A stretch of 64,000 nt of DNA, taken from IMG/VR virus record IMGVR_UViG_3300016744_000001. One strand, written 5' to 3'. The notes under the pieces are model-generated. The model did not search any database, was not told the DNA's origin, and saw only the letters and a list, made by a program, of their open reading frames with translations. Of this stretch, positions 1 to 64,000 are shown piece by piece; within the stretch, counting starts at the first letter, position 1; the number at the start of each line of letters is the position of its first letter. Source of the stretch: a virus (Duplodnaviria; Caudoviricetes). Position numbers and translations under genes: made by a program.

Positions 1-129
1 AGTTTTATAGATCTGATCAATCGCAAAATCTCGGCCATGGTGCAGTATGATTTTGTACTCAGCAGATAACCAAGTAAGAACCTGATCATTCTTCGCCCAG
101 CTGCATTTAACATCAAGATAGGGAAATTC

Positions 130-354
130 ATGAATACGAAACCTACTAAGGCTGCAAAAGCGTTTGTCGATACCAAAGCTCACTTGTTTGAAGAAGAGAT
201 CTTCATGTTTGTCGCAGCTTCCAGAAAGGCTGCTGAAAAGGAACTGCGTGAGCGTTTCCCCAAACTGTGGATCGAAAAGACCGACGGGACGTATCGCTCG
301 GAGAAAGACGGAGAATGGCTCCTCTTCATCCGTGAAGAACCTGTGATCGGTTAA
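130..354 (+). CDS. hypothetical phage protein (74 aa)
   Basis: ORF track; weak SD (GGGA) upstream; no recognisable motif. Confidence 0.6.
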   Translation: MNTKPTKAAKAFVDTKAHLFEEEIFMFVAASRKAAEKELRERFPKLWIEKTDGTYRSEKDGEWLLFIREEPVIG

Positions 355-360
355 AGATTT

Positions 361-684
361 CCGGCAGGGGTACTTAAAGCCGTGTGAAATGTCATACCGC
401 TTAAATTGGGTATTTGTAGGTTTGATGGACCTCTCCTACTTAACCCTGCCGGTCCAAATTGAGAGTCATGGACCCCTTCCAATATCGACCTCCTTGCTGT
501 GCTGCGTCGCATTGGCTCCTATCCCCATCATGACTCTCATTCATTTCTCTTCCTGCTCGGTAGCCGAAGTTGCTCCCCCTACCAGCTGACTGAGGTCTTG
601 CAGGAAGAGAATAAACCTCAATGTTCACCGTCAACAACAGCGTGGTGTCTGATCAATCAACACTCATGTCGAGCACTGAGGTTT
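361..684 (+). ncRNA. putative multi-domain structured small RNA with C-rich (anti-SD-like) loops
   Basis: Four back-to-back closed stems (361-369/444-452, 460-470/529-539, 545-556/600-611, 613-620/677-684); inner stems contain G-U pairs valid only on + strand; no credible CDS. Confidence 0.65.
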
Positions 685-697
685 TCTTGTTTTATTC

Positions 698-730
698 TAG
701 TGGCACCAACCGTCGGGGTTGGTGCCACTA
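698..730 (+). terminator. 14-bp perfect hairpin, putative terminator
   Basis: tagtggcaccaacc-gtcgg-ggttggtgccacta. Confidence 0.6.
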
Positions 731-771
731 TGACGACAATTTTGAGCATGCATTTTTCTTTTGGAGGAACA

Positions 772-1317
772 ATGTTAATCTATACTGGAATTGGCAGTCA
801 AAAGACTCCACCAGACATGTGCATGCTAATGACTGACATCGCTAAGCAATTAGCAAAACGTTGGTTCTTACGCAGCGGCTATGCTGATGGTGCAGACAAG
901 GCATTTGGAAAAGGAGCTTATCAAGTTAATGCTCCCCAAGTACATTACCTTCCTTGGGCTGGGTTCAACCATGCACCAAAGGACAATCACATCTTTAAGC
1001 CTTTGGATAAATTGCCTAGCCACTTGGTGCTACAAGCAACTGAGATGGCGGCACAGCTGCACCCCAATTGGGCAGCCTGTGGACAAGGGGCAAGAAAGAT
1101 GCACACCAGAAATATGTTTCAGGTATTGGGAGATGATCTAAATACTCCCACCGACATGGTGGTGTGTTGGACTCCAAAAGGATCTGGTTCTGGTGGTACA
1201 GGGCAAGCAATGCGTTTAGCCAAAAAGTTAGATATTCCAGTCTTCGATTTGGCAATTGCTGGGACTCTGGAGGCAATGTTAATTTTCGTATCTGAAAAAG
1301 AAAACACAGAGGTGTAG
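772..1317 (+). CDS. SLOG/DprA-Smf-like Rossmann-fold phage protein
   Basis: SD GGAGG then ATG at 772; motifs YTGIGS, LRSGYADGADKAF, VVCWT...GGTGQAMRLA...IPVFDL. Confidence 0.8.
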   Translation: MLIYTGIGSQKTPPDMCMLMTDIAKQLAKRWFLRSGYADGADKAFGKGAYQVNAPQVHYLPWAGFNHAPKDNHIFKPLDKLPSHLVLQATEMAAQLHPNWAACGQGARKMHTRNMFQVLGDDLNTPTDMVVCWTPKGSGSGGTGQAMRLAKKLDIPVFDLAIAGTLEAMLIFVSEKENTEV

Positions 1318-1321
1318 AATT

Positions 1322-1651
1322 ATGAATCTACCCGGGATATTCGAACCACGAAAACGGCTTTTCGCCGCTCATTTTTGGTCACAACGATCACTTGGGCGTA
1401 ATATTCGGTCATGCTGGGTTGAGTCTGAAGTTAACAGAATACTGAATGAACAGTATTCTGGCCAGTTGTTTGACTTCCTATTTGATCCCAACAAGTACAC
1501 CAGTCGGATGATTATCAGCCACACTGAAATTAAGAAACAGAGAGTCTATTCATGGGGATACACCTGTGATGCGCTTTCACCAAAAAATGGCTATTTTAGT
1601 GAATGCGTGATGCTGGTGGTTGACCGACTAATGGAGAAGGTGTATGGATAA
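1322..1651 (+). CDS. hypothetical protein
   Basis: ORF with GAGGTG SD, in tight operon. Confidence 0.7.
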   Translation: MNLPGIFEPRKRLFAAHFWSQRSLGRNIRSCWVESEVNRILNEQYSGQLFDFLFDPNKYTSRMIISHTEIKKQRVYSWGYTCDALSPKNGYFSECVMLVVDRLMEKVYG

Positions 1652-1913
1652 GTGGACCAAACTGGATGTCATTGGTATGATCAACTGGGTGTTGCTGATT
1701 GTAGCGATATTGCTGCCGATTAAGTTGCCCCATCCGTATTGGGGGATGTTTGAAATGGTCGCATGGGCAATGCCGCTGTTGGTTAGTGGTACACCAGATT
1801 GGGTTTTCCCAGAATGGATAACCAAGTGCCTAGAAATATTGGCATGGATCGCTTATGGAATACTCATTGGTGGAAACCTTTATCTGATTAGTCTTTGCTG
1901 GAGGGTGATATGA
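1644..1913 (+). CDS. small membrane protein
   Basis: hydrophobic segments; overlaps neighbouring ORFs by a few nt. Confidence 0.7.
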   Translation: MDKWTKLDVIGMINWVLLIVAILLPIKLPHPYWGMFEMVAWAMPLLVSGTPDWVFPEWITKCLEILAWIAYGILIGGNLYLISLCWRVI

Positions 1914-2146
1914 AACTAGCAATTCTTAAAGGACTCCATCGAGGACTTCACACCAGAAGAGCCGAGACTCACAAAAATTGTGGTATTTTCCAGCAAAACA
2001 TACCGGGTTATCAAAAGCAAACAAAGCTGATGATACTACGTGCGTTTGCCAGGTCAAATCGAACTCAATCGGCGTTTGTCATCGCGCACAACAAAGAACT
2101 AAATTACTCAATGAAGGTGATGCATGGAGATACCAGAAATCAGTAA
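1910..2146 (+). CDS. small basic hypothetical protein
   Basis: GGAGGG SD; ATGA start-stop overlap at 1910. Confidence 0.6.
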   Translation: MKLAILKGLHRGLHTRRAETHKNCGIFQQNIPGYQKQTKLMILRAFARSNRTQSAFVIAHNKELNYSMKVMHGDTRNQ

Positions 2147-2504
2147 GATTGAGGATCTGGATATACAGATCAAGGCAATTATCACCAAGGCAATCCAAGA
2201 TCCAACCGTGATCCCCGCATACCTGCAGCTGCAGTTGGGAAAGCTGGCTAAGGCACAAGAAGGGTTGTCAGCGATGCTGCTGACTGTGGAAGATGGTTGT
2301 GAAGCGAATACCCGTAAACAGCTGGTGAACACCATGCGATCGGTGGTCCATCAAAACCGGATCATCCAGCATGTGATCAACGTGATCTTGGTCTATATTG
2401 CTAGCGGTGATTATGACAACGCCGCTCACGGTGCAGCACTGCGTGCTGGGGCTGATGCCAGAACAGTCCTGAAGGATGTTTGGAACAAGAAGTTCAAAGA
2501 GTAA
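2124..2504 (+). CDS. hypothetical helical protein
   Basis: GAAGGTG SD; 126-aa ORF. Confidence 0.7.
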   Translation: MEIPEISKIEDLDIQIKAIITKAIQDPTVIPAYLQLQLGKLAKAQEGLSAMLLTVEDGCEANTRKQLVNTMRSVVHQNRIIQHVINVILVYIASGDYDNAAHGAALRAGADARTVLKDVWNKKFKE

Positions 2505-2535
2505 GTTCTGACACCGTGGAGTATTTTGTGTATAA

Positions 2536-2612
2536 GCTAGCGTAGCTCAATTGGCAGAGCAGCTGATTTGTAATCAGCAGGTTTGTGGGTTCAAGTCCCA
2601 TCGTTAGCTCCA
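2536..2612 (+). tRNA. trnT: tRNA-Thr(TGT)
   Basis: acceptor GCTAGCG/CGTTAGC, anticodon arm gctga-tt TGT aa-tcagc, GTTCAAGT T-loop, encoded CCA. Confidence 0.95.
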
Positions 2613-2622
2613 GTGTAAATAA

Positions 2623-2697
2623 TGGGGCTTCGTCAAGCGGTAAGACAACAGACTTTGACTCTGTCATTCACTGGTTCAAATCCAGTAGTCCCAGCCA
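2623..2697 (+). tRNA. trnQ: tRNA-Gln(TTG)
   Basis: acceptor TGGGGCT/AGTCCCA, anticodon arm acaga-ct TTG ac-tctgt, GTTCAAAT, encoded CCA. Confidence 0.95.
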
Positions 2698-2714
2698 AAT
2701 ATTCGAGAGGTAAC

Positions 2715-2966
2715 ATGAACCGCAGCGAGATCTTTGAACGTGTGAAGTTGTGTGTGTCGAAGCACACTGAGGTCGAAGCTGACCTGATCACTGAGCAGTC
2801 AATGTTGGCCGAGGAGTTGAACTTTGATTCGATTGCCTTGATTGAACTGGGCATGGAAATCGAAGAACAGTTTCAGGACATTAAAAAGCTGGATATTCCT
2901 GAAGGGGATATCATCGGCTGGTTTGATGTTGAAGAAATCGTGACTTATCTCGAGCAAGTCCTGTAA
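2715..2966 (+). CDS. acyl carrier protein (AcpP-like)
   Basis: 83 aa, acidic; phosphopantetheine-site motif LNFDSIALIELGMEIEEQF; SD GAGG, ATG at 2715. Confidence 0.85.
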   Translation: MNRSEIFERVKLCVSKHTEVEADLITEQSMLAEELNFDSIALIELGMEIEEQFQDIKKLDIPEGDIIGWFDVEEIVTYLEQVL

Positions 2967-2968
2967 GC

Positions 2969-3002
2969 TACTCATCCCACACCAACTGGTGTGGGATGAG
3001 TA
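2969..3002. terminator. perfect palindromic hairpin
   Basis: tactcatcccacacca-ac-tggtgtgggatgagta. Confidence 0.6.
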
Positions 3003-3055
3003 TATTTTGTACAAAGTTTTTTCTTTGTATCTAATCAAGAATTTACGAGGTCATT

Positions 3056-4816
3056 ATGAAGTTATCTGTCAAGTTGACAGGCTTGTCAACAACACTGACT
3101 CTGTTTACAATTATCGTTGGGGTACTAGCGATACTTGGAATGTCAAACATTAACCGTGAAACACAAGACTTGGCGAAGAACTGGTTACCATCAGTCAAGT
3201 CAGTCAGTGAGCTGTCAGATGCGGTTAACGAGTTCAGACGAGATCAGTTGGCTAAGATCATTGTCAACATCAACAACAACAATGAGTTAGTTGTTGAGTA
3301 CAACCAGAAGACTGACAATGACTCAGCTCGTGTACAACGGCGAATGGATCGTTATGCGAAGTTGATCAGTGAACCTGAAGAACGAGTGGCGTTTGAGGAT
3401 TTCAAGATCGCTTGGCAAAAGTACATGGTTATCAATCAACGAATTGAAGTCCTGCTGTTACAAAACAAACCACAGGAAGCTGGCACACTGTTGTTTGGGG
3501 ATGCTCGGGTGATCTACAATACGGCACTATCAAATCTGCTTAAAGCGATCTCAATCAATGACCAAGGGTCAAGTCAATCAGCTGCTAAGGCGAGTGACGA
3601 GTACTCTCGTAGCCGATTGATCACATTGATCTTGACAGTAGTGTCCACGCTGATCGCGATCATGTTTTCAGTATTGTTGATCAGAGTAGTTCTCAAACAG
3701 TTGGGGGAAGACCCGGGGTATCTGTACGAAGTCTCCATGGAGATTGCGAATGGAAACCTTGATGTCAAGTTGAAGTCATTTGTGGGTGAGGGTGGTGTAT
3801 ACGGTGCACTCACGAAGATGGTCGCAACTTTGAAAGCTAAGATCAAAGAAGCTGAAGAGAAGTCAGCTCAGGCTGCACAAGAAGCGCAGTTTGCGAAAGA
3901 AGCCACTGCGGTTGCTGAAGAAGCAACTCAGAAAGCTCAACGTGCCAGAGCTGAAGGCATGATGCAAGCGGCAAAACAGCTGGAAGAAGTTGTGACTATT
4001 TTGACAACAGCGTCTGAAGAACTGTCAGCGCAAGTGGAACAATCTCGTCGAGGAGCAGATGATCAGTCTGGTCGGGTACGAGAAACAGCAACTGCAATGG
4101 AAGAGATGAACGCAACTATCTTGGAAGTAGCAGGGAATGCTCAACATGCAGCTGAAGCGTCCACACAGACCAGACAGCAGGCAATTGAGGGTACCACCAT
4201 TGTTGCTGATGTTGTCAAGAGCATTGAGTCCGTCAGAGTCCAGTCAGCTGGGATCAAGTCAGATATGGACATGCTTGGTAAACAAGCACTGGCAATTGGT
4301 CAGATTCTTAATGTGATTGCCGACATTGCCGACCAGACGAACCTGCTTGCTTTGAATGCCGCCATTGAAGCTGCCCGTGCAGGTGATGCTGGTAGAGGGT
4401 TTGCAGTGGTCGCTGATGAGGTTCGTAAACTTGCTGAAAAATCAATGACTGCTACTCAAGAAGTTGGGAAAGCAATCAATGACATTCAGGAAGGAACTAA
4501 AAAGAATATTGCTGGGGTTGAGAGCAACACTGTTGCAATTGAACAGGTAGCTTTGTTGTCAACTCAGTCTGGTGAAGCATTGACCAAAATCCTTGAGTTT
4601 GTTAACCATGTGAACGATCAAGTGCAATCAATTGCCACTGCTTCAGAAGAACAGTCAGCGGCAAGCGAAGAGATCAATCGTTCTGTGGAAGAAGTGGCAA
4701 CAATTTCCAACGAGACATCAGTTGCTATGGAACATGCCTCAGGTTCAGTTGCTAAACTGTTGCAACAAGTTCAAGTACTTCAGAAGCTCATCACTGAATT
4801 GAAATCAGCTAAATAA
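3056..4816 (+). CDS. methyl-accepting chemotaxis protein (2 TM helices, four-helix-bundle sensor, signalling domain)
   Basis: signature [36 protein letters not shown]; NWLPSV periplasmic 4HB start; methylation helices ATAMEEM and [12 protein letters not shown]. Confidence 0.95.
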
Positions 4817-4820
4817 TTCA

Positions 4821-4854
4821 TCAGTACTACACCCTGAAGAGGGTGTAGTACTGA
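4821..4854. terminator. 15-bp perfect hairpin
   Basis: tcagtactacaccct-gaag-agggtgtagtactga. Confidence 0.6.
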
Positions 4855-4875
4855 GAATCGTAAAGATTTAAGGAA

Positions 4876-4883
4876 TATATTAC
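4876..4883 (+). promoter_or_regulatory. putative early promoter TATATTAC
   Basis: exact match to the phiKZ early promoter consensus; follows a terminator and precedes an operon. Confidence 0.6.
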
Positions 4884-4943
4884 TTAACAGATCGTGACAA
4901 CTTTTATGTTAACAATCAAACCAAAACTAAACGAGGGAATCAC

Positions 4944-6974
4944 ATGGATTTCAAATTGATCAAGGATGCTGTTGCAGCGCAGTTTGCCAAGATGGTCAAG
5001 GAAGATGGCAACCTGTTTGTGGTCGACGTCGAACGTGACACCATCTGGGAAAGCTATCTTGGCAGTTTTCCTGAAGGGACCAACCCGATCTACCGCGTCC
5101 GCCGGGAGTACGATTGCTCCATCTGCCGTCAGTTCGTGCGCGTGCTCGGCGGGGTGGTTTCGATCAATCCCCAAACTTTGAAGGTTTCTTCCATTTGGGA
5201 CATCACCGTATCCGAACCGGCATTCCAGGCGGTGGCGGATGCCATGTCCAACCTGATCCACTCCAAGCCGATCGTTAATGCGTTCCGTCATTCGGAACAT
5301 CGCATTGGTGCCGACTTCACCATGGCCTTGTTTGAAGACAAAACCACCCCGGTCAAATTTGACCACTTCTTTGCAAACCTGCCAGGGTTTGCGTTTGTCC
5401 ATGACAAAGACTACGGAACGGTTCTGTCGCAGTACCGCTCCGGCTACGACGTGTTCAAACGCGGTTGTGTCGAACTGACGTCGGAAGCGTTCGACACGGT
5501 TCTTGAGCTGATCGCTCAGAACTCGCTCTATCGCGGTGAAGAATTCACCGGCGTAATCAACGCCTTCTACAACCTGAAGAAAAAACATGACGCGCTTCCG
5601 GAAGACCAGCGGGAAGCTTTCCTGTGGCTTTCAGCCGTCACCCAGCCGGCCAGTGTGCTGCGTTTCCGCAGCATGGCAATTGGCCAGCTCATCATCGACC
5701 TGTCGGACGATGTTGAACTCGAAGCTGCTGTCAGCTCTTACGAGCGCATCACCGCTCCCACCAACTATCGCCGCCCGACTTCTCTGGTCAGCAAAGCAAT
5801 GGTTGAACGGGCCAAACAGACCATTACTGAACTCGGTCTGGAATCTGCTCTTGCCCGCCGCTGTGCGACCATCGATGACATCCCTGTCGTCGATGCAATC
5901 TTTGTGGACCGTAACCAGGTCACCAAACTGGAAGACGATCCCTTTGACGTTCCAACCACGGGCAATAAGAAGCAGGACTTCAAACAGGTGCAGGAAATCA
6001 CCATCGACAAGTTCATTACCGAAGTGGTGCCCACCGCCACCAAGCTTGAAGTGCTTCTGGAAAACAAACTGACCAAGAATTTGGTCACGATGACCACTGC
6101 GGTTGACCCGACCGCACCCGGCATGTTCAAGTGGAACAATCCCCTTGCTTGGGCCTACGTTGGTGACGTCACCGACTCGATCAAAGAACGCGTGAAAAAC
6201 GCTGGTGGCAACATCACGGCGGATCTCTGCTGCCGCCTGTCCTGGGACAACACGGATGACCTTGATCTGCACATGATCGAACCTTCCGGGTTCGAAGTGT
6301 ATTTCCGTGAGAAGATGTCCCCCAGTGGCATGCAACTTGACGTTGACATGAACGCCGGCCACCAGCCGTTGAGCACTGAACCGGTGGAAAACATCTTCAT
6401 GCATTCTGAGCACGGTCTCAGCCAGAACGGTGTTTACCGCCTGTTTGTGCACAACTTCAACCGCCGTAACGGTGACTCCCGTGGTTTCACTGTGGAAATT
6501 GATTTCAAGGGCAGCGTCAAGACTTTCTGCTGCGACAAGGTGATTCCCACACATCACGCCGTCGAAGTGGCCAAGTTCAAGTACGTTCCCGGCGAAGGGA
6601 TCGTGATCATCGAATCTCTGCCTGAAAGCAATGCCAGCAAAGAAGTGTGGGGGCTGACCACGAACAACTTTGTTCCGGTGAAAGCCCTGGTCAAGTCTCC
6701 CAACCATTGGGGTGACAACAACATCGGCAACCAGCATTACTTCTTCATGCTGGATGATTGCATCAATCCCAACAGTGTTCGTGGTTTCTACAACGAATTC
6801 CTGCGGGAAGATCTCACTCAGCACCGCAAGGTGTTTGAACTGGTTGGCACCAAAGCTAAGGCCGAATCCACGCCCAACCAGCTGTCCGGTGTCGGTTTCT
6901 CGACCACACAGCCGGCACAGCTTCTTGTTCGGGTCACGGGTACCTTCACCCGTGTGCTTCGTGTAACCTTCTAA
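4944..6974 (+). CDS. conserved large phage protein (676 aa) with CxxC and a C-terminal DLDLH (YfaP-like) beta domain
   Basis: SD GAGGG; YDCSICRQF; LSWDNTDDLDLHMIEP...LDVDMNAG...PVENI. Confidence 0.75.
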   Translation: MDFKLIKDAVAAQFAKMVKEDGNLFVVDVERDTIWESYLGSFPEGTNPIYRVRREYDCSICRQFVRVLGGVVSINPQTLKVSSIWDITVSEPAFQAVADAMSNLIHSKPIVNAFRHSEHRIGADFTMALFEDKTTPVKFDHFFANLPGFAFVHDKDYGTVLSQYRSGYDVFKRGCVELTSEAFDTVLELIAQNSLYRGEEFTGVINAFYNLKKKHDALPEDQREAFLWLSAVTQPASVLRFRSMAIGQLIIDLSDDVELEAAVSSYERITAPTNYRRPTSLVSKAMVERAKQTITELGLESALARRCATIDDIPVVDAIFVDRNQVTKLEDDPFDVPTTGNKKQDFKQVQEITIDKFITEVVPTATKLEVLLENKLTKNLVTMTTAVDPTAPGMFKWNNPLAWAYVGDVTDSIKERVKNAGGNITADLCCRLSWDNTDDLDLHMIEPSGFEVYFREKMSPSGMQLDVDMNAGHQPLSTEPVENIFMHSEHGLSQNGVYRLFVHNFNRRNGDSRGFTVEIDFKGSVKTFCCDKVIPTHHAVEVAKFKYVPGEGIVIIESLPESNASKEVWGLTTNNFVPVKALVKSPNHWGDNNIGNQHYFFMLDDCINPNSVRGFYNEFLREDLTQHRKVFELVGTKAKAESTPNQLSGVGFSTTQPAQLLVRVTGTFTRVLRVTF

Positions 6975-6991
6975 TCAAAAGGACCATCACC

Positions 6992-7411
6992 ATGTCTGAC
7001 ATCTTTGAACGCGCTTCCCGTGAACGTCTCCGCATCGACACCCCTGCTGGTGCTCTTACCGTTGAAGACCTGTGGACTGTTCCCCTGCGCTCGCGCACTC
7101 CCAACAGCCTCAGCCTTGATCTCATTGCCAAGGACGTCTACACCGAGCTGAAGAAGCAGGAAGAGATCACCTCTTTTGTGGATGACGATGCGGCGCCGTC
7201 GAAGCAGAAGGCCACCCTTGAACTCGCCATGGACATCCTCAAGCACATCATCGCCTATCGCAAGGCTGAAAGTGCTCGCCAGGAAGACCTCCAGAAGAAG
7301 AAGGCTCTCCAGCAGAACCTCCTCCGCATCAAGGCCGACCGCCAGGCCGCGAACATGGAAAACCTCACCGACGAGGAACTGGACAAGATGATCGCCGACT
7401 GCAGCAACTAG
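6992..7411 (+). CDS. conserved phage hypothetical protein
   Basis: N-terminus IFERASRERLR...LTVEDLW resembles a widespread small phage family; SD AAGGA. Confidence 0.75.
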   Translation: MSDIFERASRERLRIDTPAGALTVEDLWTVPLRSRTPNSLSLDLIAKDVYTELKKQEEITSFVDDDAAPSKQKATLELAMDILKHIIAYRKAESARQEDLQKKKALQQNLLRIKADRQAANMENLTDEELDKMIADCSN

Positions 7412-7425
7412 CTGCATGGTTAACC

Positions 7426-7454
7426 GGGGCAGCAGCCATGCGGGTTGTTGCCCC
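7426..7454 (+). terminator. GC-rich hairpin with G-U pairs
   Basis: ggggcagcagcc-atgcg-ggttgttgcccc followed by ttt. Confidence 0.5.
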
Positions 7455-7478
7455 TTTACAGTGAATGAGGAATAATCC

Positions 7479-7730
7479 ATGGTCATTGACGTTGTTTTGA
7501 CAGCGCTCATTTTCACTGTGATCATCATCATCTTGGCGAACACCATCATCCCTTGGATGTTTCCATCACTTTCGTATTGGTGGTTGTTCAAGAAAAGTAA
7601 GGTTGATGAAGCACATCGGAATAAATCCACAGTGGTTGAAGAAGTTGTTGCTAACGAAATTAACAAAGAAACCGGACGACTTGAAAAAGTACTTGTCAGG
7701 TCAACCGGAACCAATAAAGAAGGTCAGTAA
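7479..7730 (+). CDS. small single-TM membrane protein
   Basis: N-terminal hydrophobic helix; stop overlaps the SPFH start. Confidence 0.75.
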   Translation: MVIDVVLTALIFTVIIIILANTIIPWMFPSLSYWWLFKKSKVDEAHRNKSTVVEEVVANEINKETGRLEKVLVRSTGTNKEGQ

Positions 7731-9073
7731 TGCAGCTCCCTGAAAATCTGATTACCAAGTATGGCCGGAAGGTCATCGGCAGTGTTGTTATTGTCGTGTC
7801 GTTGGTCCTTGGTTGGATAATGGCATCCAATTTGTGGGAAAACATTCCCGCTGGCTACATTGCTGTTATCCAGTCGCCGGTTACTGGTGAACTCACCGTG
7901 CATACTGAACCGGGCATGAAGTGGCAGGGTTTCGGCAGTGTTACCTTGTACCCTCGCACTGGTCTGTTTGAATTTACCCAGCCGGTCAATCCTTACTCGG
8001 AAAACAAAGCTGAAGCTGCCAGGTACGACAAGGCCAACGACAACTCGCACAAGATCACCTTCAATGACGGCGGCGAAGCCTACATCTCTGGCTCCATCAG
8101 GTACGATTACCCCATGGACAAAGAGAAGATCGAGCTGCTGCACCGCATGTTCTACGGGCACGATGCGGTTATCAAAGGCTTGGTTGCGAAGACTATGGAA
8201 CGTGCGGTGTACATGAGCGGCCCGCTTATGACATCGATCGATTCTTTCATGTCACGTCGTTCCGACCTGCCCATTCTTATTGAAGACCAAGCCCGAAACG
8301 GTCTGTACCGCGTGATCACCAAGGATGTCATCTTGGTGGATGAATTCACCAAAGAACGCAAGCAGATCAAACAGGCTGAGCCGGTAAAAGATGCTGATTC
8401 CCCGAACGGGTTCCTCCGCCAGGATGAATCGATTATGACCAAGTATGGTCTTTCGCTGGCCAACCTCAGCATCACCGTTAACTATGACCCCAAAGTACAG
8501 GGTCGTGTGAACGCTCTGTTTGCTGCTGCCTCGGACATTCAGATCGCAACAATGAACGCCAAGAAAGCAGAACAGGATCGTAAGACGGCGGCCGAACAAG
8601 GCCAAGCCACTGCCACCACTGCTGAATGGCGCGCCAAAGCGATTGCTGCTGAAGAAATCGCTCGTGCTGAAAAAGAGAAGAGTGTGAAGATCCTTGAAGC
8701 CGAAAAGGATCGTGCCTCTGCCGTTATTGCTGCTGAGAAAGAACTGCAGGTTGCTGATCTTGATCGCAAAACGGCCATCGCTTATAAGGACTCACAGCTG
8801 CAGCGCGCTGAAGGTGACGCCACATATAAGCGCAAGGTCATGGAAGCTGACGGTGCACTCACTCCCAAGTTGGATGCGTACATTGAAGTGAACAAGATCT
8901 GGGCTGAGGCCTTTGCGGCTTACAAAGGTAACTTTGTTCCGCAGTTCGTGATGGGCAGCGGCGGCCAAAATGGGCAGTCGAATACCGCCCAGGACTTCAT
9001 GAACATGATGATGATGAAAACCAGCAAGGACCTTTTGGGTGATGCTGGTGGCATGGCCGTTCGCCAGAAGTAA
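7730..9073 (+). CDS. SPFH/Band-7 (flotillin/prohibitin-like) membrane protein
   Basis: N-terminal TM, IPAGYIAVIQ...EPG beta region, Ala/Glu/Lys coiled coil, C-terminal VPQFVMG. Confidence 0.85.
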   Translation: MQLPENLITKYGRKVIGSVVIVVSLVLGWIMASNLWENIPAGYIAVIQSPVTGELTVHTEPGMKWQGFGSVTLYPRTGLFEFTQPVNPYSENKAEAARYDKANDNSHKITFNDGGEAYISGSIRYDYPMDKEKIELLHRMFYGHDAVIKGLVAKTMERAVYMSGPLMTSIDSFMSRRSDLPILIEDQARNGLYRVITKDVILVDEFTKERKQIKQAEPVKDADSPNGFLRQDESIMTKYGLSLANLSITVNYDPKVQGRVNALFAAASDIQIATMNAKKAEQDRKTAAEQGQATATTAEWRAKAIAAEEIARAEKEKSVKILEAEKDRASAVIAAEKELQVADLDRKTAIAYKDSQLQRAEGDATYKRKVMEADGALTPKLDAYIEVNKIWAEAFAAYKGNFVPQFVMGSGGQNGQSNTAQDFMNMMMMKTSKDLLGDAGGMAVRQK

Positions 9074-9083
9074 ACAATAACTC

Positions 9084-9114
9084 CACTGACCGGCAGGATT
9101 CCTGCCGGTCAGTG
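9084..9114. terminator. perfect palindromic hairpin
   Basis: cactgaccggcagga-t-tcctgccggtcagtg. Confidence 0.6.
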
Positions 9115-9127
9115 ATAAGGAAGTGTC

Positions 9128-9665
9128 ATGCTTAAAATCTTTATGTTGTTGATGTGTTTTTTGTTTGAACCCATGATCAGTTATGCCGCTCCCACTGTGT
9201 TTCTCAACATCCTGAAGGAAGCTGCAGCTGACCAGATGGTTGCCGAAGGACTCTACCTTTGACCTTGATCGCTATCCGCCAGAGCAATACATTGAAGGAC
9301 CAGCAAATGCCTGGCGAGTATCCATTGATGCTCGAGAAGGTGAAACCCAACCGTCGTTGTCCTTCGAAGAAGCAGATAACTATCGTTGGATTGATTGGTG
9401 CGCTGGGGATTCCTGGTTAAGTGGGCACAGTGGCATTGCTCCATTCGACTTTGCTCCGCCAGACGAGTCGATCATCGCCATCCCCATGAAGCACAACAAA
9501 GATCGGGCACCGCGTGAATGGACTGATGAGTACCGCATGATGGTGCAGATCAAGCACAAAAACAAAATCCCACCATCTCCTCCAACGGCTCTCAGCCGAA
9601 GAGTGGAGATGTATGAAAACGCTGCAAAGATCATCAGAGCCAGACAGATAGCGAAATCTGAATAG
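9128..9665 (+). CDS. putative exported protein split by a +1 frameshift at CTT-TGA-C (9257-9263), or a pseudogene
   Basis: 44-codon ORF with SD AAGGAAG and signal-peptide-like N-terminus ends CTT TGA C; the +1 frame is open to 9665 and has no good SD of its own. Confidence 0.5.
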
Positions 9666-9703
9666 TTGGTTTTGATTTTCTGAATTGTAGTATGTAGAAA
9701 TAC

Positions 9704-9793
9704 GGAGCGATGGCAGAGTGGTTTATCGCGGCGGTCTTGAAAACCGTTGATGGCTAATCCCATCCGGGGGTTCAAATCCCTCTCGCTCCGCCA
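9704..9793 (+). tRNA. trnS: tRNA-Ser(TGA)
   Basis: acceptor GGAGCGA/TCGCTCC, anticodon gcggt-ct TGA aa-accgt, long variable arm, encoded CCA. Confidence 0.95.
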
Positions 9794-9870
9794 GAAAAAA
9801 CTAATGGGGTTGTGAGTGTTGAAAAGAGTCTCAGCAATTTGCTAAGGGGCTCGCTAACACTGGAGGACGT

Positions 9871-10131
9871 ATGTCCAAAAACACAACTCCTACTTGGAAG
9901 GTGTCACGAATCCATGGAACTGACGATGAGTACGTCATCCATTGGATTCAAGATGGGAAAGCGGTGCGAACCTCAGCGATTGTAGCTGTGAAGATTCTCG
10001 ATGACAACATCGAAGTCTTGACATACTCCACACGTCGCAGAGTGTACGAGAAGCACAATTTCTCCATCAGTGATGCTGCTACTCCGATGAGTGTACTGTT
10101 CTTACAGTTGCATTTCACCGGTAAGAAGTAA
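9871..10131 (+). CDS. hypothetical protein
   Basis: SD GGAGG; 86 aa. Confidence 0.7.
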   Translation: MSKNTTPTWKVSRIHGTDDEYVIHWIQDGKAVRTSAIVAVKILDDNIEVLTYSTRRRVYEKHNFSISDAATPMSVLFLQLHFTGKK

Positions 10132-10168
10132 ATAAAAGACCAGCGGGTATCTCGCTGGTCTTTTATTT
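10130..10168 (+). terminator. hairpin with U-tract (intrinsic terminator)
   Basis: aaataaaagaccagcg...cgctggtcttttattt. Confidence 0.7.
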
Positions 10169-10184
10169 TTTATTGGAGGAGTTT

Positions 10185-10586
10185 ATGTCAACAGTTAGAG
10201 ATTACATTGATCGGTTGAACTGTGATGTGAATGGGAATGATCATTACCCACTGTACACGTTACAGAGTTTCTTCAAGATTGCTACTGGGTATAACCGAGT
10301 GGTGATTGGTGATCGGGGACCGTATGTTGAGATCCTGACACACCAGTTGATTGATGACTGCTTTGAAATGCCAATGGGAGAGACTTGGCGGTTAGGATCA
10401 AGGAATGCGTTCTATCTTGAATATCGCACCGTCAGGGATTATGTTAAGATTTACCACCAGCTCAAACCAGTTGACTATGCTGATTATATTCCTTACCGGT
10501 ACTACGTCTCACCATTTGAACTGTGTGATATGTTTGGTACGGCATTGATTACGAAGCTTCCCCGAAGAAGAAAAAATAATTCTTAA
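10185..10586 (+). CDS. hypothetical protein (IATGYNRVVIGDRGPYVE family)
   Basis: SD GGAGGAG, ATG at 10185. Confidence 0.75.
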   Translation: MSTVRDYIDRLNCDVNGNDHYPLYTLQSFFKIATGYNRVVIGDRGPYVEILTHQLIDDCFEMPMGETWRLGSRNAFYLEYRTVRDYVKIYHQLKPVDYADYIPYRYYVSPFELCDMFGTALITKLPRRRKNNS

Positions 10587-10603
10587 TCGATGTGATCAAT
10601 AGA

Positions 10604-10896
10604 TGTGAGAGGATACTCTCCAGCTCTCACACCTTCAGTGATCAGACCAAGCAGGGTATGTCTGGAATCGTGCTCTAGCTCTGGAAGATCATCTGACCCG
10701 GATTGGAAAAGATTGCCAGTTACTAAGGTTATTGCTGCTCCAAATTGCGCCGACAACAATTTGTTGAGCACACCTGGTTCGGTGATTGATTTCAGTCCAC
10801 TCTAGGAACAGACAACCTGCCCGTTTGTTCCTTTGGTTCCTGCCTTCTACCTGCCCTCCCCCGTGGTACCCCACTCCCTTGTTAGGGAGTGGGGTA
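10604..10896 (+). ncRNA. putative structured RNA (multi-hairpin, pyrimidine-rich tail) ending at a terminator hairpin
   Basis: stems 10604-11/10624-31, 10643-47/10660-64, 10736-47/10757-70, 10804-13/10823-32; three CCTGCC motifs; terminator 10867-10896. Confidence 0.55.
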
Positions 10897-10930
10897 TTGT
10901 CCATGGTGTATTTGTTTTTTATTTTAAGGA

Positions 10931-10938
10931 TATATCAT
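10931..10938 (+). promoter_or_regulatory. putative early promoter TATATCAT
   Basis: same TTTAAGGA context as the 4876 site. Confidence 0.5.
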
Positions 10939-10991
10939 TAGTATAGTCAGTGGCAGTTATAACAACAACCTTCATGATATCTGGAGTATTC

Positions 10992-12662
10992 ATGGATCGT
11001 CAACAATTGTTGGCTCAGCTTAATGAACTGAAGTCAACCGAGCGCAAGAGCAAAGTTGAACGGTATGATCCTGATGGCAACTTTATCGGTGAACAGGATA
11101 TCACCGCACAACAGTACGAGGAAACTCGTTATGTTCCACCGGACCCGTACGACTTTGAGTTCGACACGTCGGAAGTCGATGCCCAAAAGCAGAAGTACGA
11201 AGAAGCAAAGGCAAAGAAAGCCGCTACAAAACCTGACTCTCAGCCAGACGACACCGAGACTACCGGTGATGGTAATGGCGCTGAATCACAACCGCAAGAA
11301 AGCCAGAGTGGTCAGGGTGGTCAATCTGGACAGTCCCAGAATGGTAATGGTGAAGAGCAGTCACCAATGACCAAGCAGACTTTGGAAGAACTCCAGAAGC
11401 AGCTGGATGAAGCCAAAGTTGAATGTGAAGAAGGTCTTGCCGAAGATCCGGATAGTAAAGAACTGCAGGAATCCAAACAACAGCTGGACAAACTGCAGGA
11501 AAAGCTGGACGCACACAAGCAGGCTTTGGCCGAGCAGCAAGGACAGAATGGTGATCCCAATCAGGAACAGCAGTCGGGGCAGCAGCCTAACGAATCTGGT
11601 TCTGAACAATCGGATCAGCAGAATGGTCAGTCTGAAGAAAAGAACGACCAGTCTGGGGATGCTGAATCCGAAGACAAACAGGACAAGCCTGATCAGCAAG
11701 ACGGTCAGCAGGATGACAAGTCTGAGGAAGCGTCTGACAAAGAAGACGAATCCAAGAAAGAAGCTGAAGAGCAAAAAGAAGATCAGCAGCAGACTCCTCA
11801 ACCTGAACCTGAAAAGCCGGAACCTGAACAAAAGAAAGAGGAACAGAAAGAAGAAGAACTTGTTCCTCCAGATCAGGCTTACTACAAACCGTCTTGGTAC
11901 CAGGACATGAAGAACCTGGTGATGATGGGATTTGATGTTCTCGTGTGTGGCCCGGCCGGTTGCGGTAAGTCTCGTGCTGGTCGTGAGATTGGTCGGGAAT
12001 TGAAGAAGCCTGGCAACACTCACGCGTTTCGTGCGGGGATGCGCAAGTCTGAACTGCTGTACTCCAAGGAACTCCGTGGTGGCGACAGCGTGATCGAACT
12101 GTCCCCTCTGCTGCGTGAAGTTCAGAAACCTCTCATCACAGTGATCGACGAAGCCTTGTCAGTTGACCCGGAAGTGTTGATCTGCTTCAACGGCCTGCTG
12201 GAATCTTCTCAGCGCAGTGTTGACACTCCGATTGGTGAAGTGGTGCGGGATAAAGAACATCGGTTCATCCTGACCAGCAACACTGACGGCCGTAGTGAAT
12301 CACGCATCTATCGTGCTCCTCAGATGCAGGATGCTTCCATCCTGTCTCGTGTCATGGTCATGAATGTTGACTATGATGAAAAGGTGGAATGCAACATCGC
12401 TTGTTCTTCCGGCGCCCCCGCTTGGAAGTACATTGTTCACAACACGCATGCTCTGCGAAAGGCAGTGCGCAAAGCTGACATGGTGATGGACATCTCCACT
12501 CGTTGGATTGTTCAGGCATGCAAGCTTAACAAAGCTGGGGTCGCTCGTGAAAAGGCGTTTGCTATGGCGATGCTTGACCGCTTCAACGAGAACGAGCTGA
12601 AGAAGCTGCAGGGCATGGGGACAACCATTGACTTCAGTGGTGCATCGAAGCTGCAAAAGTAG
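10992..12662 (+). CDS. MoxR/CbbQ/CobS-like AAA+ ATPase with long Q/E-rich disordered N-terminus
   Basis: Walker A GPAGCGKS, Walker B ITVIDE, sensor-1 LTSNT, QDASILSR. Confidence 0.85.
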   Translation: MDRQQLLAQLNELKSTERKSKVERYDPDGNFIGEQDITAQQYEETRYVPPDPYDFEFDTSEVDAQKQKYEEAKAKKAATKPDSQPDDTETTGDGNGAESQPQESQSGQGGQSGQSQNGNGEEQSPMTKQTLEELQKQLDEAKVECEEGLAEDPDSKELQESKQQLDKLQEKLDAHKQALAEQQGQNGDPNQEQQSGQQPNESGSEQSDQQNGQSEEKNDQSGDAESEDKQDKPDQQDGQQDDKSEEASDKEDESKKEAEEQKEDQQQTPQPEPEKPEPEQKKEEQKEEELVPPDQAYYKPSWYQDMKNLVMMGFDVLVCGPAGCGKSRAGREIGRELKKPGNTHAFRAGMRKSELLYSKELRGGDSVIELSPLLREVQKPLITVIDEALSVDPEVLICFNGLLESSQRSVDTPIGEVVRDKEHRFILTSNTDGRSESRIYRAPQMQDASILSRVMVMNVDYDEKVECNIACSSGAPAWKYIVHNTHALRKAVRKADMVMDISTRWIVQACKLNKAGVAREKAFAMAMLDRFNENELKKLQGMGTTIDFSGASKLQK

Positions 12663-12673
12663 TGAGGTGATGC

Positions 12674-13456
12674 ATGGAAACCGTACAGGAGTGGATTGAC
12701 AACCCACATGGTGGAGTTGTCTGGTTTCACGGGATGGACTTCTTGCAATACGTCATGAAGAATGAACCGAGGCAATCAGCCTTCCAGAATTCTTCATTGG
12801 GGCATTACAGGACCAATTACGACAATTTTGTCAGTAAGGTTAAAGAATACCGATTTGATCGGGAACGACTGAGCATCACCATGGAACAGGTGTTGTCTCG
12901 TCCACGAAAGCGGAACAAGTACCGGACATCTGTGGATGGTGATGACTTGGATGTTGATTCGTACATTGAAACGTTTGGTGAAACCAGTCCAAAGATCTGG
13001 GATGAACCTTACAAGATCGTGTGCGAACGCCGCCAGGCCGTCAATGTCTATTTTGAATGTTCAGTTCCGTGGGTATCCCGTAAACAAACATACATCGCTA
13101 ACCGGCAACATCTTGCTTACAATATCGCATTGAACTGTGAGCAGGATGGTGTACCTTGTCGAATCGTGACGTGTTACGGTGTGCGAGTCAGCGAGGTCAA
13201 GCAAGCAATCGTGTTCCACATTGTCATAAAAGACTTTGACGAACCGATCTACCCACCACTGTGGGGGGTGTTTCTGAACAATGAAACAACGAACACAGCG
13301 GTCAACTTGTTGTCTGAAATGGTCATTGGGACTGGACAGGATGGAAACGGCTTAGTTGTACCATTCGTCATCCAGCCCACTGAGAATGAAGAGTTCCAAG
13401 TGCTTGACCTTAAAAGCTGTGAATACATGCAGATCAAAAAGAAAGGCAGGGATTAA
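12674..13456 (+). CDS. degenerate VWA/CobT-like partner protein
   Basis: adjacent to the MoxR ATPase; DGDDLDVDSYI motif followed by beta-alpha VWA-like pattern; MIDAS degenerate. Confidence 0.55.
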   Translation: METVQEWIDNPHGGVVWFHGMDFLQYVMKNEPRQSAFQNSSLGHYRTNYDNFVSKVKEYRFDRERLSITMEQVLSRPRKRNKYRTSVDGDDLDVDSYIETFGETSPKIWDEPYKIVCERRQAVNVYFECSVPWVSRKQTYIANRQHLAYNIALNCEQDGVPCRIVTCYGVRVSEVKQAIVFHIVIKDFDEPIYPPLWGVFLNNETTNTAVNLLSEMVIGTGQDGNGLVVPFVIQPTENEEFQVLDLKSCEYMQIKKKGRD

Positions 13457-13457
13457 T

Positions 13458-13491
13458 GGCTAGAGGGAGTGTTTTCCCACTCCCTCTAGCC
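13458..13491. terminator. 14-bp perfect hairpin
   Basis: ggctagagggagtg-ttttcc-cactccctctagcc. Confidence 0.6.
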
Positions 13492-13514
13492 TATAGTAAA
13501 ATAATGGAGGACTA

Positions 13515-14582
13515 ATGATTTTTCCTAAAAAGATGGATCATGTGGTCATCGTCTATCATCGGATCGATATGGACGGTGTTTGCTCGGGTACGATTGCTTC
13601 CATGGCGGCACATGTTCACAATAATAAGGCAATCGTGTCTACAGTTGGGTATGATCATGTTGACCCGCTTGAAAAGCTGGAGTCGAAGATCAATGCCTGT
13701 GGCGAGTTTGATCTGATGATTGTTGTCGACTGCACTCTGCCGGATGTTTTGCTCGATCGGTATGCAGAGAAGATGATCATTATTGATCATCATGACTCAG
13801 GTATCGAACGAGCCGCTCTCTATGCAGATCGCTTCTATGGCCACTGTTTGCGTCTGAACGACGCCAGTGTTCTGGATTGGGCTGGCAACATGGCGAAGAA
13901 AGCCGCTGCCTGCGAACTCGCATGGAACTACTTCTTCCGCAATGAACGGATGCCGTACATTGTGCGTTTGTGCGGTCGGTACGATGTGTACAATCACAAC
14001 GACGACACGCTGGCGTTCAATGAGCGTTGTCGAGACATCAACATCCAGCACCAGAACTTCACTTACATGGGCGGCGATCTGCTCCATCGTGAAGATGCCC
14101 CGGATATTTGGTTTCCGAAGTTGTTCTTGGATGAACTCACATTCCAGTCAGGACGACTCACTCAAGAACTCTGCGATGGTCAGTTGACTTTGCACTATGC
14201 CAAAAAGTTCAATGCTCGTGATTGTCAGGATGGTGCAAAGGAATTCACGATTCGTGGAACTGATTTGGTCGCCTTGGTGGCAAATCAGGCTGGCCGCAAT
14301 TCCAAGTTCTTTCAGTCCAAATGGGACCCCACCAAACATGACCTGATGATCTTCTTTTCCTACAACCTGAGTAATCAGGTGTGGAAGGTTGGGTTGTTCA
14401 CAGACGATAAGGAAGTGGACATGTCCAAGGTCTTTGCGATTGTTCTCAACAATCCGAAGAATAAAGTCAATGGTCGGTACGGTGGTCACATGCGAACTGC
14501 CTGTGGATATGTCACTGATGACATACAGGAAGATCTCCTGCAGTATCTCATCAAAAACACGCCTGAGTACGTGAAGGATTAG
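13515..14582 (+). CDS. DHH-family phosphoesterase
   Basis: YHRIDMDG, IVVD, IIDHH and C-terminal GGH motifs. Confidence 0.9.
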   Translation: MIFPKKMDHVVIVYHRIDMDGVCSGTIASMAAHVHNNKAIVSTVGYDHVDPLEKLESKINACGEFDLMIVVDCTLPDVLLDRYAEKMIIIDHHDSGIERAALYADRFYGHCLRLNDASVLDWAGNMAKKAAACELAWNYFFRNERMPYIVRLCGRYDVYNHNDDTLAFNERCRDINIQHQNFTYMGGDLLHREDAPDIWFPKLFLDELTFQSGRLTQELCDGQLTLHYAKKFNARDCQDGAKEFTIRGTDLVALVANQAGRNSKFFQSKWDPTKHDLMIFFSYNLSNQVWKVGLFTDDKEVDMSKVFAIVLNNPKNKVNGRYGGHMRTACGYVTDDIQEDLLQYLIKNTPEYVKD

Positions 14583-14584
14583 TC

Positions 14585-15052
14585 ATGGAACGGTCAAGTT
14601 GGGATTCCTACTTCATGCGGATTGTGCAGCAGGTTGCCACACGGTCGACTTGCTCTCGTCGACAGGTTGGTGCCGTTGCGGTGCGCAACCATCGCATCCT
14701 TGCCACGGGTTACAATGGTGCTCCTGGTGGACTGAAGCATTGTGCTGAAACTGGTTGTCTGCGCCAGAAGATGAACATTCCTTCTGGTGAACGGCATGAG
14801 ATCTGTCGAGCTTTGCATTCTGAGCAGAACCTGATTTTGCAGGCAGCTACCGGTGGTTTGGACATCACTGGTGCTGACATCTATTGTACCACGCATCCGT
14901 GTGTGATCTGTGCAAAGCTTTTGATCGGGTGCAAAGTCAACAAGATCTACTATCTTGACGAATACTGCGACCCGTTGGCAAAGGAAATGTTGCAGGAAGC
15001 TGGAATCGAAACCCAGCGCTTGCAGGAAGTTCATCCCGGAGAATTTTGGTAA
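14585..15052 (+). CDS. dCMP deaminase (ComEB-like)
   Basis: RSTCSRRQVGAV, TGYNG, HSEQN, PCVIC. Confidence 0.95.
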   Translation: MERSSWDSYFMRIVQQVATRSTCSRRQVGAVAVRNHRILATGYNGAPGGLKHCAETGCLRQKMNIPSGERHEICRALHSEQNLILQAATGGLDITGADIYCTTHPCVICAKLLIGCKVNKIYYLDEYCDPLAKEMLQEAGIETQRLQEVHPGEFW

Positions 15053-15054
15053 CC

Positions 15055-15082
15055 GCAGAAGGGGCAAGATTGCCCCTTCTGC
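15055..15082. terminator. perfect palindromic hairpin
   Basis: gcagaaggggcaa-ga-ttgccccttctgc. Confidence 0.55.
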
Positions 15083-15098
15083 ATTTATCGAGGGCAAT

Positions 15099-15689
15099 AT
15101 GGAAAATTCAACATCAAAATCATCGAACTGGTATTATCCCTTGACCGCACAGCTCTTAGAGCTGATTGTAAGTGTGCTACTTTATCCGAATGATTACGCT
15201 AAATTGAAGTACGAGATTGAAACTTTTGCACTGGGTTGTGAGCAGGTTAACCACAATAAAAATGATGCCTTACAGTACTTTACCATGATTGCTGACCAGT
15301 TTGACCGAGTTGTGACCGATTTCATGGTTAACTCAGAAATGCAAAAGCTGAACAAGTTTGGAACAGCAGATTACGATCGTGGTCTTGTGCAGAAGGTATT
15401 CAATTTGTTGGTACGACTTTCACAATACCCGGTTGAAATAGCCTTTATTGAGGAACGGCCGCAAAGTGATCAGATTGATGTTGTCTTTAAACTTAGTCAG
15501 CTTGAGTTTATCACGATTGTTGCATCAAGATCCAGAACTGGTGATGTGACGATGCATCATCTCACTGAAAGTCTGTCAAGTGAAGCTAAGCTGAAACGTG
15601 GTTCAACACTAGGTATGGAAATTTGTGCAGCGATGTTTCAGGTCTTAGCTGAACTCGCAATACATTGGAGGGGATATGAACGTCGTTGA
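15099..15689 (+). CDS. paralogue family A, copy 1
   Basis: YPLTAQLLELIV...EIETFALGCEQV shared with the next two ORFs. Confidence 0.75.
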   Translation: MENSTSKSSNWYYPLTAQLLELIVSVLLYPNDYAKLKYEIETFALGCEQVNHNKNDALQYFTMIADQFDRVVTDFMVNSEMQKLNKFGTADYDRGLVQKVFNLLVRLSQYPVEIAFIEERPQSDQIDVVFKLSQLEFITIVASRSRTGDVTMHHLTESLSSEAKLKRGSTLGMEICAAMFQVLAELAIHWRGYERR

Positions 15690-16275
15690 GCTGGGGTTGG
15701 GAACGAATGAACGGTTGTACCTACCGTTGGTCCAACATTTGTTTGACTTGATTATTCTGATTCTGACGAGTCCGCATGATAAGAGATCGATTGAAACCGA
15801 TCTTGAGACGTTCATGTTGGGATGCAATCAGGTTGGACACAGCAGAAATGAAGTGATCCAATATTTTTCAAATATCACTGGTAACTCTGATCGGGTGGTG
15901 AAATCTCTGATGGAAATCCAATCAGATATTTTTGAGGAACCAGGAAGGTGGAGTCCAGTGGACTCCACCCGACATCAATTTTTACATCATCAGCTTGGAC
16001 GGCTTCAGCATTTTCCAGTGAGTGTTCCGATGTTTAAAAGATCAAACCGCGGCCAGAAAGTAATTTTCGAGCCTGAAGGTTTCAGGAATTTGGTAATTCG
16101 AACCCAGAACAATTGGACATCGTACATTGTTGTTACGGACATTCATGAGGCCACAGTCAAAGGAGAAGTGACAATCATGCGAGACGAGACCGTCTTACAG
16201 AGTCTTTTGGCGGCAGTAATCCAGCTCTTGCTAAGGATAAGTGAGAACTGGGCAGAAGAGAAAATCAAGGGATAA
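15676..16275 (+). CDS. paralogue family A, copy 2
   Basis: LPLVQHLFDLII...DLETFMLGCNQV. Confidence 0.75.
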   Translation: MNVVELGLGTNERLYLPLVQHLFDLIILILTSPHDKRSIETDLETFMLGCNQVGHSRNEVIQYFSNITGNSDRVVKSLMEIQSDIFEEPGRWSPVDSTRHQFLHHQLGRLQHFPVSVPMFKRSNRGQKVIFEPEGFRNLVIRTQNNWTSYIVVTDIHEATVKGEVTIMRDETVLQSLLAAVIQLLLRISENWAEEKIKG

Positions 16276-16287
16276 CGGGAAAAGAAC

Positions 16288-16869
16288 ATGCTTGTACACA
16301 ACTTCCCACCCCATCCAAACTTGCACGAACCTTTGGTGCGGCAACTGTTGGATACTATTGTGGCTGGTATGACGGGCAAAAATGTTCGTCACGAGATTGT
16401 GACCTTTGCTCTGGGCTGTGCTCAAATTAATTTGAGCACAGCCCAGATCATTCCGTATTTCCTGTATTTTCTGTTCTATCAGGATCAGATCATGGGTCAG
16501 TGGAACAACACTCAGGCAGATTTTTTAACTGCACCACAAAAACATCATGAGTCGGATGATGTGGTTAGAAGTCAGTTGATTCGGCAGTTTACAAGGTTGC
16601 CGTATCAGCCACTCAATTATCAGTATCCCGATAATCAGCGGCATTCATTTTGGATTATTGTCACAGGTTTCACTGGTATTCAGGTACACATCACGGCGGC
16701 TAGAAACGTCGAAGATTTTGTTATTGTGGAGGATTATCAGAATGACAAGATCGTCTACAAAAACTTGATTTGTAAAATTCGGTCACTGAAACAATTGTTT
16801 CTTGGGACACTGGTGGAGGTCTTTGCCTATGTCCTAAAACTGATGGATCGCCCAGAAGAGGAGGAGTAG
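16288..16869 (+). CDS. paralogue family A, copy 3
   Basis: EPLVRQLLDTIV...EIVTFALGCAQI. Confidence 0.75.
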   Translation: MLVHNFPPHPNLHEPLVRQLLDTIVAGMTGKNVRHEIVTFALGCAQINLSTAQIIPYFLYFLFYQDQIMGQWNNTQADFLTAPQKHHESDDVVRSQLIRQFTRLPYQPLNYQYPDNQRHSFWIIVTGFTGIQVHITAARNVEDFVIVEDYQNDKIVYKNLICKIRSLKQLFLGTLVEVFAYVLKLMDRPEEEE

Positions 16870-16873
16870 TAGA

Positions 16874-17473
16874 ATGCCACATTCTGGAGATAGTGGAGCA
16901 AGCACAAAAACTCTTTGTTTGTCGGTCTTGCAGTTCACAAATGAACTTTGGACGATGTCAGCTGACTGGTTGTGGATGCATCTTGATCAGTTGGTTGATG
17001 CTGAAATCAAGAAAGTTTTTGGTGTGCAATCAACCAATGCGATCAATACCACCGCGGAACAAGCATTGCTATTCGCTTGGAACAAACAGGTGGAAATGGT
17101 TGCTGCTGGGTATGACATAACTGGATCAATTTTGAATCAGTTAGATGAGTTCATTGGACCTGATGTGCTGGCAACCACGGTATCAGAAAGTTATTTAAAC
17201 CAAGAAAGTCAAATTCCAGTGGTCTTGGTTTATCGTGATGCGATCCTTCGTTGGTGGATAACTATATTTGAAGAAAAGGTGGTTACCCACACTCAAACCT
17301 GCAACATACTCGCGAAATTGATCACCCGAATATCAGTTCTTCATGAGTACCGACATTGCTGTCAGGCTAAACGGCTGTTCAAATTTTCAAAATCGAATTT
17401 GGCAGAGAGTGATGCTGATGAGTATGCTCGGCAAGTAATTCTCTCTCAGCTCTTTTTGGAGAAGGACTGGTGA
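16874..17473 (+). CDS. putative zinc metallopeptidase (ImmA/IrrE-like HExxH...E)
   Basis: VLHEYRH...AESDADEYA. Confidence 0.7.
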   Translation: MPHSGDSGASTKTLCLSVLQFTNELWTMSADWLWMHLDQLVDAEIKKVFGVQSTNAINTTAEQALLFAWNKQVEMVAAGYDITGSILNQLDEFIGPDVLATTVSESYLNQESQIPVVLVYRDAILRWWITIFEEKVVTHTQTCNILAKLITRISVLHEYRHCCQAKRLFKFSKSNLAESDADEYARQVILSQLFLEKDW

Positions 17474-17474
17474 C

Positions 17475-18086
17475 ATGGATGATCTAACCAAAATTGACCG
17501 GCTTACCATGGTTGTTTATCCTCAGTTGTCGTCAAGGTTATCCGAAGTGTGGAATCATTCCAATACCACGCTGGTGAAAAGAGAAGTATCTCGGGTATTT
17601 GGTGATAACGACAAAATAAAAGTCATGAGTGATCGCAAGTTTATCAAGTTCGCTGAGAACTACTTGGACGACTTGGGTGATCGGAATGATCAGTCAGAGA
17701 TCACTTCTGTTGTTTTGTCAATCTTACTTGAGGTTAAAGAAGACAACGGTTACTTTGCTCAAACGTTCATTGATGACATCGACGAGACGATGTACTCTGA
17801 GCGCTGGGTGGTCTTCTTTACGAATACGTTCTCACGGTGGTTTCATCGTAATAACTGTGCTGGATTATTCGGAATCCATACGGACCGAGAACATTTCCAA
17901 CAGTGGCTTGTTACACGATTTGTGGTGTACCACGAGTACTTTCATTATTGTGAATCAAACCGAATGTTAGCCACCCAAAGTGACACAGTTATCCAGTATT
18001 CTGAAAACAGTGCAAACAGCTATGCCTGGAACCGATTGATTGAAGACGTTCTGGGCATGGCAAACCAAGGAGAGACCAATGGTTGA
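17475..18086 (+). CDS. putative zinc metallopeptidase (ImmA/IrrE-like), paralogue of the previous gene
   Basis: VYHEYFH...SENSANSYA. Confidence 0.7.
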   Translation: MDDLTKIDRLTMVVYPQLSSRLSEVWNHSNTTLVKREVSRVFGDNDKIKVMSDRKFIKFAENYLDDLGDRNDQSEITSVVLSILLEVKEDNGYFAQTFIDDIDETMYSERWVVFFTNTFSRWFHRNNCAGLFGIHTDREHFQQWLVTRFVVYHEYFHYCESNRMLATQSDTVIQYSENSANSYAWNRLIEDVLGMANQGETNG

Positions 18087-18477
18087 TATCGTGTTTTACC
18101 AGCTGATTTACCGGTGTGCACTTTGCGGTGAACGTATTGTGTTGCCTGACCTTATTGCGGTTACCAGTATTTCAGTTGACAGCTTGATTGCTGCCATTAC
18201 CAGAGGCGGGGTCATCCGCATCCCCGAGTTTGTTGGTGAAGTTGTGCATCTTGACCGCACGCCAGTCTGCTTGTTGAACGCGTATCTGAATGCGCATAAT
18301 GAGCGACTGGAATTCTGGAAGGAGATGCCCCACTTGCATGCTGAAGGGACACCACACGAAATGAACACACACATGACCTTCTTGGGTTTCCGTGAAATCC
18401 CCAGCCATAATCCACCAGAAGAGCTTAAGTCGCAAATTGATGCCGTTCTTCTGGTTCACAAGAACAACCAAAGGTAA
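18079..18477 (+). CDS. hypothetical protein with CxxC motif
   Basis: SD AGGAG; YRCALCGE. Confidence 0.65.
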   Translation: MVDIVFYQLIYRCALCGERIVLPDLIAVTSISVDSLIAAITRGGVIRIPEFVGEVVHLDRTPVCLLNAYLNAHNERLEFWKEMPHLHAEGTPHEMNTHMTFLGFREIPSHNPPEELKSQIDAVLLVHKNNQR

Positions 18478-18482
18478 CAACT

Positions 18483-18695
18483 ATGTGGTCACTCATCGTC
18501 TGTGTCATGGTTGGTGCAAACTGCATCATTGAGCCTGGTTTGTCACACCAGTGGCTTGGCAGCACGTTGTACAAAACTGAAAAGGAGTGCACCGAAGCCA
18601 GGAGCAATCCTGTGATTCTGGCAGAGCTTCAGCATCTTACCCGGAATGCTTCTGGGGAGTTTGCACTGATGTGCACAAAGCCTACAGCGAAGTAG
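18483..18695 (+). CDS. small Cys-containing hypothetical protein
   Basis: 70 aa; SD AAGG. Confidence 0.6.
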   Translation: MWSLIVCVMVGANCIIEPGLSHQWLGSTLYKTEKECTEARSNPVILAELQHLTRNASGEFALMCTKPTAK

Positions 18696-18700
18696 ACTCA

Positions 18701-18730
18701 CTAGTGGGGCAGCATGTGCTGCCCCACTAG
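18701..18730. terminator. bidirectional terminator palindrome between convergent genes
   Basis: ctagtggggcagca-tg-tgctgccccactag. Confidence 0.7.
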
Positions 18731-18746
18731 GATTTAAGCCAAGGTA

Positions 18747-20099
18747 TTACTTTTTGATCTGACCAGGCTGGTTCAAACCGGTGGTGTTGATGACCTGTTC
18801 GACAAAGTCATCCCACAGCTTGTTGCTGTTGTAGGTGACTGACTTTGCGATGGCCGACATGGCACCAGGCTTCGACGGAGCGAAGTTGATTTCCTTCAGA
18901 CGGTACGCATTCGTTTGGTCCAGACACTTCAACTGGAACAAGAACTGCTGCAAGCCGATGGCGTTGATCTGGTTGGGCACAGAACCAGCGTAGTCAGTCC
19001 CAAGATCAAAACCAACCTGCAAGGTGATATCGGTAATCTCAGCCTGACCAATGCTGTTGGAGAAGTTGAGAATAACCTTGGTATTGTCCGTGATGAATGA
19101 CGCACCCATCAAGTGTTTGTAGACACGCGCAAGACCGGTGAGGTCTGTGATACCACCAGTGGAGAAATCCATGGTGTACACGTCAGTCGCCGGATCGTAC
19201 CAAGTGATCAGTTTTTCTGCGACCACTTCAAGGATGTCGGGTGACAACTTGGTCAGAGGGACTGGAGTGTCAGGAGCGACAATGTCACCACCATTGAAGG
19301 TCACGATGCGCAGATCAGCAAAGCTGGTATCCGCAGACGCGAATTTCTGGAAGGTGAACACCAGTTTGATAGCTGATACTAGTACGTCAATCTTGTACAC
19401 CCCAGTCTTTACCTGATTTTCAGTCACGGTGGATACACGAGTGACGACATCAGCACCATCAACAGCGTCAACGGTCCAAGCGACCGGGGCATTGTAAACA
19501 TTACTGTTCATGCCAATCGAGTAAGCTGTTGCTTTGGCCGCAGCAGCGTAGTTGACTGTGACCTGAGCACCGATCATCGAAGAACCAACCGCGTTCTGGT
19601 CGGCAGCTGAGGCGATCACTGCACCATTTTCAATGCGAGCCGAGAACAAAGCGTTTGTAGCAACTGAAGAGACTGCCAGCGTTTCGTATGGCGACAGTGA
19701 TGGCACCATGTTGTTGGTGTACAGTTCTGGGAAGTTGTGGTTCACGAACTTCAGGAAGAAGCTTTTCACAGTTTCTTCATTCAAGGGGTTGAAGATGTAA
19801 TCGACTTCCCCGTTGTAGTAGCGTTCGATGAACGTAGCATTGTCCACGATCTCGTAACGACCAGTCGGCTGTTGAACCAGCCAATCGGTGTTCTTGAGCG
19901 TGACTGTAGCTGAGGTGTCACGATACCGGAATGAATACTCCATGCAGTTGGTTTCCGCAGAACGAGTGGCGGTCAACGAAGCCAGACCACCCATGGTTGA
20001 TGCCATTGACAGAGCATCAGCGATGTCTTGTTCTGTGTCAACTGTCAGTTGGCAAGCTTTGACTTTACCGTCAGTGCGAAGGTATTGAGAAAATGGCAT
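18747..20099 (-). CDS. putative virion structural protein (beta-rich)
   Basis: 450 aa; SD AAGGAG; T/V/S-rich; co-oriented with a structural gene. Confidence 0.6.
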   Translation of the reverse strand: MPFSQYLRTDGKVKACQLTVDTEQDIADALSMASTMGGLASLTATRSAETNCMEYSFRYRDTSATVTLKNTDWLVQQPTGRYEIVDNATFIERYYNGEVDYIFNPLNEETVKSFFLKFVNHNFPELYTNNMVPSLSPYETLAVSSVATNALFSARIENGAVIASAADQNAVGSSMIGAQVTVNYAAAAKATAYSIGMNSNVYNAPVAWTVDAVDGADVVTRVSTVTENQVKTGVYKIDVLVSAIKLVFTFQKFASADTSFADLRIVTFNGGDIVAPDTPVPLTKLSPDILEVVAEKLITWYDPATDVYTMDFSTGGITDLTGLARVYKHLMGASFITDNTKVILNFSNSIGQAEITDITLQVGFDLGTDYAGSVPNQINAIGLQQFLFQLKCLDQTNAYRLKEINFAPSKPGAMSAIAKSVTYNSNKLWDDFVEQVINTTGLNQPGQIKK

Positions 20100-20128
20100 T
20101 GGGGAATGCTCCTTGTCCAAAGTTAAGG

Positions 20129-21502
20129 TTATTCTGAAAGACCAAGCGCTTTGTAGTAGCTTGCCCGTGACAGGATATTGTACTCCACCTTGTTAGTGGT
20201 GAATGTGTGCCAAGTCAAGGTGTCAATGACGTTGTCAGTGACATCTGGAAGAGAAGTGGATTCCCCGCAAGCAATTGCCATTGCCCGGTTCAACCGCTTG
20301 TTGAAGTCCTGGGTGATTGGGTCCATGTTGGTGAACACTGACCCATCTTGGGACATGTGGTATTGATAAGAAGGATGTTCCTTGAGCAAAGAAAACTTGT
20401 CTTTGTTCAATGGATCAGGAATGGTCGTCAGGAACAGTTCACTCTGTCCACAGACCATCATTTCCTGATTGGTGTCGATGTAGTCATCGTCCATGTTCGG
20501 GAAGATCTTCTTCAAGACAGTCTTGTACTTGTACGCATTGATGATTGACGGATGGATCACGCCAAACGAACGCACTGTCACATTGTCCCATACCGGAATG
20601 ATGTAGAACTGTGCCGTGACAAAAAGGTCCGGGAGGATGGATTCCCAAACAGAGGCATCAGCAATGCCACCTTTAAGAAGGTCATTGCGGATAGCTTCAC
20701 GGATTTCAAGACTGCTTGGTTTTGCACCCTGATACAGGACACCAAACGGCAGCATCTGTGTGGCTGAAGGTGACTTTGTGAGGTACTTGGTGAAGTACGT
20801 CATAAAACCACTGTGATCTTCAGTCTCGATACTTTGATCAAGATCAGCAAACGAAGAAGTGTTTGCTTTGATCATCATCTCGATCGCACCAGAAACTTTG
20901 GTAGGATCAAGGATGTAGATCTTGTCACAAGGCAACACAACATTGTTGATTGTCGCCAAGGGATAGTCAGCAAGGAAACTTGCACGATCAAGCCACACAC
21001 GGAAGATCTCTTCATCCTGATCAGCAAGTTTGATGTGGAAATCAAAGTAAGTGACCAGAGAAATGGTCATGGTCGGAGTGACATCATCAACGTTGTAGAT
21101 GGTGCCCGTCACACTTGTCCTGGAGAGAGCAAGGGTATCCGCAACATAAACATCTTTAGTCAGTGCCCCACTGGCCAGAGAGTAGTTGATCGTGTCACGA
21201 CTGTCACCATTGGCAGTGTAGATCATCTCAAGCACATTGAAGAACTTGATCAGATCATCATTCGACAGCTGGTCAAACAAGTCTGTGGGGTGTTTGGATT
21301 TGTCATAGTGGAAGCTGATCTTTCCATTCGCAGCTTTCCCGCCAAGATTCAACCGAGTACTACGTGGATCACCAACTCGGATATTCTTGTTGAAGTAATT
21401 CCCGATTTGCCGGTCCATCACACATGCTGGATACACTTCGTCAGCATTGGTGATTGTAGTTTTTTTCTGAAAAAGTGTATCATCGATGTAGCCGTAGTAC
21501 AT
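20129..21502 (-). CDS. phiKZ-like conserved virion structural protein
   Basis: WESILPDLFVTAQFYIIPVWD resembles a motif recalled from phiKZ-like structural proteins. Confidence 0.6.
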   Translation of the reverse strand: MYYGYIDDTLFQKKTTITNADEVYPACVMDRQIGNYFNKNIRVGDPRSTRLNLGGKAANGKISFHYDKSKHPTDLFDQLSNDDLIKFFNVLEMIYTANGDSRDTINYSLASGALTKDVYVADTLALSRTSVTGTIYNVDDVTPTMTISLVTYFDFHIKLADQDEEIFRVWLDRASFLADYPLATINNVVLPCDKIYILDPTKVSGAIEMMIKANTSSFADLDQSIETEDHSGFMTYFTKYLTKSPSATQMLPFGVLYQGAKPSSLEIREAIRNDLLKGGIADASVWESILPDLFVTAQFYIIPVWDNVTVRSFGVIHPSIINAYKYKTVLKKIFPNMDDDYIDTNQEMMVCGQSELFLTTIPDPLNKDKFSLLKEHPSYQYHMSQDGSVFTNMDPITQDFNKRLNRAMAIACGESTSLPDVTDNVIDTLTWHTFTTNKVEYNILSRASYYKALGLSE

Positions 21503-21577
21503 GCGAACCTCGCTGCTTGTAATTATGATGTAGCTAAAAGCTCATAGGATCTCGGAGTTTCATTCAAATTATCTCGA

Positions 21578-21585
21578 TATATCAC
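21578..21585 (+). promoter_or_regulatory. putative early promoter TATATCAC
   Basis: matches the recurring motif; lies in a divergent intergenic region. Confidence 0.5.
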
Positions 21586-21657
21586 TATAGTGAAAGTAAT
21601 CCTTGGAACTTTAGCTGTCATTTGATGGTCATACCCGTTTAACTTTTGGAGAAAATC

Positions 21658-22059
21658 ATGCGACAGCTATCTGGAAAAGCCACACAAGAAGTGCTGATGC
21701 CCTTGGTCAATTTTGCACAATGCTGGACTTTTGGGTTTTTATTTTTGGTACTGATTGCGTTTTGTGGTGTGGTATTTCAGGAGTTCACATCAGAAAATGT
21801 ACTCATTACCGTGAAAGCTTGGTGGCTAGATCCGAACTTGGACAGCCATCAGGTTTGGATGTGTGTGTATCTGGCATTTTCACAGATTGCTGTGTTCAAG
21901 GTTGCTGACTTTGTTTGCAACCTTGTTGAGTTCAATACTCAAACGAATGTTACAATCCGGGTTGTGATGTCGTACACTGCAACGATGGTAACCGTATCAT
22001 CAGTGAATGCCGTACTGTTGTTACATTTTCTGTGGCATTTTGTATATTACGTTCGTTAA
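21658..22059 (+). CDS. multi-pass membrane protein
   Basis: about 3 hydrophobic segments; SD GGAG. Confidence 0.7.
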   Translation: MRQLSGKATQEVLMPLVNFAQCWTFGFLFLVLIAFCGVVFQEFTSENVLITVKAWWLDPNLDSHQVWMCVYLAFSQIAVFKVADFVCNLVEFNTQTNVTIRVVMSYTATMVTVSSVNAVLLLHFLWHFVYYVR

Positions 22060-22069
22060 GGAGATAACA

Positions 22070-22267
22070 ATGGCTGAGCTCAATGGTGGTCAGGGGATTT
22101 GTCCCAATTGTCACAAGTATGGAAAAATGGTGTATACCCCTGGTGGAATACAGTATTGCCCCTTTTGCAATTACTCACCGGTACTTGATCGAGTGATGCA
22201 TGGGACAAAAGCTGTGGACCAACCCAGCATTGACCCAACAGCTGTTCCTCATCCACCGAGAACGTAA
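22070..22267 (+). CDS. small zinc-ribbon protein
   Basis: CPNC...CPFC; SD AAGGAG. Confidence 0.75.
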   Translation: MAELNGGQGICPNCHKYGKMVYTPGGIQYCPFCNYSPVLDRVMHGTKAVDQPSIDPTAVPHPPRT

Positions 22268-22272
22268 ATCAT

Positions 22273-22300
22273 CATCAGGGTGCAGTCTTGCACCCTGATG
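22273..22300. terminator. perfect hairpin
   Basis: catcagggtgca-gtct-tgcaccctgatg. Confidence 0.6.
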
Positions 22301-22306
22301 GTTCAA

Positions 22307-22404
22307 AATCAACTCAGAATGCTTCCTAATGAGTCAATTTAGCTTAGACAACTATTCGTCTAGGTTTAAAAATTGATTCGTTAGGATTACATTCTGGAGC
22401 GATT
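22307..22404 (+). ncRNA. long imperfect RNA hairpin upstream of thyX (processing site or sRNA)
   Basis: tcctaatgagtcaattt/aaattgattcgttagga and agcttagac/gtctaggtt; all four non-WC pairs are G-U on + strand. Confidence 0.55.
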
Positions 22405-22429
22405 CTATTATTTTTTTATTGGAGGGATC

Positions 22430-23242
22430 ATGGAAGACAAGTCTCAGGAACTCAATGTCCAGCTGATGGAGCACACGCACAATGCGGCGACACTGATCTA
22501 CTCGATCTGCAAGCAGTGCAACTCACCTGACGGCGCGGCTGATATTTTTTTCAATGAGCTTCGTAAAGATGCTTGCCACGAGATCTTTATGAAGAACGAG
22601 ATTGGTCTTGCACCCAATCAAAAGTCCCCGGCTGAGACCCGCAATGACCTGATCCGAAAGGTCATTGCTTCTGGTCATTCCAGTGTGGTGGAGCATGTTT
22701 CTTTTACCTTTGGGATCACTGGCTTCAGCCGCATTTCTTCTCAACAGGTGACCAGACACCGGATTGGGATGGCCGTCACACAGCAGTCTCAGCGGGAAAC
22801 CAACGCTGAGAACTTCACGTATGTCGTACCACCACACATCCTTGAACATGAAGACACCAGAACGATGTTCTTCGAAGAGATGCGACACGACCAGGAACGG
22901 TATTCCAAAATGCTGCATCTTCTTGAAGGACATGGTTACAAAAAGCAATCGTGTCAGGAAGATGCTCGCTTCTTGCTCAGCAATGCTTGTGAAACCAAGT
23001 TTGTTCTGACGTTCAATGCCAGGGCACTTCTTCACTTCATTGAACTCAGGAACTGCCGCAAAGCTCAGTGGGAAGTACGTGCACTGAGCAACAAGTTGCT
23101 TTCCTTGGTCAACCCTATTTTGCCGGCAGTGTTCGATACTGCTGGTGCCCCTTGTGAACGTTTTGGTTTCTGCACGGAGGATCGTTCTTGCGGTCGGTAT
23201 CCGTCCCTGAAAGACCTCACGTTCAGTCTTAAAGAAGGTTAA
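22430..23242 (+). CDS. thyX: FAD-dependent thymidylate synthase
   Basis: GHSSVVEH, RHR...SQR, EDARFLL, NARALLHFIELR, AQWEVR. Confidence 0.95.
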   Translation: MEDKSQELNVQLMEHTHNAATLIYSICKQCNSPDGAADIFFNELRKDACHEIFMKNEIGLAPNQKSPAETRNDLIRKVIASGHSSVVEHVSFTFGITGFSRISSQQVTRHRIGMAVTQQSQRETNAENFTYVVPPHILEHEDTRTMFFEEMRHDQERYSKMLHLLEGHGYKKQSCQEDARFLLSNACETKFVLTFNARALLHFIELRNCRKAQWEVRALSNKLLSLVNPILPAVFDTAGAPCERFGFCTEDRSCGRYPSLKDLTFSLKEG

Positions 23243-23247
23243 TCTAT

Positions 23248-23277
23248 CTACTGGAGCAGGCATGCCTGCTCCAGTAG
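23248..23277. terminator. 30-bp perfect palindrome between convergent genes
   Basis: ctactggagcaggcatgcctgctccagtag. Confidence 0.7.
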
Positions 23278-23285
23278 GGTTAATA

Positions 23286-25499
23286 TTATTCGGCTTCTGG
23301 TAAAACCAAACCATCTGGAAGCATGGTCAAAGCGTGGAGAGCATACCGAACACTGTTGGTGTTAGCAGTGTTGTAGAACTTACCAGCAGGGGAAATCATA
23401 CTTGCTGGTGATTCAAGATGTTTACGAGCTTCGGCCAATGCTTCTGATGACATAATCCCATTGACGCTAACCTTGTCACCATCAAAGTCGGCATTGAGAC
23501 CAGGTGTCTTTGATGGATGAACGATGGTGCTGTCAATGTATTGTCTGATGTTAATTCTTGGGTAATGTGGAAGGACCATATCCCCAAGTTCACTGTACTG
23601 AGATTTGAAGTTGACCACCCGGTCAGGTGATGTGGTGAGAACCGACACCTTACTAGGGTAGATGCTACCGACTTCGACTGCAGGGAAACGAGTGATCGTG
23701 CAGAACTTGTCATGGGTAGCCGCATACGTAGCAAGGTAGAGCATTTCGATTTTGGTCAATGCTCTGATTTTCTGTCGGTCAACGGTGACGTTACTTTCAA
23801 TCTGTGGAATGACTGATTCAGCCAACCATTCACAGTACAGTTCTTTTTTGTACTTTTCCTGATTGGTTTTGTCAATTGTCCGCAGATAGTCAGTTGTGAA
23901 GTCGCTCTTGATTGCCGCATCTTGAAGAGCTTTGATTTCACTTTCTGTTGCGATGTTTTCGTGCACTTCATGGGCAAGCTCATGTGCAATGAGATGCTCA
24001 AGATAGTAGTTGAAAGTCTCAAGTCCAGAAATCGTGGTCGCTCCAGTGTAGTAAGCAATGACGTCTTTGAGGTTTGGGTTCAGATAGACAATTTTGTTTT
24101 TTGTCCAACATCCACCAAATTTGATTGGATCAAAGTTCTCAGCAACATCACCGTTGTTGTCACGGGGCACCGACGACAACTCAAACTTGATGTCGGACAA
24201 GTCAATCCCAAGCTTTTTGTAGCTTTTGATGACTGTGTCCCAATGTGGTTGAATGTACGGTAATGTCAAGGTTGGACACTCAGCTAGCGGTATCTTTTTG
24301 GATGATCCACCAGCAGAGAGAAGCTTCTCAAAGTCATCAATGTTGCGAAGCAAGTAGATGTCTTTGCCAGTGTCATACACCGCCCACAGCCAGTACTTCT
24401 TTCCGTCGACCCCCATGATGTAAACTTCGTCATGACGGCCGTCAGTGTCCTTGAAGCTGTTGATCAGATCGTGTTTACTTTGGGTATCCAATGCATACGT
24501 CACTTGAGCTGGAACGATCTCAACGTACTTTGTTTTCAAAGTAGCCGGATCAATTGCTGGCACTTGAATACTCCCCAAGGTGTACACCTGTGAAGTGAAC
24601 AAGACATTGAGCGCATGGATGACGATTGGCTCAAAGGCTTTGGCTGCGTGGAACACTGAGAGCTGAGTCTCATTGTGCTTGATGTAGCTAGGTGATTCTG
24701 GAGAATCAGCCATCAGTGTTGGTGCGGTGATAACCCCACGAGTACCAAGGGCAAGGTTACGTTTGGCGTAATGCGCCTGACCGAAACCAGTCTTGCCTTC
24801 GTAGAAGTTCTTCCAGTGGTTAAAGATCTCAACCACTTTCAGTTGTACGTGGTACTTGACGTTGTTGAAGAATGTTCTCAAGATCGGGTTGTTCGCTCCA
24901 TTCTTGATCTCCAACGACATCATTAAGAGTGAGTTGTAAAGCTTGTTGACTTCATCAACTTCCACTCGACCTGAGACATCAGTCTTGACATCTCGCCAGC
25001 CAGCAGGACAAACTAACCAGTGTCGGATGACATGACAGTTCATCTGAATGGTTTGCTCGATGACTGAAATCTTGTTGTTTCTTGAAACTGAGTTGTTTCG
25101 TTGAAACTTGAGACTGGAAACATGCTCCATGAAGAAAGCATAACCAGTGCTCGCACTGGGGTTCTCTTTCTCAGCTGGAACAAAGCACCCGTTGGTTTGA
25201 TCCCAGGTAGCATGGACTTTGCTTTCCATGATGTCCTGATACCAACCACAGACGTTTATGATGTTGAGAAAAATCAATGGCGACAGAATGTCACTATGAA
25301 GTGAGATATACCCAAGACGGGATATCCGATCTGGTGTACCAATCTGACCAAAGATTGACTCACTGTACAATCCGAAGGGATGAAATGAACTGGTTGATGG
25401 CTCGTACATCAATGGTGAAGTGACTTCCCCAAGAAAATCTCTCTTGATGATTGAACCGACATCCATCGGCCAAACATTCCAAGGACGGTTTGGTTGCAT
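23286..25499 (-). CDS. virion RNA polymerase beta'-like catalytic subunit (phiKZ gp180-like) with inserted HExxH domain
   Basis: FHPFGLYSESIFG, GTRGVIT, TRFPA, catalytic LNADFDGD; SD GGAG before ATG at 25499. Confidence 0.9.
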   Translation of the reverse strand: MQPNRPWNVWPMDVGSIIKRDFLGEVTSPLMYEPSTSSFHPFGLYSESIFGQIGTPDRISRLGYISLHSDILSPLIFLNIINVCGWYQDIMESKVHATWDQTNGCFVPAEKENPSASTGYAFFMEHVSSLKFQRNNSVSRNNKISVIEQTIQMNCHVIRHWLVCPAGWRDVKTDVSGRVEVDEVNKLYNSLLMMSLEIKNGANNPILRTFFNNVKYHVQLKVVEIFNHWKNFYEGKTGFGQAHYAKRNLALGTRGVITAPTLMADSPESPSYIKHNETQLSVFHAAKAFEPIVIHALNVLFTSQVYTLGSIQVPAIDPATLKTKYVEIVPAQVTYALDTQSKHDLINSFKDTDGRHDEVYIMGVDGKKYWLWAVYDTGKDIYLLRNIDDFEKLLSAGGSSKKIPLAECPTLTLPYIQPHWDTVIKSYKKLGIDLSDIKFELSSVPRDNNGDVAENFDPIKFGGCWTKNKIVYLNPNLKDVIAYYTGATTISGLETFNYYLEHLIAHELAHEVHENIATESEIKALQDAAIKSDFTTDYLRTIDKTNQEKYKKELYCEWLAESVIPQIESNVTVDRQKIRALTKIEMLYLATYAATHDKFCTITRFPAVEVGSIYPSKVSVLTTSPDRVVNFKSQYSELGDMVLPHYPRINIRQYIDSTIVHPSKTPGLNADFDGDKVSVNGIMSSEALAEARKHLESPASMISPAGKFYNTANTNSVRYALHALTMLPDGLVLPEAE

Positions 25500-25529
25500 T
25501 TTAAACTCCATGTGCCTTTTGGAGGATAT

Positions 25530-26399
25530 ATGTCTCAAATACCTGCTTCATCTCCATTACGAAAACAAATTCTCACGGAAATTACGAACAAGTATTCAGC
25601 TGACGAAAGAGATGACTTCATCAAAGCATATCGGAGTGAGGCCACTCGTCAAATATCTTCGATATACATTGAATTGCCATACCTTTTGGATGTTTATCTT
25701 GGTGGTCTGCTTTGGATGACCAAGGATGATCCGAAGGCTTACCAGTACATCATCAGCAAACTGCCTAATTACAACAACCGGATTCAGGTAGAACATGCTC
25801 CGTATTTTAGTGAGCTGGGGATAACTGAAGAGCAACTGCTTGAACTGTTGAAAGATCCAAAACAAGCAGAGTTCCGAATGATGACTGCTCCACCAACAAC
25901 AATGTGGAAAGACTTGAAAGATATCCATCAGGGGATCGTCGCTGAAAACAAGATGCGAGAATCGCTGAACGTTTCTCCAGTGACAACACTCACGTATGTG
26001 ATCAACACTTATCCGTTGGTGTTGAGCGTTTCAGCTGCAAAGAAGTTGAAATCCAGACTGATTCTTGGTCTGAAAGAAACATCAATCAACTTCGGTGTGA
26101 TCAGTGTCCCTGGGCATGAGCTGGAGGAAAAACATTACAAAGAGTTTGACCACTGGTTCATCTACCATTTTTACAATTGGTCAGAGCACCCAGAATCTAA
26201 CGGGGCAAAGGCTTTGATGGACTTAAGGATGGCAAGAGCAGAATTGTTTGCACCACCAAGAGTCTCTGATCCAGAAGTGGTGAAGTTGTTACCAACATAC
26301 ACGTTGGATGACTACACCACATTAGAGAAAAATTCATTGGCGGCCCTGAATGCATTTACCTCTTTCCAGTATTATCGGTCAACGATTATCTTGTCGTGA
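25530..26399 (+). CDS. hypothetical protein
   Basis: SD GGAGG, ATG at 25530; 289 aa. Confidence 0.75.
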   Translation: MSQIPASSPLRKQILTEITNKYSADERDDFIKAYRSEATRQISSIYIELPYLLDVYLGGLLWMTKDDPKAYQYIISKLPNYNNRIQVEHAPYFSELGITEEQLLELLKDPKQAEFRMMTAPPTTMWKDLKDIHQGIVAENKMRESLNVSPVTTLTYVINTYPLVLSVSAAKKLKSRLILGLKETSINFGVISVPGHELEEKHYKEFDHWFIYHFYNWSEHPESNGAKALMDLRMARAELFAPPRVSDPEVVKLLPTYTLDDYTTLEKNSLAALNAFTSFQYYRSTIILS

Positions 26400-26401
26400 T
26401 C

Positions 26402-26431
26402 AGTGAGTAGTGCCAAAAGGCACTACTCACT
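26402..26431. terminator. perfect hairpin
   Basis: agtgagtagtgcc-aaaa-ggcactactcact. Confidence 0.6.
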
Positions 26432-26504
26432 ATAAATATAGATTGTATTTATAGTGGTTAATCAGATGGACGGTTTTACCCACTAAGTTGGTTTGGAGTT
26501 CACA

Positions 26505-29500
26505 ATGGCAAAGAAAAACCTTGGGTCATTTAAAGGCCAAGATCGTACCACCAGTAACATGAATTTCGATTTTGATGATGCCGCCTCGGCATTTGATCGT
26601 TTTGATTTCAGCGATGGCGCGAACACCAATACGAAAAATAATCGCAACCCGATTAATGAAGTCCGTCAGGGTATTTCTTCTGCACTTGGATCAGCTCATG
26701 CCACATTTTTTCCAAGTCTGGGGAAACGCATTTCTCAAAGCGTTCCTGACGCAGCAAGATTCGTTGGAGAAGTTGGTGACTTTACCTCAGATCTGTCGTA
26801 TCTCAGCAATCAGTTGCAGCAAGATGTTGCTCCGATGGTGCAACAGCTTAAGCGAGCTGGCCGTACGCTTGGCCCAAGGGTTAAGCAGTTTCTACCAAAG
26901 TCGCTGCAAAACAGATACGACAAGTTGGTTTCAAGCAGTGATGAACAATCCCGCTCGAATGCCAAGCTCACAAAAGAAGACGCTGAAAAGCAAGCGATTG
27001 CAGCTTCTCTTGACGAAGTATTTAAGAAACAATTGCAGGCACAAGCCGATGCAGTTGTAGAACAGAAGACGGATAGTCTTGTTGATCGCGCTCTTTCTGC
27101 TAAGCAACATGGTGAATCATACAGCCAATTGCAAGCTATTCGTGCAGGGGCTGCTTTCCAACAAACATTTCTGCAAGCAATCCAGATCCCGTACATGAAA
27201 AAGGATCTGGAGATCAAGTACAAACATTACTTCGTTGCTAAGGATACCTTAGCAGTGGTGCAAGGTCTGTCAAAGATCGTTGAAAAGAAACTGGATGAAA
27301 TCAGACACAACACTGGTTTGCCGGATGTCCAGAAGCTCACTCGTTGGGAAGGTGTGAAAGAAGCCGGGCTGCAACGCTTTGGCAATGTAATCACCAACTG
27401 GCAAGTGAACATGCTGCGTAAGTTGCAGTCTCGTGTCCTCGATCCCTTTAAAGAAGGGTTGTCGATGGCCGGTGATGCTGCTGAGACCATGGGTGACACA
27501 CTGAGTACGATGGACGAAATGTCTGGTCGTACTCGAGGTGTTGGTGGTCAAAGTGGTAGCATACTTGGCATGATGATCGGCAACAAGCTGGCTAAGGGTG
27601 CTGGCAAGATGTTGTTCGGTGAGCAGTACGGCGCAAAAGGATTGTTGTCTAACAAGATGCTGTCCTTGAATAATCTGTTCAAAAATGCGAAGACAAGATT
27701 GGCACTCAAAGCCCAGCAGATGGCAGAAGACCGTGAAGGTAGTTTGCTGGGTGAAATGCTGTCAATCCTTGCTCCGGATATTCAACGTGGTGGTGGTCGT
27801 ACAACGAACACGATGTTGAAAGATCCGAATGCGCCAGGTACAATCACAAATGCATTTACTCTCTCAGTAACAACGATCATGCCTGGTTATCTGGCAAAGA
27901 TGGTTAAGCTGCTGGAAGAGATCAAAACGGGTAAGCCAGCTGAAGAATTGGTCTTTGACCATGATAGCAATGACTTTATCCGAGTATCAACACTGCAGAA
28001 GAAGTTTGCGTCAGAAGCTTTTGGTAGTACTTCAGATCGTCGTCGAAACATGGCAAAGGCGATTGGTACAATTCGTGGAACATACAAAGCTACGAGTGGT
28101 TCTGACCTGACGGATTTTGACAATGTTCAGGATGACCTGGCTCAATTCATTTCGAACTGTGCAATGTACAAGAAGCAGATTGAGCCATCAGTAATCAAGG
28201 AATTCGCTGGCATTTTCAAGCAGATCAAAACTGATCGTGCTGCAAGTGATGAAGATGTCAGTGATGACTACAGTAACTTTGAAGATGAACTTGCTTCAAT
28301 TGAAGCAGAAGAACGTGTTCTTCGGTACATGCGTGAGACGTTTAAGGGTGTTCAACATCCAGAAGCGTTGCTTGCATTGCTGGCGTCATTGCTGTTTGAT
28401 TCAAATGGCAATCTTGATCGCCAGGCATATTCTTCGATGGATGACGTCCTTGTTGAACAAATGAACAAGGATGAATATCTTGCCGTATTTGACAAGTATG
28501 TCTCAAAATACGGAAATGCTAGACATCTGAAACCATTCATTTCCTCGTCTGGCCGTCAGTTCACCTACAATGAAGCGGAGATTAAACGTCAGCTCTCGTC
28601 AGGTGTGTCGTTGGACGATAAGGACTTTGTGTCCGAACGTGACATGCACACTGATCGAGAAGCTGAGTTGCAGGCGGCACTTCGTCAGCAAATCAGTTTG
28701 AGTGACTTGCTGAAGGACCCGAATTTTGAAGGCGGCGCGGTTGGCAAGACAATGGCGTTTGCTCGTAAACATCTCGGGGAATATGGTCCGCAACTTAAAG
28801 ACATCTCTGCTCAGTGGAAAGCCGGTGTGAATGATGTTTGGCAGAATGACATTAAAGCCAATTTGCCAGATAACGTGAAACAGTGGTTTGTTGATCGAGC
28901 TGATCAATCACGTCAGACCATGCGTGGGATGCAGGATTCCTTCAGCAACGCTGGTGATGCTGCAGCACTGCAGCTTAAACTCAGACGGTTGAAAGAAACC
29001 AATCCCTATCTCGGTTCAGCAGAATCACGTCAGTTTGATCCATTCTGGAGTGAGCACGAACAAGATCAACCCTTTGCTGAAAATGGTGCGTTCTATCGTG
29101 GAGTACCACCTTACGTGATGGCAGCATTCATGAATGGACAAGGTGCCGCTACCCGGTTTAACTTGTCCGCTCCTTCTGATCAGCAAAAGGTTATTCCGGT
29201 TACACTGGAGAATGCAAAAGTTGTTGCTGAGCTGTTGTCTGATGCAATCGCCAAGTCGCACACAGTAGCACCTCAGCAATTTACAACACAAGTCCAAGGT
29301 GACGTCGTTGGTGCAGTCAATCAGTTTGAAGGAACATTTAAGGAATACGCTGAAAAACAATCAGCCATTCCAGAATTGCTCAATCGGCTGATCGATCTGA
29401 CTGGGGCGCTGTCAGGACAAATGGATTCAATTATCGGTAACACCACTAGCACTGTGCGAAAGGTGTTTCGTTGGACGAAAGATCATGCTAACTTCAAGTC

Positions 29501-32500
29501 GCTAGCTTCACTGGCTAAAAAGTCAGTAGCCGTACCTTGGGGTGCAACTAAACTTGCTGGCAGAATGGCTGGGGCAGCGATCCCTGGGGCATGGAATTGG
29601 ACTACTGGTACGGCTCTTCCGTACGCGCAACATCGACTTAAGCAAGGGATTGGGTTGCTTGGAACTGGCGCAAGAATCGCTGGTGGTTTGTCACTAGATG
29701 CTCTTGGTGCTGGTCTCACTGGATTGGGTTTGTCATCTGACGTCCTTGCAGGTAAATTAGCGACTGGGATGCAGTGGGCGAGAGATAAGAAAGATGGAAT
29801 CAAAACACTCTTTACGGGTGGTCTTTCTGATTTCAAAGCTGGCATGAAACGAAAGTGGCAAGATAAGGTTTACGTTGACGTTTACGTTAAAGATAAGGTT
29901 GATCCCGGAAATCCAATCCTGTCAAAACGACAGCAGGAAGATGGGGTTGTCTTTGTCAAGACGGGTAAACGTTTGCTGACTTCATATGCCTTGAATGCTC
30001 CAGTGATGGACCCAAATACTGAAGACATCTTGGTGACCGAACAGAACATCAAAGATGGTCTGGTCGACGTTCACAATCGTGATATCCTTGGGGCACGATC
30101 TGCATTTGGCAAAGCTCTTCAAGGGACAATGGGTCTTGCTGGAACACTCCTTAGAAAAGGAAAGAGCTTGGGCAAGACCATGCTCGGACTGTTGACTGGG
30201 AATATTCCATTTGCAGAACTGCTTGGGAAATCTGCGATGTTGGGTTTGGATGGTGTTCGAGCACTTGGCCGAGGGACTGGAAAGCTCTTTGGTAAAATGT
30301 TTGGATTGTCAGAAGGACTCAATAAGGAAGACCTCAAGAGCATTGTTGGTGATCGTCTTGACATCATCATCGAAATCTTGAGGAAACGTCAACCTGCTGG
30401 ACCTGAACCAAAACCCATTTCGTCCGGACCAAAGCCTGGTGACCGCGATGGTGATGGTAAATCTGATACGATCTTCCAATCAAGAAAACAGAAAGAAGAA
30501 GAAAAAGAAAAGAAGAATGAAGATACGGAGCGTCGTGGCTTCTATGACACAATGCGATCAATCAAAGATGGCATCGTGGGTAAGAAGGGCGAAAAGAAGG
30601 GGCTCATTGATACTCTCATGGGTGCCTTTGGTGCTGGTGGCATCTTCTCTTCCTTGGTTGGTGTAGCGAAAGGTATTTGGAGTGGTGTGTCCTTCATGGG
30701 CTCAGGTATCTTCAAGTTGCTTTCGTTCGTCGGTACGATTGGTCGTCTTCTCGGTCGGGGTATTCCTGGCATTGCAAAAGGTGCATTCTCACTTGGTGGG
30801 GGGCTCTTCCGTCAGTTCATGAAGATGGGCAAAGTTGGGAAACTGCTGACAGCTGGAGCTGGCTTGCTTGGTTTGTCACACCTTTTTGGTGGCAATGAAG
30901 CAGTTGCTGGTGAAACTGACTTGCCTGAAGATCATGACATTGATCAAGGTGGCAGCGGCGGATCAATGCTCGGTGGGATGGCTGGAGACCTTGCACAATA
31001 CGGAATGATGGCTGGTGGGCTTGGACTTGCTAAACGGTTTGGTGGCAAAGCCTTAGCTAAAATTGGTATTCGTGCCGGTGGTAAAATGGCCGCCCGTGGA
31101 GCGATCGCAGCAGCTGGTGCAGGTTCCGGTCCAGTTGGTTGGATTGTTGGCGGTGGATTGTTGGCTATTGATGCCATTGATACATTCGCTTTCGGTGGAA
31201 AATACAGTCAGAACCTCTACAATTGGATCGGCATTGGAACTGATGACTTTGCTGAATCTCGGTGTAAGCTTTACGGCGTCAACACTGATTTTAAAGTAAA
31301 GAACCTGATTGGTGATGGTGGTTTGCGACAAACGATCAAACTCGAAGATCGTATCTACGACATGCTCACCAAGAATGCCCCACCCTTGAATGACCGTGAT
31401 TATGAAGCATGGACTGATAAGTTCGGTCTTGACTCTTCTGATCCGGCTCAGGTAAAGTATTGGGTGACATGGTTCCGTCGTCGTTTCCTGCCAATCTGTA
31501 AGTGCTATCTTAAAGCACTGCAAGATGAGAAAGTTGGGTATAACGAAGTTGGTCAAGCCAGTGATGGCACGAAGAACAAAATCTTGCAGATCATGCAAGG
31601 TGAGTGCAGCGTTGTAATCCAGAATACCCAAGGCCTTGAACCGACACCTGAAGCATTTAAGAAGTTCAAGGAAAGTGAAGAGAAATGGAAATCTGACAAG
31701 TCCAATGAAGGGAGCAAAGCAAAAGCTGATGCTGCTCGTCAGGACAGAGATTCCAAGATCAAAACCGAGAAAGAATCCGGTGGTAGTGGCAAGTACGATC
31801 TGAGTGCTAGTGAAGCTGCTGCAGTTGGATCAACTAGCGGAGCAGGAGCTCTTGGTGAAGCACAAGCAGCAAAGAACAAAACTGAATATGCTTCTGTCCT
31901 TGCGGCGGCTGGTGGCAATGCTGGTGTTGCCAGAATGCTCGGTGGTGATGCTTTTAATGCTGGCAAGGGTAACGCCTTTACTGGTGGGATTATCCCCGGT
32001 GGAGCAGGTACGTATGCTGGTGGGAATAATGGTGCTGGTGGTCCTGCAGTCACAAGTGGTGGGGCCACTGGTAGTGTGGATATGACTGGGGTGAATCCGG
32101 CGAATATTACAGGGAAAGATGGTGAACTTGGTAGCTATGTTGCTAAGTTTGAATCTGGTAGTAAAGGTAGCGCCGCAATTTCATACGACCCACCTGGTGG
32201 CACCTCGTATGGTTCTTATCAGTTGTCATCACGAATGGGTTCATTGAGAGAGTTCGTTGAGTGGTGTAAAACTGAAGCTCCAGATGTTTACAAAGCTTTG
32301 ATGCCTCTGGTTGGTAAGGCGAACACCGGTAGCTCTAAAGGTGAGTTCCCGAACGCTTGGCTCCAACTGGTTAAAGATGGCAAGATTACTCATGACTTGG
32401 AACACAAGTTTTACGTGTCCAAGTTCTACAATAAAGCCATGGGGATATTGCAGAAGCAGTCTCCTGAAGTGGCTCAGTTTGTTCAAGGAAATCGTGCACT

Positions 32501-33317
32501 TCAAGAAGCTTTCTGGTCTTGTGCTATCCAGCATGGACCTGGTGGAGCAGTTCGGTTGTTCACGAACTATTGGAAGAAAGACATCACCCCAGAAGCGTTT
32601 GCTCGTGCTTTGTACGGTGAACGCTTTACAGAAAAGTACTTTCCAAGGTTGGCATCATCCGATCCTGGGATGCTCAGAAGCATCGCTAAGACTCGTGGCC
32701 CACAAGAACTTGGAGTTATTCTTGGGTTGATGAAACAAGGTGGTGGCCCAGCCGATCCTAACAGTGGTGGAGCAGCTCCGGCTGGTGCTACTCCAGATGC
32801 TGGTGGAGGTGGCGAAGCTGCCGGTGGTGGTGAAGGTGGAGGCAGTGCTCAGACTGTTACTCCTTCAGACGGTGGGACACCAGCCGGTGCTGATGCCGGT
32901 GGTGGGAGCACTGTGTCAGTTGCTGGCGCTGGTTCTCCTGCTGCAGTTGAAGCTGCTCCAGCTGGAGGTAGTGGGGGTGGAGAAGGTGGTGCAGCCGCTG
33001 CTCCTTCGCTCGCAACTTCCCATGGTGGAGCTGATGGTGGGGCACCTGCTGGTGCAGTTCCAGTCAGTACAACAACAGCTACTCCAGCGAATGGTCAATC
33101 AGGTAATACTGACTTGCTTGGGGTTCTGACAAAGATCCTTGAAGTAATCACGGCGTTGGCTAATTCTGGACAATCAATTCCGGATTTGTTGCAGCAACTG
33201 ATTGGTGTAAGTCAACAGTCAGTAGCAACAATGGCAGCTGCCGGTCAGGGTAATCAAAGCCCAACACCGTTCAGTGCAAACCTGGTTGGTACAAAAGTAA
33301 GACGGCAAACCGCTTAA
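26505..33317 (+). CDS. tape-measure/tail-tip protein with C-terminal lysozyme-like (VgrG3-C-like) peptidoglycan hydrolase (phiKZ gp181-like)
   Basis: 2270 aa, helical and G/A-rich; DVYVK...GLVD repeat unit; LGSYVAKFESG...GGTSYGSYQL...WSCAIQHGPG. Confidence 0.85.
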   Translation: MAKKNLGSFKGQDRTTSNMNFDFDDAASAFDRFDFSDGANTNTKNNRNPINEVRQGISSALGSAHATFFPSLGKRISQSVPDAARFVGEVGDFTSDLSYLSNQLQQDVAPMVQQLKRAGRTLGPRVKQFLPKSLQNRYDKLVSSSDEQSRSNAKLTKEDAEKQAIAASLDEVFKKQLQAQADAVVEQKTDSLVDRALSAKQHGESYSQLQAIRAGAAFQQTFLQAIQIPYMKKDLEIKYKHYFVAKDTLAVVQGLSKIVEKKLDEIRHNTGLPDVQKLTRWEGVKEAGLQRFGNVITNWQVNMLRKLQSRVLDPFKEGLSMAGDAAETMGDTLSTMDEMSGRTRGVGGQSGSILGMMIGNKLAKGAGKMLFGEQYGAKGLLSNKMLSLNNLFKNAKTRLALKAQQMAEDREGSLLGEMLSILAPDIQRGGGRTTNTMLKDPNAPGTITNAFTLSVTTIMPGYLAKMVKLLEEIKTGKPAEELVFDHDSNDFIRVSTLQKKFASEAFGSTSDRRRNMAKAIGTIRGTYKATSGSDLTDFDNVQDDLAQFISNCAMYKKQIEPSVIKEFAGIFKQIKTDRAASDEDVSDDYSNFEDELASIEAEERVLRYMRETFKGVQHPEALLALLASLLFDSNGNLDRQAYSSMDDVLVEQMNKDEYLAVFDKYVSKYGNARHLKPFISSSGRQFTYNEAEIKRQLSSGVSLDDKDFVSERDMHTDREAELQAALRQQISLSDLLKDPNFEGGAVGKTMAFARKHLGEYGPQLKDISAQWKAGVNDVWQNDIKANLPDNVKQWFVDRADQSRQTMRGMQDSFSNAGDAAALQLKLRRLKETNPYLGSAESRQFDPFWSEHEQDQPFAENGAFYRGVPPYVMAAFMNGQGAATRFNLSAPSDQQKVIPVTLENAKVVAELLSDAIAKSHTVAPQQFTTQVQGDVVGAVNQFEGTFKEYAEKQSAIPELLNRLIDLTGALSGQMDSIIGNTTSTVRKVFRWTKDHANFKSLASLAKKSVAVPWGATKLAGRMAGAAIPGAWNWTTGTALPYAQHRLKQGIGLLGTGARIAGGLSLDALGAGLTGLGLSSDVLAGKLATGMQWARDKKDGIKTLFTGGLSDFKAGMKRKWQDKVYVDVYVKDKVDPGNPILSKRQQEDGVVFVKTGKRLLTSYALNAPVMDPNTEDILVTEQNIKDGLVDVHNRDILGARSAFGKALQGTMGLAGTLLRKGKSLGKTMLGLLTGNIPFAELLGKSAMLGLDGVRALGRGTGKLFGKMFGLSEGLNKEDLKSIVGDRLDIIIEILRKRQPAGPEPKPISSGPKPGDRDGDGKSDTIFQSRKQKEEEKEKKNEDTERRGFYDTMRSIKDGIVGKKGEKKGLIDTLMGAFGAGGIFSSLVGVAKGIWSGVSFMGSGIFKLLSFVGTIGRLLGRGIPGIAKGAFSLGGGLFRQFMKMGKVGKLLTAGAGLLGLSHLFGGNEAVAGETDLPEDHDIDQGGSGGSMLGGMAGDLAQYGMMAGGLGLAKRFGGKALAKIGIRAGGKMAARGAIAAAGAGSGPVGWIVGGGLLAIDAIDTFAFGGKYSQNLYNWIGIGTDDFAESRCKLYGVNTDFKVKNLIGDGGLRQTIKLEDRIYDMLTKNAPPLNDRDYEAWTDKFGLDSSDPAQVKYWVTWFRRRFLPICKCYLKALQDEKVGYNEVGQASDGTKNKILQIMQGECSVVIQNTQGLEPTPEAFKKFKESEEKWKSDKSNEGSKAKADAARQDRDSKIKTEKESGGSGKYDLSASEAAAVGSTSGAGALGEAQAAKNKTEYASVLAAAGGNAGVARMLGGDAFNAGKGNAFTGGIIPGGAGTYAGGNNGAGGPAVTSGGATGSVDMTGVNPANITGKDGELGSYVAKFESGSKGSAAISYDPPGGTSYGSYQLSSRMGSLREFVEWCKTEAPDVYKALMPLVGKANTGSSKGEFPNAWLQLVKDGKITHDLEHKFYVSKFYNKAMGILQKQSPEVAQFVQGNRALQEAFWSCAIQHGPGGAVRLFTNYWKKDITPEAFARALYGERFTEKYFPRLASSDPGMLRSIAKTRGPQELGVILGLMKQGGGPADPNSGGAAPAGATPDAGGGGEAAGGGEGGGSAQTVTPSDGGTPAGADAGGGSTVSVAGAGSPAAVEAAPAGGSGGGEGGAAAAPSLATSHGGADGGAPAGAVPVSTTTATPANGQSGNTDLLGVLTKILEVITALANSGQSIPDLLQQLIGVSQQSVATMAAAGQGNQSPTPFSANLVGTKVRRQTA

Positions 33318-33320
33318 TTC

Positions 33321-33356
33321 TGATCAGTGAGAGTGGATATCCACTCTCACTGATCA
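33321..33356. terminator. 36-bp perfect palindrome
   Basis: tgatcagtgagagtggatatccactctcactgatca. Confidence 0.65.
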
Positions 33357-33394
33357 TCCTGTGCTTTTCTACTGCTAGATTGATGGAGATCACA

Positions 33395-35389
33395 ATGGCG
33401 ACATCACAAGAACAGATGGCTACAAATACAAATCGGTTTACAGCGAACGCTGAAGGGATTTATCAGAGTAATCCCTTTTCCGACCGAACAATTGGTGCAT
33501 ATTTGCACCCGTATGCGTTTACGCTCAGATCTTCATTTAGCACCTACGCACAATCTTTGCAAGAACTGTTTAGGTTTGATAAAGATGGTGCGGATGCCAC
33601 TGCAACAAACATGAGATCTGGTCAGATCTCAGCGGATGCTTTGTACTCTTCAGCTACTGCCGACAATGCTACTTTTACCAAATTTTCGGTTGCGGACACT
33701 TCACTTGGTGGGAATGAAGCAATCAACTGTCGGTGGGGATTTGGTAGAGATGATGACATCATCCACCCGATGAACGCTCTGATGGGACAACCAGAACTTG
33801 GTGGGATTGGTCGAGTCTATATGGACATGTACCAGACTACCCAACAATTGCTGCACATCACGGTCGGTGTTCCTGAATTCCAAAAGCTGTGGGAGTTCTA
33901 TTCAACAGCAGTTGATGCTGATCTCTGCAGTGACGTTAACAGTGGTAACGCACTGAAAATTGGTCGTTTGTTTGGATCAGCAATCGGTGGTGCGGCTAAG
34001 TTGGCATTCACCGCGTTCACTTGGCCATATCACTTTACGGTGTGGTTGGCAGATTTCTTGAGCCCCAATGATCGTGTTACCCGGTACTACGATCTTGATC
34101 CAGCGATGCCTCTGTATTATCGCTACGTGAACTCCATCCTTGTACACTTGTGCTGTAACCTTGGGTGGTATCCAAATGCTTGGGACATCCCTGATGCATT
34201 TAACCCAAAAGCAGGTACTGGTGGTACAACTTCAGGTAGTCAGGCGAACACGTCATACATGGAGTTACTGAAGTCCTCTGGTGCCAACAACAATGGTGAA
34301 CCAAACGAAGCTGCATTGCCTGGATTTTTACAAGGGTGCGGGCCAAACATCTACAAGATCATCTCAAAACGAGATTATCGTCTTGGTTTGAACTTGACGA
34401 TGCAGAACAAAGACACTGACGACTTCTTGTCGAGAGCAGCAAGAAAAGCCGCACCTGATGGATTCTGGGATATTTTCACTCAGCGTGCTCGAGCTTCTGC
34501 TACTGGTGCTGACAAGTACATTTCTTTCCGGATTAACAAATCCACGGATAGTAGCGAAGCGATCTCAAACTCCACAGGTCAATCAACGGTTGCTCAGTTT
34601 TTCAATAGTCAAGCAGCCGCTGGCCGAGATCGAACATTCAGTAGTGGTGGTTCAATTCTGAACAACGTGCCGGTCATTGGTAGCATCTTGAAAGGTGCGT
34701 CTGACGTTGTGATGGGTGTTGCTACAAAAGCTGGCTTTGCTGGTCTTGCTGCTGCCGTGATGACTGGTAGTGGTTTTTTGGATATTCCAGACATCTGGTT
34801 GAGTAGCAGTTTCTCAAAGAACTACAACTTCTCATTCCAGTTGCGAGCGCCGGCCGCTGACAACTTGTCAATTACACAGTCTTTGTACGTGCCATTAGCA
34901 ATGCTCTTGCCGTTGGCATGTCCAAGATCTGTTGGTCTGAATGCATACACGTCACCATTTCTGGTGAAAGCGTACTGTAAGGGTATGTTTGCAATTCCAC
35001 TTGGGATTGTTGAAAACTTGTCAATCCAACGTGGTTCAAGTGAATTTGGTTGGAACTTGAGTCGACTCCCAACAGTCCTCAATATTTCCATGACCATCAA
35101 GGATCTTGCACCAATCATGCATCTTGCAATCGCTGATGGACCATCAGGTGTTCAGATCTTTGGTAACAATACTTCGTTCCAAGAGTACCTGTTGACCCTT
35201 TCAGCAATGGGTCCGAATGAACGCTTGCTCACTTTGAACAATGTGTTCCGTCGGTTGTACATCATCAACGCCTTGGTGAAGACCACATGGGGCAACCCAG
35301 CATTGTACTTTGGTACGTCGTTGGGTGGTTCAGCAGTTGGTCGGATTTACGGGACTATGGCACCTACATCTCTGTTGCCTAACAACTAG
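33395..35389 (+). CDS. virion/baseplate structural protein (phiKZ gp182-like)
   Basis: DTSLGGNEAIN, GIGRVY, MPLYYRYVN, FLDIPDIW, YTSPFL, LGIVENLSIQRG motifs; follows the gp181-like gene. Confidence 0.75.
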   Translation: MATSQEQMATNTNRFTANAEGIYQSNPFSDRTIGAYLHPYAFTLRSSFSTYAQSLQELFRFDKDGADATATNMRSGQISADALYSSATADNATFTKFSVADTSLGGNEAINCRWGFGRDDDIIHPMNALMGQPELGGIGRVYMDMYQTTQQLLHITVGVPEFQKLWEFYSTAVDADLCSDVNSGNALKIGRLFGSAIGGAAKLAFTAFTWPYHFTVWLADFLSPNDRVTRYYDLDPAMPLYYRYVNSILVHLCCNLGWYPNAWDIPDAFNPKAGTGGTTSGSQANTSYMELLKSSGANNNGEPNEAALPGFLQGCGPNIYKIISKRDYRLGLNLTMQNKDTDDFLSRAARKAAPDGFWDIFTQRARASATGADKYISFRINKSTDSSEAISNSTGQSTVAQFFNSQAAAGRDRTFSSGGSILNNVPVIGSILKGASDVVMGVATKAGFAGLAAAVMTGSGFLDIPDIWLSSSFSKNYNFSFQLRAPAADNLSITQSLYVPLAMLLPLACPRSVGLNAYTSPFLVKAYCKGMFAIPLGIVENLSIQRGSSEFGWNLSRLPTVLNISMTIKDLAPIMHLAIADGPSGVQIFGNNTSFQEYLLTLSAMGPNERLLTLNNVFRRLYIINALVKTTWGNPALYFGTSLGGSAVGRIYGTMAPTSLLPNN

Positions 35390-35398
35390 GCAAGATTA

Positions 35399-35431
35399 TC
35401 TCATGACGTGGGAGTGGCCCACGTCATGAGA
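35399..35431. terminator. 14-bp perfect hairpin
   Basis: tctcatgacgtggg-agtgg-cccacgtcatgaga. Confidence 0.6.
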
Positions 35432-35445
35432 CTACCGGAGCTGAT

Positions 35446-38400
35446 ATGAATGATTTCAAAGGTATCGCGGTTAATGCGACGGATGATCAACTTCTTCAAG
35501 CTGGTCAGGAACGACTTGCTTACAATATCTTTTTTCGGACCATGCACTGCTGGAAGATTGGTGATGTTTCAGCGACCAAGTTTAAAGAAGCCCCACCGAA
35601 AATCCAGCTACCGCTAAACTCTGTTGTCCACATTCTGGATAACTTTGGTCGGATTGAGAAAGGTGAACCAATTCACGACACCCCCTTTCTTGATCTACCC
35701 TTCATTCGGAATGAAAACTTCCGAAAATACATGTACCATGTTCAGGAACCAGTCACCGATGGGATTCTGAAAACACCCACTGATTACATTTACCGGACGA
35801 TGCAGCTGCAGAGAAATCTGGAGAAGTTCAAGTCTCAGAATTCTGGTAAATACCTGATCATCCGTAACATGGCCCAGATCGGGGAACGTGGTCCGTTCCT
35901 TGGGATCATCAACCACAACCCCGTGTTTCGCTTGTTTTGCCGTGGCATCATGCCTTATTGGAGAGCAGTTAATCACTGTTTGACCAGTGTGTTCAACGTT
36001 GCTTTGCAGATGCCAGAGAAGCTGCACTACTTCTTTATTCCGCTTGCTCCGAAGATTTTTGTGAAGAGCAAGTTCCAGCAAACATCTTTTCGCATTACCA
36101 CTGGGAGTTTGATTGAAAAGACCAGCTACCAGTACATGCTCTTCGTTCATTTGTACAACTTTGTTAACGCAGTTTGTACAGTACCATCACTGTTTGACCA
36201 GATCCCAAAAGACATGTTGTCCAAACTGAACCTTGTTTTCTACATGGGAGATGAGTTTCTGTTTTGGTCATTGCAGGATCTGATCACGTTGAACGAACGG
36301 AATCAGATTTACACGAAACTGTTCAATCATTTTAATGGTTTCGTACTGCACGGAATTGCCAAAGAGCAAGCGAAAGCTATCAGTGTGGTTGACTTCAATG
36401 ACCCAACTGATAGTCGTGAGCAAACGGCAATTAACGATGACCAGATTGAGAAGAGTATTGCCGATAACTTCTGCAAGATCACTGCATCGAATCGAAGTGA
36501 AGTTCTCGGTTCATCAACCGGGCAGTCCGCTGAAACCACTGACGCACTACTGACAAAGGCTGACGAACGCGATCTGGAACGATTGCTGGTCAGCATCAAT
36601 GGTGTCAACTTCAACATGTCAACCAAGGACATGACGTCATTGGACATCTCTGATGTCAATGAACTGGTTGAGAAAGAATCCAATGACCCAATCGACTCGG
36701 TCACAACTTCTGAGGACAATCCTGAAGAAGATGGTCAGGATGATTCGCCTCAAGTGTATCCTGACGAAGAAGCGGTCAAAGAGTTTTTTAGTCCAGTTTA
36801 TCAAACAGAAGAAGAGCTGAACTCAGTCCGACTGCCGAATGATGATCACACCCCGGTGGAATCACCTGAGCAGATGGTGAAGATGGGTGAAGCTTACATG
36901 CAGCAGCTTGATCAGAAGGCGATCACCACAATCCAGAAGAATCCAATACTGACAATGGCTCAAAAAGAACGTGCCTTGAAGATGGCACAGAGCTACAAGA
37001 CGGTTGAGTTCAATGGGATTCCACTTGCGAAACTGATCACATCAAAAGTCGATCCACGAATCGGTCCAGTTAGTGATGTCACTAACCTCAAAGATGCGCT
37101 TCCAGATCCTAGCATGATCCATTCTTCAATCACCGATCTTGATCAGGTGTACCTGAAGAAGATGCATCATCGACACATGGCGGCAGTAGCCGCTTCGATG
37201 GCAGCTCACGGCATGTACCTGCAAGCTATTGAAGAACGTGTCACGAATACTGAATTGACTCAAACGAAGGACTATTCGTTTAAGTACAAGACAGTGCATG
37301 GAAAGCAACACTCAATTAACTTTTCCATGCCGATCATTCGGGACGATGGGACATTCCTGGTCAATGGTATTCGTTCGGTGATGTCGAAGCAGTTGTACAA
37401 CAAACCAATTGCGAAGATTTCACCCACTCGTGTGTCGTTGTCATCCAACTACAACAAAACAATCGTTGAGAAGTTGAGTGCATCGTCACACGACTTTGCC
37501 GTTTACTTCAACAACGTGGTGAACTACATCAACTCAGCGAATCCAAAAGCACTCGAGGTTGAGTACGGGATTCGTAAGTTTGATGGTGAAGTAGATTGTG
37601 CCTACGAATACATGCAGATTGCTAAACGCTATTCTGCAATCAAGATCAACCATCAATCTCAGAAAGCAACATCCTTCCTGTACTTTGGTGATCCAGCGGA
37701 CAGGAAAGCGGTCATGTTTGAACCGATGCGCAACTTGACACCAGCTCAATGGAAAGAAATCGAAGCTTACGAAAAAGAGCACAAGGTTATTTTCATTGGG
37801 ATGAAGTCAGGCACGGCGGCATATTGCCCAGCGTACTACTACATTGATCGTGGTAGTCGTCTGATCATGACTGGGGTGTGGGAGAAAGAAACATTCACCG
37901 TTCCGATCTCCATCCTTGATTTGATTCAAGGTGCAACTGGCGTCAGTTATGGCAAACAACTCACTGAATGGGTTGACATCAAGATTCTTGATGGTAAATT
38001 CCCAGTAGGGTTCTTGCTGTGTTATCGGTTTGGTTTGTTGACGATGCTTCGTCGGATGAACGCGAAGTACAAGATCGTCAATACTCGAGCCTTGAAGAAT
38101 GAAAATCTGAAAGCCACTGATGTGGTTCTTCGGTTTGCTGATAATAAAGCTTTGGTCATTCCACGCTATCCTTTAAAGGTGTCTCTCATCTTTCAAGGGT
38201 TGGCAATGTTTGATCTGAAGCTGGGTGCGATTGAGGAATACGAGCACAAGGATATCTACTATCGCTTGCTCATGGACAAAAAGCAAGGCAATGGACGAAC
38301 AAACTACCTGATTGGTATTGATGACACATTTGACATGTTCATTGACACCATGACGTACGACCGTCTTGTCCAGATGAAAGAACCAACGACTTTTGAAGGT

Positions 38401-40086
38401 CTGTTGATCCGTGCAACTGAAATGCTTGTTGTCCCGTACCACAAGGAAGCAGCTGCAATGGCTAACCATTGCTTGCGGACATACGAACGGATGAACGCTA
38501 TTTTGTATAACGAGATGACTGCACAATTCAGAGCATTTCGTAAGCAGAAAGGTTCAACGATGCCGTATTCGATTAACCCGAATGCGGTGTTGCAACGAAT
38601 CATCCAAGACCAGACGGTCATGCAGGTTGAAGATATCAACCCGATTCATGACATCAAGATCAACACAAAACTCACCTACCTTGGTTCAGGTGGTCGTACT
38701 GCAGAGTCATTCACAGTTGCTGACCGCCGGTATCCTTCAGATGGCATGGGTGTGTTGAGTGAGGCCACCGTTGACAATGCTAACGTAGCAATCACCGCAC
38801 AAGCCAGTATGGACCCAGTGATCGGAAACGTGTACGGCATGATCAGCTCCAAGGCTGGCAAACCAGACGAACTTGATCCCACACAGATCTTGTCAGTATC
38901 GTCTCTGTTGATGCCTTGTGCAACGCAGGACGATGGTAAGCGAGCTAACTTCATCTCTGTGCAGATGAGCCACACAATGCCGACGAAAGAAGGTACCTGT
39001 GGTCGAATCCGTACCGGGTTTGAGACCATGATCGCACATCGGTGTAGTGACATCTACGCTTATGCGGCGCAACAAGATGGTTTCGTCCTTGATGTTGATG
39101 AGACCTTGAAATTGGTCAAAGTCAAGTATCAGGATGGTGGCATTCGAGCATTCTCGTATGCTACGCAGTATGGTGAGTGCAGTGACATGTGCACTGAACA
39201 GGTTCAGAAGATCACGGTGAAGAAAGGTGATCGGTTTAAGCAGCATGATATCCTACGGTACAACCCGCAGTTCTTTGAAGCTGACTTTGATCTGAATCGG
39301 CAGGTTAACTACAAACATGGTTACATCTGCAACGTTGCCTTGGTTGAAAACTCAACAACATTTGAAGACAGTAATGCGGTCACTGAGAAGTTGAGTGCTG
39401 CGCTTGAGATTGCTCCTGTAGATGTACGTGTGTTGAATGTACCAGCAACAGCTGTAGTGCATGATGCAAGGTCAATCGGAGACCATGTGGATCTCAAAGA
39501 TCCATTGTTGGTTTTTGAACTTGCCGATACAACTGACTTGACAGGTGTCACCACAAATGAATTCGCGCTAGCTTACTTGGAGAAGCTGAATCGTACAGCA
39601 CCCAAAGCAAAAGTGAAAGGTCAGGTGGTTGACGTCAGAATCCTGTATGCTTGTGAATTGTCAGACATGCATCCAACCATGCTTGCTGTAATCAACAAGT
39701 ATAACAAAACGAAGAAGAGTGTTGCCAAGTATGTGAAGGACACTGACTCAGTATACCAGTTTGCTGGGTCATCACAAGTGCCTGTTGGATCAAAGTACAA
39801 AGGGATCACGATTGATGCAAACACAGTCGTATTCCAGTTCTTGATCCGTGAGCAATTGACTCACCATGCTGGCGACAAGATGGTCATTGACTCTTCACTG
39901 AAGACAGTGTCGTGTACAGTGTTGCCAGTTGCTCCTGTGACGGAAAGTGGAGAAGAAATTGATGCGTTGTTCTCAGCGACTTCGATTTCCAACCGTATCG
40001 TTAACTCACCAATCCTAACTGGGATCACAGAGAAGGTGATGGAGAAACTGGAACAAAATGTGATTGACGTATACTTCGGTAAGTAA
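35446..40086 (+). CDS. virion RNA polymerase beta-like subunit (phiKZ gp178-like)
   Basis: DGTFLVNG, SLSSNYNK, TYLGSGGRT, GVLSEATVD, DDGKRANFISVQ, RTGFE, TFEDS, GDKMV. Confidence 0.9.
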   Translation: MNDFKGIAVNATDDQLLQAGQERLAYNIFFRTMHCWKIGDVSATKFKEAPPKIQLPLNSVVHILDNFGRIEKGEPIHDTPFLDLPFIRNENFRKYMYHVQEPVTDGILKTPTDYIYRTMQLQRNLEKFKSQNSGKYLIIRNMAQIGERGPFLGIINHNPVFRLFCRGIMPYWRAVNHCLTSVFNVALQMPEKLHYFFIPLAPKIFVKSKFQQTSFRITTGSLIEKTSYQYMLFVHLYNFVNAVCTVPSLFDQIPKDMLSKLNLVFYMGDEFLFWSLQDLITLNERNQIYTKLFNHFNGFVLHGIAKEQAKAISVVDFNDPTDSREQTAINDDQIEKSIADNFCKITASNRSEVLGSSTGQSAETTDALLTKADERDLERLLVSINGVNFNMSTKDMTSLDISDVNELVEKESNDPIDSVTTSEDNPEEDGQDDSPQVYPDEEAVKEFFSPVYQTEEELNSVRLPNDDHTPVESPEQMVKMGEAYMQQLDQKAITTIQKNPILTMAQKERALKMAQSYKTVEFNGIPLAKLITSKVDPRIGPVSDVTNLKDALPDPSMIHSSITDLDQVYLKKMHHRHMAAVAASMAAHGMYLQAIEERVTNTELTQTKDYSFKYKTVHGKQHSINFSMPIIRDDGTFLVNGIRSVMSKQLYNKPIAKISPTRVSLSSNYNKTIVEKLSASSHDFAVYFNNVVNYINSANPKALEVEYGIRKFDGEVDCAYEYMQIAKRYSAIKINHQSQKATSFLYFGDPADRKAVMFEPMRNLTPAQWKEIEAYEKEHKVIFIGMKSGTAAYCPAYYYIDRGSRLIMTGVWEKETFTVPISILDLIQGATGVSYGKQLTEWVDIKILDGKFPVGFLLCYRFGLLTMLRRMNAKYKIVNTRALKNENLKATDVVLRFADNKALVIPRYPLKVSLIFQGLAMFDLKLGAIEEYEHKDIYYRLLMDKKQGNGRTNYLIGIDDTFDMFIDTMTYDRLVQMKEPTTFEGLLIRATEMLVVPYHKEAAAMANHCLRTYERMNAILYNEMTAQFRAFRKQKGSTMPYSINPNAVLQRIIQDQTVMQVEDINPIHDIKINTKLTYLGSGGRTAESFTVADRRYPSDGMGVLSEATVDNANVAITAQASMDPVIGNVYGMISSKAGKPDELDPTQILSVSSLLMPCATQDDGKRANFISVQMSHTMPTKEGTCGRIRTGFETMIAHRCSDIYAYAAQQDGFVLDVDETLKLVKVKYQDGGIRAFSYATQYGECSDMCTEQVQKITVKKGDRFKQHDILRYNPQFFEADFDLNRQVNYKHGYICNVALVENSTTFEDSNAVTEKLSAALEIAPVDVRVLNVPATAVVHDARSIGDHVDLKDPLLVFELADTTDLTGVTTNEFALAYLEKLNRTAPKAKVKGQVVDVRILYACELSDMHPTMLAVINKYNKTKKSVAKYVKDTDSVYQFAGSSQVPVGSKYKGITIDANTVVFQFLIREQLTHHAGDKMVIDSSLKTVSCTVLPVAPVTESGEEIDALFSATSISNRIVNSPILTGITEKVMEKLEQNVIDVYFGK

Positions 40087-40090
40087 CTTA

Positions 40091-40126
40091 GATAGACCAA
40101 GCTGGATTGCTCCAGCTTGGTCTATC
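40091..40126. terminator. 16-bp perfect hairpin
   Basis: gatagaccaagctgga-ttgc-tccagcttggtctatc. Confidence 0.65.
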
Positions 40127-40150
40127 GTGTAAATCAATTCAAGTTACAGC

Positions 40151-40158
40151 TATATAAC
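40151..40158 (+). promoter_or_regulatory. putative early promoter TATATAAC
   Basis: motif variant after a terminator and before a standalone gene with strong SD. Confidence 0.5.
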
Positions 40159-40211
40159 AACTGTGAAGAAGCAATCCCTGCTCTTCTAAACAAACTCCGA
40201 AGGAGTCTATC

Positions 40212-40631
40212 ATGACCATGCTTACCGCTGAAAATTTCGACACCGTCATCAAGTCCCTGGAATCCAGCACCGACGTCATCCCCAGCTGGAGCTTCCCCAT
40301 GGTTCTGGTCAACATGAAGCCGGAGCTGATGGAGTACACCTGTCAGCTGTACCTGGGAAACCCTGGTGACAGTGGCTACATCAACACCCCCGTTGACGCC
40401 AAGCTGGTCTACGTGGCATATTGCCAGGGTGTGGCCCTTGTGTTCTTCATGCACAAGGGCCACAACAACATGGTTCAGTTCAGTATGGTGCGCACCGGAG
40501 CGGACCACGTCAATGGTAAGATACGCACCACTGGTGGTGCACTCTTCACCACCAGTCTCCTCAACAATCTTCCTAAGAGCTTCGGCAGCTTTGCCGAGCT
40601 TTGCGACAAGTATGAGGCTCTGTTGAGTTAA
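40212..40631 (+). CDS. hypothetical (probably early) protein
   Basis: SD AAGGAG; 139 aa. Confidence 0.75.
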   Translation: MTMLTAENFDTVIKSLESSTDVIPSWSFPMVLVNMKPELMEYTCQLYLGNPGDSGYINTPVDAKLVYVAYCQGVALVFFMHKGHNNMVQFSMVRTGADHVNGKIRTTGGALFTTSLLNNLPKSFGSFAELCDKYEALLS

Positions 40632-40638
40632 CCTTAAC

Positions 40639-40672
40639 CTAGTGAGAGGCAGCAGTTGCTGCCTCTCACTAG
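40639..40672. terminator. perfect palindromic hairpin
   Basis: ctagtgagaggcagca-gt-tgctgcctctcactag. Confidence 0.65.
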
Positions 40673-40700
40673 ACATACTAACGGTAAAGTTTTTTTTGTG

Positions 40701-40732
40701 GTAGACCAGACCACCGAAGTGGCCTGGCCTAC
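40701..40732 (-). terminator. minus-strand hairpin with UUCG tetraloop
   Basis: gtaggccaggccac-ttcg-gtggtctggtctac, with two G-U pairs on - strand. Confidence 0.65.
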
Positions 40733-40751
40733 TGACAGCTTAAACCCACAT

Positions 40752-40814
40752 GGAGGCAATCACATCTCTCAAGGATGTAATCATGACGAGGTGCAGCTCA
40801 TCATTCTGCCATCC
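40752..40814 (-). ncRNA. putative three-way-junction RNA in a 3' trailer
   Basis: P1 gga(t)ggca/tgcctcc, P2 atgatgag/ctcgtcat, P3 attacatc/gatgtgat; G-U pairs valid only on - strand. Confidence 0.45.
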
Positions 40815-40826
40815 TATTAGTGTCGA

Positions 40827-41432
40827 CTAATAACAATCAATTTCTTTCAAGATGACAAAAGATTGTCGAAGTAAATACACCAGATCAATTGAGAGCTGGC
40901 CAATCAAACAACGACAGTGATTGCTAATCGCCGATGGAATTTGTGGGTATTCATTGGTCAGTGCAGTCACGTATTCCTGAATGAGATCACCATGGTTTTG
41001 ATGCCGGTGATAATGTACATCCAAGACATGTTTCACTGATTTATACCCAAGAGAAGCCAATTGGTATTTTTGGCCTCCATCTTTGATTCTAAACGCATTT
41101 CGGTATGCACCGATGTCAATACTAAACTTACGTGTCTTTCGTCCGTCTAGGAGGTAAAGACAGCGATTTTTGATGCTCTCTGAGATTGTCGTGAACATCT
41201 CACAGTACTCTGGTGCACTCCAAGCAGGAACAAGACAGTCAGCAAGAATGTTATTTGAATAACAGTCAAGTTGATCATCCAGTTTCTTAAACTTGAGAGT
41301 CAACCAAGAGCAGAGTCGATTGTACTCCTGACTTTGTGAGTTGAGGGTCAATCCGAGCTGGTCAATTGACAGCTTGTTCGGATTAATGGCATTCAACATC
41401 ACCCCAGCAAGATGACTTTCTCGGTTTGTCAT
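40827..41432 (-). CDS. hypothetical protein
   Basis: 201 aa; SD GAGG. Confidence 0.7.
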   Translation of the reverse strand: MTNRESHLAGVMLNAINPNKLSIDQLGLTLNSQSQEYNRLCSWLTLKFKKLDDQLDCYSNNILADCLVPAWSAPEYCEMFTTISESIKNRCLYLLDGRKTRKFSIDIGAYRNAFRIKDGGQKYQLASLGYKSVKHVLDVHYHRHQNHGDLIQEYVTALTNEYPQIPSAISNHCRCLIGQLSIDLVYLLRQSFVILKEIDCY

Positions 41433-41437
41433 GACGA

Positions 41438-43210
41438 CTACCTCTTAAAGCAGTCGAGAACAAAAGTAGTATCAAACCCATTGAAGATTGCTGTTTGTGA
41501 CAGCAGTGATGCTACCTGATACAGGTAACTGAGTTTGTACACATGTTCCCCATGAATTTCACTGGGGAATGTGTTCACAAGCTGATCAACCAATTGAAGA
41601 CTTCCTTTCAATTGATCAACCGCTTCGAGGTTTGCATTGACCGCTGCCAACAGAATCTTCTGTTGTTCAAAGTCAGAATAACCAAGCTGATCCGCTGTGG
41701 TTTTTTCTTCAATGAACTTGTTGTTGCGGTAGGTGGAGGCAAACTTGAAAGCCATTGTCATACTGGACAGATTACTGTTCGCAGCCACCAAGTTCTTGTC
41801 ACAAGCAAGCTTGATGTCTTCTTTGAACTTGTTAAACTCGGTCACACCCATTTCCAACGTATCCCAGCTGTTCGCCGGAGTAGTCTGACCACTCACTGAG
41901 TTGAGATATTCAGTAAAGGTATCCATGGCTGCTTTCCAGTTGGAAAGGAATTCTACCGCTTGCTTGCAGGTCATTGCTGGAACCTCAGTTTCAGCGGTTT
42001 CCAGCTTTTCAGTGTGAACACCAAAAAGCTGTTTGACTGCTGTGAGTTTTTCGGAAGCACCAGCAAGCAAGACATCACAGTACTTCAGGCTGGGTTGAAT
42101 GAAAGAAGTGCTGTACGTGTTGCTTCTGCCATGCAAGAAATCGAAAAACGATTCAGGTTCGTGTACCAAACTTTCAAGCTGGTACTCTGTCTGGGCAGGG
42201 GCAACAAAGTTCGCCGTGTCATCGAGAGTGGTGTACACTCCAAGTTCTTCACACACTTTCGCGAACTCACGAATCTCAGTGGCCAGACAGGGATATACGA
42301 CCTGAAGGATCAGATTGGTTGCAGCTGTGATTCGGTTAAACCGGCACAACGCCGCTGCATGACTGTCGATGGCGTCACCCTGATACGTAGCATCGGGGAT
42401 TTGACTGATCGCTTGGAACATCCTGGGTGGGCTATCTCCGTATCTGGGAGTTTCCACCAACCAGGTGAAGTGCAGTTTGTTGACATTACTGGCCAACTTG
42501 CAGATTTCTGTAAACAAGTTGTTGCAGTCAATGTTGTTGTATCTGGCCTCGGCAGCGGAAGCATACCTGGTTGTGTTGCGCATGCTGCTCACACCAAGGA
42601 ACGGATCGATTTCATCTGACAACACTTGATCAACCAACTGCAAAGACTTTTCAGTCTTACAACGATTGATCAACTGAGTCAACGTTGACCCAAGATCCTG
42701 TTCGTGTTCAACAGGTTCGCTGATGATCGCTTTGATGTCCATCAGCTTGGCGACAACATTGGAAAGCAGTTCAATTTTTGTTTGCACAAACGGCAGGCTG
42801 ACAACATCCGTCAAACAAGGAAGACCAAGCTTGTCATTGGGGATTGACTGTACCTTGTTTATCCGGTACTGAAGCTCCATGGCGATCCGGGCATCGTGGA
42901 TCAGTTCATCAAACGCACCCATGGTTTTGGAGACGGATGACATGTAGTGTCGTTGGGAGACGACAAGCTTTTTCAGCTGGGCATACGCCGTGCTGTTGTA
43001 GATCTGTCGTTGGATTGACAACTGCTCAGGCAGCGCTGTTTGTGTGGTCAACGAAGTCGCTTGCTGATTCGCAAGGGTGTCAGCGTATTCCTGTTTGTGT
43101 TTCTGGACGGTTGATCCTGATTGACTAAGATTCTGCAAGATTTCACGGCTTTTTGTCGTAACATTTTCACTCTTGCTGAACTGCTTCACAAAGTTCGATC
43201 GCTGGGTCAT
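41438..43210 (-). CDS. putative virion (head) protein
   Basis: 590 aa, helical; SD GGAGG; in structural block. Confidence 0.65.
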   Translation of the reverse strand: MTQRSNFVKQFSKSENVTTKSREILQNLSQSGSTVQKHKQEYADTLANQQATSLTTQTALPEQLSIQRQIYNSTAYAQLKKLVVSQRHYMSSVSKTMGAFDELIHDARIAMELQYRINKVQSIPNDKLGLPCLTDVVSLPFVQTKIELLSNVVAKLMDIKAIISEPVEHEQDLGSTLTQLINRCKTEKSLQLVDQVLSDEIDPFLGVSSMRNTTRYASAAEARYNNIDCNNLFTEICKLASNVNKLHFTWLVETPRYGDSPPRMFQAISQIPDATYQGDAIDSHAAALCRFNRITAATNLILQVVYPCLATEIREFAKVCEELGVYTTLDDTANFVAPAQTEYQLESLVHEPESFFDFLHGRSNTYSTSFIQPSLKYCDVLLAGASEKLTAVKQLFGVHTEKLETAETEVPAMTCKQAVEFLSNWKAAMDTFTEYLNSVSGQTTPANSWDTLEMGVTEFNKFKEDIKLACDKNLVAANSNLSSMTMAFKFASTYRNNKFIEEKTTADQLGYSDFEQQKILLAAVNANLEAVDQLKGSLQLVDQLVNTFPSEIHGEHVYKLSYLYQVASLLSQTAIFNGFDTTFVLDCFKR

Positions 43211-43221
43211 GGTTTTTCCTC

Positions 43222-44199
43222 CTACCCATTATCAGGGGTAGCTATACAACGTTCAGTGGCGGTTGCCAGTTTGCCGATATCTGCGAAGATATCCGTAGTC
43301 ACGGTATAAGCAGCTTTGGCGAAATGAGCAATCCACCAAAGCCGAGCAGCTTTGATTTTTAGCTCATGTTCACGAGCATCTTTTTCTTTTTCACTGAGAT
43401 CGTCCATCTCAGTCGTCAATTCAAATTTGTCCAAGGCTTCCAGACAAGATTCGTACCTGTTTTGGAATTCTTGGATGTACTTTGGATCAGCGTACTGCGA
43501 GAGCTTATCACAGCGATCAATCAGACCAAGGATACCCTTGGGAGTGTACTTGTGCAAGAGCAACGGCTGTTTCTTTCGTGCGTCTCCGTATACCTTAGAG
43601 ACGTTTGACAAGAATTCATAATGACGAGCTTGGAATCCAATCCGTTCCATCGCAGCAATTGCTCTGTCACATTCAGGTGTCATCCAACTGTTAGTGGATG
43701 GAATTGTTGTGTCATAAATGGTCTTAACACTGCTCAATGCCCGGTGCACTGCTTCTACTGCAGTAACCCGTTTACACAGCTGATCATACGGTACGACTTT
43801 CAGCATGTAAGCATCAAACTTTTCACCATCAAGATCTCGAGCATTTTTCCACACTCGAATTTTGTAGTTGGTCAAGATCTGGGTATAACTGAGAAAGGTT
43901 GTCTCAGCATTGTTTCTCAGGGCAGTAAAGATGCGATCACTGAGAAATGCCAGACCATTACCCAGATACTTTACAGCCATACCGGCAAAAGTGACAAGGG
44001 CACCATTCAGATCCTCACAACCAGATTGGAGACCCATTTGGTAACCGGTGTCTTGGTCAGGCAGCAAATCTGGAGTGATGTCCATCATGCCAAGACGGAT
44101 CTTCAACGCAAGATAGATTCGATTCCACTCAGCATCAGGGAGTGTTTTAGCCGCAAGAAGGGCTTGTGCCCGCTGGCTAGAAGATCTGAATTTGGTCAT
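43222..44199 (-). CDS. putative internal head protein
   Basis: G-x-E (SGCE) followed by an amphipathic helix, as in processed phiKZ head proteins. Confidence 0.6.
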   Translation of the reverse strand: MTKFRSSSQRAQALLAAKTLPDAEWNRIYLALKIRLGMMDITPDLLPDQDTGYQMGLQSGCEDLNGALVTFAGMAVKYLGNGLAFLSDRIFTALRNNAETTFLSYTQILTNYKIRVWKNARDLDGEKFDAYMLKVVPYDQLCKRVTAVEAVHRALSSVKTIYDTTIPSTNSWMTPECDRAIAAMERIGFQARHYEFLSNVSKVYGDARKKQPLLLHKYTPKGILGLIDRCDKLSQYADPKYIQEFQNRYESCLEALDKFELTTEMDDLSEKEKDAREHELKIKAARLWWIAHFAKAAYTVTTDIFADIGKLATATERCIATPDNG

Positions 44200-44368
44200 G
44201 TGTAATACTCCAAGTATATACTGTAGAAGTAGTTGCATACGGTTGCTGGTTCACCAAATATAATAGGCGATATCCAACACCATATGACTTTCGCATAAGA
44301 TGCCCACTGGCATGTAGTGAAATTACCACAAGAGTTTAACCAACAACAATACTGTTAAGGTGGAAAAG

Positions 44369-44629
44369 ATGTCACAACTGAACGTAACAATCCCGACTGT
44401 TCAGTCAGCCACATCCCAGCAGCTGACCCCGTTTCAAAGAGAAGTTCAAATGAACAAAACGGTTCAGGAATACCGTGGCGTCTTTGCCATGTTGCTGGTT
44501 CATGGCGTGCTGATGGACACCGTTGAAGACGCTGGGGATGAATCCTCAACCGAAGGCAAGGCTGAAGTGGCGAACATGATCGCTGACAAAATTGGTGTTC
44601 AGGCAGCGATGCCTGCGCAAACGAGGTAA
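44369..44629 (+). CDS. small hypothetical protein
   Basis: SD AAGGTGG; 86 aa. Confidence 0.65.
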   Translation: MSQLNVTIPTVQSATSQQLTPFQREVQMNKTVQEYRGVFAMLLVHGVLMDTVEDAGDESSTEGKAEVANMIADKIGVQAAMPAQTR

Positions 44630-44634
44630 TCATC

Positions 44635-46407
44635 ATGGGAATCATCTTCAGTGCCATTGCTCAGCCGAGCTACATGTTGACCCCAGAAAAAGTTCGTCAG
44701 GATACCGAATTTGCGATCATCCTTGACAACCTCACCGATCACATTCTTCACACTCGTCTTGAAAAAGGCGATCTGACCACGGCAGAATTTGCGGCTAAGG
44801 TCATGGATGAATACTTCTCCACCGTTGGTGTGAACGACATGTACAGCTTGCGTGACATGTCGTACAAGCTGCGCACTTCTTTTGCGGATGCATATCACGT
44901 CCTCACAACAGTGATCGCTCCAGAAATTGAAATGCTGTCCAAACGGATTGACGATCTGGCCAGCCAGATGTTGGACAAACGTCTTGGTCACACCGACAAC
45001 CAAGGCAACTATAGTGCAGCCGCTCCGAAGTTCCGGCTGCTTGATGTGCAGCAGATGTACCAACGGTACAATCAGAATGCTCGTGATTGCGCCGTGCAGT
45101 TGTGCAAGAAGTACAACTACCATGTTGAGTATCTGAACAATACCAACATCTCTGATCTGCTCACACGTATTGCCCCAACCAATGACATCCAAGTCAGCTC
45201 CGACACACTGAGCGCGATTCTGGAAGACTCGATCATTATCATCAAGTCTGACGGTGACGGTGAAGTGGTGGTTAACACCAGCGAACCTGATGCTGTTAAG
45301 GTTGACGGTGATGGGTCCAATGTCACCGTTAATGGTGACACCACACCGGATGATAACGGTGGTAGCTCAGAAAGCACACCTGAAGAAGGTGGCAATGCCA
45401 ACGTGGATATCACGACTGGCAATGATGACGCCAACATCTCAGTGTCCATCAATGGTGAAGAAGTCACCACTGAAGAAAAGGAACTGTTGGCAATGATGCT
45501 GAAGGCTTGCTTCAGTTCATTGAGCTTCCAGCAGCTGAAGTCACGTCTGTTCGCCGAAAAAGGTATGGTCCGTGGCTCCAACCTGTTGGATACCCTGTAC
45601 TTCCTGTCGCACTCGTTGCACACCTTGGTTGAAAAGGCTGGCAGCAAACATCTGTCACCGACGACCATGTTGATGGTTCGTGAAAACCTGTCACGAGTTC
45701 ACGAACTGCAGATGGGTGCGCTGATCTTCTTGGATGTGCAATCCACAAAATTTGCGGACAAGCTGATCATCGACCGCAACCTGCTGAACAAGAACCTGGT
45801 GAACAAAGCGATCGCTGATGGCGTCGACATCTATCCTGTTCTCCGGGACTACATGCGGGTTTACCACAACAACAACCCTGAGGACATCTACCATGCGCAG
45901 ATGCAAGATCAATCCTTTGGCAGTGGCATTACTTACGATCAGGTTGTGGTTACACGGTACAACGTTGAACAGAAACTGATCAACGCGAAATCCTCCACCG
46001 TGAATGACATGAAGAACCTGATGACTGACACTCGTCGTCAGGCCTACAAGTCAGTGCTGACCACGTATGTTCGTGAAGTGGCGGCTCGCAGCAGTGATGC
46101 CCAGCTCAAGGTCAACCCCAACGACAAAGGCCAGTTCATCACCCGTAATGATCAACGGATCGACGTGGCGTGTGAACTCATGCAGACAAAGAGCGACACA
46201 GTCAGTGTCGAGGACATGCTGTACAACTTCTATCTGTCCAACTGGTACGGTGGGACGATGGTCGAAGAACTCTATCGCTACATGAGTGAGTATCTTCGTC
46301 AGTCAGCCACCACAACAAAGCTTACCGCTGAGACAGTGAAGATGGCGAAAGCCCAAGCGATCGCTGACATCGGCAGCAAGTTCATGTTTGACTCGTTTAT
46401 CCGGTAG
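44635..46407 (+). CDS. putative virion structural protein with acidic D/G/T-rich insert
   Basis: 590 aa; SD GAGG. Confidence 0.65.
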   Translation: MGIIFSAIAQPSYMLTPEKVRQDTEFAIILDNLTDHILHTRLEKGDLTTAEFAAKVMDEYFSTVGVNDMYSLRDMSYKLRTSFADAYHVLTTVIAPEIEMLSKRIDDLASQMLDKRLGHTDNQGNYSAAAPKFRLLDVQQMYQRYNQNARDCAVQLCKKYNYHVEYLNNTNISDLLTRIAPTNDIQVSSDTLSAILEDSIIIIKSDGDGEVVVNTSEPDAVKVDGDGSNVTVNGDTTPDDNGGSSESTPEEGGNANVDITTGNDDANISVSINGEEVTTEEKELLAMMLKACFSSLSFQQLKSRLFAEKGMVRGSNLLDTLYFLSHSLHTLVEKAGSKHLSPTTMLMVRENLSRVHELQMGALIFLDVQSTKFADKLIIDRNLLNKNLVNKAIADGVDIYPVLRDYMRVYHNNNPEDIYHAQMQDQSFGSGITYDQVVVTRYNVEQKLINAKSSTVNDMKNLMTDTRRQAYKSVLTTYVREVAARSSDAQLKVNPNDKGQFITRNDQRIDVACELMQTKSDTVSVEDMLYNFYLSNWYGGTMVEELYRYMSEYLRQSATTTKLTAETVKMAKAQAIADIGSKFMFDSFIR

Positions 46408-46418
46408 CCGGATTCTCA

Positions 46419-46449
46419 TACCTGAGCAGGGTAATCCCCTGCTCAGGTA
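46419..46449. terminator. perfect hairpin
   Basis: tacctgagcaggg-taatc-ccctgctcaggta. Confidence 0.6.
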
Positions 46450-46476
46450 CTCTGTATTGTGTGTGAGGTATGTGCA

Positions 46477-47007
46477 ATGACAAACGGTTTGAGCACGAAT
46501 ATTGTTAAACACACGTTGATTTGTAAACTGGATGCTGAGAAAACTGAATTCACCACAGATCAAATTGATCGGGTGTGTGGTTTGCTTAACTCAGATACAA
46601 CCGATCCAAAGTTGCAAAAAATTCAGGAGTGTTTAGTCAACCTATTCGCAAAGTTTGAAACGAAAAAAATTGACACTGTCTGCAACTACCCGGAAGACTT
46701 TGAGGTATTGACCCAAGCCATCAAGTTTTTGACTTTGGAGTTGATTAAACTCACTGGTGGCAGTGGGTTGTTTACGTATCCGATTCTCTTTCATGGTAGT
46801 CGGTTGGCGGCAGTTACCTGGAAAGGAACTGCTAACTTCGTGACAGACGAGACCGTCAAGCCATTTCGTTCGTTAGCTGGAGATGAGTTTGTGTATTACT
46901 ACTATTCAGCAAATGCTGAAGTAGAATTCTCATATACACGAGCTGATCACTGTACATTTAGTGTGAAACTTCCAAAAGAACTGGTCACTGAAAAATGCTT
47001 TTCTTGA
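46477..47007 (+). CDS. hypothetical protein
   Basis: SD GAGG; 176 aa; standalone gene between two hairpins. Confidence 0.65.
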   Translation: MTNGLSTNIVKHTLICKLDAEKTEFTTDQIDRVCGLLNSDTTDPKLQKIQECLVNLFAKFETKKIDTVCNYPEDFEVLTQAIKFLTLELIKLTGGSGLFTYPILFHGSRLAAVTWKGTANFVTDETVKPFRSLAGDEFVYYYYSANAEVEFSYTRADHCTFSVKLPKELVTEKCFS

Positions 47008-47010
47008 TAA

Positions 47011-47043
47011 CTCACTACCAGCAGGAATCCTGCTGGTAGTGAG
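47011..47043. terminator. bidirectional palindrome between convergent genes
   Basis: ctcactaccagcagga-a-tcctgctggtagtgag. Confidence 0.7.
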
Positions 47044-47050
47044 CTTGTAA

Positions 47051-49906
47051 TTAACTGATTGCTGTGTATTCCAGTTCAAGCTGGTCTTGAAGGATCAATT
47101 GCTTGTCCTCACTCAATACCAACTGTTGCTTCAATGAAGGCTGGGCACTTGAGTCCTCATTGACCAGAGTCTGAAGATCTGTGCTACCTTCAATGCCAAG
47201 GGCATCAATGGAATCGATGTAAGCGATCTTTTCCTTGATGGCTTTTGCCATGTCAGTCTGGGAGATGATCGACAGCTTGAGCATGTCGTTGATCAAGCTA
47301 GTTGACGAATCAAAGATGACCTTTTTGATCGAGGTGTCATTGGTCACCAAGCGATCAACATGGACCTTGAACCTCATCGTCAAATCCAAAGGCAAGATCA
47401 CTTCTACCCCATCACCAGTGTAGTACTTGGCACTGCCAGTGGTACGACTGGGTTTGAAGTAGATATTCGTTCGTTCAGTGATGTACCCCTTTGAATCACG
47501 AATCAGCTGGAAGTTGGTTTCAAACATCTCAACCAATCCAGAAACAAAAGCTACTTGTGTCGGATGTTCGCTGATGTACAGTTTACCATCAAACACTGGC
47601 GCTTGGATGAGGTATTCATTGACACGTTGGTCTTGGACAATCGGATTGCCCGTGGTGTCAAGACAGATCTCACCTTTCTTGTGCAACAGTTCAGGATTGC
47701 CATCCAGACCAATGATGGTGTCACCAGCCGCATGGATCTTGACCAGCGGGAAGACGGGGACGTTATCAGCATCCGTTTGGTACACGTCAGCCGGATAAGT
47801 GCACGGGATGTCGACAGCATACCGGAGGTATTCTTTCTTGGTCTTGGTCAGGTTGACACCATTGTAGATGACGTCATCAAGAGCATGACCAAAGTTGACA
47901 ATCATGGACTGCTTCAGTAAAGCACAGTACCCGTTCATGACATTCGTTGGTACGGTTGAGTACATGTGTGGAGGTGTTGACACATCAGGGAAATGTTCTT
48001 GCTTGACAAGGTACGTGATGTCAAACTTGGTCGACAATGAGACACGATGATTCAGCGTGGTAGCTTCATCCTTGACATTGGTCAAGTTGATCTCATTGTC
48101 TTCAGTAATCCAATAATCGGTCTCCAACTTGCACTCGTAAAGAGTGTAGTCATCAGCCGTGCCCACCTTTGTTGCCGCAACACCGATGATCGCACCATCG
48201 GTGGAAGTTGCTGACAGCCAGACGGTGATGTCAGATTCAGGAATTTCATCAAGATAGTCTTTCTTGACAACCAAGTGAATGAGGAAACTGCCACCACCGT
48301 TGTCTTGGTGGGTGATTGCTTCACTGATCGTGAGCATTTGTGCCAAGGCGTTCGGGTTGTCCTCAGCAATGGTCATCTTCTCGATGGTTGGCTGCATCAA
48401 GTTGTAGGCGATCGCTGTCGGGTAAACAAGCTTTGGTAGCAACCGAATGTGGAAGGGTGTTCTGACATATCGGTTATTGTTGAACTCCGCTGCGAGCTCT
48501 TCTTTGTTGAGTGTCGCAATGAAGTTAACTTCATCATCCGTTAGCGGCAAGCATGAATCTTGATTCATTTCAAACTTGAACCAAGTATTCGGAAGAATGG
48601 TCATGGTGCCGTCAACATTCTTCTTGATTGTGCTCACGGTTTCGTGGATCGTTGGATAAATCCGAAGATACGTGTTGGTCGATGGCATGATGTTGTTTTC
48701 AGCATCGAGGAACGGTTTGTAGATGAAGTACATCAGGTTGGTCAGGTTGTCCTGATACCGTTGCACTTTGATCCCGTACGTTGAGTAGTAGTTCTGCACA
48801 TCAATCGGTGTGATCTGAGCTTTTGTTTTGAAGCTATCAGTGATCACTCGTTGACGTTTTTCTTCGAACGTGTATCCATCAGTACCTTCAGTGGTAGTCG
48901 GCGACTCGATGTTGATCAACACAGTCGGGATGTACCTGAGTGGTTCTGAATAAGCATCAGCCTGAACACCATCAAGGTTCCAGTTGAAACCAACCTGATC
49001 AGCAGGCAAAGCCCCAACGTTACTGGTGATATTACCTTTGGTGGTGTAGGTCTCAACGTACAGTTTAAGACCCATATAGCCAAGAGTGAAATAGATCTGT
49101 GGGATGTTCACCACAAACTTGTTGATGTCCTGCTCCACTTGCAATCTGGCTGTGGGCACGGTGGGATCGTAGTTATCCTGAACCAGGGACTGACTCAGTT
49201 CAATCCTTTTCCCGTTGTAATCAGTGAACAACCGAACGGCGTAGAACTTGTCTGTGTAACTGATTGTGCTGTTGCAGCCAGTGGATTTTTGGATCACCAC
49301 TTCAGTTTTGGTACGGGAGAACTGATACACCGTGAGGTGCATGACGATCAGTGTGAACCCAAGATAGTTGAGTTCATTGAACTCTACTCGGTTTGAGTCC
49401 AACGACATCAACGGGTGTTGCTCACTGATGTCATACGTGACCAGCGGCACACCACTACGTTCATCTACCTGAATCCTGATCGGGTAGTACAATGAGAATT
49501 CAAGATTGCCAAGCTTGATTGTGGTGTCTTTGGGGATCACCAGAACGCGGTAGCTGTTATTGACAAGAACACCTTTTGTCAGGACGTAGTTCTTATCAAT
49601 CGACAAGGCGATTGTTGCTTTGCTGGGAGTAGCAAAGCTGCCGACGTAGTCGTAATCCGACATATGCAGATTCAGATCGGCATCAGTCATTGCCCGGTTT
49701 GCCAAACGGCGTTCATTTTCTTTTTCAGTAGCGAACGCATAGTCAGCAGTTACATCGCTAAAACCCTCAATCAGTGAGATAGCAACTGAGTTTGGGTCAA
49801 CAAGTACGGCTGAACCACCAAGAAATTTTGATTCAAGGTGTTCGTACAATCTGGTCTGGAGATTGACCGGATTTGACATCAATTGAAGTGCAGTGATTTC
49901 GGCCAT
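47051..49906 (-). CDS. virion structural protein, baseplate-wedge-like (phiKZ gp87-like)
   Basis: LVDPNS, DLNLHMSDYDYVGSFATPS, YDPTVPTA, IPQIYF, YTTKG, HKKGE motifs; 951 aa. Confidence 0.75.
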   Translation of the reverse strand: MAEITALQLMSNPVNLQTRLYEHLESKFLGGSAVLVDPNSVAISLIEGFSDVTADYAFATEKENERRLANRAMTDADLNLHMSDYDYVGSFATPSKATIALSIDKNYVLTKGVLVNNSYRVLVIPKDTTIKLGNLEFSLYYPIRIQVDERSGVPLVTYDISEQHPLMSLDSNRVEFNELNYLGFTLIVMHLTVYQFSRTKTEVVIQKSTGCNSTISYTDKFYAVRLFTDYNGKRIELSQSLVQDNYDPTVPTARLQVEQDINKFVVNIPQIYFTLGYMGLKLYVETYTTKGNITSNVGALPADQVGFNWNLDGVQADAYSEPLRYIPTVLINIESPTTTEGTDGYTFEEKRQRVITDSFKTKAQITPIDVQNYYSTYGIKVQRYQDNLTNLMYFIYKPFLDAENNIMPSTNTYLRIYPTIHETVSTIKKNVDGTMTILPNTWFKFEMNQDSCLPLTDDEVNFIATLNKEELAAEFNNNRYVRTPFHIRLLPKLVYPTAIAYNLMQPTIEKMTIAEDNPNALAQMLTISEAITHQDNGGGSFLIHLVVKKDYLDEIPESDITVWLSATSTDGAIIGVAATKVGTADDYTLYECKLETDYWITEDNEINLTNVKDEATTLNHRVSLSTKFDITYLVKQEHFPDVSTPPHMYSTVPTNVMNGYCALLKQSMIVNFGHALDDVIYNGVNLTKTKKEYLRYAVDIPCTYPADVYQTDADNVPVFPLVKIHAAGDTIIGLDGNPELLHKKGEICLDTTGNPIVQDQRVNEYLIQAPVFDGKLYISEHPTQVAFVSGLVEMFETNFQLIRDSKGYITERTNIYFKPSRTTGSAKYYTGDGVEVILPLDLTMRFKVHVDRLVTNDTSIKKVIFDSSTSLINDMLKLSIISQTDMAKAIKEKIAYIDSIDALGIEGSTDLQTLVNEDSSAQPSLKQQLVLSEDKQLILQDQLELEYTAIS

Positions 49907-49917
49907 GATAACGATCC

Positions 49918-51294
49918 TTATACAAAGGTAATGTTTCCTGTGGTGGTGGTACTGCTGGATGACGTAGCTGAATCCACATGGGATTGGTACTGAGTGATCA
50001 GGGTGCTTTCCTGTGTGTCAAACTGCGATTGCAGTTGCTGGATTTCCGCAGCAGTTGCTTCAGCTTCAGTGAGGACAGGATACATGATACCAGTTGTTTC
50101 ATCAACTTGGTACGTGACTTTGTCAGCGTACTCAGCTTTTGTCCTGAAGATGTCCAGTCTTGGCCCACGTGGAGTGTACGTAATGTACGGTATCCCAGTG
50201 TAATTGTACTCAGGCAAAATGTAGTTTCTGATCAAACCGGCATTTGTAGCCCTGGTATCCAACTGGTTTTCATTCACCACCGCTTCTTCCGTTGGACCAT
50301 TCTCATTGATGCTCCCATTGCCCCTGAGCATCTTCATGGTCGGAAAATAGCGTTCAACTAACGTGTTAAACTCTTTGATCACGATGGGATCATCTTCATC
50401 AACGTGCCCTGATCCGCACCGAAACCCAATTGAAAACTTTCGGCAGCCTTCAGCAAAGATGTCTCGAGTGTTGTAGTCAAACACTGAAGCACCATTCCGA
50501 CTGATTGGAAAACATCCGGTGTACTTTGCCCAGCGTTGAATGTATTGAAAAGATGGGTCCATCATGAACCGATAGAAGGACACTGTGTAGTTCAGGATCT
50601 GATCATCAATTTGATCAGGGTACAGAATCATTTCACCTGAGTTGATTAGTTCGATGTACAACATCCAGAACTTTATTGCTGCAGCAATTGGTCCACCTGC
50701 TGGATCAACTACACCAACTTGCAAGTCAAATGGTTTCTTGTAGCTATCACTGCCAGTAGCGAATGACTGGGATTCACCAAAGAAACCACCTTCCTCAGTG
50801 TGAGCATCAATCTGATAAGTTGGACCACCAGAGAAATCAGTGAGGTTATTGGTGATCAAGGTAAAGAATGGATTTCTCCAATCAAGAAATGGACACTGTG
50901 CCACTCGAGAAAACCCGTTGGTTCGAGCATATCGAGTATCCAAGTACGCTCTGATTGCAAACTGAACCGTACGATAGTCTGTTGTTCGCAGTAGTGACAT
51001 GATTCGGTTCTGGGTGAGATTTGTGTCTGTCAAGTTGAGTTCAGGTCTGGTCATGAACAGATAACCCGTCCGAACGTAATTATCCATGACAAACCGAGTA
51101 CCGTAACGGTTGAACTTCGAAAAGTTGTTTATCAGTTGGTGATCATGTTCGCCCCAACCAGAACCAAGGAACGCAGCATTGAGTCCTTGACTATAAAGAC
51201 TCTGAATTTTATCTTCAATTGCAGTTGCACGATTGCCGGCAAGGCTGTTCAATTGTGTCTGCAGTTCATTGAAAAGACTCAGTTCATCGGACAT
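49918..51294 (-). CDS. virion structural protein (phiKZ gp88-like)
   Basis: GYLFMTRPELNL, LITNNL, YRFMMDP, EFNTLV motifs. Confidence 0.7.
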   Translation of the reverse strand: MSDELSLFNELQTQLNSLAGNRATAIEDKIQSLYSQGLNAAFLGSGWGEHDHQLINNFSKFNRYGTRFVMDNYVRTGYLFMTRPELNLTDTNLTQNRIMSLLRTTDYRTVQFAIRAYLDTRYARTNGFSRVAQCPFLDWRNPFFTLITNNLTDFSGGPTYQIDAHTEEGGFFGESQSFATGSDSYKKPFDLQVGVVDPAGGPIAAAIKFWMLYIELINSGEMILYPDQIDDQILNYTVSFYRFMMDPSFQYIQRWAKYTGCFPISRNGASVFDYNTRDIFAEGCRKFSIGFRCGSGHVDEDDPIVIKEFNTLVERYFPTMKMLRGNGSINENGPTEEAVVNENQLDTRATNAGLIRNYILPEYNYTGIPYITYTPRGPRLDIFRTKAEYADKVTYQVDETTGIMYPVLTEAEATAAEIQQLQSQFDTQESTLITQYQSHVDSATSSSSTTTTGNITFV

Positions 51295-51410
51295 GTATCA
51301 CCTCAGTGGATATCTATAATGATCTTGTTGAACTCATCGTATAGGATGAAACCCTAACAAATTAAGGTTGCTCCGCTAAATCAATATAAACATGCAAAAG
51401 GACTTGACCC

Positions 51411-52589
51411 ATGGCTAACACTCCTATCATCGCTGGATTCGAAGGGATCGATGATCTTTTCGTTGACAAAAATGGTGAAGCCACACTTGGTAAGCTGTTT
51501 AACTACTTGACCACAATTGAAGATCGTGTTTCCATGTCCCTTCCCGCTTACCTTAAGCGAGCCGTGGTCGAGAGCAAGGTCTACGTTACCAAAGATGCCG
51601 CAATGGAAGAATGTATCAACGATCTTCTGTTCTGCATCAATGGTCAGTATGCTGGTTGGGTCATGGCAGCCTTGGCAATGAACCAGTTTGTTGGCGGAAC
51701 AAAAGTTCGTGACATCCTTGAGACAGTTGCGACAGAGGCTTATAATAAAGCTCCTGCTTTCAAGGATACCTCAGAATTGATAGCCGGACTGAACACGTTC
51801 AGGAATGTCGAAGCTCCGAACATTTACAGCGGAGCGAAGATGGCGATCAACCCAGTCATCCCGAACGATCCGAATGACAAAGAGTCAGACGTACCGATGC
51901 ACGGTGCTGCTGGCAGCAAAGTCGTTGAACTACCCAAAGACTACCGACTGGTGTCAGGCATCATCGTCGATGTGAACTTTGCTATCGGTCAGGTCAAGGG
52001 TGGGATATCAGTTCCAGTAGCAGTCAGGTTGCTTCCCACCGTGGTCTCTAGTGAAGTGGCGAAGCAGTTCTTTGCTACCAACTTCCATCTGGACACCTGG
52101 ATGCGCTGGTTCAAAGTCACCACTGGTGAGATTAAGTTCTGGCGTGACTTCATGTTTGAAATGGATAAGCTTGACGAACGAGTCAAGGCCATCAAGAAAG
52201 ACAAGACGGGTGTGCTGGAAGACATGATTGATCGTCAGCAGAACTCCTTGAGCTCTTATGTGCTGAAGATCCTTGGTTGGCGGCAGAACCGTCAGAACAT
52301 CGCCAGCACGGTGCATGTGTTCACCAAGTACGAGTTCGATCAGTTCTGTCACGACACGCATTGCAATTTCAACAATGCCAGTGATCGTTTGAAGTACTTC
52401 CGCAAGACCATGGCCATGATGGTGGCAGTGATCGACAGTGAGTACAATACTGTCGATATGTACTACGCCGGTGTTGGCCAGAAGGCCCGGTACCAGTTCT
52501 CGCAGCTGCAGAATTTCACCAAACCAAACCAGTATGACCTGACTTCAGTCATGCGTGCGTTTGCCAATACTCAAGCCCCGAGGTTCTAG
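51411..52589 (+). CDS. inner-head protein (phiKZ gp89-like)
   Basis: VATE candidate cleavage site; WMRWFKVTTGEIKFWRDFMF...KKDKTG; C-terminal APRF. Confidence 0.7.
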   Translation: MANTPIIAGFEGIDDLFVDKNGEATLGKLFNYLTTIEDRVSMSLPAYLKRAVVESKVYVTKDAAMEECINDLLFCINGQYAGWVMAALAMNQFVGGTKVRDILETVATEAYNKAPAFKDTSELIAGLNTFRNVEAPNIYSGAKMAINPVIPNDPNDKESDVPMHGAAGSKVVELPKDYRLVSGIIVDVNFAIGQVKGGISVPVAVRLLPTVVSSEVAKQFFATNFHLDTWMRWFKVTTGEIKFWRDFMFEMDKLDERVKAIKKDKTGVLEDMIDRQQNSLSSYVLKILGWRQNRQNIASTVHVFTKYEFDQFCHDTHCNFNNASDRLKYFRKTMAMMVAVIDSEYNTVDMYYAGVGQKARYQFSQLQNFTKPNQYDLTSVMRAFANTQAPRF

Positions 52590-52591
52590 CG

Positions 52592-53575
52592 ATGGATATA
52601 TTCAAGAATTTGGAGACCGCGCTGGTTTCACTGATCAAGAAAAAGCTCAAGTTGAACTCGCTGAGCCCGGACAACATCAAACAGGTTTGTGAATTTCAGG
52701 AAGGTTACCTCCGTAATCTGATCGAAGCCATGGAAGTATTTGAAGACAACGTCATGCTGAACTTGCGTGACAAATACTTCGCCACTCCGAAACGGCGTGA
52801 CCGGATCGACAACCAGCATCTGATTCTGGACCTTAAGTCCAAGCTGTCAGGTAAGGCTGGTCTGTACGAGCGGAACCGCACTTTTGGTGCTGCACTCAAG
52901 GTAGCAAAAGACTACCTTAAGATCATGGTGGAAATTCGGGTGAACGCCGCCAAACTGCTCAGTGACAAATCTATCACGATTGACTCTGCAAGGATCACTG
53001 ACGTGATGGTTCTTGGGGTACTGCGGGAAGTGGACGTATTTGTACGGTACACTTCATACCTGTGGGAATACTTCCGAATGGTCATCGAACAGAGTCCGAA
53101 AGATCAAGATCTGTATCGGGCGAGGTATCTTGCTGACAATCAGGACTTGTATTTCGCAATCCTGAACAACGTTTGCGATCGCCAGAGCAACTACTCATTC
53201 ATGGTTGAAGCCAGAGCAATTAAACGGAAGAACGCTGACCTTGTGCTGTATGCCAATGGTAACAGCTTCTTCCCTGTGGTCAAGCCAAGCGAATACAACG
53301 ATGACACCAAGCAGATCCTTGCCAGTGGCATCCTCGGGCTGAACTTCTTTGCTTGGGTGGTTTCGAAATGGGATGAATGGAAACACACCCAGTATAAGAA
53401 GATGAAGGTGCACAAGGAATGGCTTGAACAAGAACAAGCCCGCCTTCGTCAGATCGTGATGGATGCTGATCCTAACAGCTCACAAGTTGCTACCACTGAA
53501 AAGTACATCGAAGCGTACAGCGCTAAGATCACCGAGCTTGATCGGGAAATCAGTGAGTACGAGAAGGACGTGTAG
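52592..53575 (+). CDS. inner-head protein (phiKZ gp90-like)
   Basis: follows the gp89-like gene; C-terminal WDEW...coiled coil. Confidence 0.6.
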   Translation: MDIFKNLETALVSLIKKKLKLNSLSPDNIKQVCEFQEGYLRNLIEAMEVFEDNVMLNLRDKYFATPKRRDRIDNQHLILDLKSKLSGKAGLYERNRTFGAALKVAKDYLKIMVEIRVNAAKLLSDKSITIDSARITDVMVLGVLREVDVFVRYTSYLWEYFRMVIEQSPKDQDLYRARYLADNQDLYFAILNNVCDRQSNYSFMVEARAIKRKNADLVLYANGNSFFPVVKPSEYNDDTKQILASGILGLNFFAWVVSKWDEWKHTQYKKMKVHKEWLEQEQARLRQIVMDADPNSSQVATTEKYIEAYSAKITELDREISEYEKDV

Positions 53576-53576
53576 T

Positions 53577-54644
53577 ATGTCAATGGTTGCTGAAAACTCA
53601 ACACCGAAAGGCATGTCGCGGCGAGTAAGATTGAATGCCATGGACTGGATGATCCGGAACTATGCACATCCTTACAACCGAAAGATCAACAATTTCTTGT
53701 GCCGCTTTTCCCACCTGATTCGGCACATCAAACCTGAGGAAGTCGACCTCGAACTTGCTTGGGGTCATGGCTTATTGAACGGTGAGCTGCAGGATGTGCC
53801 ATTTGACAGTACATCTGGACTCATTCAAAACTACCTGGTGGAACATCGGTCCGACATTCGTCGCCAAGTGTACACCACACTTGCAGACTGGTTGATGGTG
53901 ATGACAAAGATCTTCGATCGTACTCAGTTCAAAGCTGACGACGATTATACGGACAGCTGTGCTTGGGACAGCCGTTATGACATGATTGACCTGGGTTACA
54001 CCATCAAGCTGCCTAAGGCCACCAGAGAAATCCTTGATGATCTGGTGAAGTTCATCCAGACCACGTCGTTTGAACGTGACTGGGAATGGCAGCAATTGGA
54101 GTACAAGCTTGACATGGCAATGACCTCAGTGAAGGATGCCAACAAGCGGTATGAGAAGGTCCTCAACGATATCATCTACGATGATACTTTGGATGACCAT
54201 CCTCAAGTGACTGGTCAAACTCGACTTGTCTCTGATTATGCTGTGCCACTGTTGTCAGTGATTCCGCAGAATCAGTTTGACCACAGTCTGTCGGTCCCCA
54301 GTGAAGTGGTGATGAACTCCTTGACACCAAGAAAACTGAAAATCTACTCAAGCATTTTTGGTCTCTTGGCATGCTTGCGCTTGGTGCGCATGGAAGGTGA
54401 GTTTGCCAAGTTTCTGCCATCTTGGATGGTGACGGGTGACCCAAGAGACAAAGATCCTTTTGCAGAACACGGGAATGATGTTTTGCTGGAACAATGGCTT
54501 GACCATTTGCCAACGTATCATCCTTCATTCGTTCTCTTGCTGAAAGAACGGAAAAACTTCACGTACACTGGTTCTCACCGGGACCCGTACAGTGACTGTT
54601 CCGTTGCATTGGCCTATCTCAGAGCGATGTTTCCATTCATCTAG
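53577..54644 (+). CDS. hypothetical virion-associated protein
   Basis: 355 aa; ATG immediately after the upstream stop. Confidence 0.65.
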   Translation: MSMVAENSTPKGMSRRVRLNAMDWMIRNYAHPYNRKINNFLCRFSHLIRHIKPEEVDLELAWGHGLLNGELQDVPFDSTSGLIQNYLVEHRSDIRRQVYTTLADWLMVMTKIFDRTQFKADDDYTDSCAWDSRYDMIDLGYTIKLPKATREILDDLVKFIQTTSFERDWEWQQLEYKLDMAMTSVKDANKRYEKVLNDIIYDDTLDDHPQVTGQTRLVSDYAVPLLSVIPQNQFDHSLSVPSEVVMNSLTPRKLKIYSSIFGLLACLRLVRMEGEFAKFLPSWMVTGDPRDKDPFAEHGNDVLLEQWLDHLPTYHPSFVLLLKERKNFTYTGSHRDPYSDCSVALAYLRAMFPFI

Positions 54645-54746
54645 CTCTTCAAATAGGAATGGTAGTTATCAATGTATGTGTCTGTCGACAAACACTTAAC
54701 TCACTGATCTATAGATCTCAGTGACCCTTTCGAAAGGATTACCATC

Positions 54747-55874
54747 ATGGCCAATCTGAAAAACTCGCGCAGTGCTTTTGAGCGTCTTCAGCATCGTTAC
54801 GAAGGCGATGACGGCGAAGGCACAACCATTGAAGTGACCATCATCGCCGACGCTGACGCTGAAGCCGTTGAAGCGGCTCTTGACGAAGAAGAAGCGTCTG
54901 CTGACATCGCTGATGGCGAAGCCACTGCTGATGACGACGCCGCTGGCGAAGAAGAAGCCGCTGAACTGAGCGCCATGGCCGAAGTGCTGCGCGCCGAAGG
55001 TCTTACCCCCGGCATGTACGCCCTGCTGCAGGCCTCAGGCAAATGCGCTCTGTACAACATTGCCATGCCCGGCAAAGAAACCATGGATGTCGCTGGTCGC
55101 AACGACGCCATGGCCACTGCCATCGCCAGTGCTTTTGAAGCCACTGCCGCCGGTTTCTGGGAAGGCACCAAGAACTTCTTTGCCAAGATCTGGGATGCCA
55201 TCATCCGCGCGTTCATCTGGATCAAGACACACGTCGGTGGCGTGGAAACACGCGTGAAGCGTGCCCACGACTCCCTCAGCGGCAAATCCTTTGACGCTGA
55301 AAAGGGCAAAGACGTGAAGGCGAAAGACCTCAGCGAAGAAAAGTTGAAGGGCCTCGCCAGCGCTGCCAGTACTGTGCTGGAAAAAATGCGTTCGGTCTCC
55401 AGCTCCATGCGTGAGGGCTGGTCAGTGTCTGATGCCATGCCGGCCAATGACGCTCTCCAGCGTGCCACCGGTTACAAGCTTGCCGAAGGCGGCAAGGGTC
55501 TTGAAGAAGCCGACGAAAAGTTCATGGAAGGCGAAGAAATCGCCGTGACTGACGCCGTCTTCAAAGCATACCAGGGCAGCCGCTTCACCGCCATTCAGGC
55601 GATCATCACGATGATCAAGAAGGCCGATGCTTACAAGACTGACGCAGAAGCTTGCAAGAAAGCCTTTATCTCGTTCACCGAGAACAACAACAAAAACAAG
55701 GGCGAAAACGGCAAGATGAGCGAAGAAGCCAAGAAGAGCATCAAGACGGCCAAAGAAGCCAGCTCCGCTTGGATGAAGATCGTTGGCCGTCAGGTCAAGG
55801 TTCTCGCCCGCGCCTGCTCCATGTACGTCAACGGCTGCGGCAAAGCTCGTGCTTGCGCCAAGTCCGCCGACTAG
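54747..55874 (+). CDS. abundant internal head/ejection protein with acidic propeptide
   Basis: acidic N-terminus, SAFE site, then GFWEGTKNFFAKIWDAII amphipathic helix; strongly biased codons. Confidence 0.75.
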   Translation: MANLKNSRSAFERLQHRYEGDDGEGTTIEVTIIADADAEAVEAALDEEEASADIADGEATADDDAAGEEEAAELSAMAEVLRAEGLTPGMYALLQASGKCALYNIAMPGKETMDVAGRNDAMATAIASAFEATAAGFWEGTKNFFAKIWDAIIRAFIWIKTHVGGVETRVKRAHDSLSGKSFDAEKGKDVKAKDLSEEKLKGLASAASTVLEKMRSVSSSMREGWSVSDAMPANDALQRATGYKLAEGGKGLEEADEKFMEGEEIAVTDAVFKAYQGSRFTAIQAIITMIKKADAYKTDAEACKKAFISFTENNNKNKGENGKMSEEAKKSIKTAKEASSAWMKIVGRQVKVLARACSMYVNGCGKARACAKSAD

Positions 55875-55884
55875 GAGGTTCACC

Positions 55885-55911
55885 ATGAAAGGCTGGCCTC
55901 TGCTCGGATAA
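55885..55911 (+). CDS. putative micropeptide MKGWPLLG
   Basis: GGAGG SD 6 nt upstream; homologous to the ORF at 59355. Confidence 0.4.
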   Translation: MKGWPLLG

Positions 55912-55937
55912 CTTGACCTAGTTAAGTCGGTTCATTT

Positions 55938-55972
55938 GTCTACCCTCTACCCGTTTTGGGTAGAGGGTAGAC
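55938..55972 (+). terminator. 15-bp hairpin plus U-tract
   Basis: gtctaccctctaccc-gtttt-gggtagagggtagac-ttttt. Confidence 0.75.
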
Positions 55973-56038
55973 TTTTTAGTTCTAACATTGCTTTAGCCTA
56001 TGAATACCAAACATTCCACATGGAGCAATTAAAGAATC

Positions 56039-57043
56039 ATGGACACATTAATTGACTCACAAGAATTTGTACTCTTTGATCAACAAACTCGTGAACAACT
56101 GGGTCAGTTGTACACGGTTGCAAATGAGTCAGCTTCAGAACTAATCGAAGGCATGGAAGAAGCTGATCAAATGATCCGTTATCCTGCGCTGGCCAAAGAA
56201 GGACTGATTGGCGAAGCGTACAACTTTGTGATGCTCTGTCTGCGATCTCTCTTGAACCTGGTAGAGAAAGTCATCGCTTGGTTCTCGGAAAAGATCAACC
56301 ACTTTGTGAACATCCGCCAGAAGGTCAAGAAGCACAATGACGGTCGGGTGGATAAGTTTCGGTCATTGTACACTGGGTTTACTGTGACCGAAAAAGCAGA
56401 AGCAAACACAAAGTTCAAGTCTTTGCACATTGACTATTGCCCCCCTCACCAACAGTATATCCAGATGTGCAATCTTTTCAATCAGGTCACCAACTACCTA
56501 GCAAGCAACGTTACCAGTTACGTAAGCCGTGATGTGGCGTTGTTTTGGTCGAACGTTGACCCTGAAGTGATCCCAGCTTGGTGTGACGCTGAACTGATGG
56601 AAGTCCTTGCCAAGTTTGGTATCAAGATGGATGTGGATAACTTCAGTTATACCTCACCATTTACTGCCATGCCCCGGATGACCATGGATGAAGGTGGTTA
56701 CAACATCGAGTCCATCGCAGACATCAACTACCATTACGCCAAGTTTGTGTATGGTAATCTGCGAATCATCATCGGGTTGAAGAAACAGTTTGAAGAGTTT
56801 GAGAATGTGATCAAGCTCAAGGAAAAAGAAGCCGCGAAGCTGGCAGGAGAAGGTAGCAAAGCTTCTTTTGCTGCGGCTACCAAGAAGATCAGCAAGTCAA
56901 TTGCGGTGAGTATTCGCTTAACCAATTATCTGACCCAAATTGAGGAAGCACTGGACACACGTCGTGGCTGGATCAGCATGCGTGGTGTTGAGGCGTGTGT
57001 CAAAACCGTTAACAAAGATGCTGCTGCTGTTGAGTTTCAGTAG
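56039..57043 (+). CDS. internal head protein paralogue
   Basis: acidic N-terminus, A-x-E (ALAKE) followed by an amphipathic helix. Confidence 0.65.
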   Translation: MDTLIDSQEFVLFDQQTREQLGQLYTVANESASELIEGMEEADQMIRYPALAKEGLIGEAYNFVMLCLRSLLNLVEKVIAWFSEKINHFVNIRQKVKKHNDGRVDKFRSLYTGFTVTEKAEANTKFKSLHIDYCPPHQQYIQMCNLFNQVTNYLASNVTSYVSRDVALFWSNVDPEVIPAWCDAELMEVLAKFGIKMDVDNFSYTSPFTAMPRMTMDEGGYNIESIADINYHYAKFVYGNLRIIIGLKKQFEEFENVIKLKEKEAAKLAGEGSKASFAAATKKISKSIAVSIRLTNYLTQIEEALDTRRGWISMRGVEACVKTVNKDAAAVEFQ

Positions 57044-57056
57044 CGAAGGAACTATC

Positions 57057-58649
57057 ATGGCGCGTAAAGGATCAGCAGTAGAACAGTTCTTTTTTCAGGC
57101 GAACAGTGCTCTTGGGAAAGGAATGGAACAGGCATTCCAAGCAGCAATCAATTTTGTTGCAGGGATCGATTACAGCAACATCGCCGATAAAGACAAGGTT
57201 GGTTATCGGCGTACACAGACGCACAACTATGCCAGGATGACTCTGTTCCCAGCATTGCAGAAAGTCATCCGTGACACCACCAATCTTGAAATTGATAAGG
57301 TGGTTGATGTCAATCGCTTTTGCGGGTACTTCGCCATTGACATCGGACTGGATGCCTACGAAGAGGTCATCGCTATTCTTCAGAACCAGAGTGGCACTGG
57401 TGTAAAGCCAACTCCTCTGGACGAAACCGCAAAAGAAATCGCTGACTTTGCTGAAAAGGTTGATCAGGTCAATGCGAAACTGACTGCAACCTTGTTTGGT
57501 AAAGGGCTAAGCCGGAAGATTTCAGCGACGTTGTTCATGGATGTTGACATGGCCCTTTTGATGCAGGACAACTTGCCAGTTGACTATGTTGACTCGTTTA
57601 CAGCATCTGAGCTGACTGGCATCTACCTGCATGAAGTCGGTCACATGCTGACAATGCTGTATCAAGCAGCCAACAGCTACGCTGAGGTTGAAACGATTCG
57701 TGGGCATCTGAAGTCGTTCCAATCAGTTGCCGGTGACCCCAAGAAGTTTGTCGAAGTATACACCAAGGCAGTGCGACCAATGCTGGCTGATGGTGTGACC
57801 AAGAAAACCGTCAACCCAGAGATCTTGGACAAGTCCGATAAGCTGATAGAATCTGTCAAGTACTATGAGCAAGCCAAGACCGATGATTGGGGTTGGGGAA
57901 CAGCTGAGCTCGTCTGGCAACTATTCTCAAAGTACATGATGATCTACTGCATGATCTGGTCCAGAATCATCATGATGAACTTTATCCTGCCGTTCTATTG
58001 GATTGCCACTTGGTTCATTGGCAATCCAGGTGACAAAGGAAAAGTATCTGATGTTGGTAATTCGCCCAGAGCCTTTTATCGTGTTGAACGAATGGCCGAC
58101 GATTTTGCGGCCAAGCAAGGCTACGGTGGACAGCTGGCACAAGGACTGAGTAAGCTGCTTAAAGCAATTGAAGCAGCTGAGACGATGACCTTTGCTGGCA
58201 ATAAAGTGCACACCTACACCTTGCGCAAAAGTAAAGTGTTCATGTACACCCTCAAGTTCATTGTGGGATATCGTGCGGCACTCCGAATCAACGGTGAAAA
58301 GATCACTCGTGACTTCATGGGACATTCGAACTATGAAGCTGACACTGACAGGTTGCTCCGTGTGATCCAACAAATCACCGCCGCCTTCAAGAATGACCTG
58401 CCGCGTGAATTGTCCAACCATTACCTTGGTGAGTTGGCAGCAGCAAAAGCAGCTCTTGAAGACACCAAGTCTAAGACAAGAGCTATCTCTGACTTTATCT
58501 GGAAGTACTTTCTGGATACCGAGCAAGTACTTGGTCGTCTTCTTCAGACTGACCAACCAAAAGAAATTGAGCAGATGCTCAATGAACTGGACACAGTCAT
58601 CAACAATGAACTGTATGTCCGGGCTGCAGAATTCAAACACATGCGTTAG
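57057..58649 (+). CDS. virion protein with M48-like metallopeptidase motif
   Basis: ELTGIYLHEVGH ... ERMADDFAAKQGYG; hydrophobic central helices. Confidence 0.7.
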   Translation: MARKGSAVEQFFFQANSALGKGMEQAFQAAINFVAGIDYSNIADKDKVGYRRTQTHNYARMTLFPALQKVIRDTTNLEIDKVVDVNRFCGYFAIDIGLDAYEEVIAILQNQSGTGVKPTPLDETAKEIADFAEKVDQVNAKLTATLFGKGLSRKISATLFMDVDMALLMQDNLPVDYVDSFTASELTGIYLHEVGHMLTMLYQAANSYAEVETIRGHLKSFQSVAGDPKKFVEVYTKAVRPMLADGVTKKTVNPEILDKSDKLIESVKYYEQAKTDDWGWGTAELVWQLFSKYMMIYCMIWSRIIMMNFILPFYWIATWFIGNPGDKGKVSDVGNSPRAFYRVERMADDFAAKQGYGGQLAQGLSKLLKAIEAAETMTFAGNKVHTYTLRKSKVFMYTLKFIVGYRAALRINGEKITRDFMGHSNYEADTDRLLRVIQQITAAFKNDLPRELSNHYLGELAAAKAALEDTKSKTRAISDFIWKYFLDTEQVLGRLLQTDQPKEIEQMLNELDTVINNELYVRAAEFKHMR

Positions 58650-58652
58650 CAG

Positions 58653-58684
58653 GATAGACCAGAGGGGAAACCCTCTGGTCTATC
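58653..58684. terminator. 14-bp perfect hairpin with GAAA loop
   Basis: gatagaccagaggg-gaaa-ccctctggtctatc. Confidence 0.65.
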
Positions 58685-58710
58685 AGTGTGAATTGAAGAA
58701 AAAATAAGTG

Positions 58711-58718
58711 CATATTAC
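58711..58718 (+). promoter_or_regulatory. putative early promoter CATATTAC
   Basis: motif variant after an A-tract, upstream of the 58767 gene. Confidence 0.45.
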
Positions 58719-58766
58719 TAAACTGTACGAGGGTATAAAAATAAAAACAAAGGAGAATCCTTTACT

Positions 58767-59300
58767 ATGAAAAGAGCAAACGTTTCAGTGTTGGATGTCG
58801 TCAAAATACTCAAAACCATTCCCGTCGGCAACATCATGTCTTACGCCGACTTCACCAAGAAGACTGGGCTCAACCCTCAGTCCCAAGAAGGTTACTACGT
58901 CCTGCATCAGGCATACTCACTGATGCTGAGCGACCACAAGCAGATGTACGCTGCAGTGCGTGGCCGTGGCATCAAACATCTGACCAAGGCAGAGATGTTC
59001 ACAAAGGCACAGAACATCGTTGGCCAGGTGAAAGCCAAGGCTGAAAAGATGACCGATGTCTTGGATGCCGTAGAGATCACCGACTTGCCGACCAGCTATC
59101 ATCAGCGTTATCGCGCTGCAGTGGCAATCAGCAAGATGCTCACCCAGTGCGCAGCTGATGAAACCACTGCCGAGATCAACAAGATGATCGCCAATGGTAA
59201 TCCCATCCCGGGTTTCTATGAGATCGTCAGGACCATCCACAACTACTCGGTCAAGAAAGAAAACGACCGCCGCAACAATCGCCTCGACGCCACGCATTAA
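58767..59300 (+). CDS. hypothetical (possibly DNA-binding) early protein
   Basis: SD AAGGAG; basic; 177 aa. Confidence 0.75.
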   Translation: MKRANVSVLDVVKILKTIPVGNIMSYADFTKKTGLNPQSQEGYYVLHQAYSLMLSDHKQMYAAVRGRGIKHLTKAEMFTKAQNIVGQVKAKAEKMTDVLDAVEITDLPTSYHQRYRAAVAISKMLTQCAADETTAEINKMIANGNPIPGFYEIVRTIHNYSVKKENDRRNNRLDATH

Positions 59301-59304
59301 GAAA

Positions 59305-59499
59305 CATATTTTCGGTTAAGGTCCCGGTTATTAATCTGAGATAAAGGTTGAAATATGAAGAACGGCTGGGTCATCGTTCTACTGCCGCTTCTCGTATAGA
59401 TCATTACTGATCTGCGGCACTAGATTTTATAGCGATAAAAGCTATAAGATCCCCAAGTTCGGATAATGAGGGAGAGCAGCCTTGTGGTTGCCCTCCCTC
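59305..59499 (+). ncRNA. multi-hairpin 3'-trailer RNA containing a micro-ORF, ending in a terminator
   Basis: stems catattt/aaatatg, agaacg/cgttct, tgccgc..agatca/tgatctgcggca, gattttatagc/gctataagatc; terminator 59468-59499. Confidence 0.5.
59355..59399 (+). CDS. putative hydrophobic micropeptide MKNGWVIVLLPLLV
   Basis: AAAGG SD; homologous to the ORF at 55885. Confidence 0.4.
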   Translation: MKNGWVIVLLPLLV

Positions 59500-59527
59500 G
59501 TATTTAATTTTTGCATTGGAGGACAAG

Positions 59528-60376
59528 ATGTTGAATGGCATGGAAGACATGATGCACGATATGAAACTGGATGGAAAACCCATTCAGGTCACCCAAGAAT
59601 GGACTCCCTATAATCCATTCACGATGCCTTTTAAAAACAACACCTGGGAGTTTACCCCAGTTACGGACTGGCTTAAGTGGTACAATAAGCAGATGCTTGG
59701 TTATCCTGGGTTGTCAATCAAGAACTATTTGACCATGGATGCGGAACTCCTGAAAAATGATCTTGACAATCGTCTCAGGTCTGGTGATGAGTTTGACTTC
59801 ATGCAGACACTGTTCCAGTTGGTTAAGCATGCTGGCAACCCTGGCGCTCAGCTTGTCTACCAGATGCCAGTAGACTTCTATCGGGAGTTTGTCCAGAACT
59901 CCCTTTCTTTGGATGAAAAGATTAAAGAGTTCTTTCTTGAGATCAAACAGGGGTACGTTTGGGCGTACACCATTCTGGATATTGCCCCTGTGCACAAGTA
60001 CACATCACCTTTTAGTCGGGGAATGACAGAATCCCAGCCAAACCAGAACGTGGTGTACCTGCACAATTTCAAACTTATGTGCATGTACTTTCTGCAAGAA
60101 CTGCTTCGTCGGAAAGCTCCATGCACAACAGTTGAGCTGTACAAGATTTATGGGATTGCACAAGCCAACTACTGGAACAATGTTTTTGGCACTGTGCAAA
60201 GTAGCGATGACCAGTACCCCTTGGAAGACGTTGCTACTTACAATCATCATGCCAAGGATAATCCCCGGTGGCTCAGCAATTGTTTTGAAAATTTCATCTT
60301 TGATGGGCGTCAAGTGATCCTTCAGAATCACTTCGCACCTATCAATGAGATCCTTACTGAGGAGATCGAATGGTAA
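59528..60376 (+). CDS. hypothetical protein
   Basis: SD GGAGG; 282 aa. Confidence 0.75.
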   Translation: MLNGMEDMMHDMKLDGKPIQVTQEWTPYNPFTMPFKNNTWEFTPVTDWLKWYNKQMLGYPGLSIKNYLTMDAELLKNDLDNRLRSGDEFDFMQTLFQLVKHAGNPGAQLVYQMPVDFYREFVQNSLSLDEKIKEFFLEIKQGYVWAYTILDIAPVHKYTSPFSRGMTESQPNQNVVYLHNFKLMCMYFLQELLRRKAPCTTVELYKIYGIAQANYWNNVFGTVQSSDDQYPLEDVATYNHHAKDNPRWLSNCFENFIFDGRQVILQNHFAPINEILTEEIEW

Positions 60377-60666
60377 TCAATTTTGTTGACCACAAAGTTG
60401 AAGAGACCGCCAAACAGCTCTATGCTGAATTGAAACCACGTGAGAATGATCAGATCAAGTTTTCATTCACTGACGATCCAATTGATCCCTCAGTGGTGAT
60501 GCGAGAAATAGACAATACTCATGTGGTCTACTTGCAAGCGTACGTTCGTGAGCTGATGGCTAAAAATGGTACGAGGATCGTTCCTAAGCACGATGAATTG
60601 ATTACACGACTCTTTCTTCGTTACGCTAGGTTCGTTAGCGTAAAACGTGTTTTCGTGGCATTTTGA
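60370..60666 (+). CDS. hypothetical protein
   Basis: SD GAGGAG; overlaps the upstream stop. Confidence 0.7.
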   Translation: MVINFVDHKVEETAKQLYAELKPRENDQIKFSFTDDPIDPSVVMREIDNTHVVYLQAYVRELMAKNGTRIVPKHDELITRLFLRYARFVSVKRVFVAF

Positions 60667-60672
60667 AGCATG

Positions 60673-60708
60673 CTCTATCTACCCCACCAATTGGTGGGGT
60701 AGATAGAG
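60673..60708. terminator. 36-bp perfect palindrome between convergent genes
   Basis: ctctatctaccccaccaattggtggggtagatagag. Confidence 0.7.
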
Positions 60709-60729
60709 ATTTAAGGAGTGTTTATTTTT

Positions 60730-61146
60730 TTAGCCAGCTGGATAACCGGCAACGAATCCATGTGACTGAAGCAGATCAATCACGGTCTGGCCATCGATCT
60801 CTTTCTCACGATTGTACACCGTGATGTTGAACGACTGCTTTGGATTGATCACCTTCACACTGGCAGGAGCAATCCACTCGATCGCTCTGACCACGTTCAT
60901 GACCTGACCATCCTGCTGGTATTCCAGTGTCAGATAAGTCAGTTCAGTGTACGGAGCCATACTGGTCAGTGTCTTGGCCACTTCACGATAGTAAGGAACG
61001 AGATCACCTTCGATTGCCCGTACCAATGAGTACGTTCCGCGACCGATGATTTTGCCTTCATACACCGTCTGGTCAGACGGATGCACACAAGTAAACGAAA
61101 CGTTCGTCCCAAGGGGCAACGTTGTGAGATCAACAAGATCTGCCAT
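60730..61146 (-). CDS. phiKZ-like SH3-fold protein
   Basis: GTNVSF...YEGKIIG...Y...EWI...SVKV pattern recalled from phiKZ-like SH3 beta-barrel proteins. Confidence 0.55.
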   Translation of the reverse strand: MADLVDLTTLPLGTNVSFTCVHPSDQTVYEGKIIGRGTYSLVRAIEGDLVPYYREVAKTLTSMAPYTELTYLTLEYQQDGQVMNVVRAIEWIAPASVKVINPKQSFNITVYNREKEIDGQTVIDLLQSHGFVAGYPAG

Positions 61147-61157
61147 GAGTCATACCT

Positions 61158-63263
61158 CTATGCTTGTTTGTTCTGGTTGGTGTCCCATACTGTACCGATC
61201 GCAATCAGGTTGTCGATCAGACCGAAACGCAGAGCCACTTCACGCAGACGATCAAACAGCACATCGAACAGGTTGCCGACTTGTGCAGGCGGGGCAATGA
61301 GCATGCCTGACTCCAACTGCTCAGCAAGTTTGGTATAACCACCTTCAGATGCCACCACATCCGTCAATGTCCTGAAGTCCTGAAGTTCAGGAAGTTCAGG
61401 AATCCCAAGGCAATGAGTGATTGCGGCATCAGGGTTGATGTAGGAGAAAGCGTTGAACGGACGGGGACCCTTGCTGGCGATGTGATAGAAGTCGTAATAC
61501 CCAAACTGACGACTTCCTACATTGTCCATGAAGTCATCGTTCGGTTCAATCTTGTTGGCAAGCGAACCGAAGATGGCATAGCACAGGTCACGCGCCGCCT
61601 GAAAGAAGCACGATGCATAGACTTCACAGCAATTGCTGGTTGGTCGCGATACACCACTGCGGCCACAGATGAGTTGCGAGTATACCAATCTGACTGCACT
61701 GTACAGTTTCTGCGGACCATTCAAGAAGATACCATGGTTGACCGCTGCCAGTGCCGACTTGGAAGCGTCATCAAGGACGTGTTCAAGCATCTGCTGGTCA
61801 TGCTGTTTGCCGCCAACCGTCAGATACCAGTCACGTTTCACCTTCATGATGATCAAGGCCTTGTTCAGATCTTTGATCACTGTCTCGTTGCCACGTTCAC
61901 CAACTGCCTGCTCCTTTTCAAGGGCATCGTTGAAGAACGCTTTCCAGTCAGTGTAGTACTTGTAAGCTTCAGGATACTTTTCACCGGGGTGAACATTGGA
62001 AAGCTTGTCTTCTTCCGTGCAGCAATCCAAGTATGGGACGACATTGTCGATGTAGCATTCATGGAAGTCGACCTTGATGTCACCTTTGATGATAAACCGT
62101 TCAGCACTGATGAAGTCAGATTCACAGACGGTGTTGTTGGTGTACGGCGGAACATTGGCTTTGGCACTGAGGGCATCCATGGAGTACATGAATTCAGTAC
62201 CGTAGCCGATGGGTTTCTGGTACTGAGCAACAAAAAGTTCCAGCCCACTCTTTCGGCACAAGTCGCACATCGCCGAGCAGAAATCTGAGTCATGTCCGTT
62301 ACTCTGGCTGGGGAACAAGACAACCAGTCCTTCAGGTTTGGTCTTTTCTTGTTCAGCTTTGTCGATCTGCTGAGCAAGGTAGGTCTGCAGCGCAATTGTT
62401 GTCAGACTGTCACGAACTATGCCTGTGCGCAGGACCAAGATGTTGGCATTCTTGCGTTCGAATGCACGACCGAGATCGACATTGCACAGTTCAGGAGTGA
62501 TGATGTCCACAGAGTACCGGGCGTGGTACGCACTCTGGACCGCCTTGACAGCGCATTCATCCGTTTCCCGATATGGATACTTCTGGCTGATCGCTGTCTG
62601 CCACACTTCTTCAGGCATGTTGGCGAAGATCTCGCTGACAGCTTCAGCAACCTGCTGATTGCCAGCTGAGGCAGTGTAGGCTTGCAAGTAGGCAAGGAAC
62701 TTTGCTGCCGACTGGCGTGTGAACTTGGGTTCACTGTTTTCATTCTGTAGTGTGGTCAGGGTGTCGATGGTGATCTTCTTGTTGTCCAGTTCTTCAACCA
62801 GCAACTTGGTGAAGATCTTGAAGTTCTTTTCAAGATCCGTGATCGACCAGTCATCGAGTTTGTGACGTTCCTTGAGCAAGTAGACCACAAACGAAGCGGT
62901 GAAGATCATGCTTGAGGTGGTACCGTCACCACAACAGGCATCGATCCTGCGGCCCATGAAGGCAAGCAGCTTGTCTTTGATGTACCGCTGGATGGTGGAC
63001 ATGTACGAAATATTGGACAAGCAATGGATGCCGTCGCGAGTAAATGCTTCCACACCACTGCAACCGCCGGTGATGTCGGTGTTGAGACCATCGTTCAGCG
63101 TGGAGTTGTTGTACAGGATAAACGAGTTGCGAGAGGTGGGGCCAGAGATACTCAGCAACTGCTGGACCAGTTCACTGAGGGTTTTGATGGTTACGTCAGC
63201 AAGGTCATCTTTGCTGACAACGTTCTTGAGATCTTTATCACTGTTCAGAACTACACGGGACAT
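61158..63263 (-). CDS. groEL: divergent GroEL-like phage chaperonin
   Basis: SGPTSRN, TRDG, GDGTTS, LTVGG...DDA...AAVNHG; SD AAGGAG. Confidence 0.8.
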   Translation of the reverse strand: MSRVVLNSDKDLKNVVSKDDLADVTIKTLSELVQQLLSISGPTSRNSFILYNNSTLNDGLNTDITGGCSGVEAFTRDGIHCLSNISYMSTIQRYIKDKLLAFMGRRIDACCGDGTTSSMIFTASFVVYLLKERHKLDDWSITDLEKNFKIFTKLLVEELDNKKITIDTLTTLQNENSEPKFTRQSAAKFLAYLQAYTASAGNQQVAEAVSEIFANMPEEVWQTAISQKYPYRETDECAVKAVQSAYHARYSVDIITPELCNVDLGRAFERKNANILVLRTGIVRDSLTTIALQTYLAQQIDKAEQEKTKPEGLVVLFPSQSNGHDSDFCSAMCDLCRKSGLELFVAQYQKPIGYGTEFMYSMDALSAKANVPPYTNNTVCESDFISAERFIIKGDIKVDFHECYIDNVVPYLDCCTEEDKLSNVHPGEKYPEAYKYYTDWKAFFNDALEKEQAVGERGNETVIKDLNKALIIMKVKRDWYLTVGGKQHDQQMLEHVLDDASKSALAAVNHGIFLNGPQKLYSAVRLVYSQLICGRSGVSRPTSNCCEVYASCFFQAARDLCYAIFGSLANKIEPNDDFMDNVGSRQFGYYDFYHIASKGPRPFNAFSYINPDAAITHCLGIPELPELQDFRTLTDVVASEGGYTKLAEQLESGMLIAPPAQVGNLFDVLFDRLREVALRFGLIDNLIAIGTVWDTNQNKQA

Positions 63264-63281
63264 GACTACTCCTTTAAAGTA

Positions 63282-63311
63282 AGCAAGAGGGTGGTCAAAC
63301 ACCCTCTTGCT
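63282..63311. terminator. 12-bp perfect hairpin
   Basis: agcaagagggtg-gtcaaa-caccctcttgct. Confidence 0.55.
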
Positions 63312-63321
63312 GTAAGCATGA

Positions 63322-63744
63322 TTAGCGACCTTTGAGTTTCTTGGCCAAATCAGCACTACGCATCAGTTCATCAACAGCATCCTGTTCCGCTGGTTTGTGT
63401 TCTGCATACGCCTTTTCAATGAACCCAAATGTCGCAAGATCCAATCCCATGAAATCCTCCAGACTCATGCCAAGTTTCTGGCAGATGTCTGAACTCAAAC
63501 ACAGGTGAAGAACTTTCCTTAGGTAGGAAAACTCTGGTTGCAACTTTTGGTAATCCTTGGTGACATGATACATCATACCTGAACCATTCGGAATTCGGAC
63601 GTCTTGATTGAAGGCATAACTTTCATTGAAAAAGTTAATTGCCACAGAGCGATTGATGCCGGTCATACTACCAAGCTGTGCTAACAGTGATTGATGAAGT
63701 TCACCATACGTTTGCACATCTTCCACCCCAGTGTCATGAAACAC
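63322..63744 (-). CDS. hypothetical protein (start uncertain)
   Basis: open frame; ICQKLGMSLEDFMGL motif; candidate GTG start at 63744. Confidence 0.55.
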   Translation of the reverse strand: MFHDTGVEDVQTYGELHQSLLAQLGSMTGINRSVAINFFNESYAFNQDVRIPNGSGMMYHVTKDYQKLQPEFSYLRKVLHLCLSSDICQKLGMSLEDFMGLDLATFGFIEKAYAEHKPAEQDAVDELMRSADLAKKLKGR

Positions 63745-63761
63745 ATCTTGGACGTATCTCC

Positions 63762-64000
63762 CTACCGGGGTATGCGAGAGGTCGCCCACTGGAAAAAAGC
63801 GTATTCGGGATCGCAAGCGATAAGCCGATTGATCGCTTCTTTCGGGTACTTGCCACAAACGGGGCAAGGATGATGAGCAAAGCAGATGTGTGTGATCGTC
63901 TTGGATGAGATAAACTCAACGATCTTGTCACCCAAGCTCAAGCCGGGCAGCAGCTGCAGGTTGTCCAAAGCATTTGCCAAAGCAGCGCCATCCTTAAAGT
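63762..64000 (-). CDS. C-terminus of a putative baseplate hub/assembly protein with CxxC (5' truncated by the window)
   Basis: frame open to the window edge; PCPVCGK...DPEYAFF. Confidence 0.5.
   Translation of the reverse strand, partial: FKDGAALANALDNLQLLPGLSLGDKIVEFISSKTITHICFAHHPCPVCGKYPKEAINRLIACDPEYAFFQWATSRIPR

Follow-up and report, generated by a model that had tools for sequence, protein, structure and literature searches.

Candidate multi-domain structured RNAs between stop codon and gene-end palindrome in an uncultured phiKZ-like jumbo phage

In phage T4 the tRNA region also gives rise to the species 1 and 2 (C and D) RNAs, stem-closed molecules ranging roughly from tRNA size to 150 nt that are co-transcribed and then cut out by host RNases. 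We describe here two loci from the genome of a phiKZ-like jumbo phage (about 273 kb, uncultured and known only from metagenomes) that are likewise phage-encoded and situated in a tRNA gene region, although their sequences are unrelated to the T4 RNAs. Unlike those stable RNAs, the domains of locus 1 come after a gene for a protein instead of after tRNAs, and they have no conserved CCA-type end; the UCCA after domain 1 is AUCA in one of the related lineages (lineage B). GOLLD and ROOL (Rfam; PMC5737381; cryo-EM, PMC12286853) are also elaborate phage RNAs adjoining tRNA genes, but loci 1 and 2, two to three times smaller, each consist of several independent domains closed by stems and have no Rfam match.

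In position, the loci resemble the type II 3'-UTR-derived sRNAs of bacteria (PMC9438474), which likewise lie between stop codon and terminator on the strand of the gene, lack a promoter of their own and carry the 3' hairpin of the mRNA. The conserved single strand just upstream of the hairpin in these sRNAs can be compared with CCCUCCCC in locus 2. Type II sRNAs are, however, usually 50-150 nt long with one or two hairpins, whereas loci 1 and 2 extend over 260-330 nt with four domains. Phage non-coding RNAs are little known, and least so in phiKZ-type jumbo phages, where just a few small RNAs, most of them from 5' UTRs, have been mapped (PMC11512511; PMC8244752), among them sRNA005 of 201phi2-1 and a phiKZ sRNA upstream of gp182, both found by ONT-cappable-seq (PMC11512511). 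Of the 11 sRNAs in that study, eight are products of premature termination in 5' UTRs and three lie between genes, and every one is under 250 nt. These sRNAs are also small, structured and positionally conserved beside a homologous gene; the present elements differ from them in being 3' trailers and in having unrelated sequence. The same type of evidence, conserved structure in uncultured phage contigs, underlies the roughly 10,000 candidate structured RNAs (csRNAs) of viruses and phages reported from an IMG/VR-based survey (PMC10690425).

Setting of the five loci

The window is a stretch of 64,000 nt of this phage genome. As the preliminary description had it, and as the listing of intergenic regions confirms, a gene end typically gives way within a few nucleotides to another gene or to a long perfect palindrome; the five loci belong to the small number of sites with additional sequence between the stop codon and the palindrome. 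Loci 1 and 2 lie in tRNA neighbourhoods and loci 3 to 5 among virion genes. ARAGORN finds only tRNA-Thr, tRNA-Gln and tRNA-Ser in the window, and Rfam likewise three tRNAs in its whole length. Locus 1 is flanked upstream by tRNA-Pro and tRNA-Leu and downstream by tRNA-Thr and tRNA-Gln, while tRNA-Ser (in relatives together with tRNA-Trp) adjoins the gene preceding locus 2. Both tRNA regions have gained or lost cassettes among the relatives. Directly upstream of the window, in the same genome, lies a conserved, tRNA-flanked structured RNA of 0.7-1 kb.

Each locus was compared with three related lineages taken from public assemblies, the usable relatives coming solely from Logan, ENA and NCBI metagenome contigs. 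Searches of cultured phages, IMG/VR and JGI metagenomes gave only proteins 37-50% identical and without synteny, blastn against 50,697 phage records returned zero matches to the elements, and the IMG/VR copy searched contained neither the elements nor their relatives. The claim that the structures belong to no known RNA family is borne out by the Rfam, tRNA and phage-database searches. Rfam 15 (including GOLLD, ROOL, tRNA, tmRNA, 6S, Y RNA-like, riboswitches and ribozymes) assigns the loci to no family; at gathering and permissive thresholds there was no match in 340-780 at E<=5, and in 10570-10960 only chance-level matches on the terminator. The loci have no sequence in common among themselves or with other parts of the window, and a search for a repeated element or motif across them found none. 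Loci 1, 2, 3 and 5 appear to be unrelated elements rather than copies of one family, and the proposal that they form one coordinated system is not supported: nothing joins the loci, which share neither sequence nor architecture and occupy two different settings.

Loci 1 and 2

Folding z-scores, with dinucleotide shuffles as the reference and the terminator left out, were as follows.

Locus 1, 361-684: z -5.65 on the plus strand, -4.64 on the minus strand
Locus 2, 10604-10860: z -3.87 on the plus strand, +0.89 on the minus strand
Locus 3, 40752-40814: z -1.41 on the plus strand, -3.18 on the minus strand
Locus 4, 55885-55935: z +0.16 on the plus strand, +0.56 on the minus strand
Locus 5, 59305-59465: z -2.07 on the plus strand, -2.85 on the minus strand

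Against the genome background (68 coding windows of 324 nt; mean z -1.89, sd 1.19, minimum -4.74), only locus 1 is thermodynamically exceptional, beating all 68 windows of equal length; locus 2, at about the 9th percentile, is not. Scores from sliding windows of 150 nt were discarded because such windows sever domains and chiefly flag palindromes. The reported bias towards G-U pairs on the claimed strands is real, in that the folds contain 10-14% G-U and the mirrored structure on the opposite strand loses 9-40 kcal/mol. The companion statement that the terminators are mostly free of such pairs is half right, three of the six having none and the other three having two.

The case for structure in loci 1 and 2 comes from the structure conservation index (SCI), adjusted for identity and compared with coding controls from the same lineages. 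On the plus strand, locus 1 has an SCI of 0.82 at 71% identity (minus strand 0.76) and locus 2 one of 0.88 at 70% identity (minus strand 0.58); in neither case were any of 64 controls as extreme, and the identity-adjusted z over the three lineages is 4.4 for locus 1 and 5.6 for locus 2. Consensus energies from alifold also favour the plus strand, being -119.8 versus -107.3 for locus 1, -109.4 versus -78.6 for locus 2 and -42.0 versus -33.5 for locus 5, a large advantage at locus 2 and a moderate one at loci 1 and 5. Loci 1, 2, 3 and 5, four of the five, are more conserved than neighbouring synonymous sites, taken as the neutral rate, and are therefore under selection. Indels in loci 1 and 2 are of the type expected of RNA, affecting one entire hairpin of 29 nt, a stem (an insert of 12 nt) and the tail (11 nt). 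By the SCI, secondary structure is strongly conserved at both loci, on the same strand as the gene upstream. We note that compensatory pairs, of which 12 were counted (0 of 500 shuffles), were rejected as proof, because a coding control run through the same pipeline scores alike (12 compensatory pairs, 91.7% paired, 0 of 500); the case therefore rests on SCI, stability and only three lineages. With three lineages, compensatory-pair counts derived from alifold are worthless unless matched coding controls accompany them.

The features at locus 1 are these.

130-354, plus strand: gene for 74 aa, its stop codon directly before locus 1
361-683, plus strand: locus 1, four stem-closed domains in about 320 nt, with short A/U-rich linkers
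361-452, plus strand: domain 1, a 9-bp closing stem around two hairpins
460-539, plus strand: domain 2, an invariant 12-bp closing stem with a variable interior
545-611, plus strand: domain 3, an almost invariant 12-bp closing stem with the loop CUCCCCCUACC
614-683, plus strand: domain 4, a 13-bp closing stem with compensatory changes
698-730, plus strand: gene-end palindrome of 14 bp that closes locus 1, without a U-run and not called as a canonical terminator

The 74-aa gene (a protein cluster of five members at >=90% identity) has a nucleotide identity of 0.90, and 0.84 at third positions. Domain 1 (z -4.29) has an SCI of 0.74 at 59% identity, matched by none of 194 controls; its closing stem has three compensatory pairs and the inner hairpin is 29 nt shorter in lineage B. 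Domain 2 (z -3.28; SCI 0.65 at 66% identity, 4 of 194 controls) holds the unpaired UAUCCCC, domain 3 (z -3.11) is 88% identical in both lineages, and domain 4 (z -2.42) has four doubly changed pairs and an SCI of 0.90 on the plus strand versus 0.74 on the minus strand at 71% identity (1 of 194 controls). The unpaired motifs UAUCCCC, CUCCCCCUACC and, in domain 4, CACCGUCAACAACA are invariant, and the single-stranded linkers, such as UCCAAAUU and AUUCAUU, are A/U-rich and conserved. An exact 16S-like ACCUCCUU is one of several proposed anti-Shine-Dalgarno motifs, the repeated CCUGCC of locus 2 being another, that were dropped because relatives do not conserve them.

The features at locus 2 are these.

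10185-10586, plus strand: gene for 133 aa that precedes locus 2
10604-10835, plus strand: four hairpins, at 10604-10631, 10635-10695, 10700-10798 and 10802-10835
10836-10862, plus strand: pyrimidine-rich single-stranded tail ending in the invariant CCCUCCCC
10865-10898, plus strand: gene-end palindrome that closes locus 2

The whole locus extends over 10604-10862 on the plus strand, about 260 nt. In relatives the 133-aa protein is 83-84% identical (the gene is called in relatives L019 and L021), the third hairpin has a 12-nt insert and the tail is 11 nt shorter. A pairing between the triple CCUGCC and GCAGG loops of locus 2 is not conserved in relatives and was set aside. The proteins encoded upstream are not recognisable RNA-binding proteins: Pfam and PHROG gave no match for the 74-aa protein, and Pfam none for the 133-aa protein.

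It is very improbable that the loci are non-functional as RNA, that is, DNA-level signals, decayed gene or tRNA remnants, or chance folding of pyrimidine-rich sequence. Locus 1 does fold nearly equally on both strands, both loci lie in regions of cassette turnover, and in two lineages a reading frame ahead of the DprA-like gene runs uninterrupted over 60-116 codons. That frame is broken by 1- and 4-nt indels between lineages, however, and the DprA-like homologues begin at the annotated ATG; the 66-aa ORFs within loci 1 and 2 are odd in composition and are not kept in relatives. As for tRNA remnants, the tRNA covariance model gave no match on locus 1 even at a permissive threshold. The SCI values, moreover, are far above the controls, and the G-U pairs of one strand would be C-A mismatches in the other strand's DNA or transcript. 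For loci 1 and 2 this reading is already largely refuted.

Loci 3, 4 and 5

The remaining loci are smaller, and their features are these.

40733-40814, minus strand: locus 3, a module of 82 nt closed by a stem that encloses three hairpins in a cloverleaf-like topology
40693-40731, minus strand: minus-strand-specific hairpin with two G-U pairs
55885-55911, plus strand: locus 4 micro-ORF encoding MKGWPLLG, with a strong Shine-Dalgarno site; not conserved
59313-59455, plus strand: locus 5, ultraconserved, with five hairpins
59468-59499, plus strand: gene-end palindrome that closes locus 5, the next gene starting 28 nt on, at 59528

Locus 3 directly follows the stop of a 201-aa gene (40827-41432, minus strand). 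It had been placed at 40752-40814, of which the upper boundary stands; the conserved module reaches to 40733. Its alignments contain GC>GU>AU and further compensatory changes, and on the minus strand the SCI is 0.94 at 78% identity, equalled by 2 of 194 controls, with a single-sequence z of only -1.37, so that support for a structure is moderate. The module is probably not a tRNA, its arms being of 8, 8 and 4 bp and ARAGORN making no call. The hairpin at 40693-40731 is followed by A8, not by a U-run, and is heavily compensated in lineage B.

The preliminary description had named five folding loci, which holds for loci 1, 2, 3 and 5. Locus 4 is not a structured or conserved element and is part of nothing: its identity is 31%, its z is about 0, and 38 nt that include the micro-ORF (55875-55912) are missing in lineage B (L022, 4055-4090). 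Locus 5, by contrast with its surroundings, is 91.6% identical in both lineages versus 0.54-0.79 at neighbouring third codon positions. It follows a 177-aa gene (58767-59300), two of its hairpins have z of -3.30 and -7.16, and all substitutions fall in loops or preserve G-U pairing on the plus strand; at 92% identity the locus is too invariant for the SCI to be informative.

Locus 5 also contains an ORF of 14 codons (59355-59399, MKNGWVIVLLPLLV), and it is unlikely, though worth weighing, that the locus (and locus 4, though in this phage alone) serves mainly as a small-protein gene, for a hydrophobic peptide, MKNGWVIVLLPLLV, which the hairpins regulate. All three lineages keep the frame open, with just two substitutions, both synonymous and at third positions; no part of the locus is more conserved (96-98%), AAGG stands 7 nt upstream, and the similar MKGW... 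ORF of locus 4 lies behind a strong GGAGG. However, third positions and non-coding flanks are equally frozen: lineage B has one third-position change where about five to six would be expected, and the flanks beyond the ORF are 86-93% identical, which places the constraint at the nucleotide level. The two variable sites, too, fall within the loop of a predicted hairpin, the AAGG is paired within a conserved stem, and lineage B lacks the locus 4 ORF. The 14-codon ORF may contribute in part to the conservation of locus 5. Leader-peptide attenuation at loci 4 and 5 was rejected, as the locus 4 ORF is absent from lineage B and no alternative pairing with a terminator arm is visible by eye. In phiKZ-type phages transcription is separated from translation, which would exclude the coupling that such attenuation needs.

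Transcription, processing and possible function

The loci begin 6-18 nt past a stop codon, which leaves no room for a promoter of their own, and their transcription as 3' trailers of the gene upstream follows from this position; a plus-strand search for sigma-70 promoters found zero in 355-771 and in 10587-10949. We take loci 1, 2, 3 and 5 to be genuine RNA-level elements carried as trailers, and favour, at about an even chance, the reading that loci 1 and 2 are processed into trans-acting RNAs. Each element would be transcribed as the trailer of its small upstream gene and end at the gene-end palindrome. Host or phage RNases would then excise loci 1 and 2 from a polycistronic transcript, giving nuclease-resistant non-coding RNAs that act away from their own gene, possibly through the invariant single-stranded C/U-rich segments, by pairing with G-rich Shine-Dalgarno-like sequences or by binding protein. 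Locus 3 would be a small 3'-end module and locus 5 a sequence-constrained element, perhaps also encoding the 14-aa peptide. Processing is suggested by the 9-13-bp closing stems, the conserved A/U-rich linkers and polycistronic read-through, the last of these implied by gene-end palindromes that commonly abut the next ribosome-binding site. The phiKZ-type phages inhibit the host degradosome, which would argue against processing by RNase E late in infection. We also note that the minus strand of locus 1 folds almost equally well and that a role purely in cis fits the same anatomy.

It is possible, if rather doubtful, that the loci work solely in cis, as structured elements between cistrons or in 3' UTRs from which no free functional RNA is released. 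They could shield the mRNA of the small gene from 3' exonucleases, define where it is processed, or adjust read-through past the palindrome into the gene that follows. The order is always stop codon, structure, palindrome, next gene. From the palindrome to the next start there are 41 nt after locus 1 (the DprA-like gene, 772-1317) and 28 nt after locus 5, without a promoter-like block, so that the downstream genes (DprA-like; 282-aa) need read-through. Many palindromes also look leaky: several lack a U-run, and among those examined one follows as in an intrinsic terminator at 55938-55978, lies further downstream and so fits in part at 59468-59512 and 10865-10930, and is absent at 698-730 and 40693-40731. 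In 201phi2-1, terminators (132) far exceed promoters (67) (PMC11512511). Against a role confined to cis, all other genes in the window manage with one palindrome, and a conserved structure of 250-330 nt, with several domains and with loops that do not vary, goes far beyond what stabilisation needs. By eye, neither palindrome has a 5' arm that could pair with an antiterminator. Locus 2, furthermore, is followed after its palindrome by an AT-rich promoter-like block (10907-10956) that is 100% conserved, making control of read-through unnecessary there.

The genome encodes at least two large multi-domain RNAs without known relatives, in tRNA neighbourhoods and near a larger structured RNA. If loci 1 and 2 are released as stable RNAs, the RNAs of tRNA islands (GOLLD, ROOL and those of T4) would gain a new phage lineage and a 3' trailer position. 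A further thought, which we regard as distinctly improbable, is that the giant RNA upstream, loci 1 and 2 and the smaller modules form a toolkit of stable RNAs, free of protein or sequestering it, with which the phage takes over its host or counters host defences. Such RNAs might serve as decoys for host proteins that bind RNA or for defence proteins that target tRNA, or as anti-Shine-Dalgarno RNAs that reprogram translation. A strategy of this kind, based on RNA, has yet to be described for nucleus-forming phages. Loci 1 and 2, if released, would offer compact domains of 67-92 nt as targets for structure probing and pull-downs.

Structured 3' trailers and their setting in the phage

We have found that the RNA elements lying between stop codons and gene-end palindromes in this phage are real and new, and the evidence presented below shows them to be co-transcribed 3' trailers with conserved structure. 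To this extent the preliminary description, which had proposed a repertoire of trailer RNAs at five loci, is borne out; its observation is partly confirmed and its interpretation partly supported, what falls away is locus 4, and the notion of a single system is not supported.

The source is a phiKZ-type jumbo phage. Among the proteins encoded in the window are a beta-like protein of multisubunit RNA polymerase (phrog_2986), virion proteins of phiKZ type and a phiKZ internal head protein, and the window is contained in a 273,278-bp ENA metagenome contig. Among cultured phages, IMG/VR and JGI metagenomes we find only distant relatives (37-50% protein identity); closer ones were retrieved through exact-protein and 90%-cluster look-ups and form lineage A (SRR10842850, SRR10342238, SRR25904985, GCA_034286695) and lineage B (ERR7015370), with an ENA contig (L021) additionally covering locus 2. 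The phage and its relatives come from ENA ERZ27250306 and ERZ27249489 and from the SRR and ERR runs just listed. As a neutral yardstick we used third-codon-position identity of neighbouring genes, which is 52-87% (mostly 55-80%) between the window and lineage A and 48-74% (mostly 50-65%) between the window and lineage B, with one small gene (44369-44629) as an outlier. This 86-aa gene (+ strand), which has a good ribosome-binding site, is 97% identical to lineage A at the nucleotide level, wobble positions included, far above its neighbours, and does not stand out in its folding (z -1.6 and -2.9). We also note that the phage encodes a full-length methyl-accepting chemotaxis-type protein (3056-4816, +; PF00015).

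The gene-end architecture claimed earlier holds: genes run up to the next gene or to a long palindrome with almost perfect pairing, often with the next ribosome-binding site immediately 3' of it. Many of these palindromes lack a U-run and are therefore probably leaky terminators or processing/stability hairpins within polycistronic RNAs. Strong conservation (83-98%) extends to most short intergenic regions, and thus conservation alone does not set the five loci apart. We note that AT-rich blocks of the form (G)ATATAT(T/C)A(C)T.A. are found repeatedly 3' of gene-end palindromes (10907-10956, about 4872-4888, 58700-58720, 40150-40165 and 21580-21600) and probably represent early-type promoters belonging to the phage itself. 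In the first 18 kb, the top folding signal outside terminators lies at 16301-16550 (+), within gene 16288-16869, where three overlapping windows of 150 nt give z -5.9 to -6.7.

Loci 1 and 2

The two largest trailers and their palindromes are as follows.

361-683, + strand: locus 1, four domains (361-452, 460-539, 545-611 and 614-683), each closed by a 9-13-bp stem
698-730, + strand: palindrome after locus 1, 14 bp
10604-10862, + strand: locus 2, four hairpins and a pyrimidine tail with invariant CCCUCCCC at its end
10865-10898, + strand: palindrome after locus 2

In a pipeline of alifold and pair counting, loci 1 and 2 yielded 12 doubly changed pairs (0/500 shuffles), but a coding control gave the identical outcome (12 pairs, 0/500 shuffles). 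The case therefore rests on other evidence, namely the identity-adjusted structure conservation index (SCI) with matched controls, stability, strand asymmetry and RNA-type indels.

Locus 1, whose domains are connected through short A/U-rich linkers, has a folding z of -5.65 with the palindrome excluded, more extreme than all 68 equal-length coding windows (mean -1.89, minimum -4.74). Its SCI is 0.82 at 71% identity, where the expectation from 64 coding controls is 0.52 (residual z 4.4; none of the 64 as extreme), and domains 1 and 4 are significant individually. The + strand is only moderately favoured (alifold -119.8 versus -107.3; SCI 0.82 versus 0.76), with domain 4 at 0.90 on + versus 0.74 on -. 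Long runs are invariant across relatives, one inner hairpin is lost or shortened by 29 nt in lineage B, and the distance from the preceding 74-aa gene to the DprA-like gene is kept (417-418 nt in lineage A). No ORF in locus 1 is preserved among the relatives compared.

Locus 2 is thermodynamically ordinary (z -3.87, about the 9th percentile of the genome background) and sharply strand-specific, with a z of +0.89 on the - strand. At 70% identity its SCI on + reaches 0.88 (z 5.6; 0/64 controls) versus 0.58 on -, and the alifold energies are -109.4 and -78.6, respectively. The 50-nt block that follows its palindrome (10907-10956) resembles a phage promoter and shows 100% conservation among relatives.

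It is possible, with something close to an even chance, that stable domain RNAs are released from loci 1 and 2 and would act in trans through their invariant C/U-rich single strands; candidate segments for pairing with ribosome-binding sites are CCCUCCCC and CUCCCCCUACC. The main rival, a role purely in cis, appears rather unlikely.

Loci 3 to 5

The remaining loci with evidence of constraint, and a neighbouring hairpin, are these.

40733-40814, - strand: locus 3, conserved 82-nt stem-closed module of three hairpins
40684-40731, - strand: hairpin next to locus 3, with two G-U pairs that exist only on the minus strand and a conserved A8 after it (U8 before it on +)
59313-59455, + strand: locus 5, 91.6% identical in lineages A and B

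Locus 3 is ordinary in single-sequence stability (z -1.37); its SCI is 0.94 at 78% identity (2/194 controls as extreme), and relatives display a substitution series GC > GU > AU. The adjacent hairpin is fully compensated in lineage B, and the placement of A8 and U8 means that it is no canonical terminator in either direction. A 180-aa minus-strand ORF (40134-40676), though the longest there, is probably spurious as the neighbour gene, relatives calling a 139/140-aa plus-strand ORF. The third positions of that ORF (40212-40631, 139 aa) vary more, and with it as the real neighbour locus 3 sits at a convergent gene junction.

Locus 5 is far more conserved than its flanking synonymous sites (54-79%). 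Its substitutions either lie in loops or preserve G-U pairing on the + strand, for which the consensus energy is better (-42.0 versus -33.5). The SCI is uninformative at 92% identity because the helices never vary. A 14-codon ORF is intact, with two changes, both synonymous, and nucleotide-level constraint reaches beyond it.

Locus 4 had been proposed as a further structured RNA and shows no excess folding (z about 0). The 38 nt containing the micro-ORF MKGWPLLG are missing from lineage B, with which the window has only a small hairpin and the canonical terminator in common here. We note that an extra 356-aa gene in lineage B (L022 4174-5244), between the internal-head-protein gene and a 334-aa gene, occupies exactly the place of the window's locus 4 terminator/promoter region.

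tRNA neighbourhoods and known phage RNAs

Evidence joining the five loci into one system is not found: locus 1 sits in a tRNA/stable-RNA island, the gene before locus 2 lies near tRNAs, and loci 3-5 are located among virion genes. The island runs DNA ligase, a large conserved non-coding stretch, tRNA-Pro, tRNA-Leu, the 74-aa gene, locus 1, the DprA-like gene, four small genes, tRNA-Thr and tRNA-Gln. Upstream of the gene before locus 2 are tRNA-Ser and tRNA-Trp in lineage A (L019, L020), tRNA-Trp in the shorter L021 and, 800 nt away, tRNA-Ser in the window. A tRNA-adjacent phage setting is known for GOLLD and ROOL (PMC5737381; PMC12286853) and is also found here. Known jumbo-phage sRNAs are small and mostly 5'-UTR-derived (PMC11512511; PMC8244752), and phage structured-RNA candidates without assignment number in the thousands (PMC10690425).

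Between DNA ligase and the 74-aa gene (L013 1-2229 versus L010 3066-4472), the window's phage carries three extra segments of about 303, 212 and 211 nt, none of which lineage A has. The first ~1.07 kb 3' of the ligase gene is 89% conserved, with no gene called there in lineage A; tRNA-Pro and tRNA-Leu are common to both, tRNA-Leu being 100% identical. The tRNA cassettes are reshuffled among relatives (L019 5743-5908, L020 and L021 versus window 9704-9793), lineage A having tRNA-Ser and tRNA-Trp after an 86-aa gene and the window tRNA-Ser only, before that gene.

Follow-up and report, generated by a model that had tools for sequence, protein, structure and literature searches.

A conserved structured non-coding RNA with C-rich loops in the tRNA cluster of a jumbo phage

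What is encoded by the gap that separates a small ORF from a DprA-like gene in the genome of an uncultured wastewater phage? The window analysed here is a 64-kb stretch of DNA that forms part of a 273-kb ENA metagenome contig, and the phage is therefore a jumbo phage. To our knowledge, non-coding RNA has barely been charted in phages, especially in jumbo phages. The gene-free gap spans 417 nt (355-771) between a 74-aa ORF (ORF74; 130-354, +) and the DprA-like gene (772-1317, +), and the block is surrounded by a tRNA cluster, with tRNA-Pro and tRNA-Leu upstream and tRNA-Thr and tRNA-Gln downstream. The genes that neighbour the gap are all on the + strand. We find that positions ~355-731 encode a non-coding RNA of ~330-370 nt that is read from the + strand and represents a previously undescribed structured family, without a match to described RNA families. 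Its phage origin, which the preliminary description had assumed, is supported.

Architecture of the RNA and its locus

The preliminary description placed four stem-closed domains at 361-684, and these stems can be read directly from the sequence, with perfect runs of 9, 11, 12 and 8 bp in D1 to D4, respectively. The five C/U-rich motifs that it listed are found exactly at 428-437, 471-480, 487-495, 516-526 and 573-580. The features of the locus are as follows.

130-354, + strand: ORF74, the 74-aa ORF; homologues 73-89% identical
355-360, + strand: 5' flank AGAUUU, invariant, between the ORF74 stop codon and D1
361-454, + strand: D1, closing stem 361-369/446-454, 9 bp perfect (12 of 12 with one mismatch), 3 compensatory pairs
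416-420/435-439, + strand: D1b, a hairpin within D1 with conserved loop UYUGAUGGRYCUYU (421-434), 3 compensatory pairs
455-459, + strand: D1-D2 linker, conserved (U/A)(C/U)CAAAU
460-539, + strand: D2, closing stem 460-470/529-539, 11 bp perfect plus a G.U (12 pairs, 460-471/528-539), 3 compensatory pairs
540-544, + strand: D2-D3 linker UUCAU, nearly invariant (UCCAU in relative L199)
545-611, + strand: D3, closing stem 545-556/600-611, 12 bp, with internal helices; the most conserved module
613-684, + strand: D4, closing stem 613-626/671-684 with 5 compensatory pairs; 8 bp perfect at 613-620/677-684 (14 bp at 86%)
698-730, + strand: D5 hairpin, 698-711/717-730, 14 bp perfect, GC-rich, without a U tract
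753-767, + strand: U-rich tract and GGAGG ribosome-binding site of the DprA-like gene, invariant in the window, L003 and L005
772-1317, + strand: DprA-like (SLOG) gene, phrog_768, E 5e-57; a neighbour, not a partner, of the RNA

The four domains measure 94, 80, 67 and 72 nt and their interiors are branched or bulged. Within D1, the inner hairpin D1a is variable, being deleted in L005 and replaced in L196. D2 contains an inner helix (479-483/511-515) and pyrimidine-rich internal loops, including UAUCCCC at 520-526, and its apical region, which is also pyrimidine-rich, carries the window-specific ACCUCCUU (about 487-495). D3 is nearly invariant in sequence when homologues are compared; its apical loop, CCCCCUACC at 575-583, contains a C-run whose length is 5, 7 or 9 across homologues. 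The interior of D4 includes ACCGUCAACAACA (627-639), which is invariant in three versions and deleted in the L196 type. The D5 hairpin had not been mentioned previously. It is followed by UGACGACAAUUUU with no U tract, and so does not qualify as an intrinsic terminator. Two relatives that lack D1-D4 (L063 and L195) have a comparable hairpin, CCRACC...GGUYGG, ahead of their DprA-like gene, and we therefore regard D5 as a boundary element and not as part of the core RNA.

Wherever the contig of a homologue extends far enough, ORF74 is located directly 5' of the RNA. The protein has no Pfam or PHROG match, its matches in the Atlas are unnamed small phage proteins only, and the AlphaFold model is poor (pLDDT 56), too low for structure-based use.

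Conservation, strand and non-coding status

Relatives were found from close homologues of the two flanking proteins, all of them in Logan, ENA or NCBI metagenome assemblies. They comprise five further distinct versions (L003, the partial L199, L005, L196 and L198), or six with the window; L004 is identical to L003 in the RNA region, and nhmmer gave an identical match of L197 to L196. The known family consists of these six metagenomic sequences, all closely related. In IMG/VR, four scans with exact or degenerate patterns returned nothing or chance matches only, and one gapped pattern run against IMG/VR and the JGI metagenomes recovered no further members. No homologue was detected by nhmmer in 57 fetched loci, blastn against INPHARED gave tRNA and DprA matches only, and no further copies of the element are present elsewhere in the 64-kb window. 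The element has no match in Rfam 15 at gathering score or E <= 10 (a sole chance match, E = 3.9, lies outside it), and ARAGORN reported no tRNA or tmRNA in 355-771. Runs with fragments of the stretch are wastewater metagenomes in which it is present as contigs, fragmentary in the four that were examined; those carrying an RNA-Seq label are probably DNA.

The minimum free energy of the RNA is -149 kcal/mol, compared with -113.6 ± 6.0 for shuffled sequences (z = -5.9), and none of 100 shuffles was as stable. RNAalifold of the six sequences keeps all of the closing stems, D1b, the D3 interior and D5, and across the 78 consensus pairs 98.2% of cells are standard pairs. Compensatory changes on both sides occur in 19 of these pairs; controls with slid 3' partners give 1-4, and shuffles 0/500. 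Over the whole gap in three sequences 16 pairs are changed on both sides against 0-3 in controls. The fold is conserved and is no product of chance.

The single-sequence fold of the - strand is nearly as stable (z = -5.7), and stability by itself thus cannot tell the two strands apart. In the alignment, several observations favour the + strand. The alifold energy is -123.3 kcal/mol on the + strand (covariation term -7.2) against -110.0 (-3.6) on the - strand, where the structure is broken by C.A and A.C oppositions at positions that are G.U on the + strand; the alignment contains 36 G.U cells and 5 A.C cells. A covariance model built from D3 only (R1) scores 87-95 bits on the + strand and 14-24 bits on the - strand. 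Together with the orientation of the neighbouring genes, these observations place the RNA on the + strand.

Between versions, paired sites of the RNA are 75-87% identical and unpaired ones 71-75%, compared with 41-62% for four-fold sites of the adjacent DprA-like gene. Sequence identity above the four-fold-site level of the next gene clearly points to purifying selection on the RNA. On neither strand is there an ORF common to all versions. Candidate coding ORFs at 389-589 (+), 440-637 (-), 351-512 (-) and 621-836 (+) were rejected because each is missing from some homologues, the last of them reaching a stop after 10 codons in L005. Indels of 1, 3, 4 and 29 nt separate the versions, and the C-run shifts by 2 nt. 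Covariation, wobble pairs and the lack of a conserved ORF thus bear out the earlier proposal of a structured non-coding RNA on the + strand, and we are highly confident that it is functional.

Conserved loops and a possible pairing function

If the RNA is functional, which parts of it are preserved for interaction? The C/U-rich segments had been described as largely unpaired, and the predicted pairing probabilities agree: in three homologues the conserved UCCCC motifs have P(unpaired) values of 0.56-1.0, against a molecule mean of 0.36-0.40. Pyrimidines make up 62-65% of the unpaired positions, and G 11-13%. The two UCCCC motifs are at 522-526 and 574-578; L196 has lost the former, and L199 has an altered form of it. 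Of the five motifs noted earlier, four vary or are lost in relatives. GACCUCUCCU becomes GACCUUUCC or GGGUCUUUCC in other versions, GACCCCUUCC is variable among the six, and UAUCCCC is intact in four of the six, reads UAUCUCC in L199 and is absent from the L196 type. The 'exact 16S-like' ACCUCCUU (487-495) is indeed present in the window, but it is unique to it, the relatives having GCCUCUUC, GUCUCUUC or UACCUCCAG instead, and the match to 16S rRNA is incidental. The only one of the five that is universal is the D3 apical loop, CU-C(5, 7 or 9)-UAYC. Further conserved open parts are the D1b loop UYUGAUGGRYCUYU, the linkers CAAAU and UUCAU and, in three versions, ACCGUCAACAACA in D4.

These comparisons do not favour the multivalent Shine-Dalgarno (SD) sponge suggested by the preliminary description. 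Since the one universal loop is poly-C and not a CCUCC anti-SD, such a sponge is not what selection preserves. The minus-strand 'SD followed by ATG' that had been read at 508-526 is likewise not conserved, relatives having indels and no ATG there. The closing stems survive deletion of their interiors (D1a in L005, D4 in L196), which suggests that the important feature may be the array of hairpins as such.

A mechanism can nonetheless be proposed for the RNA. The RNA would probably be part of a rightward transcript of the tRNA cluster (tRNA-Pro, tRNA-Leu, ORF74, RNA, tRNA-Thr, tRNA-Gln), with the long closing stems serving to hold conserved pyrimidine-rich segments open. The segments so exposed would be the D3 apical loop foremost (the C-run and then UAYC), followed by the D2 UAUCCCC and the D1 UGAUGG loop. 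The C-rich loops could then pair in trans with G-rich single-stranded RNA, typically the ribosome-binding regions of host or phage messages, and this pairing would block translation initiation or trigger decay in the manner of the C-rich loops of RsaE, RNAIII and 6C. By analogy with those RNAs, trans-pairing of the C-rich loops with G-rich RNA, the D3 loop first, is the mechanism that we prefer among those considered, and we put it forward tentatively. For the explanation as a whole we give a probability of roughly 0.4, a compromise between our figure for a functional RNA and that for pairing.

Three groups of bacterial RNAs provide the precedent. RsaE, other Rsa sRNAs and RNAIII contain an unpaired UCCC motif that binds G-rich ribosome-binding sites (PMC2790875, PMC2837412). 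The phage RNA is similarly a multi-hairpin molecule with predicted unpaired UCCC(C) in its most conserved parts (520-526, 573-580), RNAIII is also long with many hairpins and C-rich loops, and pairing to the SD region is the proposed action of the phage RNA. It differs from them in having no homology of sequence or structure by the Rfam 15 search, in being encoded by a phage in what is probably a Gram-negative (Desulfovibrionaceae-like) system, and in having no classical terminator and one C-rich loop alone that is universally conserved. The 6C sRNA, a short sRNA of high-GC Gram-positive bacteria, uses its C-rich loops L2 and L3 to bind G-rich ribosome-binding sites such as AGGGGGG (PMC6486639). 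In D3, too, a hairpin loop is a cytosine run, and this C5-9UA would pair with UAG5-9; however, the phage RNA has a single such loop (D3) in a four-domain molecule of ~330 nt and does not match the Rfam 6C family. The cuckoo RNAs of Alphaproteobacteria (alpha-r14, RSs0680/CcsR, NfeR1) consist of 2-4 adjacent hairpins of 24-50 nt with CCUCCUCCC in each loop (PMC4615179). They share with the phage RNA a modular arrangement of adjacent hairpins, variable compensating stems and pyrimidine-rich anti-SD-like loops, whereas the phage domains are 67-94 nt long, all unlike one another, and none contains CCUCCUCCC. Neither 355-771 nor any homologue contains that motif, and CCUCC occurs once, in the window only (489-493). 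Given the lack of an Rfam match, the absence of CCUCCUCCC and the different domain sizes, the RNA is not a member of the RsaE/RNAIII, 6C or cuckoo families, although it resembles C-rich-loop riboregulators.

Candidate targets were sought in the 64-kb window. The complements of three invariant single-stranded runs do not occur elsewhere in it, and TAGGGGG, the complement of the D3 loop, has no second occurrence on either of its strands. When duplex energies of five loops were computed along both strands of the window, none of the matches fell at a translation start, the best predicted duplexes lying in coding regions or on antisense strands. No translation start in the window shows extended complementarity to the RNA. 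The phage's own starts have ordinary GGAG/GGAGG sites, often behind a U-rich tract, with no private ribosome-binding tag, and a generic anti-SD RNA would therefore also hit phage genes.

In L196, positions 3150-3180 contain a G8 run followed by CCCCCUC, which form a local hairpin ~90 nt before the next gene, and L198 has an equivalent with a G9 run. Within this one phage (L196), UAG8 forms a perfect complement to C7UA of the D3 loop, and the G-run and the C-run are both longer in L198. This match could be due to chance or to homopolymer slippage.

Should the C-rich loops act on ribosome-binding sites, the RNA would be a phage-borne counterpart of RsaE, RNAIII and 6C and a new route to reprogramme translation. 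A broader conjecture, which we consider rather unlikely, is that large phages of unrelated lineages have repeatedly evolved hairpin-array RNAs in their tRNA/tmRNA clusters for translation takeover; their C-rich loops would occupy G-rich ribosome-binding regions of host (possibly defence) mRNAs or bind the translation apparatus, and the RNA described here would be one member, with the C5/C7/C9 loop as its seed. If true, such RNAs would form a class of phage riboregulators that is new to the literature. Whatever the function of the RNA, its alignment and model are a defined object for searches of metatranscriptomes.

Alternative roles and the genomic neighbourhood

Does the RNA bind a protein instead? 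As a scaffold or decoy, the hairpin array with its C-rich loops would sequester or deliver a protein. The candidate partners are the ORF74 product, a host protein that binds RNA, a ribonuclease, and a defence sensor whose substrate is tRNA-like or structured RNA. This role would fit the constant linkage to ORF74, the position among tRNA genes (and in one relative a tmRNA gene) and the failure to find an RNA target in the 64-kb window, and a C-run that varies between 5, 7 and 9 is more readily explained by composition-type recognition than by an exact duplex. Yet ORF74 has no recognisable RNA-binding domain in the Pfam and PHROG searches and the pLDDT 56 model, and we know of no bacterial protein that binds poly-C loops specifically. 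Moreover, L195 keeps ORF74 while an unrelated 533-nt spacer replaces D1-D4. We regard a scaffold or decoy as doubtful.

The L195 spacer (L195:1695-2227) occupies the slot between ORF74 and a D5-like hairpin. It is a 533-nt gene-free stretch with several UCCCUCC/UCCCCC motifs and a folding z of about -2.9, and, D5 and the SD excepted, it has no homology to D1-D4. The slot may thus be filled by another kind of RNA in L195.

A cis-acting role in transcript architecture seems unlikely to us, even though several properties of the locus are consistent with it. The RNA would in that case be a 3' UTR or intercistronic spacer whose hairpins shield the ORF74 mRNA from exonucleases or direct processing by RNase E, III or P, and processing might even release four stem-closed small RNAs of 94, 80, 67 and 72 nt. 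D1 begins 7 nt past the ORF74 stop, the short interdomain linkers CAAAU and UUCAU are conserved, and the closing stems outlast deletions of their interiors. No promoter-like or terminator-like site brackets the RNA, nor is there a terminator-like site in 1-3000, so that it may never exist as a free RNA. Perfect hairpins of 12-17 bp also follow most genes of this genome. Against this role, the generic gene-end hairpins have short loops and no conserved interiors, whereas the interiors and loops of the RNA are conserved well above the synonymous-site level; one hairpin is enough at other genes, and the near-invariant sequence of D3 is not required of simple stability elements.

The gene-end hairpins form a system of their own. 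About 24 perfect, GC-rich hairpins of 12-17 bp with 3-9-nt loops, D5 among them, adjoin gene ends on both strands of the 64-kb window (for example at 2969-3002, 4821-4854, 9084-9114, 13458-13491, 33321-33356, 40091-40126 and 58653-58684). They almost never have a U tract and are often 20-60 nt from the next start, which leaves too little room for a promoter and suggests polycistronic transcripts punctuated by hairpins. They look like genome-wide punctuation for termination by a phage polymerase, processing or 3'-end protection.

It is very improbable that the RNA is a riboswitch-like or SD-masking 5' leader of the DprA-like gene. Alifold predicts a six-pair long-range helix between UCCAAA (455-460) and UUUGGA (760-765), which covers the first two G of the SD, and three versions have an identical U-rich and GGAGG segment. 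The helix, however, lacks compensatory changes, and in L005 one of its pairs is broken. RNA and gene also occur apart. In L196-L198 the DprA-like gene is a ~60-nt remnant in which ATG has become ATA, beside which D1-D3, a shortened D4 and D5 persist; at L196:3075-3125 the SD and about 15 codons of the start are still recognisable, indicating recent loss of the gene in that lineage. Conversely, the genes of L063 and L195 are preceded at ~65 nt by the D5-like hairpin and retain the SD, with D1-D4 absent, and among 80 other DprA-like loci from IMG/VR a long structured upstream gap is almost never seen and the RNA is absent. D1-D4 therefore constitute an independent module and not a leader of the DprA-like gene. 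The region upstream of the 53%-identical DprA-like gene of L063 (L063:277-521) is a 236-nt hairpin-rich gap that ends in a 19-bp hairpin with the CCAACC...GGUUGG top of D5; a U-rich tract and GGAGG come next. In this lineage of phages, D5 and the ribosome-binding site may be a leader that is conserved with the DprA-like gene.

A DNA-level element, with single-strand hairpins used in replication priming, packaging or recombination, would account for the long perfect inverted repeats, and G.T wobbles are tolerated in ssDNA hairpins as well; the strand-specific wobble pattern and conserved loops nevertheless fit RNA, the element is not repeated elsewhere in the window, and a degenerate coding region is opposed by the want of a conserved ORF on either strand, so that we give either of these very little credence. 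Least credible of all is a minus-strand RNA acting as a CsrA/RsmA sponge: its fold is almost as stable and its loops would bear GGA/GGAG motifs, but these loops exist only on the strand that is disfavoured by the wobble pairs (36 G.U cells against 5, with mismatches on the - strand), by an alifold energy 13 kcal/mol worse with half the covariation term and by the R1 scores, and the only promoter-like site on that strand (801-772) is weak, with a 9/12 match and a -10 hexamer that is lost in L003.

Other features of the neighbourhood bear on the phage and its host. One relative, L195, also carries a tmRNA gene (L195:3599-3962, +, on a Logan ERR13656173 contig; tag ANNSTPVYANAA, Rfam 146 bits) near the tRNA-Pro/tRNA-Leu/ORF74 block. 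Long stretches without convincing genes are located between an NAD-dependent DNA ligase gene and the tRNA-Pro/Leu pair in L002 (244-1010) and L003 (2953-4037), where some of the called small ORFs overlap tRNA genes. Within the window, the gene at 3056-4816 (+) encodes a full-length methyl-accepting chemotaxis protein (4HB_MCP_1 and MCPsignal) whose best genomic relatives, at 47-54% identity, are from Desulfovibrionaceae, which lends slight weight to the earlier guess of a host in this family. No DprA-like match was found in the two MAGs with the best chemoreceptor matches (L148, labelled Acidobacteriota, and L146, Desulfovibrionaceae). One full-length chemoreceptor match at 50% identity comes from an 'Acidobacteriota' MAG, where it is carried by a 123-kb contig that may be a mis-binned phage.

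Follow-up and report, generated by a model that had tools for sequence, protein, structure and literature searches.

In the chemoreceptors (MCPs) that have been studied, the cytoplasmic hairpin tip is the region that contacts CheA and CheW, and some bacteria run several Che-type pathways with outputs other than motility. Among described four-helix-bundle sensors, that of Vibrio cholerae VC1313 binds D-Arg and D-Lys and that of Comamonas MCP2201 binds malate and citrate. The accessory genes of phages are usually discussed for metabolism, defence, and host takeover, and hardly any published work considers that a phage might govern its host's behaviour by way of chemotaxis. The topic is missing from three jumbo-phage reviews and surveys, phages of ammonia oxidisers are noted in passing in a preprint as having CheR, CheY, and an MCP, and we found no experimental study of phage-borne chemoreceptors. 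Phage chemoreceptors as such are already known; what is added here is the Desulfovibrio origin of one of them, the selection measured on it, and recurrence across phage lineages.

The gene described here lies in a 64,000-nucleotide stretch of an uncultured phage genome (IMG/VR record IMGVR_UViG_3300016744_000001), which is called the window throughout. Our main reading, to which we assign a probability of roughly 0.6, is that it codes for a working 40H chemoreceptor, captured by a phiKZ-like ancestor from a Desulfovibrio-type chromosome and kept as an accessory gene in its own hairpin-bounded cassette. By this means the phage probably changes the sensing and swimming of the cells that it infects. 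The locus offers a clean, testable case, with an intact receptor, a likely source lineage, a sister phage in which selection on the sensor can be measured, and an orthologue in independent phage lineages.

Architecture of the receptor gene

The receptor is encoded in a frame that is uninterrupted for 586 codons and is flanked by a short leader and two perfect hairpins, with the following features:

2969 to 3002, plus strand: gene-end hairpin of the upstream ACP-like open reading frame, with a 16-bp perfect stem followed by a T-rich tail (hairpin scan); 5' boundary of the chemoreceptor cassette
3003 to 3055, plus strand: conserved AT-rich leader, putative promoter; TATATT abuts the hairpin, and a ribosome-binding site (GAGG, 3047 to 3050) lies 5 nt before the ATG
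3056 to 4816, plus strand: chemoreceptor coding sequence, P0001, 586 aa (open frame, Pfam, PHROGs, and homologue matches)
3077 to 3145, plus strand: first transmembrane segment (TM1), about residues 8 to 30 (hydropathy scan)
3146 to 3613, plus strand: periplasmic four-helix-bundle sensor, residues 31 to 186 (Pfam 4HB_MCP_1, AlphaFold2 model, Foldseek)
3614 to 3685, plus strand: second transmembrane segment (TM2), about residues 187 to 210, with a hydrophobic segment at about 186 to 210 (hydropathy scan)
3692 to 3859, plus strand: HAMP-like linker, residues 213 to 268 (conserved block QLGEDPGYL...IA.GNL...GVYG across the family)
3860 to 4813, plus strand: cytoplasmic signalling domain, class 40H (ungapped alignment to Pseudomonas putida PcaY; motif scan)
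4322 to 4441, plus strand: hairpin tip, residues 423 to 462 (invariant in ten aligned sequences)
4821 to 4854, plus strand: gene-end hairpin of the chemoreceptor gene, with a 15-bp perfect stem and a 4-nt loop, beginning 5 nt past the stop codon

Pfam places the four-helix-bundle sensor (4HB_MCP_1, PF12729) at residues 1 to 183 (74.7 bits; cut-off, 27) and the signalling domain (MCPsignal, PF00015) at residues 367 to 550 (161.7 bits; cut-off, 34.6), the latter spanning profile positions 2 to 171 of 172, and the 586-aa receptor is matched over its full length by phrog_8572, a PHROGs family of unknown function (E = 1e-72). The Pfam HAMP model (PF00672) gave no match at E <= 0.01 in the phage receptor; the block at residues 213 to 268 is common to all orthologues and is positioned between TM2 and the signalling domain. 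We favour the 586-aa start over the 558-aa call of the JGI record because the bacterial orthologues share the N-terminal sequence MKLS.KL, and Lys2 and Lys6 of the phage receptor fall on the cytoplasmic side of TM1. An AlphaFold2 model of residues 28 to 192, made with 33 homologues, consists mainly of four long helices arranged as a four-helix bundle (pLDDT 90.6), and Foldseek returned VC1313 as its best match (TM 0.88, 1.5 A rmsd), followed by MCP2201, Tsr, Tar, and PcaY.

The class of the signalling domain was read from alignments to sequences of solved structure and to an NCBIfam model. Residues 307 to 564 align without gaps over 258 residues to residues 273 to 530 of P. putida PcaY, and the CtpM model (NF058645) gives an equal-length alignment with the domain; relative to the matching stretch of Escherichia coli Tsr, the phage receptor has 29 residues (about four heptads) more, and Thermotoga TM1143 differs from it by three small indels. 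We take PcaY and CtpM to be 40H, Tsr to be 36H, and TM1143 to be 44H, and on the indel-free match to PcaY together with these presumed classes we assign the phage receptor to 40H.

The tip is identical in all ten aligned sequences (four from phages and six from bacteria, Desulfovibrionaceae) and aligns to the tips of TM1143 and Tsr. A scan with the methylation-site consensus [ASTG]-x-x-[EQ]-[EQ]-x-x-[ASTG] found motifs at residues 318 and 346 of the N-terminal helix and at 528/529 of the C-terminal helix, all of which are kept in the family; the candidate methylated Glu pairs are 321/322, 349/350, and 531/532, with a possible fourth at 538/539. The receptor contains no cysteine and hence cannot hold a CXXCH haem motif, and it does not end in a tethering pentapeptide of the NWETF type. 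Pfam, hydropathy, alignment, and the sensor model thus agree with the sequence-only reading, which had described an intact TM-4HB-TM-signalling MCP with a conserved CheA/CheW-binding tip and methylation helices, and the product is predicted to be an intact transmembrane (class I) chemoreceptor composed of TM1, a four-helix-bundle sensor, TM2, a HAMP-like linker, and a 40H signalling domain.

Genomic context and phage ownership

The source virus is an uncultured phiKZ-like giant (jumbo) phage with a 273-kb genome. PHROGs and Pfam searches of the window identify a multisubunit RNA polymerase (RNAP) beta subunit, virion structural proteins, a phiKZ-type internal head protein, ThyX, and a DprA-like protein; three tRNAs are also present, and 548 phage records hold homologues of the product of the gene immediately downstream of the receptor (676 aa, DUF8224). 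A cultured close relative is absent from the INPHARED collection, in which the sole megablast match of window positions 1 to 12000 was to a tRNA of a Bacillus phage and tblastn with the receptor gave only a weak match to a metagenomic Acinetobacter phage.

The receptor is contiguous with its phage neighbours in three contigs. An identical copy is recorded on a contig of 273,336 bp, and a 22-kb JGI metagenome contig from another project is 99.96% identical in nucleotide sequence over window positions 1 to 14817. A sister phage, represented by a 4.9-kb Logan contig, is 79% identical in nucleotide sequence and colinear, running from the tRNA and ACP-like gene through the receptor to the next two genes. 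Assembly continuity, which the sequence-only reading had named as a check, is therefore seen over both flanks in both the JGI and the Logan contigs; because this phage was assembled twice independently and its sister phage is colinear with it, we exclude a chimera and host contamination, in agreement with that reading, and the best bacterial match is only 59 to 61% identical.

Codon usage points the same way, although the earlier argument from it, that the gene prefers A/T-ending codons like its neighbours, holds in part. The receptor (GC3 0.43) resembles the upstream DprA-like gene (0.43), whereas the three genes directly downstream are G/C-ending (0.61 to 0.74); the mean of 22 long phage open reading frames is 0.53. 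The relative synonymous codon usage (RSCU) of the receptor correlates with that of the 22 phage frames (r = 0.60) and not with that of a Desulfovibrio gene set (r = -0.17), and the bacterial orthologue has the opposite pattern; the composition of the captured gene has thus ameliorated to that of the phage.

The hairpins on either side of the gene, which had been described as phage-type palindromes bracketing it, are two of the 23 perfect hairpins with stems of at least 12 bp in the window, compared with none in shuffled sequences. Most of the others start within a few bases past a stop codon, and we regard the set as the phage's own gene-end signals on that account. In the sister phage the stem of the upstream hairpin is unchanged, and both differences fall in the apical AACT (a 2-nt loop and its closing pair), which reads AGAT; the downstream hairpin has a different loop and a compensatory change of T:A to C:G in its stem. 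The leader is nearly invariant between the two lineages though the synonymous sites of the receptor are saturated, and the flank alignments are 95 to 96% identical (about 90% for the intergenic stretches alone, by our own count). The conserved flanks, freely varying loops, and compensatory stem pair argue that the leader and terminator of the receptor gene are functional, and the conservation of these two elements lends indirect support to expression during infection. The exact motif TATATTAC is absent upstream of the receptor and present upstream of the next gene (4876), and no shared promoter motif was found that could be assigned to the receptor leader. With its continuity in three contigs, phage terminators on both sides, and phage codon usage, the receptor is a genuine phage gene.

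Origin, selection, and relatives in other phages

The nearest bacterial proteins are full-length Desulfovibrio receptors of 583 to 586 aa, with 59 to 61% identity and none above 61%. The nearest orthologue, in Desulfovibrio sp. QI0442 and a related metagenomic contig, is placed on the chromosome with flgA/flgH on one side and fliJ on the other, an arrangement that is conserved. Phylogeny against host MCPs, another check that had been proposed, was carried out with quick-search trees of 116 and 33 sequences, in which the window and sister receptors are joined with full support, their shared stem being long, and are nested within a fully supported clade of Desulfovibrio receptors and not near-identical to any host sequence. 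The receptor thus appears to have been captured long ago from a Desulfovibrio-type chromosome and not by recent transfer.

It is also the strongest clue that we found to the host of this phage, which is likely to be of Desulfovibrio type. A DNA search with window positions 5001 to 25000 against 301 Desulfovibrionaceae genomes gave tRNA-Ser matches of up to 89% identity, one match to a dCMP deaminase, and matches of 64 to 67% to a 447-aa open reading frame (7730 to 9073) in four of the genomes; none of the matches listed resembled a CRISPR spacer. The proposed host assignment rests on the receptor phylogeny, to which a tRNA and one other gene add weak matches.

Comparison of the window and sister receptors suggests that change has since been closely restricted. 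The two proteins are 88.7% identical (83% in the sensor) with saturated synonymous sites (pS 0.69), and the Nei-Gojobori dN/dS is 0.039, a value that is approximate because dS is saturated but that stays well below 0.1; for the two phage genes that follow the receptor it is 0.116 and 0.337. The sensor half (residues 1 to 210, comprising TM1, the periplasmic sensor, and TM2) and the signalling domain have similar values (0.04 and 0.038), and none of the nine residues that are invariant in a 33-sequence sensor alignment is altered in the phage sensor. The dN/dS comparison across related phages that the sequence-only reading had suggested thus points to strong purifying selection between the two lineages, acting on the sensor and signalling halves alike. 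Taken with the long stem, the pattern reads as fast change after capture and tight constraint thereafter. The sensor is the part of the phage receptor that differs most from the host: it is only 38 to 41% identical to host sensors, compared with 61 to 71% among the hosts, and its ligand may have changed or been lost.

Two low-GC phage contigs with no other detected similarity to the window or the receptor locus also code for this receptor orthologue. In L007 (IMG/VR 3300016725_000002; 161.7 kb, GC 0.32, 59% complete by CheckV) it comes 4.8 kb after a tail-sheath gene and is followed directly by tail-fibre-type genes, and in L010 (a 7.5-kb contig, GC 0.29) it has tail-fibre genes on one side and a NUDIX gene on the other. 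The four phage sequences group with 84 to 89% SH-aLRT support on long branches, placement of the low-GC pair outside is not rejected by the AU test (p = 0.167), and by identity the copies of each phage lineage resemble host receptors more than they resemble those of the other lineage, for one of the lineages in both domains. One capture and several captures are both compatible with this tree support and AU result.

A more distant phiKZ-like relative (IMG/VR 3300004151_000006; complete, 286.7 kb), with an RNAP subunit 37% identical and a DUF8224 protein 49% identical to those of the window, codes for a different receptor of 676 aa with 4HB-HAMP-PAS-signalling architecture, adjoining a DEAD-box helicase gene. 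This PAS-bearing receptor is kept at 48 to 64% identity in two further syntenic contigs, in one of which it is split into two open reading frames. The remark that MCPs are not typical phage genes is sound in general but overstated, since no fewer than two further phage lineages identified here have such a gene and a PHROGs family spans the full length of the receptor. A scan of IMG/VR with the receptor protein alone gave no match; a scan with the receptor alignment matched 164 contigs, mostly in part and in many loci at the end of the DNA examined, and these are left out of our count of phage receptors.

CheW was not found in the two IMG/VR records searched for it (G001 and G002, one of them estimated to be 59% complete), and no Che partner was found among the 30 open reading frames of the window scanned with Pfam (64 kb of the 273-kb genome). 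On these searches, the receptor would have to work through partners supplied by the host.

Proposed role and comparison with known systems

We propose that the receptor is made during infection and inserted in the inner membrane, where the unchanged tip would let it join host arrays and use host CheA and CheW, and where host CheR and CheB would adapt it at the conserved Glu pairs. Insertion into host arrays is plausible given the invariant tip and the same length class as the host orthologue. The diverged periplasmic sensor would then add an input to the swimming decisions of the infected cell, and the benefit, which we can only suggest, may be that the cell is kept in or moved to conditions that favour a long jumbo-phage infection, such as a better energy supply, or contact with new hosts. 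The sequence-only reading had left the choice between steering infected cells and jamming motility signalling; we favour steering, because the sensor domain itself is constrained, as are the methylation sites.

The same invariant tip makes array entry plausible for a jammer too, that is, for a dominant-negative or locked-output subunit that freezes or abolishes chemotactic control and whose sensor is irrelevant. Stopped swimming, saved energy, and less flagellum-dependent superinfection are gains that might follow. The failure to find CheW in the phage records searched fits this explanation, as does the finding that all candidate methylation sites are Glu-Glu, with several host orthologues having Gln at one, which could set a fixed signalling state. 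However, a pure jammer would need neither a sensor half as constrained as the signalling domain, with 83% identity despite saturated synonymous sites and every sensor-invariant residue in place, nor the conserved methylation motifs and HAMP-like block, and on this evidence we consider jamming unlikely.

It is improbable, in our view, that the receptor serves something other than motility, either by feeding a host Che-like pathway with a different output or as an environmental sensor for the phage itself, for example in the timing of lysis or development. Such pathways are established in some bacteria, the two Desulfovibrio genomes examined have 23 and 42 matches to the receptor, and the added cytoplasmic PAS domain in the distant relative's receptor suggests that sensing of internal state can matter to these phages. 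The position of the bacterial orthologue among flagellar genes (flgA, flgH, and fliJ) nevertheless points to flagellar chemotaxis, and no phage-encoded downstream partner was found in the frames and records scanned. That the gene is a recently acquired, functionless host gene or a host-phage misassembly is very improbable, since, although chemoreceptors are uncommon in phages and the viral-contig matches are mostly partial and often at the end of the DNA examined, it is already contradicted by the two assemblies and colinear sister phage, the lack of any bacterial sequence above 61% identity, the phage codon usage and terminators, and the dN/dS of 0.039.

Steering of infected cells may extend beyond this phage. 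We put forward tentatively that it recurs in large phages of sulfate reducers, with several otherwise dissimilar lineages having captured receptors, re-tuned the sensor, and frozen the array-binding tip. The same Desulfovibrio orthologue would then have been taken up in two or three lineages and the PAS-bearing one in another, with the navigation input serving the virus, a picture that we hold to be possible and somewhat doubtful. Should the receptor indeed enter host arrays, it would show that viruses are able to give a bacterial navigation system a further sensory input, and these phages would provide a naturally occurring series of re-tuned four-helix-bundle sensors to investigate.

Compared with described chemoreceptors, the phage protein shares with E. 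coli Tar and Tsr (36H; PDB 1QU7, 3ZX6, and 6S1K) the overall plan of TM, 4HB, TM, and signalling hairpin (with a HAMP-like linker where they have HAMP), the tip consensus, and the methylation consensus; unlike them, it is 40H, not 36H, and is without the C-terminal NWETF-type pentapeptide. The Pseudomonas receptors PcaY_PP (PDB 6S18 series) and CtpM (NF058645) are of the same heptad class and are the best matches among solved-structure sequences and NCBIfam models, respectively, but the CtpM match scores 169 bits against an equivalog cut-off of 900, the PcaY sensor is only remotely similar (Foldseek TM about 0.6), and the phage receptor is not an orthologue of either. In fold, the sensor is closest to the four-helix bundles of VC1313 (PDB 8BSA and 8BSB; TM 0.88) and MCP2201 (PDB 5XUA and 7WRM; TM 0.69 to 0.77), with sequence identities of 13 to 18% from which no ligand can be transferred. 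Other phage-borne chemoreceptors are likewise lone receptor genes in large phages, but they differ in their loci, sensors, or domain sets.

The closest resemblance is to the Desulfovibrio 4HB receptors of 583 to 586 aa (QI0442, D. desulfuricans, and UIB00), which have the same architecture, length, tip, and methylation motifs, with no large indels, and are 67 to 72% identical to the phage receptor in the cytoplasmic part. The phage pair departs from them in its diverged sensor, which carries a 3-residue insertion, and the phage receptor departs from them in its phage codon usage and in its locus, a phage cassette in place of a flagellar-gene setting.

Non-coding DNA around the receptor gene

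The window contains 23 perfect hairpins with stems of 12 to 18 bp (positions 1-64000; none in shuffled sequences). Most of them begin no more than a few bases from a stop codon, and together they are a genome-wide set of gene-end signals. An upstream motif, TATATTAC, is present twice (4876-4883 and 22043-22050), and the form (C)ATATTAC once (at ~58710), in each case 5' of a gene and just past a terminator hairpin. The region upstream of the receptor has TATATTTTGTAC in place of TATATTAC.

Alignments with L001, the contig of a sister phage, that span the intergenic segments 2967-3055 and 4817-4943 are 95 to 96% identical, and the intergenic parts alone are ~90% identical by manual count; the synonymous sites of the genes flanking these segments differ at 46 to 69%. 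Of the three genes compared with L001, the receptor gene diverges most at synonymous sites and least at non-synonymous ones. This pattern could arise if non-coding DNA is strongly constrained, from a shift in base composition (GC3 of 0.43 versus 0.34), or through recombination.

Other genes in the window

Four further features of the window are as follows:

2717-2966, + strand: acyl carrier protein (ACP)-like small ORF of ~83 aa, directly 3' of tRNA-Gln
7730-9073, + strand: 447-aa ORF, phrog_11908, with a weak 'lipoprotein' match
9704-9793, + strand: phage tRNA-Ser (TGA anticodon)
15676-18086, + strand: four consecutive ORFs of 199, 193, 199, and 203 aa

The small ORF matches the Pfam PP-binding family (phosphopantetheine attachment, acyl carrier protein) at 22.6 bits, with a cut-off of 20.8, its PHROG match is 'acyl carrier protein', and it is kept in the sister phage. 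A longer frame (2622-2966) overlaps the tRNA, and its start is probably not the real one.

The 447-aa ORF has nucleotide matches of 64 to 67% in four Desulfovibrionaceae genomes, and it is a possible second link to that putative host family, or to prophages within it. Many Desulfovibrionaceae genomes have tRNA-Ser genes that match the phage tRNA-Ser, at up to 89% identity. The four consecutive ORFs may form a tandem paralogue array; a Pfam search returned no family above threshold for any of them.

Receptor loci in other phages

Receptor genes are also present on other phage contigs, as follows:

L015 (IMG/VR 3300004151_000006, a distant phiKZ-like relative), 6846-8876: 4HB-HAMP-PAS-signalling receptor, adjoining a DEAD-box helicase
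L007 (low-GC phage contig), 10001-11746: receptor gene next to tail-fibre-type genes
L010 (low-GC phage contig), 2226-3974: receptor gene next to tail-fibre-type genes

On L185, a contig related to L015, the receptor gene (6742-8953) is called as two ORFs, one of 566 aa and a 168-aa signalling fragment; this split stems either from a frameshift or from misassembly. L007 codes for a tail-fibre-assembly-like protein two genes downstream of the receptor, and the L010 receptor has tail-fibre genes on both sides. With these tail-fibre-type neighbors, the L007 and L010 loci are of a different kind from the receptor locus in the window.

Follow-up and report, generated by a model that had tools for sequence, protein, structure and literature searches.

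N4-like virion RNA polymerases (RNAPs) always carry a zincin-like domain (PMC5512222; PMC13434306). For this domain and for the zincins of polyvalent proteins, the proposed roles are autoprocessing or an attack on host proteins (PMC5512222). Another enzyme, an HD phosphohydrolase, is fused to the virion RNAP beta C-terminal-fragment subunit in the Bacillus jumbo phages AR9 and PBS1 (PMC7598289; PMC7824862). In phiKZ, an mCherry-Gp180 fusion is assembled, packaged and injected, and a virion contains about 10 polymerases (PMC10612078). A jumbo phage is most exposed during the first minutes of infection, before the protective shell forms, when only the contents of the capsid can act.

The window analysed here, a stretch of 64,000 nucleotides, comes from an uncultured giant phage that is kin to phiKZ. 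Its gene for the NADFDGD-bearing virion RNAP subunit contains an additional domain, whose closest precedents are the zincin domains found in the virion RNAP of phage N4 and in polyvalent proteins.

The carrier gene

The ORF covers 23286-25538 on the minus strand and encodes 737 aa counted from the ATG at 25499, the length already given in a first-pass annotation of this DNA, which had also taken the product for the catalytic subunit of a virion RNAP. Several lines of evidence bear out this assignment. The subunit matches phrog_2986 of PHROGs (E 3.5e-117), and tblastn detects it in 313 cultured jumbo phage genomes. It is 32% identical in BLASTP over both flanks of the insert (E 3e-53 and 2e-12) to gp275 of 201phi2-1, which is annotated as a virion protein identified by MS and similar to phiKZ gp180. 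The full-length model resembles the AR9 beta'-N chain (7s00_d, Z 18.7) and also residues about 19-500 of bacterial beta'. The gene thus combines MS-verified orthologues, the NADFDGD motif and the fold of the N-terminal half of beta'.

The N-terminal flank shows a GKxG...KR...R.VI motif at residues about 235-258, which we read as the counterpart of an E. coli beta' motif. According to the secondary structure of the model, this flank also holds most of the alpha+beta insert of the beta' double-psi barrel that is specific to virion RNAPs. Residues 659-724 of the C-terminal flank give phmmer matches to beta'/gamma chains, and an hhalign comparison of the RNAP family with E. coli beta' aligned positions 446-516 of the latter with a probability of 92%, covering the catalytic region only. 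Judged by these motifs and by the description in PMC7824862, the point of insertion would correspond to the dock region of bacterial beta', just upstream of the Mg-binding NADFDGD.

The large, divergently transcribed neighbour keeps its synteny in four relatives (L001, L002, L017, L018), and the syntenic genes, of 2270-2434 aa, carry PF21277 (T6SS_VgrG3-like_C). In 201phi2-1, gp276, which adjoins gp275, is annotated as a cell-puncturing device.

Features of the virion RNAP locus (positions in the window; residues of the 737-aa subunit)
Feature	Position	Strand	Basis or remark
Virion RNAP beta'-N gene (phiKZ gp180 / 201phi2-1 gp275 type)	23286..25499	-	ORF and translation, 737 aa plus stop codon
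N-terminal RNAP flank, residues 1-391	24327..25499	-	82% nt and about 93% aa identity to insert-less L001/P0002
Inserted zincin-like (gluzincin-type) domain, residues 392-572	23784..24326	-	Absent from insert-less relatives; AF2 model
HELAH (HExxH), residues 506-510	23970..23984	-	On long predicted helix 493-516
FTTDY, residues 534-538	23886..23900	-	Family-wide F-[TS]-x-Y
ELYCE (ExxxE), residues 553-557	23829..23843	-	Last helix, 547-563 in the model
C-terminal RNAP flank, residues 573-737	23289..23783	-	phmmer, hhalign, comparison with insert-less relative
Catalytic NADFDGD, residues 669-675	23475..23495	-	Translation
Divergently transcribed large gene, 2274 aa	26493..33317	+	Position of the large neighbour of gp180-type genes
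gp178-type virion RNAP beta, 1546 aa	35446..40086	+	No insert where relatives carry the zincin domain

Boundaries of the insertion

The first-pass annotation had placed an inserted segment at 23790-24315 (residues 396-570) and had described its flanks as contiguous in phiKZ-like orthologues. The insertion and the contiguity of the flanks both hold, and comparison with an insert-less relative shifts the boundaries slightly, to residues 392-572. In the relative P0002 (L001), the flanks are about 93% identical at the aa level and the insert is exactly missing, which leaves 519 extra nt (173 aa) in the window. The segment is likewise without counterpart in P0004, P0014, P0015 and 201phi2-1 gp275. 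In gp275 the flanks abut, with query residues 23-394 aligned to subject residues 23-386 and 573-728 to 386-546. All 313 cultured phage matches found by tblastn come in two pieces, and their span is 1.53-1.61 kb among the 40 matches listed. Orthologues both near and remote therefore lack the segment instead of containing it as part of the RNAP fold, which confirms that the extra domain has been inserted. Two linkers, residues 398-400 and 568-570, have a pLDDT below 50 in the full-length model.

The insert is neither an intein nor an intron. Its junctions read ...FEKLL/SAGGSS and ...IESN/VTVD, with no His-Asn and with Val following, and its model is a zincin, not a Hint fold, in agreement with the earlier remark that intein termini are missing. 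The region 22800-26000 has no match in Rfam. An endonuclease or Hint domain, repeats at the junctions and intron-like RNA are all missing from the insert.

Inteins proper occur in the relatives P0015 and P0017, where they are located at the DFDGD motif instead. The RNAP genes of this clade collect, besides inteins, an HNH-associated interruption.

Fold and candidate active site

The AF2 model of the insert (pLDDT 84, pTM 0.83) has the element order H22-38, E47-50, E73-76, E79-82, H101-125 and H156-172. It thus comprises an N-terminal helix, a three-stranded sheet, a helix with HExxH and a later helix with Glu, as in zincins. The best 50 VIA matches are nearly all zincins or zincin-fold domains with Z 5-7, among them anthrax lethal factor, BepA, selecase, aminopeptidase N, neprilysin, SprT, Wss1 and PprI. 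In a structure search of the ESM Atlas (TM 0.44-0.56), all named rows belong to metallopeptidase families. Matches in BFVD include phage proteins named 'Lethal factor', M48, SprT-like, MuF, ADP-ribosyltransferase and 'large polyvalent protein'. Foldseek against the PDB gave no match for the insert model at E <= 1e-3, and many of its weak rows are zincins. The modelling thus supports a zincin fold with candidate metal ligands, at modest structural scores (Z <8), and agrees with the zincin-like domain proposed in the first-pass annotation.

The sequence strings on which that proposal was built are all present (GGCWT at residue 462, HELAH at 506-510, KELYCEW at 552-558, NADFDGD at 669-675). E553 and E557 both lie on the last helix, and E553, within the string previously named as the source of a third zinc ligand, is conserved across relatives. 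E553 is a candidate third zinc ligand and E557 a candidate His-orienting residue; the ExxxD of thermolysin and neprilysin is the analogue for this ExxxE. The Tyr of FTTDY is a candidate transition-state residue. The domain would probably bind zinc and be catalytic.

The five aligned beta' inserts, 29-50% identical to the insert of the window, share without exception both His and the Glu of HExxH as well as E553 and E557. In the whole family, 164 of 171 members have kept HExxH, and all six beta' inserts are among these; conservation indicates that it is no chance motif.

An uncatalogued zincin family

The insert belongs to a new family that is absent from Pfam, PHROGs and NCBIfam. The family defined in this work comprises about 165 clusters, half of which are small free-standing proteins, and has the signature G..GG..NP..HExxH..F[TS]xY..ExxCE. 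Across the 171 members, F-[TS]-x-Y is represented by F in 157, T/S in 166 and Y in 163, and ExxxE by E553 in 163 and E557 in 161; E553 is invariant in alignment A3 (56 sequences). The Cys within ELYCE is not a ligand, because this position is C in 89 members and A in 70.

Against 50,697 phage genomes, neither megablast of the gene nor tblastn of the insert alone (E <= 0.01) gave a match. No match for the domain was found in PHROGs with ten free-standing members or in NCBIfam with seven members, and the Pfam-A matches of 56 members (hmmscan, E <= 0.1) were confined to zincin families, scattered and sub-threshold. When the insert was compared with the PDB by sequence and by profile, nothing beyond chance-level matches such as SUMO, TetR and a lipoprotein came up, and the ESM Atlas feature search on the insert yielded no usable match. 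A pattern scan of IMG/VR based on the five-sequence alignment produced 138 pattern matches, none of which was confirmed.

Elsewhere in the family, the domain is fused to GNAT, SET, HD, InPase and transglutaminase-like domains, partners that modify proteins or are phosphohydrolases, and also to HAD domains. GNAT and InPase are among the domain types described for polyvalent proteins (PMC5512222). The free-standing members lie mostly on short or unannotated contigs, one of them near Lar-like and Tad2-like genes, an association too weak to build on.

Repeated joining to virion RNAP subunits

A new observation is that this zincin family has joined the virion RNAP repeatedly. Its domain is an internal insert in six gp180-type beta' clusters, a C-terminal fusion to gp180-type beta' in P0169, and an insert within gp178-type beta in P0035, P0087, P0092 and P0145. 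The gp178-type beta of the present phage has no such insert: in a local phmmer search with the flanks of P0145, residues 64-891 and 901-1558 of its reading frame match contiguously.

The distribution at the beta' site is patchy. The nearest relative is without the domain, and within each of the sister pairs P0001/P0002 and P0003/P0004 the presence of the insert is the sole difference. Other sister phages hold unrelated inserts at the same site (types B, C and D), one of them nucleotidyltransferase-like, and the beta' loop accommodates domains 150-310 aa long. The AU test does not reject one common origin for the six beta' inserts (p = 0.87). The unconstrained domain tree is poorly resolved. 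P0001/P0003 as well as P0007/P0023 group together in the flank tree and the domain tree alike. Among close variants, dN/dS of the insert is 0.065-0.16, compared with 0.01-0.025 for the N flank, which indicates that the insert is under purifying selection.

Possible roles of the domain

We favour, with moderate confidence, the view that the insert is an autonomous gluzincin-type peptidase of about 170 aa that is pre-made and co-injected with the virion RNAP. Two flexible linkers hold it within the alpha+beta insert on the surface of the beta' double-psi barrel, and on a subunit of the packaged RNAP it would be loaded into the capsid. Because the subunit belongs to the packaged polymerase, the domain would probably enter the cell together with the DNA, ahead of any phage gene expression; for the present phage, packaging and injection are extrapolated from the data on phiKZ and 201phi2-1. 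Inside the cell, it would most likely act as a peptidase on host proteins or on co-injected phage proteins. The precedents of the N4 virion RNAP and the polyvalent proteins, together with the repeated fusion to RNAP, strengthen the suggestion of a co-injected protease. If this is true, phages of the nucleus-forming type would have, in a protease built into the injected RNAP, a new sort of weapon for early infection or a new sort of processing device.

More speculatively, the virion RNAP of this uncultured phiKZ-like clade could be a delivery vehicle, in which the beta' loop, the gp178-type beta site and the beta' C-terminus are exchangeable cargo sites for pre-made enzymes injected with the genome. 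The cargo would then include the zincin, nucleotidyltransferase-like and transglutaminase-like domains and at least two further folds, and the arrangement would amount to the polyvalent-protein strategy inside a multisubunit polymerase. In line with the packaged mCherry-Gp180 (PMC10612078), the gp180-type loop could serve for tagging or cargo delivery.

A non-catalytic role appears unlikely, though several observations point to it. Here, the domain would be an accessory module, a zincin scaffold at the dock or RNA-exit side that binds a partner protein, DNA or nascent RNA or aids packaging, with HExxH kept for metal-dependent structure or binding and not for peptide hydrolysis. Because the insertion site is near the RNA-exit side of the RNAP, the domain may serve transcription itself, and several architectures link the family specifically to RNAP subunits. 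Two RNAP-fused relatives, P0145 (HAxxR) and P0169 (RExxR), have lost the zinc ligands and retained the domain, so that at least some RNAP contexts can do without catalysis. Encapsidation of the N4 enzyme depends on its zincin-containing region, and packaging takes place without processing of the protein (PMC5512222). Zincin folds that are not proteases are also found among the structural matches (YbeY and the N-domains of lethal factor and Certhrax). However, the general-base Glu and both His are kept in the 164 members mentioned above, all six beta' inserts among them, as is typical of active enzymes. The domain does not depend on the RNAP, as half of the family is free-standing and further members are joined to enzymes of other kinds, and its different sites (internal in beta', at the beta' C-terminus, internal in beta) fit one fixed structural role poorly.

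Still less probable is a peptidase acting in cis as a maturation protease, which would cut the RNAP subunit or other internal head proteins at packaging or ejection and spare host proteins. Autoprocessing is the favoured proposal for the zincins of polyvalent proteins such as P1 DdrB (PMC5512222), and the flexible linkers on both sides of the domain could be cleavage sites. A cut at either linker, however, would leave the beta' catalytic barrel in two chains, and no evidence of processing was found. Moreover, phiKZ-like phages have a head protease of their own (KTN4_215, 'putative head protease', adjoining the virion RNAP genes), and the insert-less sister phages assemble without the domain.

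A selfish or neutral passenger, mobile but not splicing, which a permissive loop would tolerate although the phage gains nothing from it, is a very improbable explanation. The first-pass annotation had listed a mobile domain as an option, and the patchy distribution, with sister pairs that differ only by the insert, a site shared with types B, C and D and clade RNAP genes that collect other interruptions, is real. This reading is weakened by purifying selection, by motifs conserved among inserts 29-50% identical, by the lack of any mobility signature (endonuclease or Hint domain, junction repeats, intron-like RNA), by the compatibility with a single origin and by the two pairs that group together in both trees.

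Comparison with known systems

The compact catalytic domains (about 100-110 residues) of the minigluzincins selecase, abylysin and jannalysin and of the M48/BepA gluzincins resemble the insert in size and topology. Matches of the minigluzincin and M48 type in VIA are 4qhf (Z 6.6), 4jiu (Z 6.5) and 6sar (Z 6.7), and M48 clusters were found in the ESM Atlas and BFVD searches. In contrast to these proteins, the present family has its own F-T-x-Y, ExxCE and a spacer of roughly 30 residues before HExxH, and its Pfam matches to M48 and YgjP-like families are sub-threshold (E 0.006-0.03 in a few members).

M34 peptidases have the layout HExxH, Tyr, Glu in this order, as does the insert. The comparison covered, from MEROPS M34, the catalytic domain of anthrax lethal factor and the Pro-Pro endopeptidases PPEP-2 and PPEP-3, and besides these the N-terminal zincin-like domains of lethal factor and Certhrax; all are among the best VIA matches (4fxq_A Z 7.0, 1yqy_A 6.7, 6psn_L 6.3, 6fpc/9g0j 5.6-5.8). 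The family differs from M34 in that no sequence-level model match was found; the structural alignments show 7-12% identity, and many other zincin families reach equal Z scores.

A Spartan-type enzyme (SprT/Wss1) was considered and rejected. The insert family has no conserved His downstream of HExxH (H513 is found only in P0001, the other four aligned inserts having Y, L, W and Y), SprT-like Pfam models match 2 of 56 members at E 0.04, and the structural Z scores (6mdx 6.1, 5xbn 5.7) are level with those of other zincins.

The HD fusion of AR9 and PBS1 resembles the present case in that an enzyme domain unrelated to transcription is attached to a jumbo-phage virion RNAP subunit. It is of another enzyme class, terminal and fixed in its lineage, whereas the zincin is nested and occupies a hot spot of exchange.

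The N4 virion RNAP and the polyvalent proteins share more with the locus. In all of them, a zincin with HExxH and a downstream Glu is found on a packaged, injected RNAP or on injected multidomain proteins, the delivery in the present case being presumed. The family likewise occurs in the manner of polyvalent proteins, in multidomain fusions with effector-type enzymes and with virion RNAP subunits; GNAT and InPase co-occur in both, and the nucleotidyltransferase class is also listed for polyvalent proteins. A weak LPD22 match was seen in one flank. At the profile level, hhalign of the insert family against the N4 C1 region gave a probability of 14%, and the polyvalent MPTase profile (MPTase-PolyVal; Iyer et al. 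2017) is not among the 25 Pfam-A models listed for 56 members at E <= 0.1; no specific kinship in sequence thus emerged. The carriers are unrelated, a single-subunit enzyme in N4 and a multisubunit one of the beta/beta' type here, and the N4 domain is strung along a giant polypeptide, whereas the present one is nested in the insert of the catalytic barrel. If it is a peptidase delivered with the polymerase, the domain would have a counterpart, arisen by convergence, in the unexplained HExxH domain of the N4 enzyme.

The carrier subunit and its insert

The gene carrying the insert encodes a phiKZ gp180-type virion RNA polymerase (RNAP) beta'-N subunit. This assignment is based on a match, split into two stretches, to PHROG 2986, 'RNA polymerase beta subunit' (E 3.5e-117), and on tblastn matches in 313 jumbo-phage genomes (27-31% identity, in two pieces every time), the match span being only 1.53-1.61 kb among the 40 matches listed of the 313. 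It is further based on the orthologue gp275 of phage 201phi2-1, annotated as a virion protein found by mass spectrometry and as similar to phiKZ gp180, and on a divergently transcribed 2274-aa neighbour kept in related contigs. The AlphaFold model of the full-length protein (pLDDT 77) likewise matches the AR9 polymerase beta'-N chain (7s00_d, Z 18.7) and bacterial beta' residues ~19-500. Gp180 of phiKZ has the DFDGD motif and forms the virion polymerase together with Gp178, Gp80 and Gp149 (PMC10612078).

The first-pass annotation had proposed a zincin metalloprotease-like domain inserted in this subunit, and every string it quoted is found at its place in the translated sequence. The insertion is confirmed by two relatives. 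The metagenomic protein P0002 (564 aa; ~93% protein and 82% DNA identity across both flanks) reads FEKLIG-DNVEVDRQ where the window protein holds 173 extra residues, and in gp275 the flanks meet, both BLASTP segments joining at residue 386. On these comparisons, the insert comprises residues 392-572 (23784-24326). No junction repeats were found at its ends, and its GC content is slightly lower than that of the flanks (0.43 vs 0.46). An intron was rejected because there is no Rfam match, and an intein because, as already observed from the sequence, intein termini are absent.

Alignment with E. coli beta' by hhalign supports the catalytic region only. In our own reading, residues ~235-258 (GKxG...KR...R.VI) are the probable counterpart of E. 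coli beta' [23 protein letters not shown], and TITRFPAVE that of LLNRAPTLH. Since the insert falls between these two motifs, it would occupy the bacterial dock region. In the full-length model it is nested, via two linkers with pLDDT < 50, in an alpha+beta domain formed by residues ~282-397 plus 578-595.

Fold and conservation of the insert

Five homologous inserts (P0001, P0003, P0007, P0009 and P0010), 29-50% identical to that of the window, share invariant H506, E507, H510, E553, C556 and E557. AlphaFold2, given this small five-insert alignment, returned a model (pLDDT 84, pTM 0.83) with the classic zincin order: an N-terminal helix, three strands, a long HExxH helix and a last ExxxE helix. 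Foldseek gave no match to it at E <= 1e-3. A Foldseek-independent search of 48,161 PDB representatives found 40 chains at Z >= 5, with modest scores (top Z 7.0), and nearly all of the best 50 chains listed are zincins or domains of that fold, among them lethal factor and Certhrax domains, BepA, selecase, abylysin, aminopeptidase N, neprilysin, SprT, Wss1, PprI, YbeY and PPEP. Named rows of an ESM Atlas shape search include M48, Zn_peptidase, DUF2201_N and Mx1 clusters. In BFVD, matches were to phage 'Lethal factor', M48, SprT-like and IrrE proteins and to several polyvalent-type phage proteins of 1000-1350 aa. Pfam, PHROGs and NCBIfam hold no model for the insert and gave only scattered sub-threshold matches to various HExxH families. 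The predicted zincin class is drawn from the near-uniformity of the structural matches together with the motifs, and from no single match.

Among contigs L002, L017 and L018, which are close variants within the P0003 lineage, dN/dS is 0.065-0.16 for the insert, from small counts (3-4 non-synonymous vs 5-14 synonymous codon changes), and 0.01-0.025 for the N flank. The insert is constrained, but more loosely than the polymerase core. Downstream of the RNAP gene, the ThyX (Thy1) gene is one 266-aa ORF in L002 and L018 and is called as 119- and 147-aa ORFs in L017 (L017:3256-4055), reflecting a frameshift or else a fault in the assembly.

An insertion hot spot in beta'

The same beta' position is empty in P0002, P0004, P0014 and P0015, and holds either the zincin or unrelated segments (types B, C and D) in other related phages. 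Searches of Pfam, PDB sequences and the Atlas with types B and C gave no match. Type D resembles the putative nucleotidyltransferase TM1012 (PDB 2fcl, 4hx0; E about 1e-3 (8e-4)) over a G-S...D-x-D (G-S...D-I-D) motif and weakly matches DUF6036; the inserts of P0011 and P0012 also contain about 150 additional residues.

Coordinates of the RNAP genes and of the non-zincin inserts (protein:residues)
Feature	Location	Strand	Remark
gp180-type ORF	window 23286-25538	(-)	737 aa counted from ATG at 25499
gp178-type gene of the window's phage	35446-40086		zincin insert absent
Type B inserts	P0005:392-603, P0006:392-604
Type C insert	P0008:392-573
Type D inserts	P0011:392-696, P0012:392-705, P0013:392-546, P0016:390-533

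In the N-terminal-flank tree, insert types are interleaved and two sister pairs are distinguished only by zincin presence. The AU test does not reject one common origin for the six zincin inserts in beta' (p = 0.87, the constrained tree beating a quick unconstrained one), and P0001/P0003 and P0007/P0023 pair up in flank and domain trees alike. Most simply, the zincin would have been captured once, early on, and later lost or replaced. Recombination-driven exchange between related phages fits equally well.

The catalytic motif is itself interrupted in some relatives. The gp180-type ORFs of P0012 (L003:8001-11075), P0009, P0013 and P0023 end within it (...GLNAE, ...GLTA), and the gene after P0012 has a weak HNH_3 match, suggesting that an intron or a homing endonuclease interrupts the active site. 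P0015 and P0017 have LAGLIDADG-containing inteins at this motif.

Distribution of the zincin family

Searching 1.84 billion cluster representatives with a profile retrieved 165 clusters at E <= 1e-3 (139 at E <= 1e-10). Judged by length (<=200 aa) and a Met at the start, 86 of the 171 members collected are free-standing; of the rest, 48 measure 201-400 aa and 37 exceed that length. The HExxH motif is preserved in 164 members, and almost all have F-[TS]-x-Y and ExxxE. The Cys of ExxCE is replaced by Ala in 70 members and is therefore not a ligand. Fusion partners include GNAT acetyltransferases (repeatedly), SET, HD, InPase plus HD, transglutaminase-like and HAD domains. The free-standing member P0180 (L012:6825-8222) sits within a run of small genes, a few genes upstream of a Lar-like restriction-alleviation gene; a Tad2-like gene is present on a longer 58-kb contig, and these surroundings hint at an early or anti-defence neighbourhood.

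Two RNAP subunits carry the domain. It is internal in six gp180-type clusters (P0001, P0003, P0007, P0009, P0010 and P0023) and C-terminal in P0169, a gp180-type protein without the internal insert. In P0035, P0087, P0092 and P0145, it is inserted at position ~775 of PHROG 3148, the phiKZ gp178-type 'virion-associated' beta subunit, whose gene adjoins the gp180 type in phage KTN4. The insertion in P0087 (847-1690) and P0092 spans ~850 aa and combines the zincin with a transglutaminase-like (DUF553) domain and other sequence; P0092 starts with a HAD-like fragment.

The GNAT-zincin gene P0081 is located within the interrupted beta' gene of contig L013 (L013:9058-13106). This beta' gene ends ...NADFDGN|C, then ~27 more residues and a stop; P0081 starts 4 nt later in a different frame and is followed by an ORF of 701 aa whose intein and LAGLIDADG matches are faint and in which residues 485-596 resume the beta' profile. 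The locus resembles an RNAP gene interrupted by an intein, possibly a split one, with the zincin gene lodged in the gap.

Proposed role and comparison with known systems

With moderate confidence, the favoured prediction is that the insert is a catalytically competent peptidase that would be packaged in the virion as part of the polymerase and injected with it. Arguments for this are the preserved catalytic triad-like signature, purifying selection, partner domains elsewhere in the family, which are enzymes that modify proteins or act as phosphohydrolases, and repeated attachment to two different subunits that have in common, most evidently, that they belong to the packaged enzyme. In addition, Gp180 fused to the 27-kDa mCherry is assembled, packaged and injected (PMC10612078). 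Counting against it, two RNAP-fused relatives have lost the zinc ligands and the nearest relative is devoid of the domain; the insert site, near the RNA-exit side, would also allow a function in transcription. For a peptidase, the candidate substrates considered, none of them favoured, are host transcription or defence proteins and, by likeness to SprT and Wss1, DNA-bound roadblocks.

The proposed injected peptidase has a precedent in N4-like virion RNAPs, in which a zincin-like domain is always present (PMC5512222; PMC13434306), with autoprocessing or attack on host proteins as proposed roles (PMC5512222). No description was found in the literature of a multisubunit phage virion RNAP that contains a metallopeptidase; the enzymatic fusion known for such a polymerase is that of an HD domain in AR9-like phages (PMC7598289). 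Zincins on injected phage proteins are already known as a kind, and what is new is this zincin family, its RNAP carrier and the nested hot-spot architecture.
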